DNA from: a virus
Virus record (IMG/VR): IMGVR_UViG_3300022921_001386
Reading direction: 5' to 3' (one strand)
Length of the DNA stretch: 64,000 nt
Shown: in pieces, positions 1-64,000 of the stretch
Numbering within the stretch: the stretch's first letter is position 1
Layout: every line of letters starts with the position of its first letter
Notes under the pieces: generated by a model
The model's input: the letters and a program-made list of their open reading frames with translations, nothing else
Told to the model about the DNA's origin: nothing
Database searches by the model: none
Translations under genes and position numbers: made by a program

Positions 1-687
1 TAGTTCGCCATTTTTCTTTGCTTTCCAATAGTCCTTGAGCCAATCTAGTTGACTTTCTGTATAAGTATGAACTGTCTTATCTTTAAGACCTTGTTTGATA
101 TCGCCTTGATCCCCTATAACCCGCGGTGTATAATCCACTCCGTTTTTATCACACCATTGTGCCAAGTATATACATTCATTAAAGTAATCTGCATCTTCGT
201 GAAACATAATGTTTATTTTAAAATTATAGTTAGCATCTAACATAGTTTGTAGATTTTCTCTAACCTGTTTTTTCTGTACTTCTGTACCTTCGCAATGATA
301 ACTAACTGTAGTAAACTCCGTACTACGCATAACAACTTCAAGTTTACGTTTACTATAAAACCCATTGGTAGTTAGTGTTCGTTTCCAATGCGGATATGTT
401 TCTTGTAAATATTCTAAAAACTTAAAAAACTCTGGATTTACAGTAGGTTCACCGCCAGTAAAACTTGCAGCAACTCTAAATCTCTCATTGCGTTTAGAAT
501 TATAAATTTCGCTATATCTTTCTAAACTATCAGCAGTTTTTACTAGTTCATCAAAACTTGCTAGATCACTCCAGTTATTTTTTCGATGTGGTGGACAATA
601 AGTACAAGCAAATGTACATCTACGACCTAGATCCCATATAACCATAAGTTGTTTTTCGGTCTTATCGTCTATACTACATAATCCCAT
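1..687 (-). CDS. Radical SAM protein, WDLGRRC type (partial, runs off the left edge; absent from the ORF track)
   Basis: Manual translation from ATG at 687: MGLCSIDDKTEKQLMVIWDLGRRCTFACTYCPPH...SFTGGEPTVNPEF...LTTNG...VSYHCE...MFHED...PRVIGD, open to position 1. CxxxCxxC and GGEP motifs; clear paralog of 5911..7065. Confidence 0.9.
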   Translation of the reverse strand, partial: MGLCSIDDKTEKQLMVIWDLGRRCTFACTYCPPHRKNNWSDLASFDELVKTADSLERYSEIYNSKRNERFRVAASFTGGEPTVNPEFFKFLEYLQETYPHWKRTLTTNGFYSKRKLEVVMRSTEFTTVSYHCEGTEVQKKQVRENLQTMLDANYNFKINIMFHEDADYFNECIYLAQWCDKNGVDYTPRVIGDQGDIKQGLKDKTVHTYTESQLDWLKDYWKAKKNGEL

Positions 688-1564
688 CTATTTTTCCTAT
701 TTTTTTCTTTGCTTCATTTATAGCCCATGTTTTTTCTAAACACCAAAAACAATCATTGCATTCAGGTAGCTCGTCGCCAGGGCGATAATACTTGTACGAA
801 TCTTCGTATCGGTTATCGACTAGTAGATTTTTTATACCAGATTCAACTGATCTAATATGCATTATATTTCCAAAGGCTTCACAACTACGAGTAACTTCGA
901 GTAAGTCTTCTATATTATACAAAAAATAATCTGCAATAATATCGTCTTTTGTATGATATATAAATGGTTGTACATTTAAAGGATATGAACTATTATTTTG
1001 TTGTCTGTAAGATAATCTATATCCTTGTAGATCTATTTCTGACATATTTCTATCAGGCGAAACATCACCAACTGTACTTAATAATTCAGGATTTCGAGTA
1101 GTAGAACAATATAATGCATCTAAATTATTTGTATATCCAATCCACAATGCATAACTAGAGTTTTCTATTTTGTCTCCTGATTTTAATGTGTCGTTAATAG
1201 GAATAATATCTCCAATTATTCCATATTCTATTTCTGTAGGAATATAATTTTCATGTTCTATAAACTTAATAGTAGGAAACATAGATTTTAACTTTTTAAT
1301 CACTTCTAAACGCACATGTTTTTGCCAAGGTTTTATTTGCCATCCTCTTACATGACTTATTGTATGTATTTCTATCTTTAAATTATGTTTTATTATATAG
1401 TTGCATATATTATAGCATAAAATAGCACTATCGGCGCCACCGGAAATATTAATACCAATCTTTGTCCATGCATCATTAAAAGGAATCGGAACTCCATTTG
1501 CTGTTTCAAAATAATTAAACTCGTTAGATTCTTTATAAATTTGTTTTATATTGTGATTTAACAT
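674..1564 (-). CDS. QueC-like PP-loop ATP pyrophosphatase (copy 1)
   Basis: PP-loop INISGGADSA; C-terminal TRSCE...PECNDCFWC matches the QueC-type Zn-binding arrangement. Confidence 0.8.
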   Translation of the reverse strand: MLNHNIKQIYKESNEFNYFETANGVPIPFNDAWTKIGINISGGADSAILCYNICNYIIKHNLKIEIHTISHVRGWQIKPWQKHVRLEVIKKLKSMFPTIKFIEHENYIPTEIEYGIIGDIIPINDTLKSGDKIENSSYALWIGYTNNLDALYCSTTRNPELLSTVGDVSPDRNMSEIDLQGYRLSYRQQNNSSYPLNVQPFIYHTKDDIIADYFLYNIEDLLEVTRSCEAFGNIMHIRSVESGIKNLLVDNRYEDSYKYYRPGDELPECNDCFWCLEKTWAINEAKKKIGKIDGIM

Positions 1565-2902
1565 TTATTGTCTTTCTATGTTGCAGTCATTTGCAAGTTC
1601 TTTTAAATGAGGGAATGTTGTAAAAAAATCCCATGTAGGATATGTTTTTTGGTATTGCTTGTTTACATAGTTAAGTTTACTAAAGAAAAATTCTGCTTGT
1701 TCAGGTGTTAAACTATCTGGCATATCACTAGTAACGCTTGCAAAATAACCATCTTCATAGTATACATTATGATAGTCTGATGCTAACTGTTTAAATATTT
1801 CATGTGCTTTTTTTATCTTTTCTATTGCGTATTTCTTTGGCAAATATGCAGTTTGCATCCATTCTGGATCTTGTAATGCATTAAATGCTATTTCTACTCT
1901 ATGACGCTTGCCTTCTACATAGTTACTACGGATAGTATCATTTATATATTGTGCCATTTGATCTATATAGGGTAAATTTAAACCTGTAACAACTGTAAAA
2001 CTTCTAACATTATCGACTACACTGTCTGGTTTAATCCAGTTTCCAAAGTTTTTTTGTATTTGATCAAAATCAGCACCATGTCGAACCATTACCTGATCGT
2101 GAGCACCATCTTGGCTTAACATTATTTTTGTTTGCCAACCAGCTGCTTTATATTTTTTAAACATGTTATAAAAACGTTCATTAAGTTTATCTTTACTTGT
2201 ACCGTTTGTTGTTATTTCTATAATTAGTGTCTTGCCTGCTGCAATAGATTCTCTGCCGGCTTCAATAAACTCATCTGCATGATCGTACATTTCGTCATGT
2301 AGTGTAGGTTCGCCGCCTAAATATGCAATATTCATCATATGTCGGCATTCTCTAATAGACTTCTTTGCAAATTCTATAACAGCACTGGTCCATTGTTGTT
2401 TATGTTCGCCCTTATAATATCTACTATCCGCAAGATAGTTTTCATATCCTCTTCCGTCTGACCCATTGGTGTCATAATCCTTGTACCATATTTTTCTTAG
2501 TGTATTACTATTTCCTACCCAACACATGAAGCAGCCTAGATTGCAAGTTGAATTCATCCATAGTTCTATGCGGCTCGGAAGTGCTACATCTGTTGGTATT
2601 GTACGATTATTAAATAGTCCATTATAATTTGGACCATGATGCTGCCGCATACTCAAAATACCGCGCTCTTCTTTTTTCCAACATGTTGTACAATCAGCAT
2701 GTTTTATATTATCATACAAACTTTGTTTGCGCTCTATTAGTTTTGGAAACTTGGTAAAATATTCATTTCCTAACTCAATAAATGCATCTTCATCAAATTG
2801 ATATGGCCATGAATCACAACAAGCCGAAAACTCACCAACTTCAGGTTGAAACTTATAAACAGTGTAACTCATTGGACAATGAAGTTGTGTAAAATCAGTC
2901 AT
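1565..2902 (-). CDS. Radical SAM protein with N-terminal Twitch-like Fe-S domain
   Basis: N-terminal HCPM...ACC...DCTTCWKKE, then CNLGCFMC, LGGEPT and TTNGT. Confidence 0.88.
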   Translation of the reverse strand: MTDFTQLHCPMSYTVYKFQPEVGEFSACCDSWPYQFDEDAFIELGNEYFTKFPKLIERKQSLYDNIKHADCTTCWKKEERGILSMRQHHGPNYNGLFNNRTIPTDVALPSRIELWMNSTCNLGCFMCWVGNSNTLRKIWYKDYDTNGSDGRGYENYLADSRYYKGEHKQQWTSAVIEFAKKSIRECRHMMNIAYLGGEPTLHDEMYDHADEFIEAGRESIAAGKTLIIEITTNGTSKDKLNERFYNMFKKYKAAGWQTKIMLSQDGAHDQVMVRHGADFDQIQKNFGNWIKPDSVVDNVRSFTVVTGLNLPYIDQMAQYINDTIRSNYVEGKRHRVEIAFNALQDPEWMQTAYLPKKYAIEKIKKAHEIFKQLASDYHNVYYEDGYFASVTSDMPDSLTPEQAEFFFSKLNYVNKQYQKTYPTWDFFTTFPHLKELANDCNIERQ

Positions 2903-4235
2903 TGGTAATATCCTCTTCTATATACTTTTTTAATCCTGGTACTACATTACTTATAGATTCGTTTCTTATCTTGTCTAAAGTATTGGTATAGTGTACAAAC
3001 TCTTGCCAATATTCATTGTAATAACTTTTACTATTCATATAGCTGCAAATTCCGTTTTTAATACCATTTGCTGCATACAAATATTTTTTATCAAACTTTT
3101 GTTCTTCAATCCAGTTTACAAAGTTGTCAAACTTTGTAGATAAATGATGCTTGTATTCATCAGGAAGAACTTGTATATTTAAGTGAGGCGGATTGTGAGC
3201 TACGTGATATGTTATTATAGGTTTAATAGAACTATTATTAATTTTTTCAAAGTTACTATGTGTTAGTTTCCATTTCATAAAATCAATCATATGTTCAACA
3301 TTATATGCTGTTACTGTAAATGCTATCCAGGCTTTTATATTAGAGGGTAACTTGTCTATTGTATTTAAATTTTTTAATATTTTATTCCATTTTGCAGGAT
3401 ATCGTTGATATTCTAAAACTTTTTCCATGCCGTCGACACTAACTCCTAATCGTATTTCTTTAAATTTTGTCCATAAGCCAACAACCCTTGGTGGTAATGT
3501 AGTTCCGTTTGTATTATATTCAATTAATATGTTTTTAGCGTACCCATAATCTATACATTTTTGTAAGAAATCGTAATGCCTTTCAATAAGCATAGGTTCG
3601 CCGCCTGCAAAATATACATGTTCTATATTAGGAATATTTTTTTCAAGCTGTTTCCAAAACATTTCACTATTTGGCCAATCAAAATCTTTAGATATAAGTT
3701 TTCCATTTACATTATGTATTTCAATTTCGCCGCTGGTATCGTTAAACGTATGCTTGCCTGTTAGCTTAATCCAATCGTCAAACCATGCACTCGAATCTGA
3801 TGGGCCGCACATTCTGCATTTTAAGTTGCAAAAATTGCCAAATCTTAAATCATAGTATTTTATAGGAGACTTTTCGGTATCTATACTACCATCTTTATTT
3901 GTAGTTGTAAGTGCATCAATAATAGAAAAATCCCACTGCAATCTTTCGTACTGACGTCTACTAGTTAATCCGTTTTCTTCTTCTTGGCGGCATCTGTCAC
4001 ATTCTTCGTTCCACTTACTACTTAACATATTTTTACGTATATCTTTCATTAGCTGACCGTTGCGTGCCTCGCTCAAATCATCTATGCCAACATTATATGC
4101 GGCGCCTGTTTCTTTTCTTACAACACCTTTATTTTTAGTTACATTAGCTTGACAACAAACACGTACATCGCCATTACTACGTGCTGCCTGAAATATCCAC
4201 GGAATAGGACAAAAAGTTTTTTCACCTTTAATCAT
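2895..4235 (-). CDS. Radical SAM protein with N-terminal Twitch-like domain
   Basis: FCPIPW...VCC...ECDRCRQEE; DLRFGNFCNLKCRMC; FAGGEP; YNTNGT; SVDG. Start moved to ATG 4235 (TAATG overlap with the upstream stop). Confidence 0.9.
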   Translation of the reverse strand: MIKGEKTFCPIPWIFQAARSNGDVRVCCQANVTKNKGVVRKETGAAYNVGIDDLSEARNGQLMKDIRKNMLSSKWNEECDRCRQEEENGLTSRRQYERLQWDFSIIDALTTTNKDGSIDTEKSPIKYYDLRFGNFCNLKCRMCGPSDSSAWFDDWIKLTGKHTFNDTSGEIEIHNVNGKLISKDFDWPNSEMFWKQLEKNIPNIEHVYFAGGEPMLIERHYDFLQKCIDYGYAKNILIEYNTNGTTLPPRVVGLWTKFKEIRLGVSVDGMEKVLEYQRYPAKWNKILKNLNTIDKLPSNIKAWIAFTVTAYNVEHMIDFMKWKLTHSNFEKINNSSIKPIITYHVAHNPPHLNIQVLPDEYKHHLSTKFDNFVNWIEEQKFDKKYLYAANGIKNGICSYMNSKSYYNEYWQEFVHYTNTLDKIRNESISNVVPGLKKYIEEDITND

Positions 4236-5380
4236 TAAAAATGCTCCGGTGTTATTAAATGTTCTAACTTGTTCCAAAGCTCACTATTTTTATCCATCCA
4301 ATGTTCTTTTCTAATCTTGTTTAACTGAGCGTCATTTCTTAAAAACAATCCAAAGTTGCCGGGCTGCTTGATCTCATGTATAAGCTGTGCAAATATTTTA
4401 CGGTATAGCACAGTATAGTTTTTTTCAATACTTTGTAAATATTCTAAAATCCAAGGTTTTATATCTTCGTGCAAGTTACGTGGTTGCATCCATTCCGGAC
4501 CGTCAATGACCACACACTCGTGGTACAACTCTTGCTCAATACAAAAATCTAATATCTCGTGAATCTTGTTTACATTATATATACTAAATGCACTATGCAC
4601 ATTTATATGTTGGAAATGTTGTTTGTACCATATGAGATTGTTGTAAACTGTGTCCCATTTACTATCTTTGCGAAGAAACTCATTAAGCTCTCCATAACTA
4701 TCAATACTCAAATCAATATGCACTTTTTTACATTGCTGTAATAGTTTGACTAGTTGTTCATTTGGTAATATACTTACGTTTGTTACTAATAATATACTCA
4801 GCTGACTAAGATTGCATTTGTTAAGTACTTTGATCAACTTATCTTGTTCCATCATTGGCTCACCGCCTAATACTTTTATAAACCTTAAGTCTGATAGATC
4901 ATAATGATTGATAATGGTGTTGTCTGTGATAATGCCTTTTGGTATTTTCCAGCCAAGTTTTTTAGCATCACTATACCAATGTGTACTAAGTTCAGGCATG
5001 CACATTCTACATTTATTATTACACACATTACTTAGAGCCAAATCAATGTTTGTAAGTTTTTTTATTTTTCCTTTACCTTCGGCTTTGGTAGGTAATCCAA
5101 AATCTCCGATGAATCCAGAGTTTATATCAGTACGCATACTTCTAGCACTACTTTTTTCATCATCATAACACTTTTTACACCCGTGAACATACTCATCATT
5201 GGACATTTTTTGTCTAATATAGTTCATATATTCGTGATTAAACGGATCCGGGTGCGCAACATTTAAATCTTCAGGAACTTCTTCTTCTCTAAATACACAA
5301 CATGGCCATATTTGACCATCAGGACGCATTGCCATGTGATGAAATGGCAGCGCACATGCATATTTTGGCATACTAGGCAT
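4235..5380 (-). CDS. Radical SAM protein with N-terminal Twitch-like domain
   Basis: ACALPF...PCC...GCKKCYDDE; CNNKCRMC; LGGEP; SIDS. Start is probably ATG 5380 or 5371. Confidence 0.9.
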   Translation of the reverse strand: MPSMPKYACALPFHHMAMRPDGQIWPCCVFREEEVPEDLNVAHPDPFNHEYMNYIRQKMSNDEYVHGCKKCYDDEKSSARSMRTDINSGFIGDFGLPTKAEGKGKIKKLTNIDLALSNVCNNKCRMCMPELSTHWYSDAKKLGWKIPKGIITDNTIINHYDLSDLRFIKVLGGEPMMEQDKLIKVLNKCNLSQLSILLVTNVSILPNEQLVKLLQQCKKVHIDLSIDSYGELNEFLRKDSKWDTVYNNLIWYKQHFQHINVHSAFSIYNVNKIHEILDFCIEQELYHECVVIDGPEWMQPRNLHEDIKPWILEYLQSIEKNYTVLYRKIFAQLIHEIKQPGNFGLFLRNDAQLNKIRKEHWMDKNSELWNKLEHLITPEHF

Positions 5381-5927
5381 ACCAGTTCTCCGATTGCATC
5401 GGATCAATGCTTAATTCGTTGATGTTTAAATGCTTAGGCTGATCAACTATCCATTTTATATACTCAGCAGCTAGATTAATATCCATAGTTTTTCTGTCTG
5501 GATGCTTTGCTTGATTGTTATCAAGTGTTCCGAGACTGATGTAACTTATTTTAGGGCCGCTTGCCCATATGCCAGTAAGCCCTAACGTATTGCTATAATC
5601 ACGCAATGCTTTCTTTTCAGCATTGTATAACCATGCTCCGCCTTTTTTAACTCTATCAGTAGTACTGCCTATGTTGATAATATGACATTGGTGATTTTCA
5701 AGTATACATTTTTTATAAACAATATCAAGTAAACTGGTTTGATTGAATCTAAACAGCGCACTACAGTTGATAAACACATCATGATGTATCACTGCTTCGG
5801 CACATCTTTCCATATCAACTTTTTTACCAAAGTCGTAACCGGTACTTCTACTAATAAACTCTGCATCGGGATAAATCTTTGCTAATGCTCCAGCTACACC
5901 TGTGTCTTTGTTACCCGTTATGATCAT
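5373..5927 (-). CDS. Compact short-chain dehydrogenase/reductase (SDR)
   Basis: ITGNKDTGVAG nucleotide-binding loop, FINCSA, INIGS and catalytic YNAEK (YxxxK). Confidence 0.85.
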   Translation of the reverse strand: MIITGNKDTGVAGALAKIYPDAEFISRSTGYDFGKKVDMERCAEAVIHHDVFINCSALFRFNQTSLLDIVYKKCILENHQCHIINIGSTTDRVKKGGAWLYNAEKKALRDYSNTLGLTGIWASGPKISYISLGTLDNNQAKHPDRKTMDINLAAEYIKWIVDQPKHLNINELSIDPMQSENWYA

Positions 5928-7065
5928 CTAATACTCCTATGTCTATGTGATTATTTAATACGTTTAATAGTTTGTCTGTTTGCATACTCTTAGGAGCACA
6001 TAATCCACATCCACATGTTTGCTTTGGACAAACAATAGTAGGCATTGTTCCAGTTTGCATTTGTTTTCTCAAATCATCTACTAGTTTTTTACCTTCACTT
6101 ATTTTTCCTATTGCGCCGCGTGTGCCATTAAACTTTGCTTGACATGTTTGATGATGAAATACTTGGTCAGTTTGTTGTTCTAAATGCAAGAAGAACCAGT
6201 TAACACTGCATTTCCACCCTTTGAACTCTCTAAAATCTACAAATGTACTTTTACGTTTTTCTGTGCCGCTGTGTAACATCATGTCTCTACTACCACAACA
6301 AGGACGTCCTATACTACTTCCTAGTTTTTTTGCATTTTTTACAACATCACCTACTGCACTACTAGCATATAGTGCATCATTTTTTTGCCTCCAATAGTTT
6401 TTCATCCACGCTAGTTGTTCTTCATTGTACTGATGAGCAAAGCTAGGTTTGCTATCTGGCTCTTCGCCAATAACTCGCGGAACAAAATCAACACCATGCT
6501 GTTGTAAAAACTCGCATAGCTCTTTGCACTCATCAAAATATTCTGCGTGAAACATAACATTTACACTAACTGTACACTCGTACATATCACCTTGATAATG
6601 CAACTGTAATATTCTATCTTTTACTTGCTGTTTGAGTTTGCCATCGCTTTCACTGTGATAGCTGATAGTAGCATGACAGAAGTTTTCCATTATTGCTTGG
6701 CCCATTTTTTCACTAAATGCGCCATTGCTTGTAAGAGCAAAATCAGCTATCCACTTGTCTTGATATTTTGCTTCGTATTCTTCTTTTAGATATTTTGCAA
6801 AAGGAATAAAATGTGGATTAACTGTGGGCTCGCCGCCTGTAAATCCTACATTTGCTTCTTTGAAGTTGCGATGCTCCATGTATACATCAATGTATTCAAA
6901 CAGAAAATCTACGTTGGCTTTTAGTTCATCTAACGTAGCATGTTTACTAAAGTTGTCGTGCCTGTGGATTGGGCAATAACTACAATCATAGTTGCACCGT
7001 CTTCCAAGATCCCATGTTACTTGAAACAACTTTCCAGTTAACAAATCAATAGTATCAAAACTCAT
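5911..7065 (-). CDS. Radical SAM protein, WDLGRRC type, with C-terminal Cys cluster
   Basis: WDLGRRCNYDCSYC; FTGGEPT; LTSNG; C-terminal PCC...WKC...TC...CPKQTCGCGLC. Confidence 0.9.
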   Translation of the reverse strand: MSFDTIDLLTGKLFQVTWDLGRRCNYDCSYCPIHRHDNFSKHATLDELKANVDFLFEYIDVYMEHRNFKEANVGFTGGEPTVNPHFIPFAKYLKEEYEAKYQDKWIADFALTSNGAFSEKMGQAIMENFCHATISYHSESDGKLKQQVKDRILQLHYQGDMYECTVSVNVMFHAEYFDECKELCEFLQQHGVDFVPRVIGEEPDSKPSFAHQYNEEQLAWMKNYWRQKNDALYASSAVGDVVKNAKKLGSSIGRPCCGSRDMMLHSGTEKRKSTFVDFREFKGWKCSVNWFFLHLEQQTDQVFHHQTCQAKFNGTRGAIGKISEGKKLVDDLRKQMQTGTMPTIVCPKQTCGCGLCAPKSMQTDKLLNVLNNHIDIGVLDDHNG

Positions 7066-7879
7066 TTATTTCCTCAATGACAGATTTTACTTGTTTGTCT
7101 GCCCAATCTCTTTCTTCACACCACCAACACTGTTTGCATTCTGGTATATACATTCCTGCATTGTAATCTCTAAAATGCCCGCAAGACTCTTTTATATTTT
7201 CCATATGATTTATATCGCCTTCACAACTACGTGTTGTGTTGTACAAATCTAATATATTATGTATGTGGTATTGTGCTACAATCCAATCTTTTTTTACAAA
7301 TCTAAAAGGATGGACAAATGTTGATTTTACTTTTCCGCTGTAAAACCATAAATCAGTTAGTTGTCCATCTTCGGCATCTTTGTCTCTATTGGTCATACGG
7401 TCTTCACGCAAGTCATCTGGATTCTTACTTGTAGCATTATATACTGCATCCAAGTTGTATTCCCATGCTGCAAACTTGTTGTAACTTCCTACTATAATCT
7501 GATCGCCACTCTTGCCGTTGATACTTGCTCCTATTACACCGTGTTCTATTTCAGGCGGAATATATGTTGTGTATCTATTTTCAATAATATAAGGAAACAT
7601 GTCTTTTAGTTTGTCAAATACTTGTAAACTAATATAGCCTTGCCAAGGTCTTGTTTCCCAACAACGTTGGTATGTAATAACATCTACTTTTGTAGTTAGA
7701 TTGTTGCGTTGTATGATTGTACACAATAAATATGTTAGCAATGCACTATCGGCACCACCAGAAAGATTAATGCCAATACGCTGCCATTTTTCATCAAACG
7801 GAATAGTTAACTTACTAAAAGTTGTAAGCAGTATATCATTAGAAATATTTTTATATAACGAGTTGTTTGTATCAAACAT
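7055..7879 (-). CDS. QueC-like PP-loop ATP pyrophosphatase (copy 2)
   Basis: INLSGGADSA; TRSCEG...PECKQCWWCEER. Start at ATG 7879 or TTG 7888. Confidence 0.8.
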   Translation of the reverse strand: MFDTNNSLYKNISNDILLTTFSKLTIPFDEKWQRIGINLSGGADSALLTYLLCTIIQRNNLTTKVDVITYQRCWETRPWQGYISLQVFDKLKDMFPYIIENRYTTYIPPEIEHGVIGASINGKSGDQIIVGSYNKFAAWEYNLDAVYNATSKNPDDLREDRMTNRDKDAEDGQLTDLWFYSGKVKSTFVHPFRFVKKDWIVAQYHIHNILDLYNTTRSCEGDINHMENIKESCGHFRDYNAGMYIPECKQCWWCEERDWADKQVKSVIEEINEF

Positions 7880-9206
7880 TTCGTACAACTTCTCCGTTTA
7901 CAAACTTGTAGTTTTCAATATGTTCATTGAAATCTTGTTTCCATATTTTATCTGTTTTTTCGATATACTTCATAAAATCAGTCCAATCAGATTTTTTTGC
8001 ATCGTAGTTTAGAATATATTTCCTTATGTATTCAAGCCCGGCAACTGCACTGGTGATATCTTGCCACATGTCATAGGGCTTTTCTATTCCAACAGTAAAA
8101 TGACTTTTTAACATCCTAGACGAATCTACGTTCTCTCTTCTTTTTTTGTCTACACCAAATATAGCATTACGTGTTTCTTCGATATCATTTAATATAGAAT
8201 TTCTATGCTTCAACAACATCACACTTGGATTTAGATAATCAGGTGTATACACTATACTAACATTAATATAGTTGATGTCAAGTTCTAAAAAACTAAGAAA
8301 TGAATCTTTTATTTCCATAAGCTGATATGTTCCTGTAGTATAGACTACATTAATGTCGCAATGATTATTGTCAACTTGTTTAAAACGATTTATATTTTCT
8401 TTTAGCTTTTGCCAATCACCTTGTCTAAAATATGGATATAGTCTAGGACCTGCATCTAAACTTATTTGAATGTTTACATCACCAAATAAGTTTAATAATC
8501 TGCTCAACTCAACTGCATCAAAGTCTGCATTGAAGTTGCTATGAAAAATGATTTTCATATTTTCAGCGTTGGGATGATCGCCAAGTTTAGCTAATGTAGG
8601 AAAGAACTGTTTTTGGTACAACACTTCGCCGCCGGCAAAATCTACTCTTTCAAGGTTTGGAAAGTTGGTGTTAAGATCTTCAACTATTTCTAAAGCACGA
8701 GCTGTGCTAATACTTATAGTGTAATCATCATCTGCATCCTGTCGATGCATTTGTCCAGTTAGCTGTATTAGATTGTGTTTATAATCTTCGTCGTCAGGTG
8801 TGTATTTTTTTAACTTGGACATCCAACCGCTGCTGAATACTTGACTACAATGCAAACAACTCATATTACAACTATGACTGAAACGCATTTCGATTGTTTT
8901 CAATCCTTCAAATGCTGTTTCACCAGTTTCGTGATTATAATATTGTAAATCAACACCTTGTTCTTGACGCATACTCTTGCCTGCATTTGCTTGTTCAACA
9001 TGCTCGCACATATTACAACCTTTGCACCAAGTTCCGCTCATTAGTTTTTTACGATGATTTTTAAAGTTTTCATTATTGAAAAACTTGCTTGGCAGGTATT
9101 CCTCATCTAGCATTTGAAACTTTTCGTGTTGTGTAGGACAACTGGTTACAAATCCATTTTTAAAGTTGATTCCGCTTATAGCATAATAGCAATCTAAACT
9201 AGCCAA
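7872..9206 (-). CDS. Radical SAM protein with N-terminal Twitch-like domain
   Basis: DCYYA...TSC...GCNMCEHVE; EMRFSHSCNMSCLHC; FAGGE; SLDAG. Confidence 0.88.
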   Translation of the reverse strand: MASLDCYYAISGINFKNGFVTSCPTQHEKFQMLDEEYLPSKFFNNENFKNHRKKLMSGTWCKGCNMCEHVEQANAGKSMRQEQGVDLQYYNHETGETAFEGLKTIEMRFSHSCNMSCLHCSQVFSSGWMSKLKKYTPDDEDYKHNLIQLTGQMHRQDADDDYTISISTARALEIVEDLNTNFPNLERVDFAGGEVLYQKQFFPTLAKLGDHPNAENMKIIFHSNFNADFDAVELSRLLNLFGDVNIQISLDAGPRLYPYFRQGDWQKLKENINRFKQVDNNHCDINVVYTTGTYQLMEIKDSFLSFLELDINYINVSIVYTPDYLNPSVMLLKHRNSILNDIEETRNAIFGVDKKRRENVDSSRMLKSHFTVGIEKPYDMWQDITSAVAGLEYIRKYILNYDAKKSDWTDFMKYIEKTDKIWKQDFNEHIENYKFVNGEVVRNV

Positions 9207-10071
9207 TGATTTTCTCCCATAGACTTTGCTTTGATATATCTAACAAAAATCCTTGTGCATTATTTTTACCCCATTCTTTTTCTTGACAGAAAAAACAGGT
9301 TCCGCATTCTGGAGGATATTTTGTTTTATAATCTTTTTCTATTTCAACTAAACTAATTTCGCAACTTCGTGTTAACTTTAATAAATCATCTAGTCTATAG
9401 TTAATGTACTGTGCCATTGTATAGTTTTTTCTAAGAAGTCCAAATGGATTAATGCAGGACCCTGTAATAACCCAATCCCAGTTATCCTTAACAACTGTTT
9501 CATCTCGAAACTCAGGAGCCTGATCATTGTCTATTGGGGGATTCATAGTTGTTCCGCTATATACCCATTCGTAGTTATAAGATTTTATTAAATATTCCTG
9601 ATAACTATGTGTTATTAACACATCGCATTTTGCCATTGAAGGTAATGTCAAGTTGGGTAGATTTAGATTTTTTAAAGGCACAGTTTCAAATTCGTGTGGC
9701 AAGAATCCCCAATGCTGCATACCAATGATATTTGGAAACTGTTTTTTTAGATATCCGAATGCATCTTCTGCCATTGGTTTTAGCCAAGGCTTTTGTTCCC
9801 AAAAACGTACCATTGTATATACATCTATTTTTGTTTTGAGGTTTTCTCTTTTAATAAGTGTACACAACATATAAAGTAATAAACTACTGTCGGCGCCGCC
9901 GCTAAATGCTACTAATATTTTTTTTGCATGGTTATCAAGATGTATAGGCAGACCGTTTATCCTGTATACATTAGGATATCTGCGAGGGTATTGCGTTTTT
10001 TCATACTGCTCAATAAAATCTTGTTTTTTATAATGCAGTTCTAAGTAATCTAAATACTTAAAATCATCCAT
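9199..10071 (-). CDS. QueC-like PP-loop ATP pyrophosphatase (copy 3)
   Basis: VAFSGGADSS; TRSCE...PECGTCFFCQEK. Confidence 0.8.
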   Translation of the reverse strand: MDDFKYLDYLELHYKKQDFIEQYEKTQYPRRYPNVYRINGLPIHLDNHAKKILVAFSGGADSSLLLYMLCTLIKRENLKTKIDVYTMVRFWEQKPWLKPMAEDAFGYLKKQFPNIIGMQHWGFLPHEFETVPLKNLNLPNLTLPSMAKCDVLITHSYQEYLIKSYNYEWVYSGTTMNPPIDNDQAPEFRDETVVKDNWDWVITGSCINPFGLLRKNYTMAQYINYRLDDLLKLTRSCEISLVEIEKDYKTKYPPECGTCFFCQEKEWGKNNAQGFLLDISKQSLWEKIIG

Positions 10072-11461
10072 CAAAAATATCTTTCATCTCAGGGAATGTT
10101 TTAGCAAATGTAATACCACGTTGTTTGTCGCATAGGTTTATAAACTCTTGCATTTCCGGCAAGCGTCTGCTCCAGTCCTCTGATTCCATAAACTGTAGCA
10201 TACCTTTAAGACGTTTTATACCATAGGGCGCTGCATCAAACATTGCTTTAGTTACTTTGCCCTTGTGCCAGCTAGGTATGCCAAGTTCCCAGTTAGCTTC
10301 CCACCAAGGATAAAACTCTTCGTACTTTTTGCGTACTTCTGCTTTGAACCATTCTGGCAATACTTTAACATTTAGGTGCGGTGGATGGTATACAAAGTGA
10401 TAGTTTACTCCGCCTGCACCGAATGGCCACATATTAATCTTTTTAAATTTTTGTTCTAGTTTCCAACGAATAAAATCTGGTATGTAATATATGTTTAATG
10501 CTTGTACTGCACATGCTACAGTGATTTCTACATTGTTACTTGTTTCGTTGTCAAGTATATGAAATACTTCTTCTTGACGTTTCCAGTTACTTGGATAACG
10601 AATATAGTCATTCATCTCGTGTATACTATCTATTGAGTAATGAAAACGAACTACTTTAAACTCTTTCCATAGGTCAAACAAATCATCACGCCATTCAACG
10701 CCATTTGAGTTGTAGCGTAGTTCTAGATCTTTTGCATAGCCCATTTTAATAGCATGTTCAAGTATTTCGTAATGTTCTTCAATAATAAGACTTTCGCCGC
10801 CGGCAAAATAAATCTGTTGCATACTACCCATTTGATCATAGAACTGTTGCCAAAATACAGGATTTTGTTTGTGCCAGTTGTAGCTACTACCATTGGTGCT
10901 ACCTTTGTCTTGCCACTGCATTGTCTCTTTGAGACTTTCGTTTTTTACTTCAGGAAAGATTGATTTATAATCTTTAATCCAGCCACTACTATCATGCGGA
11001 CTACACATAACACAAGCAAGCTGACATTTGGTGCCAAAGCGTAAATCAATGTATGCTAAGTTAGGCGGTACTTCGCCATCTTCTGTAGTATCAGCAATCA
11101 GTTTGTCAACATCAGTACGCTGACTCCAATATGCTGTTTCCCACATACGTTTGCTATTATGTCCTGCTGCTTCTTCTCTGTAGCACTTTAAACAACTTGG
11201 AGGCTTTTCGCCATTCATCATCTGCTTGCGTACATTTTTCATATACTTGCTGTTCCACGCAGTTTGAAAATCTGTTACATTTAGGTTGTTTGGTTTGCCG
11301 TCATCTGTTTTAAGAATGCCAACTTGGCCGCCATGCTCTTTATCATTAGTAGCACCTACACTACTAGCGTTTGCTGTACAGCATACTCTCATACTGCCAT
11401 CTGGTCTTGTACTTAGGTGTACCCACGGAAGAATACAAAAGGTGTCACTTACTTTGCTCAT
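10064..11461 (-). CDS. Radical SAM protein with N-terminal Twitch-like domain
   Basis: FCILPW...VCC...SCLKCYREE; DLRFGTKCQLACVMC; FAGGES; YNSNG. Confidence 0.9.
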   Translation of the reverse strand: MSKVSDTFCILPWVHLSTRPDGSMRVCCTANASSVGATNDKEHGGQVGILKTDDGKPNNLNVTDFQTAWNSKYMKNVRKQMMNGEKPPSCLKCYREEAAGHNSKRMWETAYWSQRTDVDKLIADTTEDGEVPPNLAYIDLRFGTKCQLACVMCSPHDSSGWIKDYKSIFPEVKNESLKETMQWQDKGSTNGSSYNWHKQNPVFWQQFYDQMGSMQQIYFAGGESLIIEEHYEILEHAIKMGYAKDLELRYNSNGVEWRDDLFDLWKEFKVVRFHYSIDSIHEMNDYIRYPSNWKRQEEVFHILDNETSNNVEITVACAVQALNIYYIPDFIRWKLEQKFKKINMWPFGAGGVNYHFVYHPPHLNVKVLPEWFKAEVRKKYEEFYPWWEANWELGIPSWHKGKVTKAMFDAAPYGIKRLKGMLQFMESEDWSRRLPEMQEFINLCDKQRGITFAKTFPEMKDIFDG

Positions 11462-12522
11462 ACTGTACTTATGCCTTTATCTGCGTAGTTTATTTCATTA
11501 TGATATGCTTTATTTTTTGCACATGTTCTAATACATCTACTGAGATGTAATGGATGATTTGGTTGCCAACTTGCTGTTAATAAATCTTTATACCAAGGGT
11601 GTTGCATTATTTCTTCTTTGCTGTGTAACAGTAAACTATTCCAGCCAGGTTCAAATCTGTTTAGTTTCTGCATTATATCTTCTCTGTTTTTAAATGCACT
11701 ATCCCATAGAAAACAACACGGCCACATAGTTTGATCACTTGCTATAAATATTTCACCTTCATGGATATACTTACATATAATACTGTCAACTACTTCTTTA
11801 GTTTTTTCGGCATCAGCTTTATGAGATTTATACTCAGTAATAAACTTATCCAAGTCTTTCATTATATCTTTTTTACTATGCTCTTTACTGCCTGTGGTTG
11901 TAATAACTTTTTGTTCCGTTTGTTTTTTAGTTTTTATTTTTGCAACCCAATCGTGATAACTATTACGCATTCCAGTACGTGTAGCAAAATCAAATCCTAA
12001 TACTGCGGCATGTGCTCTAGCAGTAACTAGTTCTTGCTCATTGTGATCAAAAACTATGTAGATCCATGTAGCATGACGTTGTGGTGCTGCTTCAGAAAAT
12101 GCTATAATGTTGCGTTCTACAACACTCCATTTGGTGTTTACCCTATATATATGATTGGTGTTTTTGTGTCCGTCAATACAAAAATGTATATGCAACTTTC
12201 CTATATAAGTTGATGCAAGATCGCCTAGTTGTTTCCACCATGCTGCGGTATTATATCCACCGTTGGTACTATACTCACAATATGCACCTTGGCTAAGAAG
12301 GTATTCTGTCATAGCCAAACAATCAGGATTAACAATAGGATCTCCAAGAACTCCGCAAAACTTGAACTCTACTCCATTGTAATCTGCAGGAGGAAAAATA
12401 CGTTGCAAATCTTGCAACGTAAATGCGTTTATTTGCAACAATTCTTTGTTGAGTGTTCTTGCACACCCTGGACAAGCTGCATTACAATCGCTGGTTATTT
12501 CTAGTTCGACTTTTTTAATCAT
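11458..12522 (-). CDS. Radical SAM protein with C-terminal Twitch/SPASM-like domain
   Basis: ELEITSDCNAACPGCAR; CGVLGDP; STNG; C-terminal ICK...WPCC...RCIRTC. Start moved to ATG 12522 (ATGA overlap). Confidence 0.9.
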   Translation of the reverse strand: MIKKVELEITSDCNAACPGCARTLNKELLQINAFTLQDLQRIFPPADYNGVEFKFCGVLGDPIVNPDCLAMTEYLLSQGAYCEYSTNGGYNTAAWWKQLGDLASTYIGKLHIHFCIDGHKNTNHIYRVNTKWSVVERNIIAFSEAAPQRHATWIYIVFDHNEQELVTARAHAAVLGFDFATRTGMRNSYHDWVAKIKTKKQTEQKVITTTGSKEHSKKDIMKDLDKFITEYKSHKADAEKTKEVVDSIICKYIHEGEIFIASDQTMWPCCFLWDSAFKNREDIMQKLNRFEPGWNSLLLHSKEEIMQHPWYKDLLTASWQPNHPLHLSRCIRTCAKNKAYHNEINYADKGISTV

Positions 12523-13694
12523 ATTAAATCCACTAACTCTGGAAAGGTTTCTACAAAGTCGGTGTTCCTTTTTTGATCCCACATTTCTATTGTTTTTTTA
12601 AAGTTACGACGAAGGTTAGGATTATCATCTCTAATGTGTAGATAATCAAACAATCGATGATTTTTTTGTAGTTGTTGTAGTTTGTTGTTTGCAACGTTTA
12701 TTTGTTGATCATTTAGTAGTACTGGAGTATATGCAGTTGGACCGTGCCACGGTAATAACATCCAGTTGTTCATATCAATGTCATTGTCAATATACCATTG
12801 TTCTAATGTGTCTATGGTCAGTGCATTAAACAAGCTATAACTTGTTTGTACATATACAGTTGAAACTTCTTTTATCCGTTGATAGTTTTTTAGCCATTTT
12901 TCTTCTACCAACGGATATCTAATATAGGTACCACGTTTGCCAAAATGATCGTGACTGAATGTAATGTCAAAGTTTGTGAACTTTGATAGATAATCGTTTA
13001 CAATATCTTTGCCTTTGTATGTACTCACACTACCATTTGTATGCGATGTAATGTGTATGTCAAATATTTTATTATCAATCAACACATCAAATAGTTTATA
13101 ATACTGCTCTTGCATAAATGGCTCGCCGCCGTTACAGTGTATTGATTGTATTGTATCTGCATGTTGTAAAATATATTCAATAATAGGATCTATATTGTTA
13201 TTCCAATCACCGGATATATTAGTATGACGTATATCTAAATCTCTTTGTATTTCTATATCGGTATAATTTTTTGCCCATGTACTACTGAGTTCAGATTCGC
13301 ATCCTAAACATGCAAAGTTACAGTTATTGCTTACAAGTAAATCAACAAAAATAGGTTTTTGATCTGTTAGGTTAGCACTCATTACTTGCTTACTATAATG
13401 CATTGCCTTGTATGCATTTTCATTTGAAAACATTTGTACATTGTGTATGCTACCAGTTTGATTATAAAAACTACTACACGACTGACAGTTATTTTTAGGA
13501 TAGTTTCCTTGTAAAAAATCCTGGCGAGTAAGTTTTGCAGACTTGCTGTTGTACACTTCTTGTATAGAATTGTAGTTGTAGTTGCCAAAACTATTAGTAG
13601 CTGCACAACAAGGTTTTACAACACCATCTCTTCCAAAATATATTTGGTTAAATGGTGCATAACAAAATGTTTTGTCTTTCCAATGCGGCGTCAT
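12519..13694 (-). CDS. Radical SAM protein with N-terminal Twitch-like domain
   Basis: FCYAPF...GVVKPCC...NCQSC; CNFACLGC; NGGEPF; HTNGS. Confidence 0.9.
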   Translation of the reverse strand: MTPHWKDKTFCYAPFNQIYFGRDGVVKPCCAATNSFGNYNYNSIQEVYNSKSAKLTRQDFLQGNYPKNNCQSCSSFYNQTGSIHNVQMFSNENAYKAMHYSKQVMSANLTDQKPIFVDLLVSNNCNFACLGCESELSSTWAKNYTDIEIQRDLDIRHTNISGDWNNNIDPIIEYILQHADTIQSIHCNGGEPFMQEQYYKLFDVLIDNKIFDIHITSHTNGSVSTYKGKDIVNDYLSKFTNFDITFSHDHFGKRGTYIRYPLVEEKWLKNYQRIKEVSTVYVQTSYSLFNALTIDTLEQWYIDNDIDMNNWMLLPWHGPTAYTPVLLNDQQINVANNKLQQLQKNHRLFDYLHIRDDNPNLRRNFKKTIEMWDQKRNTDFVETFPELVDLI

Positions 13695-14770
13695 TTAAAC
13701 TGCTCTGCAAATGGATCAAACTCTTTGCCGCATTTCATACTGCATACTTTTAGTTTTCCATCGGCTATACTTTGTTTGTCCCAACTGTCTTGTATATTAT
13801 CAAAAATACCTGTATCAAACACTGCACGTAGCCCGTGTGTTTTAGCACTGATTGCATCCTTGCCGCCTGCTGCATCAATAAAATCCCATACTTGTTCTTG
13901 CTTAGGATCATTGTGCCACCATTTGTACATACGACCAGCTGTCCAACAACATGGCATAGCAAGCCCTTCAGCAGTAATAAACAAGTTTCCTTCATCTTTT
14001 ACTTTACAATGTATAGCAGCACGATCATAATAAGTGTCCATGCTGCCATGCTTTTCTTTTACTTTGTCGTATGCTTCGAGTGCCTTGTTTAAATATTTGG
14101 CATCTGGTTTTTTAAGTTTAGCAGTTTGTTCACCTTTACGGTTTACTGCCTGATGCGATTCTTTCTTTTCGCTTTGTGCTGTTACAAATCTGCCTGTTTT
14201 CTTTTTGATGAATCTTTCACACCCCCAGGCATTAGCAAGTGCTTCTGCTTCTTCGACCTGATGTTGATTGTGTTCAAAGATTAGGAAGTCCCAACGTGCT
14301 CTGCCACCGGCATCTATAAATGCTCTCATGTTGCGTTCTACATTATCCCAAACAACACCCTGTCTATAAAGATGATTAGTATCACGCAATCCATCTACAC
14401 TGAATATAACTGCACCCATACGTCCAAATACACTTGCAAGTTCTTTCCACCATTCTACACTTTTGGCTCCTGCGTTAGTATTCATACTCAACCACATCTT
14501 ATCATTATGCTCTCTGAAGTAACGGAATATTTCCAATGTGTCTCGTGCAACAATAGGATCGCCTAAGTTGCCGCACATGTACATTGTGTTTAGCTGTGCA
14601 ATAAACTCCGGTTCAAATATACGTTTACAATCATCTAGTGTAAGTTCACTCAAATCGATATGCGGATTTAATGCTCCGCCATTTTGATTGCGGTCGCACA
14701 TTGGACAACTGGCTTGACAGTTTTGTGTGTTTTCCAAGTGTATTGTTTTTATGTCTTCGTACTTATACAT
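13691..14770 (-). CDS. Radical SAM protein with C-terminal Twitch/SPASM-like domain
   Basis: ENTQNCQASCPMC; CGNLGDP; NTNAG; SVDG; C-terminal HCK...MPCC...VCSMKC; paralog of 11458..12522. Confidence 0.9.
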   Translation of the reverse strand: MYKYEDIKTIHLENTQNCQASCPMCDRNQNGGALNPHIDLSELTLDDCKRIFEPEFIAQLNTMYMCGNLGDPIVARDTLEIFRYFREHNDKMWLSMNTNAGAKSVEWWKELASVFGRMGAVIFSVDGLRDTNHLYRQGVVWDNVERNMRAFIDAGGRARWDFLIFEHNQHQVEEAEALANAWGCERFIKKKTGRFVTAQSEKKESHQAVNRKGEQTAKLKKPDAKYLNKALEAYDKVKEKHGSMDTYYDRAAIHCKVKDEGNLFITAEGLAMPCCWTAGRMYKWWHNDPKQEQVWDFIDAAGGKDAISAKTHGLRAVFDTGIFDNIQDSWDKQSIADGKLKVCSMKCGKEFDPFAEQFK

Positions 14771-14987
14771 CGTGTATCAACTTTACATCTTTACCAGGGC
14801 CAACCTTACTGGGCAAGTCGCCATACTGTTCTATATACCATTCAATAACAGCCTTGTACCAGTTTTGACTATTATGATGTGCTTTTTTATTAAACTGCCA
14901 AATATTATTGTTGGTTGCTTGTATTGTACTAAGAGCTCTTGCACTTTCTTTTTGCAGTTCTCTTACACTTAGTTCACTTATATCCAA
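14763..14987 (-). CDS. Small hypothetical protein (74 aa) within the radical SAM operon
   Basis: Overlaps both neighbours in operon fashion and fills the gap exactly; no family recognised. Confidence 0.7.
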   Translation of the reverse strand: MDISELSVRELQKESARALSTIQATNNNIWQFNKKAHHNSQNWYKAVIEWYIEQYGDLPSKVGPGKDVKLIHDV

Positions 14988-16017
14988 TTCTCATAAACCT
15001 TTTATATTGCGGTAGTTCTAGTTCTCCGCTGTATAACTCTTCACCTAGTGGTACTTGTTTTGTAAAACCTTCAAGAGTTTCGTGACAGTTAACATGTTCT
15101 TTAATTTCAAAATAGTTGTTACTTTGCATTATTACCAAACTTCCAAATGGTATACTGTTGTACCAACTATCAAAATTTTCTATGTGTTCACAACTGGTAT
15201 TTATAATCGTATCCGGAACTGTCCACAATCGTTGAGTTGTCCCGTCAGCTTTGTATACATCGTATATATGTTCGTCAAATCTTATTTCATGTATGTCTTC
15301 GGTACTAGCTTTAAACTTCCAGTTTTCCTCTACCCACTTTTTATTAAATATTTCTGCTATTTTCCAAACATTTGGATCAACATCAAAACTGCGAATATTT
15401 TCTATTTTCATTCCGCTTTCAAACAACATAGTAGCAAGAGTAGCATACCATCCTGCACAAAGAAATACTTTACCTAGTTCTACATTACATTTTTTAAGTT
15501 CATTTATTAGCCAAAGTTTACTTTGTAACTGACCTCTACTAAAACAATCTTCGTCTATTTCGATATTATTGATTTGAAAGTTTTTAAATGCGTCAACAAA
15601 ATAAGTGCTATCTTTATCTTTTAAAAGTCTAAATATACTCCATATATTATCATCCATTACAGCTTTTTTTAAATCTTCGTTGCCAACTAATCTAAAAATA
15701 CTATGCATATTATCTTCAAGAACTGCTTTTCTTAAATCTTCGTTGCCCGGAAGTAATCTAAATAAACTATGTAAGTTTTGTTCTAGTACTACTTTACGCA
15801 AATCTTCAACTTCGCCAATAGCACGTATATTATCTATACATCGAAAAATGCTATGAATATTTTTTGTTAAAATAGCACTACATAAATCATCATTAGACGT
15901 AAACTCTAATATAGAACTCAAATCATAATCAATATATGCACGGCGTAAGTTTTTAAAATATTCATCTTGTGGATTTAATATTTCAAATCTATCTAATAGC
16001 TTATGTATTTCCATCAT
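14974..16017 (-). CDS. Putative class I SAM-dependent methyltransferase with N-terminal helical repeats
   Basis: SKLWL...VFLCAGWYATL (motif I-like), RSFDVDP, IINTSCEH, MQSNNY; N-terminal ~21-aa repeats. Confidence 0.65.
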   Translation of the reverse strand: MMEIHKLLDRFEILNPQDEYFKNLRRAYIDYDLSSILEFTSNDDLCSAILTKNIHSIFRCIDNIRAIGEVEDLRKVVLEQNLHSLFRLLPGNEDLRKAVLEDNMHSIFRLVGNEDLKKAVMDDNIWSIFRLLKDKDSTYFVDAFKNFQINNIEIDEDCFSRGQLQSKLWLINELKKCNVELGKVFLCAGWYATLATMLFESGMKIENIRSFDVDPNVWKIAEIFNKKWVEENWKFKASTEDIHEIRFDEHIYDVYKADGTTQRLWTVPDTIINTSCEHIENFDSWYNSIPFGSLVIMQSNNYFEIKEHVNCHETLEGFTKQVPLGEELYSGELELPQYKRFMRIGYK

Positions 16018-17644
16018 ACTTTTCCTTTAACCAATCAAAGTCATTGATGTTTTTTAGTGCTACAATATTGCCTTTATTACGAGTACCGTATGCGGTTCCT
16101 GCTTTGGCACCTTGCAAAGCATCTTCTCCGAACGGAGTATCAGGTAATACATGCATACACCAAGTCCTTAAACGTTCATTGGTTTCTTTACTTTTTTGCC
16201 TATCAATAACTTTACTCGATAACTTTGCACATTCTCTAAATGCACTTTTCCATGCATTAAAGGGATCTGTATTAAATGCTGTGATATTTGAAACCTTTGG
16301 CATAGCTACAAACTTATCACTAATACTTGTAGTCATGTCGGCTTTGCTAGTGTCCATGTTGAGTGTTTCGTGTCTTGGAAATAACTTAATACCTCCGTAT
16401 CCGTAGACTAACCCATTTACTGGATTCTTGCTACGCCATACATGCACATGATTATACTGCCAAGTAGGAACTTGCCAATCAAAATTAAAATCATCAACAA
16501 CTACAGCATCGCCATCGACTATATAAAACATAGGTGTATCACATGCTTTTGCTGCTTCAATATGTGCTTGATGTATTCCTTTAACTCCGTGTACTCTATG
16601 TATTACTCTGTCTGGAAATCTAGTTTTTAGATTTTCAAAATTTTCATTTGCATTTGGTTCTTGGTAACTAATAAACACTATATCATACAGTTTAGGCATA
16701 CTAGCTAAAGTATCATATTCTTTTTTGTTAGCAATAAATCTAAATAACCATTCACGTCTGCTAATTTTAGCATGTTTACTACAAAGTATAACTCCGTCGT
16801 GGAATTTGCCGTTTAAAAAAACATGATTTATTTTTCTATCAAAAGTATTGTCATGTGTAAAGTAGTGATCAAAGTTAAAATCATTAGATACAATAACATT
16901 AGACGGAACAACATAAAACATTTCTGTACTACTTGTTTTTAATGCCAACAAATAATCATCATATGTATCAATATTAAAAACGTCATATTGCGCAGGACCA
17001 CTAGCTACTGTTTTATGTTCAATTTTATTAACTATAAACCTGTGTTCAATTTCTTTTTTTGATAATTCAGCTTTTTTACTACAAAGGAATAGGCCATTAT
17101 ATAACTCTTTGTCATTAACTTGATGCACAAATGCATGATTTTGCGAAAGTAGCTGTACTTCGCGATGTGGAATATAATAGTTGTTAACAAACTCTGTATT
17201 AATGCTGATATTAGCGGTACTCATCCAAAACATATCTGTCTTGCTAGTTTCTAATGCAGACAGATAATCTGCATATGTATCAATATTAAAAACGTCATAC
17301 GCACAAGGACTACTTGCTTGTATATCAACTTCTTTTTTATTAACAAAAAATCGATGTTGCAACTCTTTAACTGACACCTCCGAAGATTTTGGTATTAGAC
17401 AAACTCCATCATAATATTCATTGTTTTTAAATACATGTACATACTCTGTGCTCCATGCATCTGGCTCGTAATCAAAGTTAAAGTCATTGTTTATTATAAT
17501 GTCAGGCCAGACTACCCAAAACATCTTAGTAATACAAATACGCTTTGCATCATCTAATGTGCTTGCATGTTTTAAAAAAGGAAATCGTTGTTTTGCAGAC
17601 TTCCACTGTTTGTTTTTTTCGCCAATAAAGATTATATCATACAT
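16001..17644 (-). CDS. Glycosyltransferase-like (GT-A fold) protein with internal domain repeats
   Basis: C-terminal YDIVFISYQEPNA...VHGVKG..AH..AA...YIVDGD (DxD)...YGYGGIKLFP...AWKSAFRE; paralog of 23678..24607. Start moved to ATG 17644, just downstream of a promoter. Confidence 0.7.
   Translation of the reverse strand: MYDIIFIGEKNKQWKSAKQRFPFLKHASTLDDAKRICITKMFWVVWPDIIINNDFNFDYEPDAWSTEYVHVFKNNEYYDGVCLIPKSSEVSVKELQHRFFVNKKEVDIQASSPCAYDVFNIDTYADYLSALETSKTDMFWMSTANISINTEFVNNYYIPHREVQLLSQNHAFVHQVNDKELYNGLFLCSKKAELSKKEIEHRFIVNKIEHKTVASGPAQYDVFNIDTYDDYLLALKTSSTEMFYVVPSNVIVSNDFNFDHYFTHDNTFDRKINHVFLNGKFHDGVILCSKHAKISRREWLFRFIANKKEYDTLASMPKLYDIVFISYQEPNANENFENLKTRFPDRVIHRVHGVKGIHQAHIEAAKACDTPMFYIVDGDAVVVDDFNFDWQVPTWQYNHVHVWRSKNPVNGLVYGYGGIKLFPRHETLNMDTSKADMTTSISDKFVAMPKVSNITAFNTDPFNAWKSAFRECAKLSSKVIDRQKSKETNERLRTWCMHVLPDTPFGEDALQGAKAGTAYGTRNKGNIVALKNINDFDWLKEKYDGNT
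16960..17299. repeat. 28-bp perfect direct repeat (16960-16987 and 17272-17299)
   Basis: catatgtatcaatattaaaaacgtcata occurs twice, 312 bp (104 codons) apart; encodes YDVFNIDTY in both copies. Confidence 0.9.
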
Positions 17645-17650
17645 ACAGTA

Positions 17651-17679
17651 GTTATAACATATTTTAATCAACAAGTCAA
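17651..17679 (-). promoter_or_regulatory. sigma70-type promoter heading the radical SAM/QueC operon
   Basis: TTGACT-17 bp-TATAAC with extended -10 TG; the ATG lies 6 nt after the -10 hexamer. Confidence 0.7.
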
Positions 17680-17692
17680 GAACAGAATGTGA

Positions 17693-17698
17693 TAAATA
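17693..17698 (+). promoter_or_regulatory. Putative T4-type late promoter core (TAAATA)
   Basis: gaTAAATAct upstream of GAGG and ATG 17722; the same motif precedes many structural genes. Confidence 0.6.
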
Positions 17699-17721
17699 CT
17701 AGAGAAGAGGAACCAACAAAC

Positions 17722-19137
17722 ATGACCGATTTTATACCAGGTGAAGCATACCGACTAGATATTATTACAGCAGACGAGACAGTGATTGTCGACAGCTGGC
17801 AGGGACAGATTAAAGCAAGTGTTGTTGATATCAATGGTATTATACTAGTCGATGTTGATACTGGAAACTTATACGGTACGTTAGTTGGTACAATTGAAGA
17901 CGCTAACGGCAATACTGTTTTATCCTCAACAGGTGATCTAACTGGTAGTGTTACTGGTAGTGTATACGACAACGACGGTGCTTTAGCATTTGATGGCGAA
18001 AACGGAACGGTTATTGCTAATGTTGTTGGCAATGTTGTAGATAGCGAAGGCGATATTATTGTTAATACCGGAGCAAAATCTATTACTGCTAATAGTATTA
18101 CAGGTGATTTTTATGGCAACCTAACAGGTAGCATCACAGCAGATAGTGTAATATACGGTACATTTAATGGCGATTTTAACGGTACAAGTTATGGAGACTT
18201 TTTTGGAGATACTACAGGTACACACACAGGCGATGTAGTAGGTGATGTAGTAGGTGATGTAACAGGCAATGTCACAGGCAATCTTACTGGCGAACTACTT
18301 GCTATCCAGCCAGGCGATGATATTGCTACACGTCTTACCGGACATAACAACACTGGCGGATACAATCAGTGGGAGTTTTACGGTGGACTTGCACACCCAG
18401 TGTATCCTGCAGAAGATGCTGTTGCACGTGGTCCTATAGTAAATATTGGTGCAACTAGAGCCGACACAGAAGTAAGAGCCAACTTAAATCATTATGATGG
18501 CACGCCAGTGATGAGATTGTCGTTGGAGAGTTTGCCGACTTACAAAGCTGATTTTATGGGAAGACTTATTGGAGCAGTTGCATACGACACACAAGGCGAT
18601 GATGGTATTACTAATATTATATCTGGAGAAAGCAATGGTACACGTATTAGTGGCATAAATGATAAGATAAATATTGGTGATGAAAATGACGAAGTAAATA
18701 TCATTGCCGATAGTCTAACTATACAAACGGATTCAATAGACTCGCTTTCGCATAGAGGATCAAATAATAACAAAACATCTCTACTAAACAATGACGAACT
18801 TTTAAGTATTGAAAGTTGGGGTTACAACGGAACTGAATACAAACGAGGCGGAATGTTTGGATTTAAAGTTGACGGCACACCTGATGCAAACGGAAATACC
18901 ATACCAACAGGGTTTGGTGTTCAGCTGAGTACATCTACTAGTACACACGTTACAAATATAGCAAACAGACTAGAGTTTAATAACAAAGGTGTATTAGAAG
19001 TTCCAATATTTAAAGCAAGAGGCACCACATTTGCCGACAGAGATAGTATGATAGCAGAAGCAGGCATGATATTATTTAATACTAGCAACAACAAGTTTCA
19101 AGGATACAACGGAACTTCTTGGGTTGACTTAGGTTAA
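17722..19137 (+). CDS. Putative virion fibre/structural protein with TG(D/N)(V/L) repeats
   Basis: Tetrapeptide repeats (TGDVVGDVVGDVTGNVTGNLTG); C-terminal AGMILFNTSNNKFQGYNGTSW module typical of T4-like fibre proteins; late promoter. Start moved to ATG 17722. Confidence 0.65.
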   Translation: MTDFIPGEAYRLDIITADETVIVDSWQGQIKASVVDINGIILVDVDTGNLYGTLVGTIEDANGNTVLSSTGDLTGSVTGSVYDNDGALAFDGENGTVIANVVGNVVDSEGDIIVNTGAKSITANSITGDFYGNLTGSITADSVIYGTFNGDFNGTSYGDFFGDTTGTHTGDVVGDVVGDVTGNVTGNLTGELLAIQPGDDIATRLTGHNNTGGYNQWEFYGGLAHPVYPAEDAVARGPIVNIGATRADTEVRANLNHYDGTPVMRLSLESLPTYKADFMGRLIGAVAYDTQGDDGITNIISGESNGTRISGINDKINIGDENDEVNIIADSLTIQTDSIDSLSHRGSNNNKTSLLNNDELLSIESWGYNGTEYKRGGMFGFKVDGTPDANGNTIPTGFGVQLSTSTSTHVTNIANRLEFNNKGVLEVPIFKARGTTFADRDSMIAEAGMILFNTSNNKFQGYNGTSWVDLG

Positions 19138-19152
19138 AATATATGTTATAGT
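19124..19152 (+). promoter_or_regulatory. sigma70-type promoter for the adenylation/halogenase/GNAT operon
   Basis: TTGACT-17 bp-TATAGT with extended -10 TG; AGGAG RBS before GTG 19177. Confidence 0.7.
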
Positions 19153-19176
19153 TAAAAAAAGATCATAGGAGCACAA

Positions 19177-20235
19177 GTGCGGATTTTTATTAACGGCGAA
19201 CAAATATCTCAACAATGGATCAGCGACTATACGTTAAGTAACACTGTAGATTGCTACAGTGACAAGCCAGACTGGGAACAAAATGTATTAAAACTGTTGC
19301 ACAACTGGCATTCACAAAGTGGGTATAGCTATGGACATAGAGGTGATAAGTTTGTTAATCTCAGTACCAGTGGCACCACTGGATTTCCACAACAAATTGG
19401 ACACACTAAAGAAACTATAGAACAAGTTGTAAATGCAAATATCAAAACATTAGGGTTAGATAAAAATAGTAAAATATTAAGTTACTATTCACCTCGTGGT
19501 ATTGCGTTTAGTGTGCTAAGTGTGTATCTTGCATTGAAACTAGATTGCGAACTATACATTGAAACATTCAAAGGCATTGACTATATAAATCGTGTACACG
19601 AAATACGTCCAACACACACATTGTTATTGCCTAATGTTTGGAAAACATTATACACACACGACAAATGGAAAACACTAGATTATAGTAGTTTACAAACTGT
19701 TATTACAGGTAGTGACTTTACACCAATAGGAATGTTAGACGAACTACGTGAACACAATCCAGGTAAAGTATACAATGTATATGGCAGTACTGAAGTGCCT
19801 CCTATAGTATTGTACAGTGAAGAAGAAAACACATACACAATAGACAGTATTGTTCCTGGAGCAGAAGTAGATATTGTAAATGGACAGATTGCTTGTAAAT
19901 GGAGCAGTCAGCCCGATATATGGATTAGTGGAGATTGTGTAGACGGCGATAGAAATTGTTTTACATTACACGGGCGTAAGCACAACATGTTCAAACAAAA
20001 TACTGTTAGAGTATATCCTGAACAAATCGAAAAAGCAGCAGTTGCAGCAGGAGCAGAACTTGCACTGTGTCAACAAGTAAGCAATCAATGTGTGCTACAC
20101 TATACAGGTAATATAAAAGATATGAAGTTATTCAACGACACTTACAAATATATTCCAAGATTTAGACTACGGGCAGTAGATCATATTGCAGTAGACAACA
20201 ATCTTAAAAAGATTATAAGGACACAAACATTTTGA
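19177..20235 (+). CDS. Short adenylate-forming (AMP-binding, acyl-CoA synthetase-like) enzyme
   Basis: STSGTTGFPQ (A3 P-loop), NVYGSTE (A5), SGD, GRK...FK...RVYPEQIE (A8), terminal LKKI (A10-like). Confidence 0.85.
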   Translation: MRIFINGEQISQQWISDYTLSNTVDCYSDKPDWEQNVLKLLHNWHSQSGYSYGHRGDKFVNLSTSGTTGFPQQIGHTKETIEQVVNANIKTLGLDKNSKILSYYSPRGIAFSVLSVYLALKLDCELYIETFKGIDYINRVHEIRPTHTLLLPNVWKTLYTHDKWKTLDYSSLQTVITGSDFTPIGMLDELREHNPGKVYNVYGSTEVPPIVLYSEEENTYTIDSIVPGAEVDIVNGQIACKWSSQPDIWISGDCVDGDRNCFTLHGRKHNMFKQNTVRVYPEQIEKAAVAAGAELALCQQVSNQCVLHYTGNIKDMKLFNDTYKYIPRFRLRAVDHIAVDNNLKKIIRTQTF

Positions 20236-21728
20236 GAATAATAGTTTTAGGTGCCGGAACAGCTGGTGCGATTGCTGCAGGTATCATAAAAAAACGCAGA
20301 CCTGATATTGAAGTTTTACAAATTCACAGTGAACAAGTTGGTATTATCGGAGTCGGCGAAAGTGTTACTCCTTATTTAAATCATGCATTCCACGAACTTG
20401 GTATGGTTGAAAAAGATTGGATGACTGCAACTGGTAGTATGTACAAACTAGGAAACAAGTTTGAAGGATGGACAGACGAAGATCATTACTTTGCATTTAC
20501 ATACAACAAGCCTATTGATAAACTTATTAATAATAAACCTATAGACTGGAATGATATCAAAAGTATAAACGAAACTGATATTAGACTTACTGACGTATGG
20601 TGTGATTTGTACAATCAAGGAATGGTAAACAACTTTAGTGCAAGTTTTAATGATTTGCACAATTCATTAGTCGACAATACATTTGATTTTAAGTTACTTG
20701 ATCGCACTTGTCTCAACTACAGTTATCATATTAATGCAGAAAAACTTGCACCTTACATAAGAAAAAATATTAATAATAAACTTGGTGTAATAGAAATAGA
20801 AGGTAAAGTTGTCAAAGTTAATACCAACGACAACGGTGTACACAGTGTTGAGATGGAAAACGGAGAAGTATATACGTCCGATTACTGGTTTGATTGCAGT
20901 GGATTTAATAGATTACTAATCAACGAACTTGACGATAGCTTTCATACATACGACTATTGTAAAGCAAATAGTGCAGTAGTAATGCCAATAGAATATACTT
21001 CGCAAGACCAACTAACAAATCATACTAGAACTATTTGGTTAGAACAAGGATGGCAGTTTAAAATAGGATTAACCGAACGTATCGGAACTGGTATTATTTA
21101 CAGTGATGAATATTTTAGCGATGAAGAAATAAAACAACTATTGTTAGAAAAAGAAAATCATAAAAACATCCGGCCACCAAAAATACTAAAATGGACGCCT
21201 GGTAGAATGGTCAATCCTGCTATAGATAATGTGTTTAGTATAGGAATGGCAGCAGGATTCTGCGAGCCAATGGAAGCAAATGCGTTATACATTACAATGG
21301 CAACTATTAAAAGAGCATTACACAGTATTAACCAAGACGAAAATAGAAATACATTTAACAAAGTTATCAATCATACACTAGACGATACTGCATTTTTTAT
21401 TGCCGCACATTATACACTTTGTGAAAAAGGTAATAACGCATACTGGAATGATATGCGTGAAATAGGTATAAAACAAAATCACAAGCAACTATTACTGGAA
21501 AAGTACAACGATGTAAAAAATAATATGGAAAGTGCTGTAAATCATTATACAATGTATCCAGATTACATGTGGATGGAACTAGCATCGGCATGGTGTAAAG
21601 ACATTAGTACTTGGAGTAAAAATACAGATCCTAGACTACAGCAGCAAGTTTTAGAATATTTTAGAAAATCAAAAAGTATCACAACCAATCAATATCCAGA
21701 AGAAATGAGGAAGTTTCATAATGTATAG
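20232..21728 (+). CDS. Flavin-dependent halogenase (tryptophan halogenase/PrnA family)
   Basis: GAGTAG; IGVGES; MYKLGNKFEGW (catalytic Lys position); FDCSGF; GWQFKIGL; FCEPMEA. Confidence 0.88.
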   Translation: MRIIVLGAGTAGAIAAGIIKKRRPDIEVLQIHSEQVGIIGVGESVTPYLNHAFHELGMVEKDWMTATGSMYKLGNKFEGWTDEDHYFAFTYNKPIDKLINNKPIDWNDIKSINETDIRLTDVWCDLYNQGMVNNFSASFNDLHNSLVDNTFDFKLLDRTCLNYSYHINAEKLAPYIRKNINNKLGVIEIEGKVVKVNTNDNGVHSVEMENGEVYTSDYWFDCSGFNRLLINELDDSFHTYDYCKANSAVVMPIEYTSQDQLTNHTRTIWLEQGWQFKIGLTERIGTGIIYSDEYFSDEEIKQLLLEKENHKNIRPPKILKWTPGRMVNPAIDNVFSIGMAAGFCEPMEANALYITMATIKRALHSINQDENRNTFNKVINHTLDDTAFFIAAHYTLCEKGNNAYWNDMREIGIKQNHKQLLLEKYNDVKNNMESAVNHYTMYPDYMWMELASAWCKDISTWSKNTDPRLQQQVLEYFRKSKSITTNQYPEEMRKFHNV

Positions 21729-22308
21729 ATTTGAAATATACAACGGCACACAAGATTTAACACAATGGTATAAGGATGCCGAAGAAAAAGGTTACTATAA
21801 TAATAGCAACAAAGAGATGCTTGTTGACTGGGTTGAAAAACATGAAGACGCAACACTGTTTTTGTTGTACTACAATGAACATATTGTAGGCAATAGTGTT
21901 GTTCATAGTTTAAAAGAGCTGGGAATACTTGGTAAAAATGCATATCGCATTGGCGCAAGAACTTGTTTGATTAGAGACAGAATTGACGGTGGCAGAGTTT
22001 ATGCTCCAGCTAATGGCCCAGTAAATCATCATACTGTGCAAATGTTACTTCCTATATGTATCGAACATGTAGGAAGAGACAAGCCTGTGTATATTAGTAC
22101 ACACGAAGGCGGAGTGGGAAGTCAAGACCGTGTACACAAAGTGTGGACATATTTTACAAACAAACTAGGCATCACCGGTGACAGCATTGATTTAGAATAC
22201 AAAGGTGCATTCCAAACTTTTAGACGGATTGATGTTGATAGGATGTATGATTTACTAAAAGAAGCAAGATGGCCCGAGGCAGAGCAAGCTATTCCACTGT
22301 TTAGTTAA
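21721..22308 (+). CDS. Hypothetical protein, possible GNAT-fold acyltransferase
   Basis: LFLLYYNEHIVG...AYRIGARTCL resembles the GNAT beta2-beta4 pattern; weak motif evidence only. Confidence 0.45.
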   Translation: MYRFEIYNGTQDLTQWYKDAEEKGYYNNSNKEMLVDWVEKHEDATLFLLYYNEHIVGNSVVHSLKELGILGKNAYRIGARTCLIRDRIDGGRVYAPANGPVNHHTVQMLLPICIEHVGRDKPVYISTHEGGVGSQDRVHKVWTYFTNKLGITGDSIDLEYKGAFQTFRRIDVDRMYDLLKEARWPEAEQAIPLFS

Positions 22309-23678
22309 ACGTATTTCTTACAAAGTTCAAAAAAGTCTGACATCTCTGGAAAAACTTGTTCATGATCTACATTACGTCTACGACCTTGCTCTTCAAAGAA
22401 GTTGTGAAAATCTCTACGTCCTTGAATAACTTTATCTAATGGATATTCAGTAGACTCCATGTAATCAACAACACGTCTAAACTTTTCATACTCAATAGTA
22501 CTAAACGCATCTTTGCGATTATCATCTGTATTCTCTTTGATAAACTGCAAATGATCATGCATATAACTCATGTAGTTTTTAGGCAGGATATTAATATCGT
22601 ACTGCAACGGTTCTTTCAAATGCGGTGTGTCAAATCCTAATCGTTGCCATCTGTGCGTTTCTACATCATTATATTTTTTGCGCCATTCAAGAATCTTTTC
22701 AAGCAATGTACGGAATGTAGTGACACTGAAGATGTTAAATGTAATCATAATAACCATCGGTGCTTCGCAGTTGCGCATAAAATAATCCAAGTTGCGTTCA
22801 AACACTTCAATGTCTAATCCATCACGAATATACTCAGCACGTTTTCCCCAAGTATCAATACTTGTAAACATTTTAAAACGTCTAATCTTGTTGTTTGTCA
22901 ACAAGTCATTCACACGGTTTGTAAACTTTTCTAACTGTTTTGGTTTGCCGCCTAAGTTGCTGTTGCAGTTTAGTTCTAAATCTGGTTTAGGGTCTGCATC
23001 CAGCATATCAAATAGTTTATATGTGCTCTGCTGTATTGTAGGCTCGCCGCCTGTAATGCGTAAAATATGTAAGTCTTTACTTAACTCTGGCCACCACTTC
23101 CAAAATGCATCTAAATACGGATTGTTTTGTTCTTCAAATATTTCAAACCAGTCAATATCACATCTGTGATTCTTTACGTTTGTGTAAGGACCATGTTGCT
23201 TTATCTCTTGGTGATATCTACTGCTGGCTTTTGGATGACAATATCCACATCTAAAGTTACACTCATTACCGAAGCTGACCTCTAAGTATTCAGGATTAAC
23301 ATCAAACTCTGCGCCACCTTCTTTAACAGCCTTTAAGCGTTCTTTAAAGAAGATAGTTTGGTTGCGTTGTTTTCTATCGCTAACATAATCTTTGCCCATT
23401 GCTTCAATCTTCCAGCAATAGTTACATCCGCTAGGTTGCTCGCCTTTCATCATAGCAGCACGTTCTGCTTTTTTCTGTACTGTATTATGAATAGCACTCG
23501 GATTAGTTAGAAGTGGCGCTGCATCAATCTTGTGCGGTGCAGGATGATAACAACTGTGTGTTTCGCCTGTTTGAAAATATATATTAGCATGGTACCATTT
23601 AGCAAAACAAAACGTAGGAGAAATCTCTTGCGTTATTTTGTCAATACGTTTGATTTCTTCGCTTTCACTGCGTTCCAT
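22305..23678 (-). CDS. Radical SAM protein with N-terminal Twitch-like domain
   Basis: FCFAKW...HSCYHP...GCNYCWKIE; EVSFGNECNFRCGYC; ITGGEP; NSNLG; SIDT. Confidence 0.9.
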   Translation of the reverse strand: MERSESEEIKRIDKITQEISPTFCFAKWYHANIYFQTGETHSCYHPAPHKIDAAPLLTNPSAIHNTVQKKAERAAMMKGEQPSGCNYCWKIEAMGKDYVSDRKQRNQTIFFKERLKAVKEGGAEFDVNPEYLEVSFGNECNFRCGYCHPKASSRYHQEIKQHGPYTNVKNHRCDIDWFEIFEEQNNPYLDAFWKWWPELSKDLHILRITGGEPTIQQSTYKLFDMLDADPKPDLELNCNSNLGGKPKQLEKFTNRVNDLLTNNKIRRFKMFTSIDTWGKRAEYIRDGLDIEVFERNLDYFMRNCEAPMVIMITFNIFSVTTFRTLLEKILEWRKKYNDVETHRWQRLGFDTPHLKEPLQYDINILPKNYMSYMHDHLQFIKENTDDNRKDAFSTIEYEKFRRVVDYMESTEYPLDKVIQGRRDFHNFFEEQGRRRNVDHEQVFPEMSDFFELCKKYV

Positions 23679-24607
23679 TATTGTTCTCTATCTAAAAATT
23701 GTTTGCTGTTATCTCTTATTGGATTTTGGTACACTGTTTTGAAGAACTTACTTCCGCCTGCATCAAAGGGAGTCATTGCGATTGGAATATCAAGAGCGTT
23801 GATTAATTTGTCACCGTAATCTTCAGTTGCTTCTAACAAGTTTTCTTCGTCAACAGTAACTTCTAAATTTTTCCACATATTGTTTAGGTATTCAAAGTCG
23901 CGCACATTGATAAAATCCCAGTCTGTGAGCATTGTCATATACAACCCTTGACGAGCGCCATAGATACCCCACATGCCATTTTCTACATCAGCGCCAACCA
24001 TAAGCCAGATATACAAACGATGCAAGTTTTTCCAATGATTTTTATGGAAGTCTTCTACACTAACACGCATACCTTGGTCCAGTGCCATTTTAACACCTTC
24101 TCTAAATCCAGCACGCCATGCTTGATGCGGTGTAGCATTATTCATGATAGTACTATATGTACCATTCATCTGAATATATTGTGTATCCCAACAAAAATCT
24201 ACTTGTGCATGTGGGTTATTATCAGGCGCATTTTCGTGTGTACGCATGTTCAATACATGCTGTTTAGGCCAGCACTTGATCCCACCGTTACCGTATGTAA
24301 GATTATTAATAGTATTACGGGCTGTCCAACTAATCACTTTGTTTGTTAAGTCTGTGTTTTCATCAAAGTCCATTGCCTGTGTTAAAAACTTTTCATCGAT
24401 GATGTTGTCGCCGTCAATGGTGATAAATCGATCTGTAGTTGATTTATTAGCTGCTGCCTTATGGGCACTATCACTGCCTTTTACACCATGTACACGTTCT
24501 GCCCACGGAACTTTCTTGCATAAATCTGCATAGTTTTGTTCTGCATTTGGCTCATCGTAGCTTAGATATATAATGTCACAATCTATAACTCTAAAAGTAT
24601 TAGCCAT
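23678..24607 (-). CDS. Glycosyltransferase-like protein (GT-A fold)
   Basis: DIIYLSYDEPNA...VHGVKG...AH.AAA...ITIDGDN (DxD)...YGNGGIKCWP...AWRAGFRE. Confidence 0.7.
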   Translation of the reverse strand: MANTFRVIDCDIIYLSYDEPNAEQNYADLCKKVPWAERVHGVKGSDSAHKAAANKSTTDRFITIDGDNIIDEKFLTQAMDFDENTDLTNKVISWTARNTINNLTYGNGGIKCWPKQHVLNMRTHENAPDNNPHAQVDFCWDTQYIQMNGTYSTIMNNATPHQAWRAGFREGVKMALDQGMRVSVEDFHKNHWKNLHRLYIWLMVGADVENGMWGIYGARQGLYMTMLTDWDFINVRDFEYLNNMWKNLEVTVDEENLLEATEDYGDKLINALDIPIAMTPFDAGGSKFFKTVYQNPIRDNSKQFLDREQ

Positions 24608-25142
24608 TTATTTCCTCATAATGATATGTATCGAACCTACGCATAGTATATACGGAAACTTCCTCATTGTCAAACTCAAAATCATTTTCAAATGCAACTT
24701 CATCTGAATCAACAAATCTTATCAATCTGTATAGTACATTAGGATCATCTTTTTTGGTTATACTAAAATAATAGTTTGAAAGATTTATGTTAACGTTTTT
24801 GTCTTTGAGATCTAATAAAAAATCAGAGTCTGCAGATATTCTCCAAACATTTTTTGTATTATCTTTTGAAAGGATTATCTGCGGGTTGTCTGGAATAGTT
24901 GCAGAGATTTGATATAAAAAACTCCACATTAGTTTATCTTCATCAACCTGTGTTTGATTTTTAATATGATAAGTTTTATCAATAAAATCATATTCAACTT
25001 TATAGTCTAATAAACTCCAATGTCCTTCAATAAACTTTTTAACGTCTTCAAAATCGCATTCAATAAACTTGAATCTATCATCAGATTCTTTTGATATCTT
25101 ATAGATGTTTCCGTCATCATCAAAACATACAAATCTTTTCAT
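24600..25142 (-). CDS. Hypothetical protein
   Basis: 180-aa ORF tightly coupled to both neighbours; no motif recognised. Confidence 0.75.
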   Translation of the reverse strand: MKRFVCFDDDGNIYKISKESDDRFKFIECDFEDVKKFIEGHWSLLDYKVEYDFIDKTYHIKNQTQVDEDKLMWSFLYQISATIPDNPQIILSKDNTKNVWRISADSDFLLDLKDKNVNINLSNYYFSITKKDDPNVLYRLIRFVDSDEVAFENDFEFDNEEVSVYTMRRFDTYHYEEING

Positions 25143-25143
25143 A

Positions 25144-25986
25144 TTATATTCCCAAACACTTTTCGTATTTTTTCATTAGATTAATATTTAAGAAATCTTT
25201 TTCAGTGTAATGAAAAATACCCGACTGTTGATGATTTCCTATTTTTAGCCTCATGTCGCTATCAAAATAAACTCCAACTCTATCTTGCCAACGATATGCA
25301 AAGTTAACATCCCAGCCTTGTATCTTTGGTTTCATATGTGTAAATGTAGGATTTTTAACTTTGTTATTTGTAATCAAATGTTCTATATCCATTGTTTTAC
25401 AAGCAATTGCTGCACTAACATCCATACTTGGTCGCAATGCAAACTTTTTGCCGGTGCCTGCTGATTTATAAAACTGTTCCCAGTTATTTGTTATCATTTC
25501 AAGCCAAGTATAAAATTCGTGTGCTAAATCTGATTTCTTAAACCAATGGAACCCGCTGTACAAGTTTGGAAGATTGTGTGTTTTAAATGCCTTGCGGTAA
25601 TAGTTATCATCTACTAGTTCTCCGCGATATGTATAAACATTACTAGTATAAAACAGATCGTAGTTTCTTAAAAAATCAAACCAACTGCTAATATCTTCAA
25701 GTATTAACATATCTGTGTCTATTACCACAGTTTCATTATAAGGAATAGCATGATATATTTTCCAACGATTACTGATTTTCCAATCTTCGTCTTTGGCGTG
25801 ATCTCCCCACGGTATTTCTACAATATGATCAAACAAATGTTTGTATTTTGTAGGCACACTTTCATTGGTAATAAGACAAATACTAACATCTTTGTTTGTA
25901 GCATGAATACTCATTGCTGCTAAACATGCTTGTCTAACATAATCAAAATCACTATTTTGTGCCAACATTGTAAAGTTATTGGTCAA
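25144..25986 (-). CDS. Glycosyltransferase, GT8/mannosyltransferase-like
   Basis: DYVRQA...SI...ICLIT...NRWKIYHAIPYNETVVIDTDML (DxD)...YSG...FTHMK. Confidence 0.75.
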   Translation of the reverse strand: MTNNFTMLAQNSDFDYVRQACLAAMSIHATNKDVSICLITNESVPTKYKHLFDHIVEIPWGDHAKDEDWKISNRWKIYHAIPYNETVVIDTDMLILEDISSWFDFLRNYDLFYTSNVYTYRGELVDDNYYRKAFKTHNLPNLYSGFHWFKKSDLAHEFYTWLEMITNNWEQFYKSAGTGKKFALRPSMDVSAAIACKTMDIEHLITNNKVKNPTFTHMKPKIQGWDVNFAYRWQDRVGVYFDSDMRLKIGNHQQSGIFHYTEKDFLNINLMKKYEKCLGI

Positions 25987-26815
25987 TAATTCTCTCCAAA
26001 CTAAACTTGTTCATCACATGACAGTTACTGCCTTTGAGATTTACACCAGTATATTCTCCAAGTCTTCTATTTTTTTGTACTAATATTTTTATTTCATCGT
26101 CTTTGATATCAACAGCTACATCTTTATCTGTTGCATAAAACTTGGTACCTGGCAAACTTCCAACAAAGTTTCCTTTTTGATATCCATTCATAATATGTAC
26201 TGCAATACTAAAAGCAAAATCGTTTCTATACACACTTGTTTTAAACTGATACATATTACGATAATGTATATAGTTTTCTTCAATATGTTTGATTAAGTTA
26301 AAGAATATTTTATTTTCTTCTGTTTTTCTAAAAAAGAAAACAGTAGCCCAATAAAAATCAATACTAGTATCACTTACTTTTTCAAACTCGGGTACTATTG
26401 TATGCATACCAATATGTGTAGCATCTTTGTATAGCAAAAGATCTTTTTGCTGTACAAAGCAATTATTTAATAAATCATTGCTAATAATATAATCAGTATC
26501 CATTACAATAGTAGAATCATAAGGAGTTAAATCATATGCTGATGCTCTATTTTTATTATTAAACTTTAATGTTTTATCACTAAAGTCACCATCGGCATAT
26601 CGCTTGTTAGTACTATTTCTGTTCATATCATTGGAATGAATGACATAATCAAATACATCAACATCATTTGGATACATAGATTGAATATCTGTATCTGTAA
26701 CAATCGAAGTGGGTAAATCCATATACTTGCTTATACGTTTAGCAAGGAAAATAGCTTGCTTTACATAATCAATCGATTTATTATTACTTGCAAATAACAG
26801 TACACCTTTTGTCAT
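25976..26815 (-). CDS. Glycosyltransferase, GT8/mannosyltransferase-like (tandem paralog)
   Basis: DYVKQA...AYDLTPYDSTIVMDTDYI (DxD)...WAT...RNDFAFSIA...HVMNK. Confidence 0.75.
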   Translation of the reverse strand: MTKGVLLFASNNKSIDYVKQAIFLAKRISKYMDLPTSIVTDTDIQSMYPNDVDVFDYVIHSNDMNRNSTNKRYADGDFSDKTLKFNNKNRASAYDLTPYDSTIVMDTDYIISNDLLNNCFVQQKDLLLYKDATHIGMHTIVPEFEKVSDTSIDFYWATVFFFRKTEENKIFFNLIKHIEENYIHYRNMYQFKTSVYRNDFAFSIAVHIMNGYQKGNFVGSLPGTKFYATDKDVAVDIKDDEIKILVQKNRRLGEYTGVNLKGSNCHVMNKFSLERIIDQ

Positions 26816-27159
26816 AGATCCATAATACTTTCAACTGTTCTATTTGTTTTTAGCTTGTTGTATTCTGTTAAGTATTTGTTTGTTGATTGCCAATACACAT
26901 TTACAAGTTCATTAGCAAAATCTTGTAATGCTTCTATTTCAATGGGTATACTACTATCATCAACTAAAATTGTTTCAGTCTGATGTAGTGCTAATAAACT
27001 TTGACAAAAACTTATAAGATCTTTAGTTACCGAAAACTGGCCGCCATTAAAATAATAAACAAGATTCTCGTGGTACTGTTCTTTTAGCAATCTTTTTTGA
27101 TTATTTAATGTAATCATATAGTTGCTAAAATCTAATGCTTTTTCTAAGCGTTCGTCCAT
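26812..27159 (-). CDS. Hypothetical protein (possible tail-fibre assembly/DUF4376-like)
   Basis: 115 aa with AGGAG RBS, next to fibre genes; the family resemblance is weak. Confidence 0.55.
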   Translation of the reverse strand: MDERLEKALDFSNYMITLNNQKRLLKEQYHENLVYYFNGGQFSVTKDLISFCQSLLALHQTETILVDDSSIPIEIEALQDFANELVNVYWQSTNKYLTEYNKLKTNRTVESIMDL

Positions 27160-27182
27160 AAATATCTCCTACTTGTAATAGT

Positions 27183-27211
27183 AGTATATATCCATTAGAC
27201 TAGTTTGTCAA
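27183..27211 (-). promoter_or_regulatory. sigma70-type promoter for the glycosyltransferase operon
   Basis: TTGACA-17 bp-TATACT followed by AGGAG and ATG 27159. Confidence 0.75.
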
Positions 27212-27212
27212 G

Positions 27213-28322
27213 TTAAAAATCGGAATCTTTTGTTCCAGTTGGTGTAGGCAATGCAATAGCATTGTACGTAGTGCTATCCCATACAAAATCACTGCTTGGA
27301 GTATAAGTGTATACTGTGCTGTTGATTGTTGCTGTAACACTTTCGTCTACAAGCTGGCCAGCTGGGCCGCCTGGTTCTGCTTGGCCACCTGTTCCTGTAT
27401 CGCCGTCGTCTAGTTCTATTTTAAACTTTAGCTGTGTTGCAGTATTAAATGATGTATTAGTACTTGCATAAATTCTAAAAAAGTTATCGTCATAAATCTG
27501 TGCTACAGGTACATCGCCAGGATTGCCGCCTGCTCTGCCGCCACCTTGTTTTTCAAAAATCTTTGTAGTTGGGGCGCCAGTTGCAATAGTTGCATTACTA
27601 AATCCAGTTCCTGTACCTGTTACAGAATCACAACGCCAGGTATTTTGATTTACTCTACCAAATCGTATCTGTCCAGCATCGTTTAATACTTGAGCCCAAT
27701 CCCAATCTTTTGTGTATTGGGTTGCTGTTGTGCCGCCAGTAGCATTTGCTGCAAAACGTATTTCGCCGCCTGCTGCTAAAAAATACAAAAAGTTTTGATG
27801 AGATCCAAAGTTAACTGTAACTTCGTGTGATATAACTTTAACTGCGTCAGAGGATCCTCCAAAACTTGTAACACGAGAACTAGATGTACTTGCTCCTCCT
27901 GATGTTTCTAAAGGATTTGGACCATCAAAACTACTAGTTGGAAAATCTGTTGCTGTATGATTAAATGCTAAAATAGTATTTGCAGTAGTAGTTAAGTCAG
28001 TAATATGCTGTTCAGCAATTTGATCAACACCTTGTTCAAACTCAGTAGGATCAATGTCCGTTGCTAGTGCGCCAGTTTGATGGACATGTGCAGCTTGTAT
28101 ATCTAACCACAAATCAAAATATTGTTGTTCGGTTACTGTGTCACTTACACCTGGAGTACTGCCGCCAACAACTATACTACTACTAAAGTTTCTACCATAA
28201 CCGCTTGTACTTGTTAACGGTGTTGTCAAAGATCCGTAGTCTGTCCAGACAGATTGATCGCCTACACGACCAGCAATTGATTCTCTAATATTATTATAGT
28301 TAATAGCTGTTATCTGTGGCAT
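27213..28322 (-). CDS. Putative virion structural (tail-associated) protein
   Basis: Thr/Gly/Ser-rich; HEVTVNF...AAGGEIRF...DW...AGQIRFGR shared with 28369..29286. Confidence 0.65.
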   Translation of the reverse strand: MPQITAINYNNIRESIAGRVGDQSVWTDYGSLTTPLTSTSGYGRNFSSSIVVGGSTPGVSDTVTEQQYFDLWLDIQAAHVHQTGALATDIDPTEFEQGVDQIAEQHITDLTTTANTILAFNHTATDFPTSSFDGPNPLETSGGASTSSSRVTSFGGSSDAVKVISHEVTVNFGSHQNFLYFLAAGGEIRFAANATGGTTATQYTKDWDWAQVLNDAGQIRFGRVNQNTWRCDSVTGTGTGFSNATIATGAPTTKIFEKQGGGRAGGNPGDVPVAQIYDDNFFRIYASTNTSFNTATQLKFKIELDDGDTGTGGQAEPGGPAGQLVDESVTATINSTVYTYTPSSDFVWDSTTYNAIALPTPTGTKDSDF

Positions 28323-28339
28323 CTATATTCCTTTTTTAT

Positions 28340-28368
28340 AATGTAACACACTTTACATTGTATGTCAA
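28340..28368 (-). promoter_or_regulatory. sigma70-type promoter with an overlapping palindrome
   Basis: TTGACA-17 bp-TACATT; inverted repeat AATGTAA-N6-TTACATT at 28340-28359. Confidence 0.55.
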
Positions 28369-29286
28369 TCATAAATCACTTATTTTTGCATAAGACGGAG
28401 CTGGCGAGTTTACATACGAACCTGATGCTCGTATATGCGAAACCGAACTAGTAAGAACTCCTGCTACATATTCGTCGGCGCCGCCTGTACCTATATCTAA
28501 ATCATTAAACACAATATTAAAAGTAATATCTGTATTGTTTGATTCTTTTTTTGCTTGAATATAATATTCGTTGTCTGAATATCCGCCTGCAATACTACCT
28601 GTTTTTCTATATATAGTTTGATACGAGGTTGTTAAATCTTCATTGCCAATAGCATAGGAAGTACCAGATGGCTTTGTATTAGTAGTTACTGTTCGTCCAA
28701 ACTTTATCTGGCCAGCATTAAATATAATATCATACCAGTCTTGATTTTTTTGTAAGTTGGTATCATTTGGTACATCATCAATATTAATCGATGAATCAAA
28801 TCTAATTTCGCCGCCTGCGTTAAAAAAACATCTACGAGCAGCAATTGAAGGAAATGATATTTTAACAGTATGATTAACTGATTGAGGTTGAGATGTTCCT
28901 CCCCACGGAGATGTAGCACCATCTCTTACACTATTAACACCGCCTGATTCTATGTCAGCTTGGTTGCTGTTTAAAATAAATCTATCGTTTTCAAGTTCGA
29001 CTATTAATATTTCGTATGCATTAAACAACACATCTGCAATCTCTGCAGAGGTAGTAACTGTATTAATAAGAACCGGTGAAGTATTATTAATGTGTACATA
29101 CACCTTTTCAAAGTCAGTGAACAAGTTATTCATATCAGAAACTAACACTTCGTTTCCTTCGGCAACTGGATTACTCGATACAGTATTATTGTATCCTTTA
29201 TCACCAGACCCAACTCCTAATACTGCTGAAATTTTTCCTTGTAGTTCGTTGTACCTTGATTGTGAGATAATGTCGCCGACTGCCAT
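28369..29286 (-). CDS. Putative virion structural (tail-associated) protein
   Basis: HTVKISF...FFNAGGEIRF...DW...AGQIKFGR; paralog of 27213..28322; TAAATA at 29303-29308. Confidence 0.65.
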   Translation of the reverse strand: MAVGDIISQSRYNELQGKISAVLGVGSGDKGYNNTVSSNPVAEGNEVLVSDMNNLFTDFEKVYVHINNTSPVLINTVTTSAEIADVLFNAYEILIVELENDRFILNSNQADIESGGVNSVRDGATSPWGGTSQPQSVNHTVKISFPSIAARRCFFNAGGEIRFDSSINIDDVPNDTNLQKNQDWYDIIFNAGQIKFGRTVTTNTKPSGTSYAIGNEDLTTSYQTIYRKTGSIAGGYSDNEYYIQAKKESNNTDITFNIVFNDLDIGTGGADEYVAGVLTSSVSHIRASGSYVNSPAPSYAKISDL

Positions 29287-29305
29287 AACTTTTCCTTTTT
29301 AGTAT

Positions 29306-30841
29306 TTACACTTTTAAAACGCACTCAACCAACTTTTCCGAAGGATCGTCGCTTGATTCTAATGCAATACCAACTAATGCTCTAGTAGCAGTTTGAGAAG
29401 CAACTCCGTCTTCCCATGCATACAATGCCATTCCTTTTTGAACTACACCTATGCACCTTACTGGTACACGACCTTTTAATGCAATAGCTTGGCCATCGAT
29501 TTCTGAGTTCATTAAGTAAGCTGGATTTTCACTAATGACACCAATTGCAAGATCACTAGACTTTGCAGGTCTAGTTTCTGCACTAATATCACGTGTTTCT
29601 ACAAACTTAGCACTAGATACTGCCATTACTGTTCCAACCGGATGTGTTTCTTCTGTGGTATATTTTTCTGCAAGATCGGCATAACGAGCTTTAGTTGCGG
29701 TGCCATTAAATATTGTTGCAGTTAGATTTCCACTGCTATCTCTTGCAGCAATAGTATTTGCGCCAGCAGTGGTTGATGCACTACGTGCCGTGCCTCCTAC
29801 ATCAAGTGCATTTGAAACTGTTGCAGTACCATTAAATGTAGTAGCATAAACTGTATTAAACTTTTCAGTTGCACTACCGATATTATATATGTTTGTTGTT
29901 TCAGGAAAAATTCCTTTATCAACTGCTGCGTTTCTTATTGAAACAATCCCTGTAGCAGATCCGGCAGCTGGTGCAGTTAGTGCAAACAACATTTTATTAC
30001 TTGCATTATTTTGATTTACAAATCTCGGAACTGTACCATCGCTTACATCTATTTTTAGATCATTACTAGCGCCAACTGTAAATCCAACATCGCCTAATGT
30101 TAATGCATCTGTTGTTTTTAAATAATCACTAGCTAAGAATCCACCTAAACGTAATGCATCATTTGCTGATCCCCAAATAATTGGTTCGTTAGTAGCACCT
30201 GTAACAGGTTGATCCAAACTATTTTTTGTAATACCTGTAGCACTATTAACTAATGTAATACCTTTTTTGATTAAACTAAATCCTGTTAACGATGGAACAC
30301 CGGCTGCTTGTACACCGTTTAATGTAAACTCTTCTCCAGAGATTACATACAAACTAACATCATTTATTAGAGCAACAATAATAGTTTTTTCAACCGCTGG
30401 AACAGAGTTATCATTAACACTAACACTAAGCATCTGTGTTGTTCCGCTTCCTGCACTCTGAGGACCTACTAGGATAAACTCGCCTGCGGCTGTTTTACCA
30501 TATAGCTGATTACTTGTACTGCTCCACCACAAATCGCCTTCGTCCAGTCCTGCTGGTTCAGAACTTGATACTTCGGTACCGCCTGCTGTTTTCCATGCAC
30601 TACCAGTATAAAACTTTAGTTTAGTAGTTCCTGCATCATACCATACTTGTCCATCAATAGCTTTAGCAGGTGCAGTAGTTCCTCTAAAGTTTTCTAATAA
30701 ATGAACTATGTTTTCGTTTTGTGCTTCGCCAAAACCACTATAGTTTTTACCAATAAGTTTTAGATCAGTTGTTTGATCTATTGTGCCGTCTTCAACGACT
30801 GTTATCTGTGTACCGTTATATCTATTTACAATATAGGCCAT
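29306..30841 (-). CDS. Tail fibre-like protein with C-terminal intramolecular chaperone-like domain
   Basis: Shared N-terminal module (LIGKNYSGFGE..NEN..HLLENF...GQVWYD); C-terminal YADLAEKY...GVISENPAYLMN...ALKGRVPV. Confidence 0.7.
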   Translation of the reverse strand: MAYIVNRYNGTQITVVEDGTIDQTTDLKLIGKNYSGFGEAQNENIVHLLENFRGTTAPAKAIDGQVWYDAGTTKLKFYTGSAWKTAGGTEVSSSEPAGLDEGDLWWSSTSNQLYGKTAAGEFILVGPQSAGSGTTQMLSVSVNDNSVPAVEKTIIVALINDVSLYVISGEEFTLNGVQAAGVPSLTGFSLIKKGITLVNSATGITKNSLDQPVTGATNEPIIWGSANDALRLGGFLASDYLKTTDALTLGDVGFTVGASNDLKIDVSDGTVPRFVNQNNASNKMLFALTAPAAGSATGIVSIRNAAVDKGIFPETTNIYNIGSATEKFNTVYATTFNGTATVSNALDVGGTARSASTTAGANTIAARDSSGNLTATIFNGTATKARYADLAEKYTTEETHPVGTVMAVSSAKFVETRDISAETRPAKSSDLAIGVISENPAYLMNSEIDGQAIALKGRVPVRCIGVVQKGMALYAWEDGVASQTATRALVGIALESSDDPSEKLVECVLKV

Positions 30842-30880
30842 TGTTGCTCCTCGTGCTTAGTGCTCTTATGTTATTTATCG

Positions 30881-32803
30881 TTAAAGTGCCGATGCTGCTA
30901 TTGTACTTCCATTAACGTCCCATATGCCGCCGTTTGCTTGCATAGTTATTATCAATCTATTTGCTGTTAGATTAACTGTTGCTGTAGGAGCATTGATTGT
31001 AAAGTCACCTATAACATTAACGTTTTGTGTACCAGCACTATCAACTGCTGTTAAAGATTTTACAACACCACTATTAACATCAATAGGATCTGATGAAGCT
31101 GTATAATAGTATGCATGTATTTTTGCAGTTTTTCCTTGAGTGTCAAACGGTGCTGCGGGTATTGGAGATATTTCTGTTAATAGTACAGCAATATTAGTAA
31201 GCAATCCGTCATCTGCAAAAGTGTCACCATATGTTCCTGTTGCATAGGTACTACCTAATCCAGTAACATCTACTCCCATAACTATTGTTGATGATGCTAG
31301 TTCGTCATCAACATATCTTTTAACTACTACATCTTGATCAGCACCTTCTGTTAATAATGCATTGTCGGCTTTACGGCGTGGACTTACCGGAGTTTCTACA
31401 TTTGTTATTTTTACTTTGTTTATTAAGTTTATACTACCAGTTGATGCAAACTCTAAGTTACTAGTTGTTGTAATGCGATCTTCAGTGAAGGTCATTGTAT
31501 CACTTTGTAGGTTGTTTCCTACTACTAATGTATTAAGCTGACCTATTCCTGTTAGACTACTGTTCACAACCGTTGATCCTAACGTATCTAAAGACAATAC
31601 ATTTGTATTATCAATAGCATAGTTGTTTAACTCGTTGTCAATATTAATACTATGACTACTTGTCCAACTGTTAGTTGCATTTAACCAAGTCCAGCGTTTG
31701 TCGTCTCCCTGTACTCTTATAACAATGCCGCCGTCATCTGCTTCGCTGTCAGTTGCTAATGTACTATCGTCTTTTATTGCAAGTTCAATTTGATGGTCTT
31801 CAACTCTAAGAGTAGCAATATCTAAACTTACCGAGTTTCCTTCGATTAATAAATCGCCAGTAACACGCAAGTCTCCTGTAACATCTAACGTATATGCAGG
31901 ATTTGTTTTAAATATACCAATCTTTTTAGTATCGGCGTCAAAATACATAGCAGTGTATGTGCCCGAAACATCTTTAAGATCTACTCGCATGTCAGCATCT
32001 TGAATATTATTCTGCCAGACAGTAGTTTGTCCACTTACTTTTATTGTAAGATCTGTATCAAGTCCAATACTTAATCCGTTATCGTTGGCTATTGCCAATC
32101 TACCTGTTGTAACATCGTCAACAACAGCACTTATAAAACTGTTTTGATCAAATACATTTCCAAGCTCGTCTACAATTTGACCAGCACTAGAGGCTTTCCC
32201 ATAAAATTCAAAATCAACAAACGCTGAGTTTATGTTTACACCTTGTTTTAAAGTAGTAAATCCTGTGATAGCCGGAAACGGGGTAAAGGTTATATTTTCT
32301 TTTGAAACGATTGCATATAAACTGCCATTTAGATACTTTTTAATAATCACTCTATTTTGACTTGTAGTATCTCTAATAGTTGCAATCTCATCGCCTGATT
32401 TAAGTTGGTTTTTTGTATATGCCGGTCCTACTAAAACAGTATTAGTACCGTTCCAAAATAATAGCTGATCCTTTGATGCATCAATCCATATGTCTCCAGG
32501 TATTAGTTCTGATGGCTGAGAACTGGCATATATTGTGCTATCGGTACTTCTAAATGTTGTACCATCATATATTTTTAATCTGCCTGTAGCAGTATCATAC
32601 CAAAGTTGTCCTTTGAGTGGTTTTACCGGTGCTGTACTATTACTAAAGTTTTCCAGCATCTTAATAAAGTTTTCATTTATACTTTCGCCAAATCCTTGAT
32701 AGTTTTTTCCTATTAGTGCAATATCTGCACTGGATATATCTAACCTACCATCAACTAGTTCTACTAGTAACGATCCGTCTGTTTTGTTTAGTTTATAGGC
32801 CAT
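30881..32803 (-). CDS. Tail fibre/baseplate-associated structural protein
   Basis: Same N-terminal module (LIGKNYQGFGE..NENFIKMLENF...GQLWYD); beta-rich repeats. Confidence 0.7.
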   Translation of the reverse strand: MAYKLNKTDGSLLVELVDGRLDISSADIALIGKNYQGFGESINENFIKMLENFSNSTAPVKPLKGQLWYDTATGRLKIYDGTTFRSTDSTIYASSQPSELIPGDIWIDASKDQLLFWNGTNTVLVGPAYTKNQLKSGDEIATIRDTTSQNRVIIKKYLNGSLYAIVSKENITFTPFPAITGFTTLKQGVNINSAFVDFEFYGKASSAGQIVDELGNVFDQNSFISAVVDDVTTGRLAIANDNGLSIGLDTDLTIKVSGQTTVWQNNIQDADMRVDLKDVSGTYTAMYFDADTKKIGIFKTNPAYTLDVTGDLRVTGDLLIEGNSVSLDIATLRVEDHQIELAIKDDSTLATDSEADDGGIVIRVQGDDKRWTWLNATNSWTSSHSINIDNELNNYAIDNTNVLSLDTLGSTVVNSSLTGIGQLNTLVVGNNLQSDTMTFTEDRITTTSNLEFASTGSINLINKVKITNVETPVSPRRKADNALLTEGADQDVVVKRYVDDELASSTIVMGVDVTGLGSTYATGTYGDTFADDGLLTNIAVLLTEISPIPAAPFDTQGKTAKIHAYYYTASSDPIDVNSGVVKSLTAVDSAGTQNVNVIGDFTINAPTATVNLTANRLIITMQANGGIWDVNGSTIAASAL

Positions 32804-34786
32804 TTATGATACTCCGTGATAGATAATAAAGTTAAGTGCAAGGAACGGATTTGTTATATTTAATGCATCGTTTGCTAAATCTACTACACCTCCTGATGTT
32901 CGCAGACGTGTTCCAGTTCCCGATATGTCTCCGTCTCCTGGTACAACTTCTGATGCACTTGCTGTAGCTGTTGTAGTAGCATAGAATTGCTCTCCTGTAC
33001 TACTTTTTAAGTCGTGCTCGTGTTCGGGTAAGTTAGATGCTGTTATAGTAACATCTTCACTACCTGCTACACCACCCATAACACCTACAGTTGATGATGT
33101 AATTCTATTTGCCGATACTACTTGTCCTAGCCCTGCAGGCGTTCTTCCTCGCATATCTGGTATTTTAAACAATGTATTAGGATCACTCGGTGTTCCATGA
33201 TACCATGTTGTTGGATCTGCTGAAAGATATCCCAATACTGTTGCCAAAGCACCGTATGTTGTTAATGATTTTTCTGTTCCGTCTAATATAAACCATCCAT
33301 CAGGTGCAATCAATCCACCGTACATGATTACTGTGCCAACTGGCATAGTATCGATAGAACCAATAATCTGTGCAGGCGTTGCTTTAACTAACGTTCCGCC
33401 TTGATTTAATAATACTTCATCTGTTGTTCTATTGATGCTCGATGCTGCTGATCTACTAGAAATAGCAGCTGATTGTATAGTAGATGTAAATGTTTTAGTA
33501 GAGCCGCCTGTCTGGCCGTCAAATACAAAACTAGTTGCACTAACATCTCCTGCTAGTGAAAAAGTAGTTACACTGTTGAGTTTTGCTGTACTACCAGCTG
33601 TACCGCTAACATTACCTGTTACATTACCTGTTAAGTTACCTGTTATACGATTAGCATGTAATGTATCGTAAGGTAATACTGATGAGCCTATAGAATAAAC
33701 ATTTGCAGTATCGGGCAATATGCTAGTAGTAGTAAGGCTTCCATCAACATCAAAGTTTCCAGTTACAGTTAGATTTCCTGTTATACTAGTATTTCCTGTT
33801 AATGCTGTAGTACCAGTTACTGATAGGTTGCCGGTAAGTTTTTGATTTCCAACTACGTCTAAACTTTCTGTTGGAGACAGGTTGTTGATGCCTACATTAG
33901 TGTTTCCTTTAACTCTGATTGGTATTGCAAAGTTGCCGTTGTTGTTAACTCTTAAATCTATCGGAGCACCTGGAACAGCGTTTTCAACAATGCTATTATT
34001 ACCTTCAACTAACAAACTTAATGTTTTTGAAACACCAACTTCTAAGCCCTGATTGGTTTTTATTTGAAGTTTTTCTGTAAGTTGATTAACAATGTTGTTG
34101 CGCATAAATGTTGAACTTGGTATTGTTGCTCCACTAATAAGTAAGTTTTCTGCGTTAGTTGCAGTGCCATTAAACTTTGCTGCTGACAATGTTTGATTAA
34201 AGTTTGTTCCAACTTTTATCGGTGTTACACTATTAAATCCAGCAAATGATGTTTTGGGCGAAAACTCAACTCTACTTGTAATACTAACTGGTATATTTTC
34301 AATGTATACGACTACTACTGTTCTAGTTGTATCTGTAGTATCTACTAGCTCAACTGATTTAGCTCCAGTGGTGTTTCCATTGCTAAAATCAGGACCTACT
34401 AACAGCCACCCGCTGCCTGTATACAAATACAACTGACTAGTACTAGTATTAACCCAAAGATCGCCTTTGACACTGTTTGTACTATCAGGTTCTGAGGCAT
34501 TCTTTTTTAAACCGCCGGCTGCAACCCAGTTTGTTCCGTCGTATATTTTTAACTGATCTATACTATCTGTAGTGTCATACCAGAGTTGTCCTTCAACTGG
34601 ATTTAATGGTGGATTTGCATTTGCAAAGTTTTCTAATAACTTTAAAAAGTTTTCATTAATAGCAACACCATAATCTGATAATAGTCTACCTGGAAGTTTT
34701 AGACTAGTTTCTGTATTGATTGCGTTATCTTCAACAGTTATAATACCTTTATTAGATTGGTCAGTGAATGGAACTTCGTATGCCAT
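32804..34786 (-). CDS. Short tail fibre-like protein with phage tail collar domain
   Basis: Shared N-terminal module; TGN repeats; collar motif MPVGTVIMYGG...PDGWFILDG...FKIPDMRGR; tip LPEHEH...NPFLALNFII. Confidence 0.8.
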   Translation of the reverse strand: MAYEVPFTDQSNKGIITVEDNAINTETSLKLPGRLLSDYGVAINENFLKLLENFANANPPLNPVEGQLWYDTTDSIDQLKIYDGTNWVAAGGLKKNASEPDSTNSVKGDLWVNTSTSQLYLYTGSGWLLVGPDFSNGNTTGAKSVELVDTTDTTRTVVVVYIENIPVSITSRVEFSPKTSFAGFNSVTPIKVGTNFNQTLSAAKFNGTATNAENLLISGATIPSSTFMRNNIVNQLTEKLQIKTNQGLEVGVSKTLSLLVEGNNSIVENAVPGAPIDLRVNNNGNFAIPIRVKGNTNVGINNLSPTESLDVVGNQKLTGNLSVTGTTALTGNTSITGNLTVTGNFDVDGSLTTTSILPDTANVYSIGSSVLPYDTLHANRITGNLTGNVTGNVSGTAGSTAKLNSVTTFSLAGDVSATSFVFDGQTGGSTKTFTSTIQSAAISSRSAASSINRTTDEVLLNQGGTLVKATPAQIIGSIDTMPVGTVIMYGGLIAPDGWFILDGTEKSLTTYGALATVLGYLSADPTTWYHGTPSDPNTLFKIPDMRGRTPAGLGQVVSANRITSSTVGVMGGVAGSEDVTITASNLPEHEHDLKSSTGEQFYATTTATASASEVVPGDGDISGTGTRLRTSGGVVDLANDALNITNPFLALNFIIYHGVS

Positions 34787-35388
34787 TAAGTATTACCTCC
34801 TGAAAGACTTTGTACTCTTACAGTATAATCAATCTGTATTAATCTGTTGAGTGATTTTTGTACCGGATGGAAAATCACGTGAGTAAGAAGTCTTCCTGTT
34901 CCGCTTGCTGAATAACCTACTAAACCAAGTTCATCAAATACAAACTGTTGTTCTGTATCAGCCGCAGTATCAAATGCATCCTGTCCTTCTGGTTCGCCGT
35001 AGTCTAACAAACAACTTACAACAATATCAGTATAGTTTGTACCAGTAACGTGACGTGTTTCTATTTTGTTTCGTTGTGGATCAACATTGTTTACACTGCG
35101 ATCGTCTACCACTTTTGCATATGTTTGATTGTACAAACTAGCATTTGTACCAGTACTGTTTGGCGTTAAGTATGTAATAATACCTGTTGGGTCAACACTA
35201 GTGCCACCGTTGCCAAATGCCATTTGATATATATAACCTGAACCGGCATTGCCGAGGCTTTCTGCAAGGCTAATACTCATATTTTCATAATGAATAGCAT
35301 TGCGCTTGTTAACAAATACATGCCCACTTTCTGGATTGTGTATTTTTATGTGTCCTTCGAGGTGTACACCGCTTTGTTCGTTAATCAT
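34786..35388 (-). CDS. Putative baseplate/structural protein
   Basis: FGNGGT...FDELGL...LLTHVIFHPVQKS...IQIDYTVR; lies in the structural module with TAAATA at 35412-35417. Confidence 0.6.
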   Translation of the reverse strand: MINEQSGVHLEGHIKIHNPESGHVFVNKRNAIHYENMSISLAESLGNAGSGYIYQMAFGNGGTSVDPTGIITYLTPNSTGTNASLYNQTYAKVVDDRSVNNVDPQRNKIETRHVTGTNYTDIVVSCLLDYGEPEGQDAFDTAADTEQQFVFDELGLVGYSASGTGRLLTHVIFHPVQKSLNRLIQIDYTVRVQSLSGGNT

Positions 35389-35414
35389 GTTTCCATTCCG
35401 TTCCTATAATGTAT

Positions 35415-38400
35415 TTATCGGGGTAGCGATATTGTTTTGTCTGTTATAAATTTAGCTATTTGATTTGTACTATTTGCTAGGGATTTTCCTGTATCGTTCC
35501 ATATTTTTCCTGTTCTGCGAACAACTTCAATGAATATTCCATCTGCAGGAGCATCAATATAATCTGCAAGTGTTAACACTGTGATTGTACTACCGTCGCC
35601 TGTTATTATATTTTCAATAGTATACTCTGGATCTATTGTTACATCTGCTTCAGGCGAATCTTGATCTACTGTTTTGTCAAATGTTACAATATTATCTTTG
35701 CGCAACCTAGTGCCGGCTAAAAATACATCAATCTCATTTACACTAGTTGGAATAAAATCAAGTATAAACTCTTTGGTACTAGAATCACCAATAAACATAG
35801 TTTTAGCTGTTTCGTCTTTATAAGGAATATTTTCTTCTATACCTTGTCCTTGTACCTTTGTTGCAACTGGATATTGCTCTTTTATACCTGTTCCTAGCGT
35901 TCCTCTTCTTAGTTGTCTAAGTAGATTGCCGTCAACACTAAAGTATTCGATACGTTCTTTGTCAATCCAAACAACTCCCGGAGTGCCAAGTGCTTTATTT
36001 GGTTCTTGTATTCCTGTGCTGTCAACCAACTGAATAGATAAATCATAATAGTTTAATGGTTGTTGCAACTTATACTCGTTATCTTTGTTTAAACGCTTGA
36101 AGTGGAATCTGTTTAACATATCTTTAAAGATACGATATCCAAACTTAGGATCGCTTGTTAATGCGGTAAACTGCAATACTTCAACTTTGTCATTTGATGT
36201 AACTTTGTTGTAAAGTTGAACGCCAGATCCACTTGCATCAAGTGAGTAATCGTTTTGTGGAGAAAGTAATATTCCGTTTTTAAATACCCAAACATAGTTT
36301 GCACTTAATGCAGGTTTTTCAAGTTTGATAAATCCTCTACTCAGCAAGTTTTTATCAATATAAAACTGTGTTCCTGCTGGTGCTTGATTTGTATTCCACA
36401 CAATATCATACGAGGTTCTTTCAAATCCGTTTATATCATGGTTGCTGAATACATAGATATCAACTGTTTCCCAATCAGCAGGTGCTTCTGTTAGTGATAA
36501 TACATCAGTTTCGATAAGTTTAATATCACCAATGATTGCCTTTGTGCTATCGTTTTCCCAACTTGCTACAATCTCTGGTGTATCATCAATACTTTTTAGC
36601 TGGAATAGTTCTCTAATATATCCTTGAAGTTCTATTGTTAACGTCGAACCCGATCTGCTAAACTTTTCGACACAAGCAATAACTGTAGTACTATCATCAG
36701 ATAATTCAAAACTTATATCTTGTCCAACTGCTGGATCATTAACTTCTGAACCATTTTGTATTTGTACTGTTGTGTTTAAAAAGTAATATTCTGCATCTCT
36801 GATAATAAAGATTTCTAAAGTATCTCCAATCAATCCTACATTGTTGTTGAGAAGTTGTACTCTGCCATTTGTAGTGTCATAATAATAATCAAGTACATCG
36901 ACAATAGAACCATTAATATATAATACAACGTCAGTGTTTCTAACTGCTGTTGTATCTTCAAACTGCCATCTATCAATGTCGTAAGCACGGTTGCTATCTA
37001 TTGTATATTTTTTTCTATAACCTGCATTTAAGAATCTACCATCACCACGTTTTACTAAAATATTGTGCGATAAAGGTTTATCAATAACTGGTAGTGCAAC
37101 ATCATTTGTAAATCTATGAACTTTATTTGTACCATCGGTTACAAAAGTATTGTCGATTACCATTTGACTGTATTGATTTACGCTGCCGTCATATATTGTA
37201 TATCCAATGATTTTTCCAGCAGTTACTTTGATAGGAAACTCTAGTTGGGCATTACCAGTATCTGATTCTGTAAGTCCGTAATCTGTTGTATCGTTTTGTA
37301 ATACGCCATTTATTGTTACAAACGAACTCAATCCAGACTTCCATGTGATTGGCAGGTTGTATATAAACGTATCACCAGTAGAAACAATATTATCACTATC
37401 GATTAAATCTACACCGTTGGTTCCTATTGTAAGTATTGAAAGATTTTTTCCTTCGTCTAATGCTGTACTATCGTTTAAACTTATGAACTTATTTTCATAG
37501 TCGACATTTAAATCGTCATTATCAATAATGTCGCCGTCAACTTTTACAACCAATGTGGTGTTTGTTTGTGGGAAGTTGTCAAACTCCCACTCAATGGTTG
37601 TGCCATCTGTGATATAGTTTCTAACACTAATAATACCCTGGCCGTCTACACTTCTATTGTACACTTGAATATCAACTGCATCAAGTACCTGTCCTGGAAC
37701 TTGTTCTTCTGGTCCGCCGCTGGTAGTTTCTGTAACAAAGCCGTCGCCGTCAACAACTATGTCGCCAGAGTCGATACCTTTAGCAGTTGTGTATTCAAAG
37801 TTTCCACCTTGTAAACTTACATCGTATGCAGTTGATTCTGGAGTAAAGCTGCCGTCGCTTGTTGATTTTCTAATGATCACAACATCGCCGTCTTTGGTTT
37901 CAACGACATCGCTGTCTAAGAATACGGTATTTGTAATATTATCGCCTTGCGGTGACACCATTTTTGCATTTGGATTGGCTGTTACACTACTTCCATCGTA
38001 AAACGGGTCGTCTATTCTTACATTATTAAGATATACATTGTATGTTACACCTGATTCTAAAACACTGCTCAATGATATTATTTGAGTACTGCCATCTAAT
38101 GTAATGATTTCATCTTCATAGTTAGTGTCAAACGTATCAAAATCAATACCATAAGCGTTTGCATCAAACCCAGTATTTTCGCCAAAGCCGATACTATCCA
38201 TTTGAACGCCACCGTAGTCAACACCACTCATTAACTGACTTAGTTCTTTGCCTGGCATGTTTGTAGTAGGCTTGTAAAAGAAGTTTATTCTATCTTCAGC
38301 AGTTAACAGGTTGGATGATTTTTTATAGTTTATAACAACAGCAGCATTATTTGCAGGTGCAGTAGTAAATGTTATTTTACCACGATATCTATCAAATGTC

Positions 38401-41400
38401 TTGGTTGTATCAATAATATTTGATGCTACAAAATCACTTATTAGCTGTGGCTCCCCTGCTACAGTTATTGATATATCTGCACTATTTGTACTCAGTGGCC
38501 ATTTTAAACTAAACTCAGTTAAACCGCCATTACCGACAAATGTTTCTGTTTCATTTAATGTGGTAAAATAGTATGCACCAGCAACTCTATCAAACTTCAT
38601 CAACATATGCGTGGATCTGATTACACTGTTTCCTATCTGTGCATAAACAACTGCATCAACTCCGTCTTCTGTTAAACTTCCGTTTATTGTTACGGTTGGA
38701 GTTGTAAAGTATTTTGCTCCAACTGTATCAACTTCAATGTACTGAATTGATCCACCACCTATATACGCAAGTCCTTCAAGTGTTGGACCACCTCCTCCGC
38801 TAACTGTTACATTTGCTGTGTCAGTATATCCACTGCCGCCATTGTAAACAACAAACTCTGTTATTTCAAATCCAACATTATCTAACCAATGTTTTTGTGG
38901 GTATGTAGTTGTGGTATCATTTGTTCCAACAAGACCATTGTTGAAGAACTTGATAGTTTCGCTGATAATCTGGCCACGTTCTGCATCGTAACGAGGCGGC
39001 AAATCAAAATCAGTAACACTAGTTTGTGTTGGTTCTGTTCTATTATACGAACTGATATATTCTCTTATTTTAGTACTATATGGTTTTACTTCTTCAATAT
39101 AGTCTTGATAGTTAGGAAGATTATCGTTTTGATAAGTTACTTTTTGTGTAAGCTCACCAACATTGTGTTTTGCAACTACAAAACTAGATTTAAAAATCCA
39201 GTCTAAATCAACCTGCTCACTCATTGCATATCTAATGCTACTAAAGAACAGTTTGTTCCACTCAACTTCTAGTTGATCAACAAACAAGTTATCTCTTAGT
39301 GCATATAATATTATTTTTATTTCATCAGTTGGCTCACTGTCGTACAACGAAATGTCATAGATTATGTTATCAAATCCAACTGCATCATTTTGATACAATG
39401 TATTGCTAAACTCTACTGTGCCATTTTGTCTGCCTACAACTTTATAGTTAATAGTATAATCTACTTCTAGTTGATTGTCAATCTTTTCTAATAGCATCCA
39501 ACCGCCGGAGCCGATATTTTCAATCTTAATAGTATTTCCTAGTTTATCGTCTAATCCGGCAAGTTCATAACTACCATTTATAACAAAATCAATAGATGTA
39601 ACTTCGCTGTATCCAGTTGCATACCAGTCAACATACTTCCAGTATCTATTAACATCATAGCTTTGAATGTAGTTTCTAAACCATTCTTGTGTGGATGATA
39701 TCCAGTTGTACACCGCCCACAATCCGCCTACTTCTGTATCGGTTGTTACAAGAACACTAAACGGACGCACAATAAGTGTAGTATCACTTAAATAGTTTTT
39801 GCCGCCATTTACAACTTCAACTTCAATAACTTGTCCAAGATTGTTGATGTAGGTTTTTATTTCTGCGTCAACACCCTTACCTTCTATAGTTACAGTTGGA
39901 CCATGTCGCTTGCCAGATGTATAGTTACTGTCAATATACCCTCTGCCTGGTTCTGTAATAGTTGCGCCTGTAATAGTTCCGTCAACAATAATAGGTGTAA
40001 GAGTTGCTTGTTTAATTTTTGCAGTACCGACAAATCTCAACAAACTTTCTGTATCAATCTGTGTGTCCCACTCATTGCTAAACTTGCTTGGTGCAGTCTC
40101 AGTTTGGAACAGCGGAGAAATATCAAAATCATCTACGATTGTATATTGTGATAATACTCCGTTTACTCTTTCAATAACTTGTTTTAGTGCTTCGGCTCTA
40201 TTAACAAATATAGTTTGATTTGGATTATTTAAAATGCCATAACGTTGAGCAACACTGATATTTAAATCAGGCAAAACTTTTCCGTTTTTATCATACCCTG
40301 CTAAACTGTCAACCCACTTATCAACAATGTCATTATTTGGTTTGCTTGATGCTAACCCTTCGACAACCAATGCATATTCACTATGAATGTTTTTGTTTTC
40401 TGCATTATCTTGAACATAATAATCTACGTGCAAGATAGTATCTTTGTCTTTTACTAGATTTTTTACATTGTGTAAGGCAAACTTTTTACCATCGAGTAAT
40501 GTAATATGTCTGTAACCTTGACCTGAAGGATCTGCTATCAAGTTTGCAACATCAAACGAGCTGATCTTTCTGCCATATGTATCAGGCAATGTATTTTTAT
40601 TTTTAACCCAGAAATAATACTTTGGTACAAAAACACTTGCTACACTATCGTACACTCTTGCTCTCACATATGAATCATCACTGTATAAAGTTTTTCCACT
40701 TATACTGCTGGCTAATCCTTCAGTAGTGTCTGCTATTTCATCCCATTCACTTGGTAATAAATCACTTTCAACCCACTCGTACACATCTACACTAAATCCA
40801 GGAATAATCTGATTCCATGTATTGGATTTATATTGTATACTTCCTTGATATGGATTGTACCATTTTATAGCATCAAGGTCCCACCATAGTTTTCCAACTT
40901 GCTGTTTACCCCAAAGATCTGCTACACCAGTGTCTCTAGTGCCAACATTATAAACCGCTGGATCATAATAAGTCTTATAACTAAGTTCTTGTTCTGCAGG
41001 GCCAGCAATCCTTCCTCTAATAGGGTCTATATAATCAAGGTATGTGATCAAATCATTTGTATTTGTATCATATAGCCACACACCTTTGATTTTATCAATA
41101 TCAACATAGCTGTCGCCTTGGCTGTTGATATTCCAAGCGTTGGCATTTAAGTCTGTTCTATGATCTTGAATTAGTCCTGTTTTGTCATCAACTGCTGTTC
41201 CTATCGAAATAACATACAAATGGTTTCTATTTAATACACTCAATATATCAGATGAATCTGATATATCTACTTGTGAGTAAAGTTTTTCAGCATATACCAA
41301 CTTGTTGTTTAATGTTTCATAAACATAAACTTGTCCGTTATCTTTGATTGTATCATAAATGCTTGTTGCTTTATTATCAAAATCTGTAAGTTCATTATCA

Positions 41401-44400
41401 AATGTTACGTATGATTCCGTATCACCGTTGCGACTTGTTATAGCAAGTTTATTAGAATTAAAACTTACATTAGTACCAAATCTTTCATTCTTTTCACCAT
41501 TAGGTGCAAGCAATATTTGATCTTGTACATATGTTCCGTTTGTAAGTTTATATACATATACTGCGCCATTGTAAATACCATTAGCATTTGATAACTGTGC
41601 GCCTATTGCTATTTTAGATCCATCATCGTTTAGACTTAGTGTAGATCCAAATGCTTCTTCTTCGGTTGCAGGATCAATATTTTCATCAAATACAAATCTG
41701 CCATTTGTTTTTCTATATATTGCTATACGATATTCGCCGCCGGTTTGAATTCCACCAAGTGCTAATACTTCGCCGTTTTTACTAATATCATAACTTGAGC
41801 CAATAGCAAGTGCATTTAAAAAATCACTACTATCATTATCAAGTAAGCCGCCAGTGCTATCATCAGTTTGTGATGAATAAGGAACATAACCCAAATAATC
41901 AACATATGTATCAAGTACATCCCACTGACTATTGTTAAAAGGATTTCCTGCAAGTACGGTTGTATTTGCTTGACGAAGTTCGCCTTCATAATAAACAATA
42001 TTGTTAGGAATATATTTTGAAATACTTTCCCATTCGCCTTTGTAGTTTGAATCTCTTGAATATGCATAAGATGTTACATTAGATTGACCTTTGTTGTTAA
42101 CAAAATAAACACGGCCGTTATCTTTTAAACTTCTAATAATAATGTTGTGTTGGAAATCGCTCGGTGAAGCTGATTTGATTGCAATACCAAACTGTTCGTT
42201 TGTTGACGGTTCTGGACTTAAAATAATATCAACTAAAGTAAATGATCCATCGATAAGTTTTTTATAAATGTAAACCACACCTTGATTTGCATATCCAAGA
42301 CTTGCTCCAGAAGTATCTGTAACTATTAGATCTGCTAGTTCCCAATCTTGACTTAATAGATTAATAGTACTACTTTCTGCTATAACATCAACTAGAGCTC
42401 TCCATAATGTTCCTCGCTGACTTACATAGTCTCCAGCTAGATAACTTTCACCTTCAGTAAATACACCCTTGTATCGTGTTTTAACATTTGCAGCAGTTGG
42501 AGCGCCTACATATAAGTATTGTCCGTTGTCTGTTATTTCAACACTTGTACCAAACTCGCCTGCGTCATGATGATTAGACAACGGTTCTAGTGTTTGTTTT
42601 AGTGTAAATGCACCAGCTTCGCTACCACGAGTGTATACATAAACTTTGCCATCATCTATATCTGGGGTTCCAACTGCTAAAGTAGTATTGTTGTCACTGA
42701 CAGCTAAATCAGATCCAAACTCTCTGCTACCAGTTTCGGGTGCTGCAATGCTTTGTTTAAAGCTACGTATAATGTCACTATCGTATACTCCAAATGTTCC
42801 AGTGCCAATATCGTCAATCCATACTCTGTCATTATCGTCTAAATCGTAAAGTTTTGTAATATTGTTTATACCCTCAGGTGACGATACTCTGCGTGACGAT
42901 AGTTCTGATACTATTCCAATAGTACTGTCTGACAAGTCAATAAAGTCTTCGGTTATTGGGTTATCCAGTTGTATTTCAAAATCAGTATATCCAATATTTT
43001 GTACAATCCAAAAGCCATTAACTTCACCATTGACATTATTAAATCCAACAATATCGCCTTCTGCAAACGTAATAGGCTTACTAAAGTTTGCTTTAAATCC
43101 TAGGTCTGTTTTCTCAATAGATTGAATACCGATTGGAGAAACAACATGCTTGTAAACATTCCACGATTGAGAATCTTTTGGCACCCATATGTAACTTCCA
43201 ATATCAACACTATCGATATCTAGAACCAATATATCATTTTTTGTAGTTGTTAAAAAGTTTACTTGGTCTAGTTTAACATACCCGGCAGTTTTAGTGTATT
43301 CTGCACTACCAGATGTTAATGGCAAAGATGTATGTGCATAATCAGTTGGAGAAAGATATACATCTTTTCTTGGATATTGATAAACCAAATCTGTGCGTGT
43401 TGAATCTACTGTTTCAACAAACTCTACAAGTTGTGGCTCTATTCTAAACTGGCTTTCGTCTAGCTTAAATTCAACTTCGTCGTAACTTGTGGTTGCACCG
43501 TATCTACCAACACGTATTGCCCATTCTTCATACAGTTCAACACTATCGGAATCTGCTGAACCAAGTTTGTCAAACAGCTTTGTAACAGCATTTGATGTAC
43601 CTTTGTCTTGTATAAATCCCTGATAGAACTTGTATTGACTAACATCGTCTTGAATAATATTAGCAAGATATTCACGCTTTTGATATCCGATAAGATGCTG
43701 AGCCAATCTTTGTTGTTCACTATCAAAGTTATCTGTATCTAAATCATAAAAATCTGCAAACTGATTTGCTCTATAATCCCAGTTTGGTTTTAATTCACTT
43801 ACAGGCTTACTATCCAATCTGCTCCAGTTTCCATAAATGAAATCTTGTGTGCCACTGTGTGTAAATCTAGCTGCATAATAAAACTCTTTGTATTTTACTA
43901 GTTCTGCAGTTTTATAATCTTTATAGCTAGTCCATTCAGTAACTTTGGCATCATCGTATATAAATCCTGGAATATTTAAACTACCATTCCAATCGTCTGT
44001 TCTATATCCAACAACTTTCAGACGCTCTTGTCTATATCCTGTTTCGGGTACATAGATTGTATCGTTGAATACTGTTGTGTTATCAACTAACACAAGATGT
44101 TCTTTTTGTATCAGCGGTAGTTTGAGAAGATATATTCCGTCATCCTCTGATGTTAAACTAAATCTGTTGGTGTTGTCTCTGTAAATACTAGAACGGGTTT
44201 TACTAATCACATTTCCGTTTTCATTTAATAGTGCAAATCCATAAAGATTGCTGTGTATATTATCAACTACATAAAAGTCCTTTTCAAACTCAACTTGATT
44301 TGCTAATGGTGATAATGTTAATGTGCTAGTGTTTGCCCAGTTTTGTGTTATCCAAAACAAAAACTCTTTACATGCTAGTTGCCAGTTTTCAACAGATTCA

Positions 44401-47400
44401 GTTGCTTTATTAAAATATTCAAACTTAAATCCAATATCTTTTAAGTATTGTTGATAGCCTAAAAGAAAGTTAACCACCTGTTGTTCATCATTCAATATTG
44501 TTCCGTAATCAAGTGTTAGTATTTCATTAGTAAACGCCTTTCTAAAATAGGCGCCTCTACCGCCATTTTCAGGCAGACTTGGTAATGGAGTATACAAACT
44601 CGAATTAAAATCTGTTCCAGTTGTATGGTTTGCATTTACTCTATAATATCTATCGTTGTATTCTACAAGTTTGCCAGCAACTAAAAACTTGTTTTCAGCC
44701 CACTGTATGTAACTTTCGCTAATGCCGCCGATGTTTACAAACGGATCATTTGTATTTTCTCTCGGATTACGATATTTAAAAGATGGAAGATCTTTATCAT
44801 ATCCACTTATGCGATATCCTTTTGCAGTTCTTTCAACTATTACACCACTATAAGTTGCTACATCTTGAGGACTAGAAGTTCTCAAAACAATATTATAGTT
44901 TTCATCAGGTACAAATATATTTCCTTTGTTTAACGGAGTCTTACTATCCAATACTAGTTTTAGTTTGTTCTTTTCAGCAAAGCCAGCAAGTTTAAATCCT
45001 ATTTTATTGCTTAATAGTTTTAGATTATTCACATATGTAGTATATGGATACAACGAGTCTGCATTGATATATTCACTAATATAGTTTAAAAATCCTGCAC
45101 TTACAGCATTTTTTATCTTAGGAAATATCAAATCTGTTGTGGTTATTCTTTTATTTGTAGCAGTATAAACCAAGTTTCCAGCAATATCGCGTTGAATTCT
45201 ACTTCTATCAAATCCAATACCCATTGTGTGTGCAGGGCGTGTTATTAAAGCAGCAATCATCAAACTAAACGGATATCCGCTACTTCTTCTCCATGCTGCT
45301 TCAGTTGGTGCTTCGTCGCCAAACTTAAATAAGTTTTGACTTTGCGGTGCATAACTGAAGTTACTTACATATCCGCTTTCTAAAGGCGATACTAACTGTC
45401 CGTTTTCGTTGACTGGAATATGTTTTAATAAGTTGTGTCTAATATATTTTTTGTTTCTTAGTACTGTTTTACCAGGTTCTCTAATCACACCGTTTTGTAA
45501 ATCAGTCCAAAGTATCAAGTTATTGTTTGTATAGGGTGCAGGGCCATAAACACTTTCCCACCAAGTTGGTTGAATTCCATAACCCAACATTTCCCAAGGA
45601 TGTGTGTGAGGACGATCAGTATCAAATGCTTGTCTGTAAATACCTCTCCAAAATCCTGGTACTGCTTCGTTGCGATCATTTGTACTTCCGGTGTAGTTAT
45701 AAGTAAAACTTTCACCTTGTACTATAAAGTCATTTTTAGTATAATCTGAAATCTTAGCAATATTGATCCAGTCAATAAAATCTTTGATAATAATATTATC
45801 GATTTCTTGTGATGTGATCTTTGTATTTCTATCAATACCTCCAACAATATCGTTTATGTCAAATATGTCTGGATTATAATCAACTTTTAGATTATTAAAA
45901 ATACGCTTTTCCATTTCTAAAATCAAATCGTCTCTATAATCATCATAAGCAAGTGTAATACTGCCGTCGTGTCCTCTAATAACTTTTTGTGGAGTTTGAT
46001 AACTTGAGTCAATAAATATCTCAGGAACATATGCCGGGAACATACCTATTTTTGTAGGTGTCGGTGGAATAAAACTACCTTCAGTATTATCGTATTCGTG
46101 TATAGTTAATATATCGCCATTGGTCAGTGTTGCAGAAATGTCTACAAATCCAGTTCCAGTAAATGTATAATCTCTATTAAACACAAGTTGTTGATTATTT
46201 AAATACACATACAATGCTTTATTACTGATAGCCGATTTATTAAAAACTGTTGAGAGAGCATAAACTGTTAATCTACTATCAAGTATTTCATATTCAATCT
46301 TTTTGCTGCCGCCAGTGGCTGCCATATCAGTACTGTAAAACGGAGTAGTTGTAGTCTTGGTACTATTAATCTCATTGAAAATAAAATCAACATATTCTTT
46401 TACTGTTCCGTTAAATGATGTTTCAGTTGCAGTTTGTAAAAACTGTCTTTTGAACTTAGTATATTCATTTAGTGCATATCTAATAGCTGCAACAACATTT
46501 GAGTTTTTATTAACCAAATGATAAAGTGATAGATTTAGCGGTCCGCTGTGTTGAACAAACTTTCTACCATATTCAGCAACTGGGCCTAAATCTCTTAGAT
46601 TGTTTAAGCCAGGTTGAACTCCTGAAAATGCTGCAACTTCAGAAATAAGTCCTTCAACATGATCATTTACTTCGCCTAGTGTAAACTCTGTAATATTTTT
46701 ATTAGACGGGTTTCTTTCAAAGTTATGAGGAATCTCATAATAACCATTGTCATTTTTGTTTGCTGAGCTTTTAGTTTTAATAACAACAATATCAGTAAAC
46801 CCAATATCGTTAGAAAGTACAACTTTGGTTGTTTTATTTTCATTGACTATTTGATAATCAGGTTTATATTCATTGTTAACATATACTTTGATTTCTAAAT
46901 CAGTTAACTCAGCACTATTATTGTAAACATCAACTGGAAATCTATTTGTATAATCTTCGCCTGTGTATTTTCTTATAACATATTGACTGCTTTTTATATT
47001 TGTTTTTTTCCAAGCATTAGTATAAGATATAACTTGATTATTATATTCTTGTAAAAAGAAAACATCACTGCTTATAGTTGTAAAAATATTATTAACTTTG
47101 TATTTGTAATCTTCTGCAAGCAATGCAAAATCAAAAACAATGTCGCCAATATTTACAAAGTTTTTGTATGTAAGAGGAAATCCAAGTTCGGTATCATTGG
47201 CGCCTTCACCGACTCTATAACTAAAAAGTCTGTTTCCAGCAAAATCTGTACTTTCATAAACTGTATTATCTCCGAGACTGTTTCCGTTGCTATCAAACAA
47301 ATCAAACTTTGGTGCTTGATTTAAACCTATTTTATCTTGAGCTAGTTTCCATCCAGTTGTGTCATACCAATACATTTTTCCAGCATTTTTTACACCGTCT

Positions 47401-49052
47401 TTGACTAGTATGGTTTGATTTAGAACAGGGTCAGTATCTGCTGTTTCAATCAAACTTATTTGAGTAGTGTTTGTATGAGTAATAAACTTGACTTCAAATA
47501 TTTTATCTTTTACTAAACTATCTGTATCTGCCACAAACAGTATACGCATTCCTTCAACTAAATCTATTCCATCAATGTTGTATCCAGCAGTGCCTTCGAT
47601 TGTGCTAAATGCATCTTTTGTAAATGTATCAACTAAATCAACATTAAGTTTAGCTGTATTGCCGTGATTCCACAAACGTAGATTTGGTTCAAACTCAATA
47701 ATAGGACGTTTAGCTCGTGCTGTCTGATCTAGCTCGATTGGTTGATTGTTAATATTTGCACTTTTTTCAATAACAGATTTATGGAACCAGCGATTGTATC
47801 TTGCCCATGCATTTCTACTAGTGTCTCTTCTGTTTATACAAATATAATCCTTGTATCCTGCATAACTTCTAGCATTACTCCAAGGAACACGGTCAAATCC
47901 GTTTACATCAAACGGTACTTGTGTGTCTTGTGTAAATATAGCCGGCACTTCAAGGTCACTAACTGGAACTAGTTTGATAGATGTGCCTACTCCTTCAACA
48001 TAGTATAGTCCTTGTGCATATGTTGCTGGCGTTACATTGCCTTGAAAATACACTTTCATGCCATTTGACATATTCCAACCGTTGACAGTTGTGTATGTTT
48101 TTTTGCCTATGATTTCTTCGTCTACATTTATGTCACTATTTTCTTCAATGTCGTATACATTAAACACACCACTGTTATCAATATCGTTTTGACTAACATA
48201 ATAAAGATTTTCAGGAGCGTCTCCTGGTACTGTAAATTCAATGACGCCGTTTTCAATAAATCCATCTTCTAAATAATCTTGTGGATTTACCAATGTGTCG
48301 TCTACATTTTCATGTGTTAGTACAACACCTTCTCGATACAATGTACTAACTAATGTACTATCTTTTGAATATTCAACTTTTTTCTGTCTGCTTGTTGCAA
48401 AACTAATAGGATGGCCTGGAACGTTAACTTCAAATCTATATGTTTGACCTCTAAACAACTTTATACTTTTATTACGTGTTACTCCATCAGGCGAAAATAC
48501 ATAGGCTGTATTATCATCGTCAACAACAGTTTCAATAGTAAATGTACTAACTACTTGTCTACCCTGTCCTCTAATAGGAACTTCCTGCGGGCCGTTAGGT
48601 AGCCAGTAGTATTCTCTAAAGTTAGTAAACTTATCAAAATCAATATGTGGGTTCCAAGCATAAAACTCTTGAGCAAAAAGTTTGTCGTGATTTTTGATAT
48701 TGCCGCCAAACGCACTTATCTGTCCTAGTATATCTACATAATCAGCATCAAACTCTACATTTCCAAGATTATCCTGAACAATAGCAAACGGTTCTAACTG
48801 ATAGTTTTCTCTGTTAGAGTTAATATCACTAATATAACTATCTTGAGTAGTAACTGCTTTAGCAGTTCTACTTCCAACAAATCCGTTAATCTTTTCGACA
48901 ACGCCTGGGTTGGTTAACTGATCAACTGTACTGCCTAAAAACTTTTTATTTGCATTAGTTCTAAAATATCTTGGAAGCAAAGAAGCCGAAGTTCTCTTTG
49001 CACTAGAACTTCCAGGTACAGGATATTCATTTTGATCATCATTGTATGCCAT
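35415..49052 (-). CDS. Giant (4545 aa) virion structural protein, likely baseplate wedge-associated/adhesin
   Basis: Uninterrupted 13.6-kb ORF directly after gp6; FG-GAP-like propeller repeats, carbohydrate-binding-like W-x6-G-D-x-V-x-Y motifs, GGxGY repeats. Confidence 0.75.
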   Translation of the reverse strand: MAYNDDQNEYPVPGSSSAKRTSASLLPRYFRTNANKKFLGSTVDQLTNPGVVEKINGFVGSRTAKAVTTQDSYISDINSNRENYQLEPFAIVQDNLGNVEFDADYVDILGQISAFGGNIKNHDKLFAQEFYAWNPHIDFDKFTNFREYYWLPNGPQEVPIRGQGRQVVSTFTIETVVDDDNTAYVFSPDGVTRNKSIKLFRGQTYRFEVNVPGHPISFATSRQKKVEYSKDSTLVSTLYREGVVLTHENVDDTLVNPQDYLEDGFIENGVIEFTVPGDAPENLYYVSQNDIDNSGVFNVYDIEENSDINVDEEIIGKKTYTTVNGWNMSNGMKVYFQGNVTPATYAQGLYYVEGVGTSIKLVPVSDLEVPAIFTQDTQVPFDVNGFDRVPWSNARSYAGYKDYICINRRDTSRNAWARYNRWFHKSVIEKSANINNQPIELDQTARAKRPIIEFEPNLRLWNHGNTAKLNVDLVDTFTKDAFSTIEGTAGYNIDGIDLVEGMRILFVADTDSLVKDKIFEVKFITHTNTTQISLIETADTDPVLNQTILVKDGVKNAGKMYWYDTTGWKLAQDKIGLNQAPKFDLFDSNGNSLGDNTVYESTDFAGNRLFSYRVGEGANDTELGFPLTYKNFVNIGDIVFDFALLAEDYKYKVNNIFTTISSDVFFLQEYNNQVISYTNAWKKTNIKSSQYVIRKYTGEDYTNRFPVDVYNNSAELTDLEIKVYVNNEYKPDYQIVNENKTTKVVLSNDIGFTDIVVIKTKSSANKNDNGYYEIPHNFERNPSNKNITEFTLGEVNDHVEGLISEVAAFSGVQPGLNNLRDLGPVAEYGRKFVQHSGPLNLSLYHLVNKNSNVVAAIRYALNEYTKFKRQFLQTATETSFNGTVKEYVDFIFNEINSTKTTTTPFYSTDMAATGGSKKIEYEILDSRLTVYALSTVFNKSAISNKALYVYLNNQQLVFNRDYTFTGTGFVDISATLTNGDILTIHEYDNTEGSFIPPTPTKIGMFPAYVPEIFIDSSYQTPQKVIRGHDGSITLAYDDYRDDLILEMEKRIFNNLKVDYNPDIFDINDIVGGIDRNTKITSQEIDNIIIKDFIDWINIAKISDYTKNDFIVQGESFTYNYTGSTNDRNEAVPGFWRGIYRQAFDTDRPHTHPWEMLGYGIQPTWWESVYGPAPYTNNNLILWTDLQNGVIREPGKTVLRNKKYIRHNLLKHIPVNENGQLVSPLESGYVSNFSYAPQSQNLFKFGDEAPTEAAWRRSSGYPFSLMIAALITRPAHTMGIGFDRSRIQRDIAGNLVYTATNKRITTTDLIFPKIKNAVSAGFLNYISEYINADSLYPYTTYVNNLKLLSNKIGFKLAGFAEKNKLKLVLDSKTPLNKGNIFVPDENYNIVLRTSSPQDVATYSGVIVERTAKGYRISGYDKDLPSFKYRNPRENTNDPFVNIGGISESYIQWAENKFLVAGKLVEYNDRYYRVNANHTTGTDFNSSLYTPLPSLPENGGRGAYFRKAFTNEILTLDYGTILNDEQQVVNFLLGYQQYLKDIGFKFEYFNKATESVENWQLACKEFLFWITQNWANTSTLTLSPLANQVEFEKDFYVVDNIHSNLYGFALLNENGNVISKTRSSIYRDNTNRFSLTSEDDGIYLLKLPLIQKEHLVLVDNTTVFNDTIYVPETGYRQERLKVVGYRTDDWNGSLNIPGFIYDDAKVTEWTSYKDYKTAELVKYKEFYYAARFTHSGTQDFIYGNWSRLDSKPVSELKPNWDYRANQFADFYDLDTDNFDSEQQRLAQHLIGYQKREYLANIIQDDVSQYKFYQGFIQDKGTSNAVTKLFDKLGSADSDSVELYEEWAIRVGRYGATTSYDEVEFKLDESQFRIEPQLVEFVETVDSTRTDLVYQYPRKDVYLSPTDYAHTSLPLTSGSAEYTKTAGYVKLDQVNFLTTTKNDILVLDIDSVDIGSYIWVPKDSQSWNVYKHVVSPIGIQSIEKTDLGFKANFSKPITFAEGDIVGFNNVNGEVNGFWIVQNIGYTDFEIQLDNPITEDFIDLSDSTIGIVSELSSRRVSSPEGINNITKLYDLDDNDRVWIDDIGTGTFGVYDSDIIRSFKQSIAAPETGSREFGSDLAVSDNNTTLAVGTPDIDDGKVYVYTRGSEAGAFTLKQTLEPLSNHHDAGEFGTSVEITDNGQYLYVGAPTAANVKTRYKGVFTEGESYLAGDYVSQRGTLWRALVDVIAESSTINLLSQDWELADLIVTDTSGASLGYANQGVVYIYKKLIDGSFTLVDIILSPEPSTNEQFGIAIKSASPSDFQHNIIIRSLKDNGRVYFVNNKGQSNVTSYAYSRDSNYKGEWESISKYIPNNIVYYEGELRQANTTVLAGNPFNNSQWDVLDTYVDYLGYVPYSSQTDDSTGGLLDNDSSDFLNALAIGSSYDISKNGEVLALGGIQTGGEYRIAIYRKTNGRFVFDENIDPATEEEAFGSTLSLNDDGSKIAIGAQLSNANGIYNGAVYVYKLTNGTYVQDQILLAPNGEKNERFGTNVSFNSNKLAITSRNGDTESYVTFDNELTDFDNKATSIYDTIKDNGQVYVYETLNNKLVYAEKLYSQVDISDSSDILSVLNRNHLYVISIGTAVDDKTGLIQDHRTDLNANAWNINSQGDSYVDIDKIKGVWLYDTNTNDLITYLDYIDPIRGRIAGPAEQELSYKTYYDPAVYNVGTRDTGVADLWGKQQVGKLWWDLDAIKWYNPYQGSIQYKSNTWNQIIPGFSVDVYEWVESDLLPSEWDEIADTTEGLASSISGKTLYSDDSYVRARVYDSVASVFVPKYYFWVKNKNTLPDTYGRKISSFDVANLIADPSGQGYRHITLLDGKKFALHNVKNLVKDKDTILHVDYYVQDNAENKNIHSEYALVVEGLASSKPNNDIVDKWVDSLAGYDKNGKVLPDLNISVAQRYGILNNPNQTIFVNRAEALKQVIERVNGVLSQYTIVDDFDISPLFQTETAPSKFSNEWDTQIDTESLLRFVGTAKIKQATLTPIIVDGTITGATITEPGRGYIDSNYTSGKRHGPTVTIEGKGVDAEIKTYINNLGQVIEVEVVNGGKNYLSDTTLIVRPFSVLVTTDTEVGGLWAVYNWISSTQEWFRNYIQSYDVNRYWKYVDWYATGYSEVTSIDFVINGSYELAGLDDKLGNTIKIENIGSGGWMLLEKIDNQLEVDYTINYKVVGRQNGTVEFSNTLYQNDAVGFDNIIYDISLYDSEPTDEIKIILYALRDNLFVDQLEVEWNKLFFSSIRYAMSEQVDLDWIFKSSFVVAKHNVGELTQKVTYQNDNLPNYQDYIEEVKPYSTKIREYISSYNRTEPTQTSVTDFDLPPRYDAERGQIISETIKFFNNGLVGTNDTTTTYPQKHWLDNVGFEITEFVVYNGGSGYTDTANVTVSGGGGPTLEGLAYIGGGSIQYIEVDTVGAKYFTTPTVTINGSLTEDGVDAVVYAQIGNSVIRSTHMLMKFDRVAGAYYFTTLNETETFVGNGGLTEFSLKWPLSTNSADISITVAGEPQLISDFVASNIIDTTKTFDRYRGKITFTTAPANNAAVVINYKKSSNLLTAEDRINFFYKPTTNMPGKELSQLMSGVDYGGVQMDSIGFGENTGFDANAYGIDFDTFDTNYEDEIITLDGSTQIISLSSVLESGVTYNVYLNNVRIDDPFYDGSSVTANPNAKMVSPQGDNITNTVFLDSDVVETKDGDVVIIRKSTSDGSFTPESTAYDVSLQGGNFEYTTAKGIDSGDIVVDGDGFVTETTSGGPEEQVPGQVLDAVDIQVYNRSVDGQGIISVRNYITDGTTIEWEFDNFPQTNTTLVVKVDGDIIDNDDLNVDYENKFISLNDSTALDEGKNLSILTIGTNGVDLIDSDNIVSTGDTFIYNLPITWKSGLSSFVTINGVLQNDTTDYGLTESDTGNAQLEFPIKVTAGKIIGYTIYDGSVNQYSQMVIDNTFVTDGTNKVHRFTNDVALPVIDKPLSHNILVKRGDGRFLNAGYRKKYTIDSNRAYDIDRWQFEDTTAVRNTDVVLYINGSIVDVLDYYYDTTNGRVQLLNNNVGLIGDTLEIFIIRDAEYYFLNTTVQIQNGSEVNDPAVGQDISFELSDDSTTVIACVEKFSRSGSTLTIELQGYIRELFQLKSIDDTPEIVASWENDSTKAIIGDIKLIETDVLSLTEAPADWETVDIYVFSNHDINGFERTSYDIVWNTNQAPAGTQFYIDKNLLSRGFIKLEKPALSANYVWVFKNGILLSPQNDYSLDASGSGVQLYNKVTSNDKVEVLQFTALTSDPKFGYRIFKDMLNRFHFKRLNKDNEYKLQQPLNYYDLSIQLVDSTGIQEPNKALGTPGVVWIDKERIEYFSVDGNLLRQLRRGTLGTGIKEQYPVATKVQGQGIEENIPYKDETAKTMFIGDSSTKEFILDFIPTSVNEIDVFLAGTRLRKDNIVTFDKTVDQDSPEADVTIDPEYTIENIITGDGSTITVLTLADYIDAPADGIFIEVVRRTGKIWNDTGKSLANSTNQIAKFITDKTISLPR

Positions 49053-52000
49053 TAGTAATTATTTCCTTCAGTAATGGTGGTTGTCGAAGTTGTTGTACTT
49101 TGAACGCCTGTGTTTAAAACTTCGTTACTTGTAATAACATTTGCAGTTGCTTTAAGTCTTGATGCAGTAATACTATCAATAACTTCAACATCACTAACAC
49201 TTGCACTACTAATCAATATTTCGTCGTTTTCACTTTTTAGTTCGTACATACTACCAAACGATTGTGTTTCACTTTTTGGTACTAGAACAATACTACTTAT
49301 ATCAGGTGCAGTTTGCTTCATAATATATGCTGCTAATTCACTAAAATAAAATGTTTCTCCAAAGTCCCAGTTTTCTAATGCAAAGAACTCGTTGATACTA
49401 TCAACAACTCGTGATTTTATATCATTGTCATTTACAACACGATTTGTATTTTTTACTATTTTAAATGTTGCTTGCACATCAGTATCACTTTCAGAACCAA
49501 ATAAAGATTTATATTTTACAGGATGATATATTACTTCATCACTGATTGATTTAATCTTTTTAATATCATTGCCAAAATCTAAAAACAGTGAATCACTACT
49601 AGGTGGCAATGGCTTAGTTGTAATATCGCCTTTGAGATATTTTCTATATTCAATATCATAAGATTTTGTTAAAATATACAAGTCAATAATGTTACTACTA
49701 CTTGGATCAATGCGACGATTTTCAGCAGCGGCATGTCTGTAATCAAATCTAATATTATCTCTGCCTCTGTATGCTTTGTAATCAATGGATAGTTCTAATC
49801 CTGTTTGTAGTGCATTAAACTTTTTAAATACATCAGTACTACTAATATAAAATATTGTTGCAGCATCATACGAACTGTATGCTCCGATTGCTGCTTCAGT
49901 TTGTTTTACTACAATATTTTCTGCTGCGGCACTAACATATTCATAAGTTTCGACATCATTTTTTTCAAACTTTTTAGAAAATATATATTTTGTGTCTGGC
50001 AAATAAGCAGGTGCAACAATATTTGTAAATAGATCAGGATCGTCAATCACTCCATCGGCATCACTATCAGTAAATCCTATTTCTAGTTTTTTACTATCTA
50101 CATACCCATCTGCACTTCTGTATTCTTTAACAACTTGCCACTTCCAATCTTGGTTAAACGGTGTTAATAAATCAGGCTTATTATTATTACTTAAAATACT
50201 AATACTATCAGTAACAATCTTACCAACTTTACTATCGTATATACGATCATTGCCATCAAAGTAAAAACGTATTTGTTTGTCACTTTCGAATACATATCTT
50301 ACAGCACGGCTAGTTACTGTATATTTTTCACCATCAGTTTCAAATAAGAAAATCCAACTAGCATCTTGATTTGTGCCAGTAGCATCTCCAGTTTTTCCAG
50401 TATCAAATACACTGGTTGTATCAAGATTGCTGTTTGTAATAACTTTCCAGTTGGTTGTTTCAACATCATAACGCAATCCAAATGTTTTAAATGCAAATGC
50501 CTGATCAACCATTTGTGATAATGTATCATTTACAATAGTATTATTTAATACCGGAATAATTTCTGAAAGTTTACTAGTACTAGGAACTTCATCATTTAAT
50601 ATAATAGGTCCTAATGTACTATCAACATTACCTATTGTTCCATTCTCATATACACTTATAATTTTAGTCCATATATATTCTTTATCACCTAGTGCAGATA
50701 CTTCTCCTAAGACCAGTTTATTGTTTTTGTCGTAATGATATCCTGCTGGAGGAGTAAACTTAACCAAACTTCCAGCAGCAACAAACTTCATTGTTGTAGC
50801 AGTAAAACTTGATACTGCAACTGGTATAGAAAACTGATCTTGGAATAGTCCACTACTTTGATTTGTTTCATTTGTTGTGGCATTCCATGTATAGTTTAAA
50901 TCAACAATACTTGCATTTCTACTAAAGTTTTTATAATAAAAGTTTTTAGTTTGTGTATTCTTTATTATTTCTAATACTCGATTATTAATAACTGCTTCAA
51001 TGTCTGTTTTTGAAACAAAGTTAAAACTAAATTTGTTTGTAAGTTCTTCTGTAAAAATACTTCCGTCATCGCCAAACATCAAAGTGTTACTGTACTTTCC
51101 AGTTGCATCACGTAAATCGTAATATCTACTAATACCACTACTTGTTCTGTTTACACTTTTTGTTTTGATAATCTGTTGGCTTACACCCAAAGGTCCAATA
51201 TTATAATCTTCGCCAGTTATCAAACGATTTTGTGTGTAATATGTACTAGGTGCATTTGTTTGAATACTTTCATTAGTTTCTGATTGATCTGCATTTGAAA
51301 CAACCGATTGTAGTTCTAAAACTATGTTAAGTGTTTCTGCTGAGTTATTTTTACTAATGTAAGGAACTTGAATTTGTATTCCTGTCATATCAGCTGGATT
51401 TATATTAAACTGTGCATTTGCTGATATTCTATAATAAACTTTAAAATCGCCCTTTGGTAATGTTCCAAAAGTTCCGTCACTAAACACAAGACTTATTCTA
51501 TCGCTTACACGACTTAGAACACTATACAAATCACGAACACCTTTGGTAACACTGTTGTAAACAATGTTATTACCTTCTGTGCTTTCAACTTTTTGCCATA
51601 ACGCTTCTTCGTTTCCGTTGCTGTCTAACTTGTAAAGCCAAACATCACTGTTGTTGATGTTATCGCTGTCAATGTTTACAGTTGTATTTGGAACAGGATT
51701 TAATATAGAGAATGTATTCTCTTGTATACTACCTTGTCTAAAGTGCATAAAAAATCCACTGTTTGAACTTCCTGCACCTTGGCCGTTGTCTCTATATAAA
51801 AATGCTAGTTTATTTCCAGGAAACGGTTCTTCTTCGTATATTGTTGTAGTATCTGTATCAATATTAGTACTAACAATTTCAAACTTGCGTGAGGTGTCAT
51901 CTATGTTTTTTGTAAAACTATATATAGGCAACCCTGTATTATTTGCACTAAATCTATATTGTTCAGTTGTTACGCCATTTACAATAGCTTTTTTAATAGG

Positions 52001-52516
52001 GCGGCCAAATGTTGAGTTTGCTGGCAACGCAGCATTCATAATCTTAATAAACTGTTCGTACCAATCCGAGTTAGTAGGATCATTCCAAATAATAGATTGA
52101 TTAGACAAATTGTTGTTATTAGCATCGACTACATCCTCTGTGGTACTAACACTTTCAATTTTTAATAATCCGTTGGCTGGAATATTTCTATTTGCATTAT
52201 AACTAATAAGCCTTGCCAAACGGAGAATACTTTCTCTACGGTCAGCAGTTTCAATAAAGTTTTCTCTAGCATTTAGGTCAGTACGGAAAGCAAGGTTTTG
52301 TCCTAGAAATGCAATAAGATCAATAAGTGCAAGATATTCACTGGATTCGATATAATCATTAAAATCTTCTGGATAGTTTTCACGGATATATGTAATCATA
52401 GTTCTGCGTAGATTATCAAAGTCGTAACTTTGGAAATCTGCGTATCTAAAACTTTGATATATTGTTTTCCAGTCTTCAGCTAGTAGAAGTCTGTTTTGCC
52501 TATCTGTCGTTGACAT
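49052..52516 (-). CDS. Baseplate wedge subunit (T4 gp6-like)
   Basis: YDFDNLR...LIDLIAF...ENFIETA.RRESILRLA...FSDGTFG.LP...NAP..Y.TQNRLITGEDY; follows gp25. Confidence 0.85.
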   Translation of the reverse strand: MSTTDRQNRLLLAEDWKTIYQSFRYADFQSYDFDNLRRTMITYIRENYPEDFNDYIESSEYLALIDLIAFLGQNLAFRTDLNARENFIETADRRESILRLARLISYNANRNIPANGLLKIESVSTTEDVVDANNNNLSNQSIIWNDPTNSDWYEQFIKIMNAALPANSTFGRPIKKAIVNGVTTEQYRFSANNTGLPIYSFTKNIDDTSRKFEIVSTNIDTDTTTIYEEEPFPGNKLAFLYRDNGQGAGSSNSGFFMHFRQGSIQENTFSILNPVPNTTVNIDSDNINNSDVWLYKLDSNGNEEALWQKVESTEGNNIVYNSVTKGVRDLYSVLSRVSDRISLVFSDGTFGTLPKGDFKVYYRISANAQFNINPADMTGIQIQVPYISKNNSAETLNIVLELQSVVSNADQSETNESIQTNAPSTYYTQNRLITGEDYNIGPLGVSQQIIKTKSVNRTSSGISRYYDLRDATGKYSNTLMFGDDGSIFTEELTNKFSFNFVSKTDIEAVINNRVLEIIKNTQTKNFYYKNFSRNASIVDLNYTWNATTNETNQSSGLFQDQFSIPVAVSSFTATTMKFVAAGSLVKFTPPAGYHYDKNNKLVLGEVSALGDKEYIWTKIISVYENGTIGNVDSTLGPIILNDEVPSTSKLSEIIPVLNNTIVNDTLSQMVDQAFAFKTFGLRYDVETTNWKVITNSNLDTTSVFDTGKTGDATGTNQDASWIFLFETDGEKYTVTSRAVRYVFESDKQIRFYFDGNDRIYDSKVGKIVTDSISILSNNNKPDLLTPFNQDWKWQVVKEYRSADGYVDSKKLEIGFTDSDADGVIDDPDLFTNIVAPAYLPDTKYIFSKKFEKNDVETYEYVSAAAENIVVKQTEAAIGAYSSYDAATIFYISSTDVFKKFNALQTGLELSIDYKAYRGRDNIRFDYRHAAAENRRIDPSSSNIIDLYILTKSYDIEYRKYLKGDITTKPLPPSSDSLFLDFGNDIKKIKSISDEVIYHPVKYKSLFGSESDTDVQATFKIVKNTNRVVNDNDIKSRVVDSINEFFALENWDFGETFYFSELAAYIMKQTAPDISSIVLVPKSETQSFGSMYELKSENDEILISSASVSDVEVIDSITASRLKATANVITSNEVLNTGVQSTTTSTTTITEGNNY

Positions 52517-52568
52517 TCGCGGTTCCTCACTTTATAGTATATTTACCTGAAGTAAAAAACTGCGTACT

Positions 52569-53006
52569 TTAAATTAATCCGTTGTCTTGATCAAACTTTA
52601 TACGCATACTTTCGCTAATGCTGTAAGGAATGTAAGTCAACGAACAGTCAATCTGTATACCGCTTTCGTAACTGTCAACGATTACACTATCAACATTAAC
52701 TCTTGGATCGTAGTTGACTATTTCTGTTACATCTTCAATAATAAGTTGTTTTAAGTCATCAGTAAATGGTTCAAACAACACATCCCATATAATAGTTCCA
52801 AACTCTGGATTCTCAAGTTTTTCACCTTGACGAATATGGAAATGATTTATAATATCCTGCTTGATTATACTAATATCATACAAGTTAAATCCTTTAGGAT
52901 TAGCTACTGTGCTAACTCCTCTGTATTGTTTGGAAACCACAGGAGGACTAGTAATATCGTTTGATACTGTTACATTTTTGTATAAGGGTTTTTCATTTGT
53001 AGCCAT
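52569..53006 (-). CDS. Baseplate wedge subunit (T4 gp25-like)
   Basis: IKQDIINHFHIRQGEKLENPEFGTIIWDVLFEP...YDPRV. Confidence 0.9.
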   Translation of the reverse strand: MATNEKPLYKNVTVSNDITSPPVVSKQYRGVSTVANPKGFNLYDISIIKQDIINHFHIRQGEKLENPEFGTIIWDVLFEPFTDDLKQLIIEDVTEIVNYDPRVNVDSVIVDSYESGIQIDCSLTYIPYSISESMRIKFDQDNGLI

Positions 53007-53013
53007 ACTGTAT

Positions 53014-54312
53014 TTATCTTGCTATCATATAGTTGAATGCGGCTTGGCTGTCGGCAGGTAATTTTATTAGTTCGGCAGATCTGTTACTAGGATTCAACTC
53101 TACTATTCTGTCAAAATCGTATGATCCTATTTTAAAAACTTGTCCGTCTACTACAATACCTAATATCGTATCTTCTTTTGCTTTTTCTTCAATACTTATT
53201 CCGTATCCATTGTTCTTTTTAACAAGTTTAGTTCCAAACTTTTTAGCACATCTTTTACAAGCAGTTGCTACATTTGCAAATGTAGGATCGTTTGTTGTTT
53301 TAAATGTTTTCTTATCTATTTGTTTGGCTAAACTTGCCATGTTATTAAGTTGACCTACTGGATTATCATTGAATATAATATCTTTGGCTATTTGTTTGCC
53401 TGCTTTGCTAGTAACTCTCGGCTTATTGAATATTTTTCCAACTAGATTTGCTCCTACTTGTGCAGCAGCGCCGCCTAATACTTTTTGTAAATCAGGTGGT
53501 AAACTGTTTAGTGCTCCTGAAAGATTTTTTGTAAAATCACCAACACCACGACTAAACTGATCAAACACCGGGCCTACTCCTGGTATGCCTGAAATAGCTG
53601 CTCCTAACCCGCCTGCTAGTTTTCCGGCCATATCTCCTAATGCGCCAGATACTGCTCCGAGTGCATTTCCTATAGCACCATCGATAGCTCCTAAAGCACT
53701 TCCTAATGCACCGGACAATCCTGTACTTGATAGTAAGTTACCCATTACACCAGGAAGTTTTCCTAGTATTCCTCCAAGTGCTGATCCTGCTATACTACTT
53801 AATCCGCCTTGTAGGCCTTGTAAAAAACTATCTTTTATGTAATCAACTGTGTTAGTAGTTGCATCTTGTATTTCTGTTCTAACCTCTGCTGGATTAGCTG
53901 CGTTTGTTCCGCCAGCGTAGGTATTAGTAACAGAAGAACTACCAGTAGGAGCACCAAAATTTCCGCCAGGTACTCTTATACCAGCAATAGCAGGAATATT
54001 ACCAGCTGCAAGAGTAGCAGGACTAACAAATCCTAAGTTTTCAACAAATGCAGCCGGGTTTGAAATACCTTGTAGTGCGCCTGCTGCGCCAGCTAGTTGT
54101 CCTGATATTGACCCAAATACTGCTCCTGCTGCACCTTGAAGCGCACCTTCTATATTACCAGATTGTATGCCTCCAGCTATGCCGCCAACAAGTGCTACTG
54201 TAGGCAAAGGTGCATTAGCCAATGCTTGATTTATTCCTTGCACTCCTCGAGATATTGATTCTCTAACAATAGGCTGAACCAACTGCGAGTTGTTTATTGC
54301 AAATGCTACCAT
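53014..54312 (-). CDS. Gly/Ala-rich putative virion protein
   Basis: Long amphipathic G/A/L runs; GGAGG RBS and TAAATA at 54329-54334. Confidence 0.6.
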   Translation of the reverse strand: MVAFAINNSQLVQPIVRESISRGVQGINQALANAPLPTVALVGGIAGGIQSGNIEGALQGAAGAVFGSISGQLAGAAGALQGISNPAAFVENLGFVSPATLAAGNIPAIAGIRVPGGNFGAPTGSSSVTNTYAGGTNAANPAEVRTEIQDATTNTVDYIKDSFLQGLQGGLSSIAGSALGGILGKLPGVMGNLLSSTGLSGALGSALGAIDGAIGNALGAVSGALGDMAGKLAGGLGAAISGIPGVGPVFDQFSRGVGDFTKNLSGALNSLPPDLQKVLGGAAAQVGANLVGKIFNKPRVTSKAGKQIAKDIIFNDNPVGQLNNMASLAKQIDKKTFKTTNDPTFANVATACKRCAKKFGTKLVKKNNGYGISIEEKAKEDTILGIVVDGQVFKIGSYDFDRIVELNPSNRSAELIKLPADSQAAFNYMIAR

Positions 54313-54334
54313 ACTGCCCTCCTAGTAGTATTTA

Positions 54335-55900
54335 TTACTCTTTTCCTAGCTCGTTCATTGGTGTTCTATCGGTGTGTACCGGGCGTTCATCCATATGAAG
54401 GTCTTGGCTTTCTGTATCAACTGCTTCTGTTTTATCTGGTGCTGTTTCTAGTGGGTTCCAGTTTTCGTGGCCTTGCCATGGTTCGTGTTGCGGAACACGC
54501 TGCGGAAACTTGGCTTTTATCGATACTTCTGCTTCTTCTGCTTCCGGTGCAGCAGGCCCGTTGAGATGTATATCACCGCCTGATATTGTTGTGTTTGTTG
54601 CACCAATACTAAAGTCACCTCCGGCTGTTACTTTTGTTTCAGCACCAGACTTGAAGTTACTAGCGGCTGCTGACGTAATGTTTACACCGACTGCACTGTT
54701 TATATGTGTGTTACCTAATGTTGAAATTTTGCCATCAACACCTACTAATACTTCCCAATTAACAGCAGCACTTTGATATATGCTTTCATTTACAATCATA
54801 TTGATGTTTCTGCCGGCTTCAAAGTTAATATCTCTGTCTGCTACAAAGTTGAAATCTGTTTCTGTATGAAAACTAATACTATCTTTAGCATAAACATCAA
54901 GTTTGCCATTACTTGACATTTCAATCCATGCTGTTCCTCTGCTGTTATTGATATAGATTAGATCTTCACTGGTGTTGATCATTATTTGTGCACCAGTGCG
55001 TGTTCTAAATCGTATCATTTCGTTTGCAGGGCGTGTAACATCGCCGCCAGTTTCGCTTGCTTCTTTGTTTATGTATTTGTAAGGAGTATCTTCAGGGGAT
55101 CCTTCTCGTATAAGTTTGTCGTCACCGTCATCAATAACAAAACTACTACTGCCTAAACGGTTTACATGCACTGTTGCTTGGCTTTCTTTTAAACCTATTC
55201 TGCCTTGCGGTGATCCTCCACGCTTGTCAACAGGGCCCGGACTACTTAATCCAAGTACTGCACTAGGAAATTCACGTTGCGCACTACTAGTTGTTATTCC
55301 TCTAATATCATCTTCAACTAATCCTTGTTCTTTTAGTTGATTGATAAAATCTTCATTAACAGGTCTTTTGTATTTTACAGGATTATTGGTTTGTATTTTT
55401 GTTATTTTTTTGTTGTATTCGCCAACTGGTAGTTTTTTACCTTTTAATTCTTTTGGTACTGGGCCGCTGGTTTGTTCTGTACTAGGCTGGCCGCCAGGCA
55501 ACATAAATGTCATACCTCTTTCAGGTACACATCCAAACCAATAACCAAACTCTCTGCTTCCTTCTACAAATGTACACAATACTAATGTGCCTGGGTCTGG
55601 CGGAATAGCCCAAAATCCATAACTTTTTTGTGTATTTGAATACGTATCGTTTTTTCCTAAATGCTGGGCACCTGTAACTCCATAAAATGGACTTGCATAA
55701 TAAACTATCGACGTTTGACCTAAGGTTTCTCCAGCTGTTCCTGCTTCACTTATTTTTAAAAGTTCAACTTCTAGTGCTCCGAGATACAAAGGATCGGCAT
55801 GTTTAATAACTCTAGCCAAATATGGGCCGGCCTTAGGAGCAGGTTGTCCGTTATCAACTGATCTTGTTTGTTCTGCTTTTATTGGTCCATTGTTTTGCAT
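54335..55900 (-). CDS. Baseplate hub/central spike (T4 gp5/VgrG-like, no lysozyme domain)
   Basis: OB-fold (GPYLARV...DP...G...YGFWAIPPDPGT.VL..F...YWFGC), RTRTGAQI and beta-helix repeats, C-terminal HEPWQGHE. Confidence 0.8.
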   Translation of the reverse strand: MQNNGPIKAEQTRSVDNGQPAPKAGPYLARVIKHADPLYLGALEVELLKISEAGTAGETLGQTSIVYYASPFYGVTGAQHLGKNDTYSNTQKSYGFWAIPPDPGTLVLCTFVEGSREFGYWFGCVPERGMTFMLPGGQPSTEQTSGPVPKELKGKKLPVGEYNKKITKIQTNNPVKYKRPVNEDFINQLKEQGLVEDDIRGITTSSAQREFPSAVLGLSSPGPVDKRGGSPQGRIGLKESQATVHVNRLGSSSFVIDDGDDKLIREGSPEDTPYKYINKEASETGGDVTRPANEMIRFRTRTGAQIMINTSEDLIYINNSRGTAWIEMSSNGKLDVYAKDSISFHTETDFNFVADRDINFEAGRNINMIVNESIYQSAAVNWEVLVGVDGKISTLGNTHINSAVGVNITSAAASNFKSGAETKVTAGGDFSIGATNTTISGGDIHLNGPAAPEAEEAEVSIKAKFPQRVPQHEPWQGHENWNPLETAPDKTEAVDTESQDLHMDERPVHTDRTPMNELGKE

Positions 55901-58300
55901 TTAACTATTAAATCCTGTGTTTAATTGACTTGCTTTGTTAGCATCTTGTACTTTGTTTGCTTGATCCGATGTTCCTGATGTTCTAGTATCTTCAGGCTGT
56001 CCTCGACGTCTTAGCAATGTAAGCTCTTGTGTGAAACGATTTCGTTGAATTTTGTTTTCAATAGCAGTTACTCTATATAATCCATTAAACTGAGATACAG
56101 GAACTGTATTTTCTGGGTAAATCATTCCTCCGGTATCTGGATTGTAATCAATCGGAGTTCTAAAATTCAATATAACATCAACTTCACTGCGTTGATAATC
56201 AACCTGGCCTCCTGCTGTAGTGTTTAGATCTCCTGGTTGATCTGTCCAGTTGCCCATTCCACTGTCAACTATAAAATAAGGATCACCGAATATTTCAAGT
56301 TTAACTTCGACTAAGTCAACACTACCGTTGCCTAATATCTGATCATGAAACTTACGTGCCCATCTAATCTTACTATTATCAATCCCAGCTCCGCCGCTAC
56401 CTTGTGTGCTGCTTGAATTTACAAATGCTTGTGTGGTTAAACCAGTTGAACTATTTGCACCCGAAGGCTGGATGTTCAATCCTAACTGACTCGGCTTTTG
56501 TTCAGTAAGATTAAACTGTGTGCCACCAGTTTTTGCATCAATGCTTAACTGGCCGCTGTCAGGTTGTATAAATTGAAAGAATGCTGCTCTAAAGTTTATA
56601 TCAAAACGAACAATATCAGTATTTTCTCCACTATAGATATAGTTGTATTCTTTTTTTGCATTTTGTCTTAGACTGTTGTAATCTACACCTGCTGCTCCAG
56701 CGTTCTGAAAGTGACTACTATGCACCATATACTCTACAACTTTATAATGATTTACTTTTGCATCTTCGCCGAATACATTTTCCTGTTGTGCATTTGGTTT
56801 TAGGTAACTTTCTGCATCTATTCTAAACCACGGAACCATTCCGTTTGCATCAGGTGCTCGTTCTTTTATAGATTTGCCCCAGTCGCTTGTTAATATTACA
56901 TCTTCGATGATTCTTAATATTGATGTACCCGAACTATAGCTAAAAACTCTTTCATCATTACTAACAGTATTTTTAGCACGAGTCATAACTTTATTTTTTT
57001 TGTCATAAACTTGACCAGTTTGTGGCATTGGTACTGTTCCACTTTCTTCAGCACCTTCAATGATACGTGCTTTTCCAAGATTGTTCAAACTGTTTGGGTC
57101 TTGTGCTATCGATGATAGCTGTTCACCGATGCTGCTTTTTGTTAATATTTGTCCAGTAATCATACTCAAAAATGCTTCAAAGTTTTGAGGCGCTTGCGCT
57201 CCTAAAAACCCACTAATGTTTTCAAACAATCCTTGCACATTACCCGATTTAAAGTTTGCTAACAATCCTCCAAGACTTTTGTCTAGGCCGCCAGCTAATC
57301 CACCTAACAATCCTCCAGCTGCGCCGCCTATGCCGCTAATAGATCCTCCTAATGCTCCAGCAACTGCTCCTGCTGCACTGTTTTGAAAACTATTTTTTAA
57401 ACTATTGCCGTTTGCTAGGCCTCCAATAACGCCGCCAACTACTCCAGCTGCTACAGCACCAAATAATCCGCCGCCTTTGCTGGCGCCACCGCCTTGAGAT
57501 TTAGTTGTGGCGCCTGCATCAGTTGTATTTGGTATTCTTGCAGGATTGCCACTAGAAGCAATATCTTTTGGAAATGTAATAACTATTTCCGAAGCTTCTG
57601 CTAGTTGATTTGATTTTCTTAGTTCTTCATAGTGTCCATTAATAATAGTTGTTAAACTTTGTTCACCGCTTTGTAAGAGTTTTTCAACAGTATTGCCTGT
57701 TAATGCTATATCAACTGGACTTGCAGTTGCATCATCAAGATATGCTTGTTCATTCCACGGTAGTGCTTCAACTGTGTAAGTTGTGCCACCTTGATTTACA
57801 TCAAACTCTATGTTTGTTAGTTTTATTGGAACATCTCTACGAAGATTTAATCCTGATTCTGTAACAATAACATCTCCATCGTCATCGTACCCTATAAACT
57901 CCATTGATAACATAAACGGAGCATTAGCATAGTTTTGATATCCGCTAATAGTTGCAGCTATTTGACAAGTTTGTAAGAATAATCCCATACTATATGGTTC
58001 GTCAACAGTAAATGTTATGAATGTAGCATTTGTACTGCGTGATTTTGAGTTTGGAACACACAATGCTTCAATATTAACATTATCAATAAAGTATTCTAAC
58101 TTGCCGCCTATGATATCTTCATATTCAGTCGTAACTTTGTTGTCGCCGGCGCCGCCGCCGCTTCTAAGAATAACATTTTGAGGACCATATGCTCTATATG
58201 TTTCATTAGGTACTGCAATCTCATCTCTTGTTAAACAAGACATTGTAAAAATAGTATTAAAACTAGAAAACTGATGTAGACTGTTTGTTTCGATAGACAT
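55901..58300 (-). CDS. Baseplate hub protein (gp27-like) with Gly-rich insertion
   Basis: Position between gp53-like and gp5; FTVDEPYSMGLF, LEIFGDPYF, FNGLYRVTAIENK...FTQEL. Confidence 0.6.
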   Translation of the reverse strand: MSIETNSLHQFSSFNTIFTMSCLTRDEIAVPNETYRAYGPQNVILRSGGGAGDNKVTTEYEDIIGGKLEYFIDNVNIEALCVPNSKSRSTNATFITFTVDEPYSMGLFLQTCQIAATISGYQNYANAPFMLSMEFIGYDDDGDVIVTESGLNLRRDVPIKLTNIEFDVNQGGTTYTVEALPWNEQAYLDDATASPVDIALTGNTVEKLLQSGEQSLTTIINGHYEELRKSNQLAEASEIVITFPKDIASSGNPARIPNTTDAGATTKSQGGGASKGGGLFGAVAAGVVGGVIGGLANGNSLKNSFQNSAAGAVAGALGGSISGIGGAAGGLLGGLAGGLDKSLGGLLANFKSGNVQGLFENISGFLGAQAPQNFEAFLSMITGQILTKSSIGEQLSSIAQDPNSLNNLGKARIIEGAEESGTVPMPQTGQVYDKKNKVMTRAKNTVSNDERVFSYSSGTSILRIIEDVILTSDWGKSIKERAPDANGMVPWFRIDAESYLKPNAQQENVFGEDAKVNHYKVVEYMVHSSHFQNAGAAGVDYNSLRQNAKKEYNYIYSGENTDIVRFDINFRAAFFQFIQPDSGQLSIDAKTGGTQFNLTEQKPSQLGLNIQPSGANSSTGLTTQAFVNSSSTQGSGGAGIDNSKIRWARKFHDQILGNGSVDLVEVKLEIFGDPYFIVDSGMGNWTDQPGDLNTTAGGQVDYQRSEVDVILNFRTPIDYNPDTGGMIYPENTVPVSQFNGLYRVTAIENKIQRNRFTQELTLLRRRGQPEDTRTSGTSDQANKVQDANKASQLNTGFNS

Positions 58301-58602
58301 TAGATTCCTAACTCTGTTTTCAATTTTGATTTCTTAGGTAAAAATATTTTAGTGCCAGCTTCAAAATCAAATACAGGATCCTTTATTGTATCCATATTTC
58401 TTTGAGCAAAAACCCACCATAACTTTGATGTATTATACAAATCATATGCTAACAAGTCAGGACGGTGTGAATATTGAGGCTCAATAGTGTAAAGAATATC
58501 GTCATCTTCTGCTGGAACTGGTCTAATAGAGAAGAAACCTAACTCGCCGCTGGTTGTAAGTTTTGTATTTCCGTAAGGACTAGTTTTTCCATAGTTTGCC
58601 AT
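58300..58602 (-). CDS. Baseplate wedge protein (gp53/LysM-like)
   Basis: YTIEPQYSHRPDLLAYDLYNTSKLWWVFAQRN...IKDP. Confidence 0.85.
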   Translation of the reverse strand: MANYGKTSPYGNTKLTTSGELGFFSIRPVPAEDDDILYTIEPQYSHRPDLLAYDLYNTSKLWWVFAQRNMDTIKDPVFDFEAGTKIFLPKKSKLKTELGI

Positions 58603-59390
58603 TAGATAAATCCTTTATTTGCTATATTACCAGTGATAAACTGATCCATATTGAAGCTTGATACTTTGCTTCGGCTGTATGTTGGTTTTAAACCTATTGA
58701 AAGCATACTATTTGTTGGAACCATTTGATAAGTTGAAGAATATTCTCCAAATGCGCCCGTATTTACTTTGATATAATCAATTTCATCAGCTAAATCAAAA
58801 CTAAACTGTGTGACTACAACCGGTACATTGTTTAAAACATAATCTCCATATCCACTTAGTTTTACAACAGGTGGTGGTGAACCTTTTTCACTACTTTCAC
58901 CATAAAACATCTTAGTAAGACTTCTAAACAAGTGAACACAAGCAACCCAATACATTCCATCTTCTTCAGACTGTACTGGAAATCTTCCAGTGACAGTTAT
59001 ATCGTCATGTCTACTGTTAACATATTGCGGAAAAGGATAATTACTATGTGTAGGAGCCATTTCCTCATATGCTGCCGATGATACAAGGTTTATTGTTGGA
59101 GTAACAGGAAAAACGGCATACCAATCTGTTTGTGCTAAAGGAGCTAATATAGGACTATATCTATAAGATGATATTGTAGGAACTTTTATCTTGACTCGCC
59201 AATCTGGAACTGAATCGTTTGTTGGAGCAAACCGTGCAGTTGTTGCAGAGCCTCTATCAGGTTCTGCGCCTGGAGGTAAACTTCTTGAACGTATTGATTT
59301 GCCAACATTTGATCGATTTGCAAAGAACGTGTTATTAAGATTTCTAGTACCAACTGTGTTTGGTACTGATTGATTTGGATTGTTTGTCAT
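58602..59390 (-). CDS. Tail tube initiator/baseplate protein (gp48/gp54-like)
   Basis: FPVTPTI...PTHSNY...SPPPVVKLSGYGDYVLNNVPVVVTQFS pattern typical of tube initiators. Confidence 0.65.
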   Translation of the reverse strand: MTNNPNQSVPNTVGTRNLNNTFFANRSNVGKSIRSRSLPPGAEPDRGSATTARFAPTNDSVPDWRVKIKVPTISSYRYSPILAPLAQTDWYAVFPVTPTINLVSSAAYEEMAPTHSNYPFPQYVNSRHDDITVTGRFPVQSEEDGMYWVACVHLFRSLTKMFYGESSEKGSPPPVVKLSGYGDYVLNNVPVVVTQFSFDLADEIDYIKVNTGAFGEYSSTYQMVPTNSMLSIGLKPTYSRSKVSSFNMDQFITGNIANKGFI

Positions 59391-59408
59391 TGTAAACTCC
59401 TACACTAC

Positions 59409-59414
59409 TATTTA
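59409..59414 (-). promoter_or_regulatory. Putative late promoter (TAAATA) for the tail/baseplate operon
   Basis: cTAAATAgtagtgtAGGAGtttacaATG. Confidence 0.65.
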
Positions 59415-59415
59415 G

Positions 59416-59444
59416 TTGACAAAATAAACTATGTATATTATAAT
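59416..59444 (+). promoter_or_regulatory. Perfect-consensus sigma70 promoter for the late sigma gene
   Basis: TTGACA (59416-59421)-17 bp-TATAAT (59439-59444), then AAGGAG RBS. Confidence 0.85.
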
Positions 59445-59463
59445 GTATTAAAGGAGTCGATAA

Positions 59464-60294
59464 ATGGCTAGAAAAATAAACTATCTCAATAACAAAGACA
59501 TGTTGTTGGAGATACACCGAAGTAAGGCTACATTTTGTAGTTACATTGCACCAGAACATGCTGATTATGATATTATTTTGCCCAGTGTAGATAAAATCAA
59601 CATAAGAACTATTGCCGAAGCAAAGAGAAACAAAGCAAAACTGCAAGGATCTCGTGCATACGAAGCTGCAAAGGCTTCTGGCAAAAAGGTAAAGATGGCA
59701 GAGTTTTCAGTAGATTATAGAAAGATTGAAAAAAACGAACTAATCTTTCGTATTATGACATTTGATCATATTCCAGAAGAGCCCGGAAGAAAGAAAAATC
59801 CTAAAACAGTTGCCGATCATAAAACTAAACTAAACTTTCCTCCATTTCAGCACTATAAGTTTGATGATGATGATAATCTTATTTGTGTAGGAAAAAGTCA
59901 CTGGGAAGGTGGCATGGAAAACGGATATTTTAACAAAGGACACGGCATGGCAACCAATAAACTTGCTATGATGTGGTTAAAACTTGTTGATCGTTATGCT
60001 ACCCGTGGTAATGTGCGTGGATATACTTACAATGACGAAATGAAAGGCCAGGCAATACTACAACTGTCGCAGATTGGACTACAGTTTGACGAAGCAAAGT
60101 CTAACAATCCGTTTGCATACTACACTGCTGTGGTTACTAACTCGTTTGTGCGTGTGATTAACATTGAAAAACGTGCGCAGAACATAAGAGATGACATTTT
60201 AGAGATGAATGACATGAATCCTAGTCATACTAGACTACATGCAGGCGAATGGGAAGCTGCTGTAAAGCGCGAAGAGAGTGCAACTAAAAAATAA
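59464..60294 (+). CDS. Late transcription sigma factor (T4 gp55-like)
   Basis: NYLNNKDML; RGYTYNDEM...FDEAKSNNPFAYYT...NSFVRVINIEKR; synteny with gp47-gp46. Confidence 0.88.
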   Translation: MARKINYLNNKDMLLEIHRSKATFCSYIAPEHADYDIILPSVDKINIRTIAEAKRNKAKLQGSRAYEAAKASGKKVKMAEFSVDYRKIEKNELIFRIMTFDHIPEEPGRKKNPKTVADHKTKLNFPPFQHYKFDDDDNLICVGKSHWEGGMENGYFNKGHGMATNKLAMMWLKLVDRYATRGNVRGYTYNDEMKGQAILQLSQIGLQFDEAKSNNPFAYYTAVVTNSFVRVINIEKRAQNIRDDILEMNDMNPSHTRLHAGEWEAAVKREESATKK

Positions 60295-60297
60295 AGG

Positions 60298-60326
60298 TTG
60301 ATCTTCCTAAAAATCTAGTTTATAAT
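60298..60326 (+). promoter_or_regulatory. sigma70-type promoter for gp47/gp46
   Basis: TTGATC-17 bp-TATAAT; GGAG RBS before TTG 60349. Confidence 0.7.
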
Positions 60327-60348
60327 ATACAGGAAATGGAGAATATTC

Positions 60349-61362
60349 TTGTTTAACAAAGCAGCGGTGTTTACTGACATACATTTAGGTATGAAAGGCA
60401 ACAGTCGAGTCCATAATCAGGACTGCGAGGACTATATTGATTGGTATATCGAACAAGCCAAGGCTCACGGATGTGAAACTGGATTGTTTTGTGGTGACTG
60501 GCATCATAATCGCAACAGTCTTAACCTTACAACTATGGATACGACTATTAGGCTACTAGAAAAACTAGGTGAAGCCTTTGAAAACTTCTATATGTTTGCT
60601 GGTAATCACGACTTGTACTACAAAGACAAACGTGATATTAGTTCGACTGAGTTTGCAAGACACATACCAGGCATTACCGTAATAGATCAAATGATGGTCA
60701 AAGACGATGTTGCACTGGTGCCTTGGTTGGTTGGCGATGAATGGAAGAAGATTGAAAAGTTAAAAGCAAAATACTTGTTTGGTCACTTCGAACTCCCATC
60801 GTTCTACATGAACGCTATGGTACAAATGCCGGACCACGGAGAACTTAAAGCTGAACACTTTAAGAACCAAGAGTATGTGTTCAGTGGTCACTTCCACAAA
60901 CGTCAGAAGCAAGGCAAAGTACATTACATTGGTAATGCTTTTCCACATAACTACGCTGATGCGTGGGACGATGCACGTGGTATGATGATACTGGACAAAG
61001 AGAATGATGCAGAACCACTGTACATCGATTGGGAAGAGTGTCCTAAGTATCGTACAGTCAGGCTATCCAAGTTGATTGACGAGAAGGATACACTTATCAA
61101 GCCAAACATGTACCTTAGAGTTACACTAGACATTGATATTAGCTACGAAGAGGCAACCTTTATCAAAGAAACCTTTATGGAAGCATATAGTTGCAGAGAA
61201 ATAACACTTATTCCAAACAAGAATATAGAAGATATTACTACTGATCTTGATATCGAACAGTTTGAGAGCGTAGATCAGATCGTAAGCAATGAGATACAAG
61301 CAATCGACAGCGAACAGTTCAACAAAAAACTATTATTAGACATATATAACGAGCTAACATGA
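60349..61362 (+). CDS. Recombination endonuclease subunit (T4 gp47/Mre11/SbcD-like)
   Basis: Metallophosphoesterase motifs DIHLG, GDWHH, GNHD, GHFE, SGHFH. Confidence 0.95.
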   Translation: MFNKAAVFTDIHLGMKGNSRVHNQDCEDYIDWYIEQAKAHGCETGLFCGDWHHNRNSLNLTTMDTTIRLLEKLGEAFENFYMFAGNHDLYYKDKRDISSTEFARHIPGITVIDQMMVKDDVALVPWLVGDEWKKIEKLKAKYLFGHFELPSFYMNAMVQMPDHGELKAEHFKNQEYVFSGHFHKRQKQGKVHYIGNAFPHNYADAWDDARGMMILDKENDAEPLYIDWEECPKYRTVRLSKLIDEKDTLIKPNMYLRVTLDIDISYEEATFIKETFMEAYSCREITLIPNKNIEDITTDLDIEQFESVDQIVSNEIQAIDSEQFNKKLLLDIYNELT

Positions 61363-63137
61363 TTAAAATACAAGACTTAACCGTAAAGAACTTCATGAGT
61401 GTGGGTAATGTTACTCAGGCTGTAGACTTCAACAAAGAACAACTAACACTTGTACTAGGAGAGAACTTAGATCAAGGCGGAGACGACACTGGATCACGTA
61501 ATGGTACAGGTAAGACTACTATCATCAACGCATTAAGCTATGCATTGTATGGTACAGCTCTTACAAACATCAAACGCAACAACTTGATCAACAAAACCAA
61601 CAGCAAAGGCATGTTAGTTACTCTTAACTTCGGTATAGGTACTAACCAATACCGCATCGAGCGTGGTAGATCTCCAAATGTTCTCAAGTTTTACGTGAAC
61701 AATCACGAACAAAAGGATGATTTACACGACGAATCGCAAGGCGATAGTAGAAAAACACAAGAAGATATCAATAGTTTGCTTGACATGAGCCATGATATGT
61801 TTAAACACGTAGTTGCACTCAATACTTACACAGAACCTTTCCTAAGTATGCGAGCAAACGATCAACGTGCTATTATTGAGCAGTTATTGGGCATTACTAT
61901 TCTTACCGAAAAAGCAGATAGCTTAAAAGAAAAAGTAAAACAGACAAAAGATGCTATCACAGAAGAAACATTAAAGATCAATGCCATCGAAGCTGCAAAT
62001 AAAAAGATTGAGCAGAGTATTGAAACACTTGCAGGTAGACAACGTGCTTGGCAAAGCAAAAGTAGACAAGATCAAGATAGATTAGCAGCAGGGATTGAAG
62101 AATTAGAGAAGTTGGACATTGAATATGAGCTTGATGCACATGAAAAACTGGCTAGCTGGACTGAACACAACAACAAACTAACCTCTTTAAGGAAAGAGTT
62201 AAGCACACTCGAGCCTGCACTACGGCGTGCTACTACTAGTGTTGAAAAGGTTAATAAAGACATCTTAGAATTAAAGGATGCAACATGTTATACTTGCGGT
62301 CAAGAGCTACATGCAGACAAAAAAGCTGAGATTGAATCGCTAAAAGTACAAGAACTAGATGATGCAGTTGCATATCAAAGCGAAGTTTCAAGTAAACTAA
62401 ACACAACTATGCAGCTATTAGAAGAGATTGGCGATATCAACGGCAAGCCTACTACGTTTTACGAAAGTGCTAAAGAAGCATACGAACATAGAAACAACGT
62501 AGATAACTTGCGCAGTACATTAATAAGTAAACAGCAAGAAGAAGATCCATATCAAACACAGATTGACGATTTAACAGAGACAGCACTACAAAATATCGAT
62601 TGGGAACCAGTTAACCAGCTTACGTTACTCAAAGAACACCAAGAGTTTTTGCTTAAACTGTTGACAAACAAAGATTCGTTCATTCGTAAAAAGATTATAG
62701 ATCAAAACTTAGCGTACTTGAACAATAGGCTCACATACTATCTTGATAAACTAGGCTTGCCGCATCAAGTTCAGTTCCAAAACGATTTGTCAACTGAGAT
62801 TACTCAGCTAGGACAAGACTTGGACTTTGATAACTTGAGTCGAGGCGAGCGCAACAGGCTGATACTAGGCATGAGTTGGGCATTTAGAGATGTTTGGGAG
62901 TCATTGTATCAAGGTATTAACTTGTTGTTTATTGACGAACTTATTGACAGTGGCATGGACACTGCTGGCGTTGAGTCAGCACTTGCTGTACTAAAGAAAA
63001 TGGGTAGAGAACGTAGTAAAAATGTTTTCTTAATCTCACACAAAGACGAACTAATAGGCAGAGTGAATCATGTCATGAAAGTGATTAAGGAAAACGGATT
63101 TACTAGTTACGAGAATGATATTGATATTGTAGAATAA
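61359..63137 (+). CDS. Recombination ATPase subunit (T4 gp46/Rad50/SbcC-like)
   Basis: Walker A NGTGKTT, coiled coils with CYTCG zinc hook, signature LSRGE, Walker B LLFIDE, ISH. Confidence 0.95.
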   Translation: MIKIQDLTVKNFMSVGNVTQAVDFNKEQLTLVLGENLDQGGDDTGSRNGTGKTTIINALSYALYGTALTNIKRNNLINKTNSKGMLVTLNFGIGTNQYRIERGRSPNVLKFYVNNHEQKDDLHDESQGDSRKTQEDINSLLDMSHDMFKHVVALNTYTEPFLSMRANDQRAIIEQLLGITILTEKADSLKEKVKQTKDAITEETLKINAIEAANKKIEQSIETLAGRQRAWQSKSRQDQDRLAAGIEELEKLDIEYELDAHEKLASWTEHNNKLTSLRKELSTLEPALRRATTSVEKVNKDILELKDATCYTCGQELHADKKAEIESLKVQELDDAVAYQSEVSSKLNTTMQLLEEIGDINGKPTTFYESAKEAYEHRNNVDNLRSTLISKQQEEDPYQTQIDDLTETALQNIDWEPVNQLTLLKEHQEFLLKLLTNKDSFIRKKIIDQNLAYLNNRLTYYLDKLGLPHQVQFQNDLSTEITQLGQDLDFDNLSRGERNRLILGMSWAFRDVWESLYQGINLLFIDELIDSGMDTAGVESALAVLKKMGRERSKNVFLISHKDELIGRVNHVMKVIKENGFTSYENDIDIVE

Positions 63138-63346
63138 TGAACGATACTCACGATCAAATAATGCAAGCTGTGTTAAGTTACTTGAAAGCCAGCGAAACTT
63201 TTGAAAGAAGACCGAGTGAAAGTACAAAACGTACTGCTCGGAGAGAATTAAGGCTGCTAATGGGATTAGCAAAACAAAGGCAAGACGAAATAATAGACAA
63301 ATATGAAAAACACATAACCGAACTACGTAATAATAGAGACACATAG
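63137..63346 (+). CDS. Small hypothetical protein (69 aa)
   Basis: TAATG overlap with gp46; helical and basic. Confidence 0.7.
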   Translation: MNDTHDQIMQAVLSYLKASETFERRPSESTKRTARRELRLLMGLAKQRQDEIIDKYEKHITELRNNRDT

Positions 63347-63397
63347 GCATTTATTCAAAAAAGGCACGTGAGGTAAAGGCAAACAAGTAACTACTGT

Positions 63398-63847
63398 ATG
63401 AGTTGGACATATCGAGGTAAAGAAATAACTGAAATACCAGATGAGTATGAAGGATTTGTTTATCTTATCACCAACCTTACTAACAATCAAAAATACATAG
63501 GCAAAAAACTAGCAAAGTTCAAAACTACTAAGCCACCTTTAAAAGGCAAGAAAAATAAAAGACGCGGCTACAAAGAAAGCGACTGGAGAACATACTACGG
63601 TAGTTCAGACAGACTAAACGCAGACGTAGCAGCACTAGGCAAAGATAAGTTTACAAGAGAAATATTATACCTATGTAAAGGTAGAGGCGAAATGTCCTAC
63701 ATAGAGGCACGAGAACAGTTTGATCGCAGAGTACTTGAAACAGATGAATACTATAATGGTATTATTAATGTTAGAGTCGGCGGATCAGACAAACTCAAAC
63801 AGGCATTGCTAGAACATTCCATCAAGGCAAAACAATCCAACACATAA
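63398..63847 (+). CDS. GIY-YIG family nuclease-like protein
   Basis: GFVYLITNLTNNQKYIGKK...YYGSS...FTREIL...E...YYN. Confidence 0.8.
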   Translation: MSWTYRGKEITEIPDEYEGFVYLITNLTNNQKYIGKKLAKFKTTKPPLKGKKNKRRGYKESDWRTYYGSSDRLNADVAALGKDKFTREILYLCKGRGEMSYIEAREQFDRRVLETDEYYNGIINVRVGGSDKLKQALLEHSIKAKQSNT

Positions 63848-64000
63848 GGTTGGCGGGCCAGTTCATACACACCGCTGTGGAAAAAGCTACCGTATAGGAG
63901 CACACGTAACATACTGATCGACTACCCAGAGGTAGGAAGCCATCAAACAAATTGGGCTCACAGGTTGGTATAGATAGATTGTTGGCTGTCGAAAAACTGC
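63848..64000 (+). ncRNA. Possible structured RNA (5' part only, truncated by the window edge)
   Basis: No ORF in the track; GC-richer than the surroundings; nested stems such as TGAT-cga-CTACC-caga-GGTAG-gaagcc-ATCA. Confidence 0.3.

Follow-up and report, generated by a model that had tools for sequence, protein, structure and literature searches.

A packed island of radical SAM, QueC-type and glycosyltransferase genes between two tail-fibre gene sets of an uncultured marine jumbo phage

Results

A packed enzyme island flanked by fibre genes

The 64,000-nucleotide stretch of DNA analysed here (the window) comes from an uncultured marine jumbo phage in which a packed block of enzyme genes sits between two tail-fibre gene sets. 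Positions 1 to 27159 hold 27 densely packed genes (Table 1), and 23 of the 24 same-strand junctions between their ORFs overlap or abut. Their products include 11 intact radical SAM enzymes, three QueC-type PP-loop proteins, four glycosyltransferase (GT)-like proteins and one flavin halogenase, along with a compact adenylating enzyme, a short SDR-like protein, a methyltransferase-like protein and an embedded fibre-like protein. In the phage's own contig the island continues for about 16 kb beyond the left window edge, through further radical SAM genes, a P450 gene and a second halogenase gene, and terminates at the second fibre block. Two small DUF6356 genes lie at this far end, and an Asp_Arg_Hydrox protein (Asp/Asn hydroxylase) is also found in the phage.

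A preliminary description of this DNA had proposed an island of nearly all coupled enzyme genes that adjoins the fibre genes, encloses a fibre-like gene and runs past the left edge. Each of these features is borne out by the gene packing, by the continuation just described, by fibre genes that begin at 29306 and match PHROG tail fiber and tail protein families, and by the terminal fibre motif of the embedded gene. The enzyme counts also hold for the radical SAM, QueC-like, GT-like, halogenase and adenylating enzymes, whereas the SDR assignment proved weak and the methyltransferase assignment reflects motifs only.

Table 1. Features of the island and its right flank.
Feature	Position	Strand	Evidence
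rSAM-B radical SAM	1..687	-	PF04055 E 2.8e-11; CxxxCxxC at residue 24
QueC-type PP-loop paralog 1	674..1564	-	SGGADS and C-terminal Cys motif; 37% identical to 7055-7888
N-twitch radical SAM, divergent	1565..2902	-	NF033640 154 bits, below cut-off; CxxxCxxC at residue 120
N-twitch radical SAM	2895..4277	-	NF033640 379 bits
N-twitch radical SAM	4235..5407	-	NF033640 238 bits
Short SDR-like protein, 184 aa (weak assignment)	5373..5927	-	adh_short E 3.8e-3; YdfG model E 4.7e-6; TGxxxGxG-like and YxxxK motifs
rSAM-B radical SAM	5911..7065	-	PF04055 E 1.7e-9; 15 Cys; C-terminal Cys-rich tail
QueC-type PP-loop paralog 2	7055..7888	-	structure modelled, pLDDT 93.5
N-twitch radical SAM	7872..9206	-	NF033640 193 bits
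QueC-type PP-loop paralog 3	9199..10074	-	PP-loop matches only
N-twitch radical SAM, core ortholog	10064..11461	-	NF033640 421 bits
rSAM-C radical SAM	11458..12582	-	TIGR04311 E 3.5e-10; CxxxCxxC at residue 33
N-twitch radical SAM	12519..13694	-	NF033640 242 bits; N-terminal SPASM E 7.9e-8
rSAM-C radical SAM	13691..14770	-	PF04055 E 5.5e-7
Conserved 74-aa helical protein	14763..14987	-	family found in 24 loci
Methyltransferase-like core protein, N-terminal repeats	14974..16017	-	Rossmann-type motifs by eye only
GT-A glycosyltransferase, C-terminal domain	16001..17674	-	Glyco_tranf_2_3 E 8e-4; VDGD motif
Fibre-like Gly/Thr/Asp-rich protein	17689..19137	+	phrog_1325 and phrog_25721 matches
Compact adenylate-forming (ANL) enzyme, 352 aa	19177..20235	+	PF00501 E 4.6e-19, profile positions 170-359
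Flavin-dependent halogenase, tryptophan-halogenase family	20232..21728	+	PF04820 E 3.5e-71
195-aa protein	21721..22308	+	family in 36/80 loci
N-twitch radical SAM	22305..23678	-	NF033640 299 bits
GT-A fold glycosyltransferase	23678..24607	-	structure modelled, pLDDT 88.5
180-aa protein of conserved GT block	24600..25142	-	cluster 48, ahead of GT-A genes in other loci
Two GT8-like (glycogenin-like) paralogs	25144-25986, 25976-26815	-	profile A8 vs glycogenin-1 E 8.1e-5 across DxD region
115-aa protein, first gene of island minus-strand operon	26812..27159	-	ORF
Sigma-70-type consensus promoter, island head	27183..27211	-	TTGACA-N17-TATACT motif
Two paralogous Ser/Thr/Gly-rich proteins	27213-28322, 28369-29286	-	27% identical to each other
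Three tail-fibre-type genes, right flank of island	29306..34786	-	PHROG tail fiber/tail protein matches; common N-termini

Three radical SAM families and a QueC-like family

All 11 radical SAM ORFs carry an intact CxxxCxxC motif, and their products belong to three families (N-twitch, rSAM-B and rSAM-C). Six score 193 to 421 bits against the NCBIfam model NF033640 (N_Twi_rSAM), whose cut-off is 170 bits, and a seventh reaches 154; the likeness extends to N-terminal Cys residues ahead of the CxxxCxxC core. NF033640 is a catalogue entry without a known reaction, and the island departs from that family at large in having seven copies in the window plus two further radical SAM families. The two rSAM-B proteins are 39% identical to each other, the one at the left edge being represented in the window only by the N-terminal part of a protein whose full length, read from the phage contig, is 419 aa. 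The two rSAM-C proteins are 32% identical, and the one encoded at 11458 to 12582 lacks a GGE motif and has a C-terminal CC...C...C cluster.

The three PP-loop proteins are true paralogs with a common SGGADS motif and a TRSCE...C..C..C motif, and all fall below the Pfam and NCBIfam thresholds for QueC. The best structural matches to the model of paralog 2 are QueC (Z 14.2 and 14.0), Cap9 of type IV CBASS (13.1) and QatC of QatABCD (12.4), with which the island proteins share the PP-loop and the C-terminal Cys motif. In contrast to these enzymes, the island proteins are 45 to 70 residues longer, and their genes keep company with radical SAM and GT genes, not with deazaguanine or defence genes.

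Such folds would fit a pathway in which QueC-type and radical SAM enzymes made new 7-deazapurine or nucleotide derivatives, for a DpdA-type system, or base-protein conjugates like those of Cap9 and QatC, and the presence of at least four QueC-like paralogs in the phage genome and of PF06508 in distant sequence relatives is consistent with nucleobase chemistry of this kind. However, profile comparison aligns true QueC over the C-terminal motif only (probability 25%), no TGT or DpdA occurs in five further large contigs that carry QueC-like genes (100-217 kb, incomplete), and Bdellovibrionota retain a canonical QueC besides their QueC-like copies. Because the QueC-like genes also associate with the radical SAM/GT core and not with deazaguanine genes, we consider this explanation very unlikely.

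Glycosyltransferases and tailoring enzymes

In the protein encoded at 16001 to 17674, three degenerate part-copies of the GT-A domain lie ahead of the domain itself, and this protein is 31% identical to the product of 23678 to 24607. The structural model of the latter matches GT-A enzymes (Z 10.4, rmsd 3.0 over 140 residues), with the chlorovirus capsid glycosyltransferase A64R as its top Foldseek match. The two GT8-like proteins are 27% identical, and the neighbouring 180-aa protein has no family match. Glycogenin and A64R are both protein-directed glycosyltransferases. Like the island enzyme, A64R of PBCV-1 is a virus-encoded soluble GT-A, and it glycosylates a capsid protein in the cytoplasm. 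The Foldseek similarity is weak (E 7.8e-4, TM 0.2-0.4), and the PBCV-1 virion glycosylation system has no radical SAM enzyme.

Among the remaining enzymes, the halogenase matches tryptophan halogenases in the PDB, including viral VirX1, at E-values down to 5.6e-47; its GxGxxG motif is present and its WxWxIP motif is degenerate. The ANL enzyme shows the core motifs and is real but short. The methyltransferase-like protein has no Pfam or PDB profile match, and the 195-aa protein gives only a faint, non-significant FeeM/GNAT-type hint (E 0.08).

The tailoring enzymes might instead act on a protein or peptide directly, with SPASM/twitch radical SAM enzymes, the hydroxylase, P450 and halogenases serving to cross-link, epimerise, hydroxylate or halogenate side chains of a fibre-type protein or of an unrecognised small, RiPP-like precursor. 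Indeed, secondary radical SAM matches are to the peptide maturases PapB, HxsC, CcpM and anSME, the fibre-like gene lies in one operon with those for the adenylating and Trp-halogenase-family enzymes, and the P450, the Asp_Arg_Hydrox protein and the DUF6356 genes would also fit. The maturase matches are nevertheless weak (E 1e-5 to 1e-11, far under the cut-offs), and there is no RRE/PqqD match, leader peptidase, exporter or precursor-like gene with a variable core. The sole small conserved ORF encodes the 74-aa protein, which is conserved over its whole length and thus seems not to be a precursor peptide; from its sequence it is probably an accessory subunit. Since sugar genes also recur in variant cassettes and bacterial contexts, modification without sugars appears distinctly unlikely.

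A conserved core in phages and predatory bacteria

A core in the order GT-A, methyltransferase-like, 74-aa protein, rSAM-C, N-twitch, QueC-like and rSAM-B is found in more than 435 viral contigs, as are relatives of QueC-type paralog 3, and the same core occurs in chromosomes of Bdellovibrionota (predatory Bdellovibrio-type bacteria) at 41-67% identity. The whole cassette was found in no cultured phage. Across 80 viral loci, the families of the proteins encoded at 13691 to 14770 (rSAM-C), 5911 to 7065 (rSAM-B), 14974 to 16017 (methyltransferase-like; also in Bdellovibrionota) and 5373 to 5927 (SDR-like) are present in 75, 71, 69 and 33, respectively. The N-twitch core ortholog has 2185 metagenome relatives and is 58-64% identical to chromosomal genes of Bdellovibrionota.

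Phages with about 95% identity elsewhere differ in gene content here, a pattern resembling surface-antigen loci; the stretch 2895 to 4277, for example, has no DNA-level counterpart in G001, a relative with 95% identity. Other phages have variant cassettes with additional genes for UDP-glucose dehydrogenase, an aminotransferase and a NodU-type carbamoyltransferase, and in the cultured phage RsoM2USA one N-twitch gene is paired with a NodU-type carbamoyltransferase gene. One Bdellovibrionota chromosome has seven tandem N-twitch genes and an rSAM-B gene, followed by AsnB, GT2, UDP-sugar dehydrogenase and GT-C (PMT_2) genes. In a Limisphaerales genome, two N-twitch genes adjoin a macrolide-type GT1 gene and also a PKS gene.

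This mixture of twitch radical SAM, SDR, carbamoyltransferase and aminotransferase functions resembles aminoglycoside and nucleoside-antibiotic clusters, and the Limisphaerales neighbourhood and the solubility of all the proteins would likewise suit a diffusible glycosidic natural product, aminoglycoside-like or other, made during infection against the host or competitors. We regard such a product as highly improbable, given that the island has no scaffold-forming, exporter or resistance gene and is recurrently linked to fibre-type genes.

Fibre genes and promoters

The likely start codon of the embedded fibre-like gene, at position 17722, follows a late-type ATAAATAC motif (17692-17699). The encoded protein has its C-terminal motif in common with another fibre-like family, and the fibre N-termini contain a related one. 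Fibre-like genes with this terminal motif adjoin the cassette in about 23 of the 80 loci, in two different architectures. The relatives of the Ser/Thr/Gly-rich proteins are viral hypothetical proteins only, one of which (cluster 46) is encoded ahead of the GT block in other phages. Other lineages carry thyX, HNH and ATPase genes around the cassette instead of fibre genes, and fibre adjacency may therefore merely mark a plastic region.

TTGACA-N17-TATACT sites number four in the window against 0.55 expected, and one of them, at 59416-59444, lies ahead of a late-sigma gene. These motifs suggest that transcription of the island enzymes starts from an early-type sigma-70 promoter, unlike that of structural genes, the fibre genes among them, which follow a late motif. 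This difference is neutral to mildly unfavourable for a role confined to the virion.

No island protein has a hydrophobic membrane segment, and no flippase, polymerase, exporter or GtrA/B-type protein was found among the 32 proteins checked; assembly must therefore be cytoplasmic. The same result bears on the proposal that the phage alters nucleotide-sugar pools or glycans such that the host presents an altered O-chain or capsule through its own machinery and superinfection by competing phages is blocked. Host-surface conversion has been proposed for GT8-rich islands in fibre regions, the pelagimyophage host recognition clusters (PMC7029224), and would agree with predicted early transcription and with bacterial homologues that adjoin ArnC/ArnT-like and UDP-sugar dehydrogenase genes acting on envelope glycans. 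We find it unlikely, as membrane and GtrA/B-type functions are missing from the checked set, more than 20 tailoring enzymes far exceed any known seroconversion module, and a gain within the lytic cycle is hard to see.

Discussion

The preliminary description knew of no characterised pathway with this composition, which holds for the chemistry but not for the layout. Pelagimyophages and cyanomyophages have a large hypervariable host recognition cluster in the structural module, beside a giant virion protein and tail fibres, with GT8-type glycosyltransferases and radical SAM cassettes gained and lost between close relatives (Zaragoza-Solas et al. 2020, PMC7029224). The island corresponds to these clusters in position, variability and content. 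It differs in its halogenases, P450 and adenylating enzymes, and the baseplate of this phage is nearest to those of Rak2/Atu_ph07/SCTP-2-type jumbo phages, not T4-like cyanophages; the earlier study does not define a conserved core or its presence in Bdellovibrionota. Radical SAM modules are also described in Campylobacter phages CP220 and CPt10 (Timms et al. 2010, PMC2853527), and a T4-like marine genome carries 12 genes of this type (Nishimura et al. 2017, PMC5332604). The likeness to these lies in 11-12 radical SAM genes per phage genome, arranged in part as an interchangeable module. For CP220 and CPt10 it is one of gene number and arrangement, since searches with the three radical SAM families of the window found no Campylobacter phage (N-twitch E 1e-8; rSAM-B and rSAM-C E 1e-5).

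Our findings agree with the earlier view of the block as a co-ordinated multi-enzyme island, for which sugar chemistry is the best-supported reading because of the four GT-like proteins, the sugar-nucleotide and tailoring genes in variant cassettes and beside bacterial homologues, the absence of membrane proteins and the recurrent linkage to fibre-type genes. Several points count against sugars: GT-like genes make up only four of the 27, the window has no sugar-nucleotide synthesis gene, and the named models that come nearest to the three radical SAM families and the QueC-like family, with weak E-values, are for the most part those of maturases for peptides or cofactors. To our knowledge, none of these four families has a member with a known substrate. 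Halogenases, P450 enzymes and Asp/Asn hydroxylases are also more usual with aromatic or peptide substrates.

Tentatively, and with rather less than even confidence, we favour a variable, all-soluble and probably early cassette that builds and edits an unusual sugar structure in the cytoplasm of the infected cell, with a fibre-type protein as the likeliest acceptor. Cytoplasmic sugar tailoring is favoured by the solubility of all the proteins, the sigma-70 promoter and the sugar genes in variants and bacterial neighbourhoods. In such a pathway, whose order of steps we infer, the GT-A and GT8-type transferases would place sugars on the acceptor, and the radical SAM paralogs may perform C-H chemistry on these sugars (oxidation, epimerisation, deoxygenation, or C-C or C-methyl bond formation). 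QueC-type enzymes could adenylate a carboxylate, for example converting a uronic acid to an amide or related group, and the SDR-like, methyltransferase-like, halogenase, P450 and adenylating enzymes might tailor the product further. If the acceptor is a phage fibre-type protein encoded in or beside the island, the adsorption apparatus would bear a decoration specific to the strain.

Radical SAM and PP-loop enzymes of the island

Open reading frames fill positions 1-27159, and 23 of the 24 same-strand junctions overlap or abut, in agreement with the dense, coupled gene packing noted in the preliminary description. The 11 radical SAM (rSAM) genes counted there are all present, with CxxxCxxC intact in each of the 11 ORFs. 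All-against-all comparison, together with NCBIfam, separates them into three families. The N-twitch type has seven copies, six of which exceed the curated cut-off, a whole-protein score of at least 170 bits for NCBIfam NF033640 (N_Twi_rSAM); the seventh falls below it. The proteins carry a Cys-rich, twitch-like segment N-terminal to the intact CxxxCxxC motif, with conserved Cys residues at positions 9, 27/28, 90, and 93 ahead of CxxxCxxC at position 146, and the Pfam SPASM match is likewise N-terminal. The rSAM-B and rSAM-C families have two copies each. Because paralogs are typically 20-45% identical, the array and its three families are old, not the outcome of a recent amplification.

Coordinates of island genes, other phage genes, and putative promoters in the window
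Feature	Position	Strand	Remark
rSAM-B	1-687		
QueC-type	674-1564		
N-twitch rSAM	1565-2902		NF033640, 154 bits
N-twitch rSAM	2895-4277		NF033640, 379 bits
N-twitch rSAM	4235-5407		NF033640, 238 bits
rSAM-B	5911-7065		
QueC-type	7055-7888		
N-twitch rSAM	7872-9206		NF033640, 193 bits
QueC-type	9199-10074		
N-twitch rSAM	10064-11461		NF033640, 421 bits
rSAM-C	11458-12582		no GGE motif; C-terminal Cys cluster
N-twitch rSAM	12519-13694		NF033640, 242 bits
rSAM-C	13691-14770		no GGE motif; C-terminal Cys cluster
74-aa protein	14763-14987		no family match
MTase-like	14974-16017		no family match
GT-A fold, C-terminal domain	16001-17674	-	
Fibre-like	17689-19137		
Family of 21721-22308	21721-22308		no family match
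N-twitch rSAM	22305-23678		NF033640, 299 bits
GT-A fold	23678-24607		
ORF	24600-25142		no family match
GT8-like	25144-25986		
GT8-like	25976-26815		
ORF	26812-27159		no family match
ORF	27213-29286 (two ORFs)		no family match
Three fibre-type genes	29306-34786		
Virion protein, 4545 aa	35415-49052	-	phrog_10938
gp6-like baseplate wedge	49052-52516		
gp55-like late sigma factor	59464-60294		
gp46/47-like nuclease subunits	60349-63137		
149-aa ORF	63398-63847	+	
Sigma-70-type site	24645-24673	-	
Sigma-70-type site	27183-27211	-	TTGACA-N17-TATACT
Sigma-70-type site	39453-39481	-	inside the 4545-aa gene
Sigma-70-type site	59416-59444	+	precedes late-sigma gene

The three genes described as QueC-like are true paralogs that have SGGADS and a C-terminal SC...C..C..C.E(R/K) signature in common; across 27 sequences, SGGADS and SC...C..C..C vary little or not at all. 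By sequence, the family fails every threshold for QueC (PF06508, 7-cyano-7-deazaguanine synthase). At E 0.01, Pfam and NCBIfam return PP-loop fragments and no QueC match, the family profile finds only PP-loop motif matches in the PDB (E 0.05 or weaker), and hhalign against true QueC gives a probability of 25%, confined to the C-terminal region. By structure, the PP-loop SGGxDS motif and the C-terminal four-Cys (zinc-type) motif are combined with a QueC-like fold. Models were built for two island proteins, a QueC-type paralog and a GT-A protein. The QueC-type model (pLDDT 93.5) lies nearest to QueC (3bl5, Z 14.2, rmsd 3.5, 185 aa; then 2pg3, Z 14.0), with TilS-type enzymes scoring about 1.3 Z lower, and after QueC is closest to two QueC-like conjugating enzymes, Cap9 (Z 13.1) and QatC (Z 12.4). 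PF06508 is present in distant relatives of the bacterial members of the family. Judged from sequence and model together, "QueC-type PP-loop enzyme, divergent family" is a fair label. The idea that one of the QueC-like copies acts as the QueC of this genome is unsupported; the fourth QueC-type copy, which lies outside the window, falls in the divergent family and is not a canonical QueC.

The QueC-type fold raises the prospect that the island performs 7-deazapurine chemistry, which we regard as quite improbable. TGT/DpdA is absent from five other large, incomplete contigs with a QueC-like gene, the Bdellovibrionota that carry related genes also keep canonical QueC, and the QueC-type family tracks the rSAM and glycosyltransferase (GT) core.

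Glycosyltransferases and other enzymes

All four GT-like calls were borne out, two by GT-A fold and two as GT8 by profile. The GT-A model resembles B4GALNT1 (Z 10.4, rmsd 3.0 over 140 aa) and, at Z 9-10, a Leptospira GT, STIV A197, ThuS/SunS, and SpsA, and the family alignment contains two invariant Asp residues within an (I/V)DGD motif. A GT-A fold with a DxD motif (GT2-like) is thus present, although the Pfam GT2 threshold is missed (19.9 bits vs 27) and a PDB profile search with the family returned nothing. In the 16001-17674 protein, a stretch of the catalytic domain recurs as three degenerate repeats, without the Asp motif, that make up the N-terminal 330 residues. For the other pair, a profile built from eight members of the family finds glycogenin-1 (E 8.1e-5, positions 15-104) across the nucleotide-sugar region that includes DxD, with DTD placed against DAD. 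Because the single sequences have no Pfam match, support for this pair as GT8 (glycogenin-like) is moderate.

By score, the halogenase is an unambiguous member of PF04820, the family of flavin-dependent tryptophan halogenases (240.8 bits vs a cut-off of 21). GAGTAG, the FAD-binding GxGxxG motif, is present, the WxWxIP motif is degenerate, with GWQFKIGL in its place, and Lys and Glu are found, by eye, in the expected sequence contexts. The adenylating enzyme is a compact, 352-aa ANL protein (PF00501, 68.9 bits vs a cut-off of 29.9) whose match covers only profile positions 170-359; both its family score and the visible core motifs TSGTTG, YGSTE, and GD place it among adenylate-forming enzymes. 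The SDR and methyltransferase calls fared less well: the SDR-like protein is weakly supported, and the methyltransferase was recognized from motifs only, its family yielding nothing in a PDB profile search. The proteins of the six table entries so marked have no significant Pfam or PHROGs match, even at E up to 2. A protein atlas returned unnamed viral clusters only. Roles of the 74-aa protein as a carrier or as the precursor of a RiPP were considered and rejected: it contains neither a Ser attachment motif nor Cys, and its conservation extends from end to end.

Extent of the island and its phage

As already noted, the island runs off the left edge of the window, for about 16 kb more in the phage's own contig. 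This part adds genes for three further radical SAM proteins, a P450, another halogenase and another adenylating enzyme (the second of each), a 691-aa radical SAM protein, an Asp/Asn hydroxylase, and a methyltransferase, as well as the fourth gene of the QueC type and a pair of small DUF6356 genes. The DUF6356 genes (69 and 86 aa, at 16002-16468 of L007, the stretch left of the window) close the island just before opposite-strand fibre genes. The genes met there (L007:16493-21188) encode a protein of 1000 aa that weakly matches Peptidase_S8 and a second protein with Mtd_N and PTL_trimer domains. Mtd is the target of the diversity-generating retroelement in Bordetella phage BPP-1. The two domains identify the second protein as fibre-type, so that, with the right-hand fibre genes, both ends of the island have fibre-type genes. 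The embedded gene at 17689-19137 is fibre-like, as described earlier: a second fibre-like family shares its C-terminal motif, and bona fide fibres have a related one in their N-termini.

The additional enzymes bear on a sugar-free modification of peptides or proteins, which would suit the SPASM/twitch ancestry of the rSAM enzymes, the hydroxylase, the P450, and the halogenases. We nevertheless consider it unlikely, because a non-exhaustive small-ORF search found no precursor-like gene; the only small conserved ORF, that of the 74-aa protein, lacks a variable core and is uniformly conserved.

The right half of the window is a myovirus structural module, in which further wedge and hub proteins and a single-ORF giant virion structural protein are encoded, with adjoining replication-type genes. 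Downstream of the gp46/47-like genes, the 149-aa ORF matches PHROGs labelled both 'NAD synthetase' and homing endonuclease. The wedge protein has ~35% identity with its counterparts in jumbo phages of 340-490 kb (such as Atu_ph07, Phosso, SCTP-2, and the Rak2-like group), with no cyanophage among its matches. For the left 25 kb of the window, a search for near-identical DNA found no cultured phage. The window is contained in a 170,965-bp ENA metagenome contig. Because contigs with close relatives reach 353 kb, and CheckV completeness is 52% for a 186-kb contig with the same cassette and 24% for G001, a close phage relative (88.6 kb), we take the source to be a marine jumbo phage, both abundant and uncultured, with a genome of roughly 360 kb.

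The cassette in other phages

A pattern search with the QueC-type family retrieved more than 435 IMG/VR contigs, and ORFs from the best 80 of these >435 loci were clustered. The QueC-type enzyme was found in 76/80 loci, rSAM-C in 75, N-twitch rSAM in 74, rSAM-B in 71, and the MTase-like protein in 69, with lower counts for the GT-A family (37/80), the 21721-22308 family (36/80), the SDR-like protein (33/80), and the 74-aa protein (24/80). The recurrent order is GT-A, MTase-like, 74-aa, rSAM-C, rSAM-C, N-twitch, QueC-type, N-twitch, rSAM-B, followed by a variable distal part. G001 is ~94-98% identical over window positions 4229-33271, and other genes replace positions 1-4228; their counterpart (L002, G001 ~20000-26080) has N-twitch paralogs only 40-44% identical plus extra families. 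This swap is a clear case of strain-level cassette exchange within the island.

The whole cassette is absent from cultured phages, in which searches with the QueC-like and rSAM-B families gave no match. N-twitch rSAM and rSAM-C gave weak matches only, in RsoM2USA, Vibrio K566/K567, and Pelagibacter phage Mosig. The sole partial exception is Ralstonia phage RsoM2USA, where a single N-twitch rSAM lies two genes from a NodU-type carbamoyltransferase.

A counterpart in Bdellovibrionota

When each prokaryote species was represented by one genome, N-twitch orthologs of 10064-11461 (58-64% identity) were found overwhelmingly in Bdellovibrionota, complete chromosomes included. Around them lie MTase-like (36-47%), GT-A (~41%), rSAM-C (~48%), and rSAM-B (64-69%) genes, often with more N-twitch, QueC-type, and SDR-like copies beside the unit. 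Among sampled Bdellovibrionota genomes 31 of 151 were positive, vs none of 14 controls, and the N-twitch gene is present in 9-16 copies in individual genomes of 1.9-3.1 Mb. The expansion is striking in one 1.9-Mb chromosome (G004), whose sixteen N-twitch genes are mostly in two tandem arrays (C1:792852-803016 and 1068646-1092743). A pattern search of prokaryote genomes with the QueC-like family gave no confirmed relative, and its relatives were found only indirectly, beside rSAM matches; exact-sequence look-up of a Bdellovibrionota gene returned rSAM neighbours only. Phage contigs binned in error probably account for the matches of 84-92% identity among MAGs from other phyla.

Promoter motifs and predicted timing

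The consensus TTGACA-N17-TATACT occurs in the one intergenic gap that heads the minus-strand operon. Over the window, TTGACA-N16-18-TAWAMT has four sites, vs 0.55 expected. The motif ATAAATAC and close variants lie 5-30 bases upstream of structural-gene start codons, at 35411, 53010, and 54328 (-), and the fibre-like gene at 17689 is also preceded by a motif of this type, at 17692 (+). Thus, ATAAATAC may be the late promoter of this phage. The T4 late promoter TATAAATA was set aside as the late motif here, being depleted (2 sites vs 11 expected). From these motifs we infer early or middle transcription of the enzymes and late transcription of the fibre-like gene. Such timing would suit enzymes that act before assembly, and rival readings fit equally well.

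Function and significance

Five lines of contextual evidence favour cytoplasmic sugar chemistry as the task of the island: its four GT-like proteins, the genes of variant cassettes, the bacterial context, the lack of hydrophobic segments, and strain variability. The nearest structural or sequence relatives of the GT-like proteins include the protein-directed transferases glycogenin and chlorovirus A64R. Variant cassettes carry a UDP-glucose dehydrogenase, an aminotransferase, and a sugar-type carbamoyltransferase. On a Bdellovibrionota chromosome, seven tandem N-twitch genes and rSAM-B are followed by AsnB, GT2, a UDP-sugar dehydrogenase, and an ArnT/PMT-type GT-C. A Limisphaerales genome has two N-twitch genes beside a macrolide-type GT1 and a PKS. 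Hydrophobic segments are absent from all 32 proteins examined, and no flippase, polymerase, or exporter was found. Variability among strains is of the kind seen in surface-antigen loci. In such a pathway, the carboxylate of a uronic acid would be an obvious substrate for the QueC-type enzyme, acting as an adenylating amidase. A diffusible glycoside as the product of the island is, in our estimate, improbable.

Pelagimyophages and cyanomyophages were shown in 2020 to have hypervariable islands in the fibre region that hold GT8 genes and cassettes of radical SAM genes (PMC7029224), and phage genomes with 11-12 radical SAM genes were published in 2010 (PMC2853527) and 2017 (PMC5332604); these papers neither propose a tested function nor define a conserved core, and no literature linking the core to Bdellovibrionota was found. 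The host recognition cluster (HRC) of marine T4-like myophages (PMC7029224) is a hypervariable island among tail-fibre genes with GTs and radical SAM cassettes, and the present island resembles it, having fibres on both sides, swapped content relative to a phage ~95% identical elsewhere, and GT8-like and rSAM genes. The HRC lies between vrlC and gp14 in pelagi- or cyanomyophage genomes. Here the 4545-aa virion protein, flanked by baseplate genes on one side and fibre genes on the other, occupies the place of VrlC in marine T4-like phages, a likeness of position. The baseplate wedge is nearest to those of Rak2/Atu_ph07-type jumbo phages. Conversion of the host surface, the published explanation for similar islands (PMC7029224), strikes us as rather unlikely for this one, whose 32 examined proteins include no membrane component.

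As the acceptor of the sugars, we favour fibre-type proteins, because fibres bracket the island and a fibre-like gene with the terminal motif adjoins the cassette in ~23/80 loci, in two architectures. This preference is weak because synteny with fibres, proposed earlier as a check, holds only in part: in other phage lineages thyX, HNH, and ATPase genes flank the cassette. Occurrence in both phages and predatory bacteria suggests a product on the prey-contact apparatus. In its boldest form, which we offer as a doubtful proposal, the core common to hundreds of uncultured phages and predatory Bdellovibrionota, made up of GT-A, the MTase-like and 74-aa proteins, three radical SAM families, and a QueC-type ligase, would be an undescribed system that places an rSAM-edited, amide-bearing glycan on the adhesion fibres of outside attackers of bacteria, with paralog arrays generating strain-specific chemical diversity of the attack apparatus; it would also bring at least three kinds of radical SAM reaction into carbohydrate chemistry for the first time.

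This window adds a particularly large version of such islands, with two halogenases, a P450, and adenylating enzymes. It also contributes structures that back the naming of the QueC-type and GT-A proteins, and profile evidence that places the second GT pair in GT8. The size of the core cassette would permit its expression, and partial versions exist in culturable systems, namely RsoM2USA and possibly cultured Bdellovibrio relatives. If the fibre-glycan proposal is true, abundant ocean phages would devote ~10% of a roughly 360-kb genome to such chemistry, with three radical SAM families and a QueC-type ligase family taking part, and its occurrence in predatory bacteria would point to a shared way of dressing prey-contact machinery. 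Radical editing of sugars would be new enzymology, and the modified fibres might constitute a new layer of host range that is missed by sequence-based predictions of receptor binding.

Follow-up and report, generated by a model that had tools for sequence, protein, structure and literature searches.

A ligase–halogenase–GNAT gene cassette as a candidate amide-forming tailoring module in an uncultured marine phage

Flavin-dependent halogenases are common in marine phages, and to our knowledge none of these enzymes has a known natural substrate. A 64,000-nucleotide stretch of viral DNA (IMG/VR record IMGVR_UViG_3300022921_001386; hereafter the window), carried by an uncultured giant marine phage, places a halogenase-family gene between the genes of a compact adenylate-forming (ANL) enzyme and a GNAT-fold protein. 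The locus raises the question of what these three proteins make, and whether halogenation is a core step in making it.

Gene layout and setting of the cassette

The cassette consists of three plus-strand genes, encoding the ANL enzyme (19177–20235, 352 aa), the halogenase-family flavoprotein (20232–21728, 498 aa, TTG start) and the GNAT-fold protein (ORF3, 21721–22308, 195 aa). The TGA stop of the ANL gene (20233–20235) and the TTG start of the halogenase gene (20232) form a 4-nt overlap, while the TAG stop of the halogenase gene (21726–21728) and the ATG of ORF3 (21721) form an 8-nt overlap, and we count both as putative translational coupling. The sequence-only reading of this locus had described three overlapping genes under one promoter. 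The overlapping frames were found as described and the trio is tight, but the co-oriented unit comprises four genes, because a fibre-like ORF (17689–19137, plus strand, 482 aa, Gly/Asn/Thr-rich) heads it, and a single promoter could not be demonstrated. A sigma-70-like match (19124–19152, plus strand; TTGACT-17-TATAGT with TG) at the 40-nt gap before the ANL gene is a candidate promoter only, because the promoter scan of the region returned such matches at chance level (23 found against 22.3 expected). The terminator scan of the region was likewise at chance level, and the T4 late-promoter word TATAAATA occurs in two copies in the 64 kb, below chance and neither near the cassette.

The four-gene plus-strand island lies within a tailoring island of minus-strand radical SAM and glycosyltransferase genes, located downstream of the genes for baseplate and fibres. 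Radical SAM and glycosyltransferase-like genes occupy 1–27 kb of the window, and 29–58 kb contains the baseplate hub and wedge genes along with fibre-like genes and a gene for a 4545-aa protein. An N-terminal-Twitch radical SAM gene (22305–23678, minus strand; NF033640, 5.6e-89) is convergent with the GNAT gene, which its 3' end overlaps by 4 nt. In gene content, baseplate and fibre genes followed by a radical SAM/glycosyltransferase-like island, the window resembles the host recognition cluster of pelagimyophages and cyanomyophages, a large variable island where radical SAM cassettes and glycosyltransferases accompany fibre genes amid the structural module (Zaragoza-Solas et al. 2020, PMC7029224). 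Halogenases and acetyltransferases each have 0 occurrences in that paper, which describes no ligase–halogenase–GNAT unit. The 4.8-kb island gave no blastn match in 50,697 isolated-phage records.

At almost every related locus the cassette is preceded by the fibre-like ORF, and much of this adjacency could be inherited synteny in one phage lineage. It has only weak PHROG matches, to its C-terminal 40 aa, and a PTL_trimer signature is weak or faint in its L072 and L073 homologues. As the ORF has no PDB match and no tblastn match in the 50,697 isolated-phage records, its assignment as a fibre gene is tentative.

Compact ligase, atypical halogenase-family enzyme and GNAT-fold protein

The ANL protein matches Pfam AMP-binding (PF00501, 4.6e-19, above the cut-off) over profile positions 170–359 only. 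In family alignment A2 (32 members), all tested adenylation motifs are invariant or nearly so: A3 (TSGTTG, 64–69), A5 (YGSTE, 202–206), A7 (SGD, 251–253), the A8 hinge (GR, 266–267) and the A10 catalytic lysine, K345. Comparison of the AF2 model (pLDDT 91.3) with full-size ANLs aligned 340–349 of the 352 residues at Z 28–29 and an rmsd of ~3 Å (4gxq, 2v7b, 5bsm, 5n9w and 7vhv). The alignment spans residues 1–352 and covers the two-domain fold, with a large N-terminal domain and a small rotating C-terminal domain. The sequence-only reading had taken the protein to lack much of the usual N-terminal region. It is indeed compacted by ~150 residues, with only 63 residues ahead of the P-loop, but this is a family trait rather than a truncation, as nearly all of the 103 homologues are 320–356 aa long. 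Judged from its motifs and model, the protein is a compact but complete adenylate-forming enzyme.

The nearest structures of the ANL protein include an amide-bond synthetase as well as CoA ligases and stand-alone A domains, and differ by no more than 2 Z units. An NRPS-type adenylation domain is defined by a co-encoded phosphopantetheinyl carrier protein, and none was found in G001 (an 88.6-kb record 97% identical to the window; no PF00550 match at E≤0.1) or among the called genes of related loci. No Flavin_Reduct domain was found in G001 either; the earlier observation that carrier protein and flavin reductase are missing nearby thus extends to this longer record. Bacterial mini-ANLs (4gs5, 350 aa, from Dyadobacter; the NCBIfam DVU_1553 family) are likewise ~330–350 aa with core motifs, and 4gs5 is a Foldseek match to the cassette enzyme. 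Their similarity to it is low, and they are uninformative on substrate because they are themselves uncharacterised. The ANL enzyme has a weak NCBIfam match (NF045666, 3.9e-6) and, among isolated phages, only two weak matches, in faecal phage fragments. At one locus (L063) an ANL gene occurs with neither GNAT nor halogenase, and the genes around it are uninformative.

The halogenase-family protein matches Pfam Trp_halogenase (PF04820, 3.5e-71), with Th-Hal (5lv9, 5.6e-47) as its best PDB match and VirX1 (6qgm) at 9.4e-36. The FAD motif GxGxxG is conserved and reads GAGTAG at residues 7–12. In 20 diverse clade members K72 and E348 are invariant and E345 is at least 90% conserved, the glutamates lying in the stretch E345-P-x-E348. 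K72 corresponds to K79 of PrnA/RebH, the catalytic lysine that defines flavin-dependent halogenases. Two further signatures depart from the canonical form. The WxWxIP motif reads W-Q-F-K-I-G at 274–279, and W-x-F-K-I-G throughout the phage clade; the tunnel motif FxxPxxSxG (Fx.Px.Sx.G, as defined in PMC8407142) reads F-C-E-P-M-E-A-N-A, with serine and glycine replaced by alanine across the clade (F-x-E-P-M-E-A-N-A). These matches identify a Trp-halogenase-family flavoenzyme, and because the signature motifs are atypical, halogenation itself is putative and unproven.

Comparison with VirX1 (6qgm; PMC8407142) revealed a common Trp-halogenase family, FAD motif and catalytic Lys/Glu, and in T4-like marine phages the VirX1-type genes likewise occupy the hypervariable structural region. 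However, the VirX1-type cyanophage halogenases are only ~27% identical to the window enzyme and form a separate long branch in the tree. They keep a canonical WxWxIP (W-V-W-N-I/V-P) and E-S-x-G, whereas the window clade has WxFKIG and E-A-N-A, and the two cyanophage halogenase loci examined have no ANL or GNAT neighbours. For these reasons the context of the cassette is not transferable to VirX1, and the context-based substrate hypothesis proposed earlier for viral halogenases does not extend to the VirX1-type enzymes. The cyanophage halogenases adjoin structural genes and prolyl-hydroxylase-type oxygenases. Members of the window clade are also found on their own in unrelated settings, with QueC/FolE/DCD or DNA polymerase as neighbours or flanked by gp46-like and SegE genes.

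For ORF3, searches of Pfam, PHROG and NCBIfam returned no match. Its AF2 model (pLDDT 87.5) aligned with 1yre in VIA-align (Z 12.9, 155 residues, rmsd 3.2), where 162 chains scored Z≥8 and all listed matches are GNAT-superfamily proteins, and Foldseek returned 161 matches at E≤1e-3. The modelled order of secondary structure fits the GNAT fold (b1-a1-a2-b2-b3-b4-a3-b5-a4-b6-b7), so the structure prediction confirmed the GNAT likeness proposed earlier. The protein is identified by fold search only, because a profile of its family found no match among PDB sequences even at E 10. Between strand 4 and helix 3, ORF3 contains no Q/RxxGxG/A pyrophosphate-binding (acetyl-CoA) loop, and residues 84–103 of this segment form the most variable, indel-rich part of the family alignment. 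With no recognisable CoA loop, the donor may be acyl-ACP, acyl-AMP or something else.

The FeeM profile (PF21926) scores 13.1 bits on ORF3 (E 0.081), below its 27-bit gathering cut-off; sub-threshold FeeM matches occur in 16 of 29 family members, in the N-terminal third only (best E 0.0037). Autoind_synth (PF00765) is not listed for any of the 29 at E≤1, and LasI, BjaI and MesI are among the structural neighbours. A Pfam scan of ten distant members gave a single sub-threshold Acetyltransf_1 match. The family is narrow and is seen in viral and metagenome contigs; of 1.84 billion representatives, it accounts for only 79 clusters at 50% identity. ORF3 had no tblastn match in the 50,697 isolated-phage records.

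Recurrence of the cassette and exchange of its parts

Analysis of related contigs indicated that the ligase–GNAT pair is the constant element. It occurs without a halogenase in 31 IMG/VR contigs and encloses one in ~8 related viral contigs. The order ANL-HAL-GNAT is found in five IMG/VR contigs plus one cut contig and in assemblies L072, L074, L081 and L082, the order GNAT-ANL-HAL in L080, L092 and L127, and GNAT-HAL without ANL in L079/L106. In seven contigs a halogenase only ~35% identical is followed within 2 kb by GNAT-rSAM, and in a relative (G005) a P450 gene and a B12 radical SAM gene flank a second GNAT-HAL-ANL triad that is very divergent. The rare GNAT family lies within 4.5 kb in 16 of 80 viral halogenase loci. 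The trio recurs beyond the window, and its occurrence in several gene orders and in a divergent triad supports real functional coupling; chance adjacency is implausible because the GNAT family is very rare overall.

Within this unit the halogenase behaves as an optional tailoring step rather than a core one, because it is missing from ~80% of ligase–GNAT cassettes. Its presence on the GNAT tree requires at least 3–4 gains or losses. Since the halogenase also pairs with the GNAT family where no ligase is present, the acid activated by the ligase need not be the halogenase substrate. The GNAT gene occurs without any ligase in L023, L026–L030, L079 and a 137-kb record (G007). The halogenase clade has a fixed rare partner in the narrow GNAT family and often a second one in the 350-aa ligase, and therefore offers a small clonable three-gene system in which to study donor, acceptor and halide preference. 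Constant exchange of halogenase and GNAT as one module was considered and rejected, as a window-type halogenase (86% identical, L081) is accompanied by a different GNAT type in the GNAT tree.

The radical SAM gene adjoins the GNAT gene in all cassette loci, and in L026–L030 it runs in the same direction and overlaps it. The slot between the fibre-like and radical SAM genes varies in content and may hold ANL, HAL, TauD-like genes, ORFs of 218 or 221 aa, or a small membrane ORF. The 218-aa (L023) and 221-aa (L079) ORFs are mutually unrelated and have no Pfam match. Flanks that are 91–99% identical surround GNAT genes only 55% identical.

Proposed mechanism and alternative explanations

We propose, with a probability of about 0.5, that the three genes constitute a carrier-free amide-forming tailoring module in a phage host-recognition/tailoring island. 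In a first step, suggested by the intact motifs and the fold, the compact ANL enzyme and ATP would activate a carboxylic acid to an acyl-adenylate, and the acyl group would then probably be passed on as a CoA thioester, drawing on host CoA, or directly to the next protein. In the second, suggested by fold and gene linkage, the GNAT-fold protein, which resembles the FeeM/LuxI-like branch and has no canonical acetyl-CoA loop, would move the acyl group onto an amine. An optional third step, in the window phage and in roughly a fifth of the related cassettes, would be the action of the halogenase on an electron-rich aromatic ring of acceptor, donor or product, with FADH2 supplied by a host reductase. 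The GNAT, always present, would serve as the hub, and its ligase, halogenase, TauD-type oxygenase and radical SAM partners would vary. Most likely, the product is a decoration on something that the island builds, a glycan or a virion protein, and not on DNA. The cassette thus probably builds a sometimes halogenated, amide-linked decoration, as sequence and predicted folds suggest. The sequence-only reading had proposed activation of an acid, its halogenation and transfer of the acyl group to an amine; activation and transfer agree with the motifs, the fold and the recurring trio, but halogenation is not a core step, its enzyme has atypical motifs, and the ligase's acid need not be its target.

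The same two-step logic, ATP activation followed by GNAT-fold acyl transfer to an amine, is found in BjaI and MesI (ligase-fed, CoA-dependent, LuxI-type), in FeeM-type synthases and in nucleotide-sugar N-acyltransferases such as FdhC and PseH. In the cassette, by contrast, the ligase falls ~150 residues short of the usual ANL size, the GNAT belongs to no Pfam family and has no canonical CoA loop, and the unit is phage-encoded, located in a virion/tailoring island and coupled to a halogenase. The GNAT maturases of selidamide (KspN/PhaN), goadvionin and lipolanthine (PMC8784127) also attach a non-acetyl acyl group to an amine, in their case within a gene-encoded peptide, and act together with hydroxylases and further maturases. 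The likeness to them is at fold level: these ribosomal-lipopeptide GNATs match PF00583, whereas the cassette family does not, and no precursor peptide or leader was identified at the cassette. If the product is located on the virion, acylation and halogenation would join the known ways in which phages diversify host-recognition surfaces. As compact biocatalysts, the mini-ligase and the halogenase with its variant motifs could be of practical use as well.

It is possible, though unlikely, that the cassette makes a diffusible metabolite for manipulation of host or competitors, an N-acyl amine or N-acyl amino acid of FeeM type or an aryl-acyl-homoserine-lactone-like compound, halogenated in some phages. 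The ligase would then provide an unusual acyl-CoA, as for the CoA-dependent LuxI enzymes. The weak FeeM signal in 16 of the 29 family members is consistent with this, but its scores fall far under the Pfam cut-off and Autoind_synth is found in none of the 29 at E≤1. FeeM (2g0b), BjaI and MesI (the latter two CoA-dependent AHL synthases) are among the Foldseek and VIA matches, but structural Z scores fail to separate FeeM/LuxI from ordinary GNATs. The best matches of the halogenase act on free tryptophan and some relatives have the small membrane ORF in the cassette; however, an exporter is absent, and virion and tailoring genes surround the cassette rather than early or host-takeover genes.

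Nor do we favour a RiPP-like protein modification, in which the GNAT would acylate a lysine side chain or the N-terminus of the fibre-like or another virion protein with the ligase-activated acid and the halogenase would act on its Trp or Tyr. The fibre-like gene is first in the operon and is a direct neighbour at almost every locus with this type of cassette, but neither the second triad nor the distant HAL...GNAT-rSAM loci have an adjacent fibre gene. Fatty acylation of Lys/Orn in ribosomal peptides by GNATs has precedent (selidamides, PMC8784127), but no recognition or leader element was identified. Among the enzymes of the island and second triad, the SPASM/Twitch and B12 radical SAMs, the P450 and the Asp/Asn hydroxylase-like protein are of types common in peptide maturation, and the gene neighbours of the cyanophage halogenases point the same way; yet the glycosyltransferase-like genes of the island fit a sugar target equally well.

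An improbable variant of the proposed module is a self-contained, carrier-free acyl relay, in which the mini-ligase would hand the acyl-adenylate directly to the GNAT, possibly via invariant Cys82 or Cys113, and a halogenated aromatic acyl group would reach a virion fibre or its glycan. If true, this relay would provide a natural substrate context for a viral halogenase for the first time, and its product would be the first halogenated decoration of a virion to tune host recognition.

We consider it rather improbable that the clade consists of flavin monooxygenases (hydroxylases) or enzymes of other activity instead of halogenases. Its WxFKIG and F-x-E-P-M-E-A-N-A motifs would agree with this, as WxWxIP is thought to prevent monooxygenation, but the motif is missing from some active halogenases, such as Bmp5 (PMC8407142). 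The invariant K72, the nearly invariant glutamate and the strong overall match to solved halogenases (5.6e-47) also argue against it.

It is very unlikely that the genes are functionally uncoupled, as unrelated cargo sharing an operon in a recombination hot spot between the fibre-like and radical SAM genes. The variable slot content, the near-identical flanks around diverged GNAT genes and the halogenases elsewhere in these genomes fit such a hot spot, but all three families are found together in three gene orders, among distant lineages and again as a paralogous triad at another site, and the rarity of the GNAT family weighs against chance.

A regulatory pair, in which the GNAT would switch off the ligase by acylating its A10 lysine as Pat does with acetyl-CoA synthetase, is highly improbable: K345 is invariant and the structural neighbours include 4u5y, a complex of a Pat GNAT domain and the C-terminal domain of Acs, but the GNAT persists in the ligase-free loci L023, L026–L030, L079 and G007.

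Organization of the plus-strand cassette

The window, with a GC content of approximately 35%, is transcribed almost wholly from the minus strand. Its right part, read from right to left on that strand, encodes a baseplate hub/lysozyme, wedge proteins, a 4545-aa protein, and three fibre-like proteins, while approximately 27 kb of radical SAM (rSAM), glycosyltransferase-like (GT-like), and other tailoring genes lie to the left of the fibre-like genes. The sole plus-strand stretch of this tailoring island (17689–22308) consists of four genes: a Gly/Asn/Thr-rich fibre-like ORF of 482 aa (17689–19137), a compact adenylate-forming (ANL) ligase (19177–20235), a halogenase-family protein (20232–21728), and ORF3 (21721–22308). 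The stop of the ligase and the TTG start of the halogenase overlap by 4 nt, the stop of the halogenase and the ATG of ORF3 by 8 nt, and the 3′ end of ORF3 shares 4 nt with that of a convergent N-Twitch rSAM gene (NF033640, 5.6e-89). The nearest record, the 88.6-kb IMG/VR fragment G001, is 97% identical across 17689–22308; its completeness estimate of 24% implies a genome of roughly 350 kb. No carrier-protein or flavin-reductase gene was found in the 88.6 kb of this near-identical record.

The 557-aa GT-like protein (16001–17674, minus strand) contains three to four internal repeats of approximately 100 aa, as revealed by tblastn self-matches in relatives, and its C-terminal half is approximately 33% identical to a 309-aa protein (23678–24607, minus strand), so that the cassette has paralogous genes on both flanks. 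In many relatives (G001, the locus L017, and others), an extra stretch of approximately 236 nt separates the fibre-like gene from the ligase and encodes a hydrophobic ORF of approximately 71 aa (L003:3180–3456; L017:4670–4946), probably a two-helix membrane protein. The ORF looks like a real gene because the differences between L003 and L017 fall mostly at third codon positions, and the locus L082 has a 71-aa gene marked DUF6356 (PF19883) at the matching position (1349–1564). It is absent from the window (gap 19138–19176) and from L015.

Features of the three proteins

The ligase had been described from sequence alone as lacking much of its N-terminal region, and the Pfam AMP-binding match indeed covers only profile positions 170–359. 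However, nearly all of its 103 homologues are 320–356 aa long, showing that the small size is a family trait. The PDB includes a 350-aa bacterial mini-ANL (4gs5). A 32-member alignment shows little or no variation in the P-loop, YGSTE, SGD, GR hinge, and A10 lysine (K345). The predicted model (pLDDT 91.3) superposes on full-size ANLs with Z scores of 28–29 across essentially all 352 residues. Motifs and model together thus indicate an enzyme that is compacted but complete. Its structural matches, MatB/BclM, benzoate-CoA ligase, 4-coumarate-CoA ligase, the stand-alone A domain Thr1, DltA, and the amide-bond synthetase McbA, do not separate its substrate class.

ORF3 has no match in Pfam, PHROG, NCBIfam, or PDB sequences. 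It belongs to a real family (30 clusters, identity down to 42%), which is narrow, with 79 clusters at 50% identity among 1.84 billion representatives. The GNAT-like character proposed earlier, pending structure prediction, is borne out by the ORF3 model (pLDDT 87.5), which adopts a GNAT fold: VIA-align gave a Z score of 12.9 to PA3270 and 162 chains at Z ≥ 8, and Foldseek gave 161 matches at E ≤ 1e-3. Of 29 family members, 16 match the FeeM N-acyl amino acid synthase family at scores below threshold. The acetyl-CoA loop is not recognizable in ORF3, the corresponding stretch being the most variable of the family alignment, and the invariant residues include H62, R76, R80, C82, Q107, C113, H139, E159, and Y160.

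The 498-aa protein matches PF04820 (3.5e-71), and its nearest solved structures are the tryptophan halogenase Th-Hal and a Trp 5-halogenase (approximately 1e-46); the cyanophage halogenase VirX1 is more distant (9.4e-36). The FAD motif, catalytic lysine (K72), and glutamate are kept. In all of a large clade made up of sequences on viral and metagenome contigs, WxFKIG replaces WxWxIP, and the tunnel motif has Ala in place of both its Ser and its Gly. The canonical motifs are intact in cyanophage halogenases, among them those of the Syn10 locus, the source of VirX1; these enzymes share only approximately 27% identity with the window protein. Some active halogenases lack WxWxIP (PMC8407142), and the window protein is a probable halogenase with atypical motifs.

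Recurrence and probable exchange of the three families

Related loci were gathered via each of the three proteins and by exact-protein look-ups, then typed by family HMMs, with IMG/VR contigs counted. The fibre-ligase-GNAT order without halogenase occurs in 31 contigs, and fibre-ligase-halogenase-GNAT in five and one cut contig, as well as in the assemblies L072, L074, L081, and L082. Other arrangements are GNAT-ligase-halogenase (L080, L092, and L127), GNAT-halogenase without ligase (L079/L106), TauD-family oxygenase-GNAT (L023), and ligase alone (L063). In seven contigs, a halogenase (approximately 35% identical) is followed by one or two genes and then by the GNAT and an rSAM with an HMPTM-type zinc ribbon; in five loci (L026–L030), the GNAT lies directly behind the N-Twitch rSAM without ligase or halogenase. 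The relative G005 carries elsewhere in its island a second, very divergent, reduced, and translationally coupled triad (L163:3658–6094) of a 171-aa GNAT-like protein, a 395-aa halogenase-family protein (motif WMFVIP), and a 255-aa ligase, which lacks the A10 lysine because its C-terminal domain is absent. P450 and B12-binding rSAM genes flank this triad, and an Asp/Asn-hydroxylase-like gene and a methyltransferase come next.

The reunion of these families in varied orders and lineages argues for their functional coupling, and the ligase-halogenase-GNAT unit is a real, recurrent three-enzyme module of predicted chemistry. Conservation of the trio, as first envisaged, holds for this recurrence but not for the halogenase, which is optional and missing from approximately four fifths of the cassettes that pair ligase with GNAT. 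The constant element is the GNAT, which forms the hub and has an rSAM gene beside it in every architecture: convergent N-Twitch in the window (21721–23678), co-directional and overlapping in L026–L030, and with an HMPTM-type zinc ribbon behind the GNAT in a distant group (L146:7604–9231). On the GNAT tree, at least three to four changes are needed to account for halogenase presence. The window halogenase stands apart from the main cassette clade on the halogenase tree, and clade halogenases also occur alone in unrelated contexts. Comparison of window 19177–23678 and the neighbouring fibre-like gene with L017/L035, from which the halogenase is missing, revealed identities of 91% for the ligase, 94% for the fibre-like gene, and 99% for the rSAM, but only 55% for the GNAT, which points to recombination replacing the halogenase-GNAT stretch.

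A second halogenase position was observed near Mre11/Rad50-like (gp47/gp46-type) genes, which in the window (60349–63847) are accompanied by a small ORF (63134–63328) and a SegE-type GIY-YIG homing endonuclease (63398–63847). The relatives G002 and G003 have a halogenase of 547 aa (40% identical) here, with the small ORF on one side and SegE on the other, and none in their ligase-GNAT cassettes; in the window and G001, the halogenase is in the cassette and this site is empty. The two positions may be complementary, four records being too small a sample for a conclusion, and cassettes without halogenase may be served in trans by one elsewhere. In G007 (137 kb), the GNAT is present alone; ligase and halogenase occur nowhere in the record.

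Predicted chemistry and viral setting

Intact adenylation machinery, the GNAT fold, halogenase catalytic residues, translational coupling, and recurrent linkage led us to propose, at a probability of about one half, that the ligase and GNAT, with or without the halogenase, form an amide-forming module. The ligase would form an acyl-adenylate, converted to a thioester with host CoA or handed over directly; the GNAT-fold protein would make an amide bond with an amine; and the halogenase would halogenate an aromatic ring using FADH2 from the host. This ring need not belong to the acid activated by the ligase, since the halogenase stays with the GNAT without a ligase in L079/L106 and the seven distant loci; it may be part of the acceptor or product. 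Candidate targets are a sugar amine that the island would supply, a free metabolite, and a virion protein; for the last, some GNATs are known to acylate Lys/Orn of ribosomal peptides (PMC8784127). The three genes are few enough for a decisive co-expression experiment.

The predicted chemistry follows, in a varied form, the logic of known pairs of ligase and GNAT-fold N-acyltransferase, in an unusual viral setting. That setting corresponds to the host recognition cluster described for marine T4-like myophages (PMC7029224), in an account that mentions neither halogenases nor acetyltransferases and does not describe the three-enzyme unit. A full-text literature search found no paper linking flavin-dependent halogenase, phage, and tail fiber. 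The sequence-only reading had offered a substrate hypothesis for viral halogenases generally; it applies to the WxFKIG clade but does not extend to VirX1-type enzymes, and a review gives no natural product for VirX1 (PMC8407142). Neither the Syn10 (L077) nor the Synechococcus phage Sf-CH11 (L078) locus has a ligase or GNAT of the window families. VirX1-type genes likewise lie in a structural hypervariable region, beside 2OG oxygenases: Syn10 has two halogenases in tandem, and in Sf-CH11 the halogenase lies between prolyl-hydroxylase-type 2OG oxygenases, behind a giant structural protein and ahead of neck genes. In another phage (L066:1970–7560), a clade halogenase (48% identical) is found directly behind GTP cyclohydrolase I, QueC, and dCTP-deaminase-like genes, a 7-deazaguanine context; 7-deazapurines are electron-rich heteroaromatics and, in principle, possible halogenase substrates.
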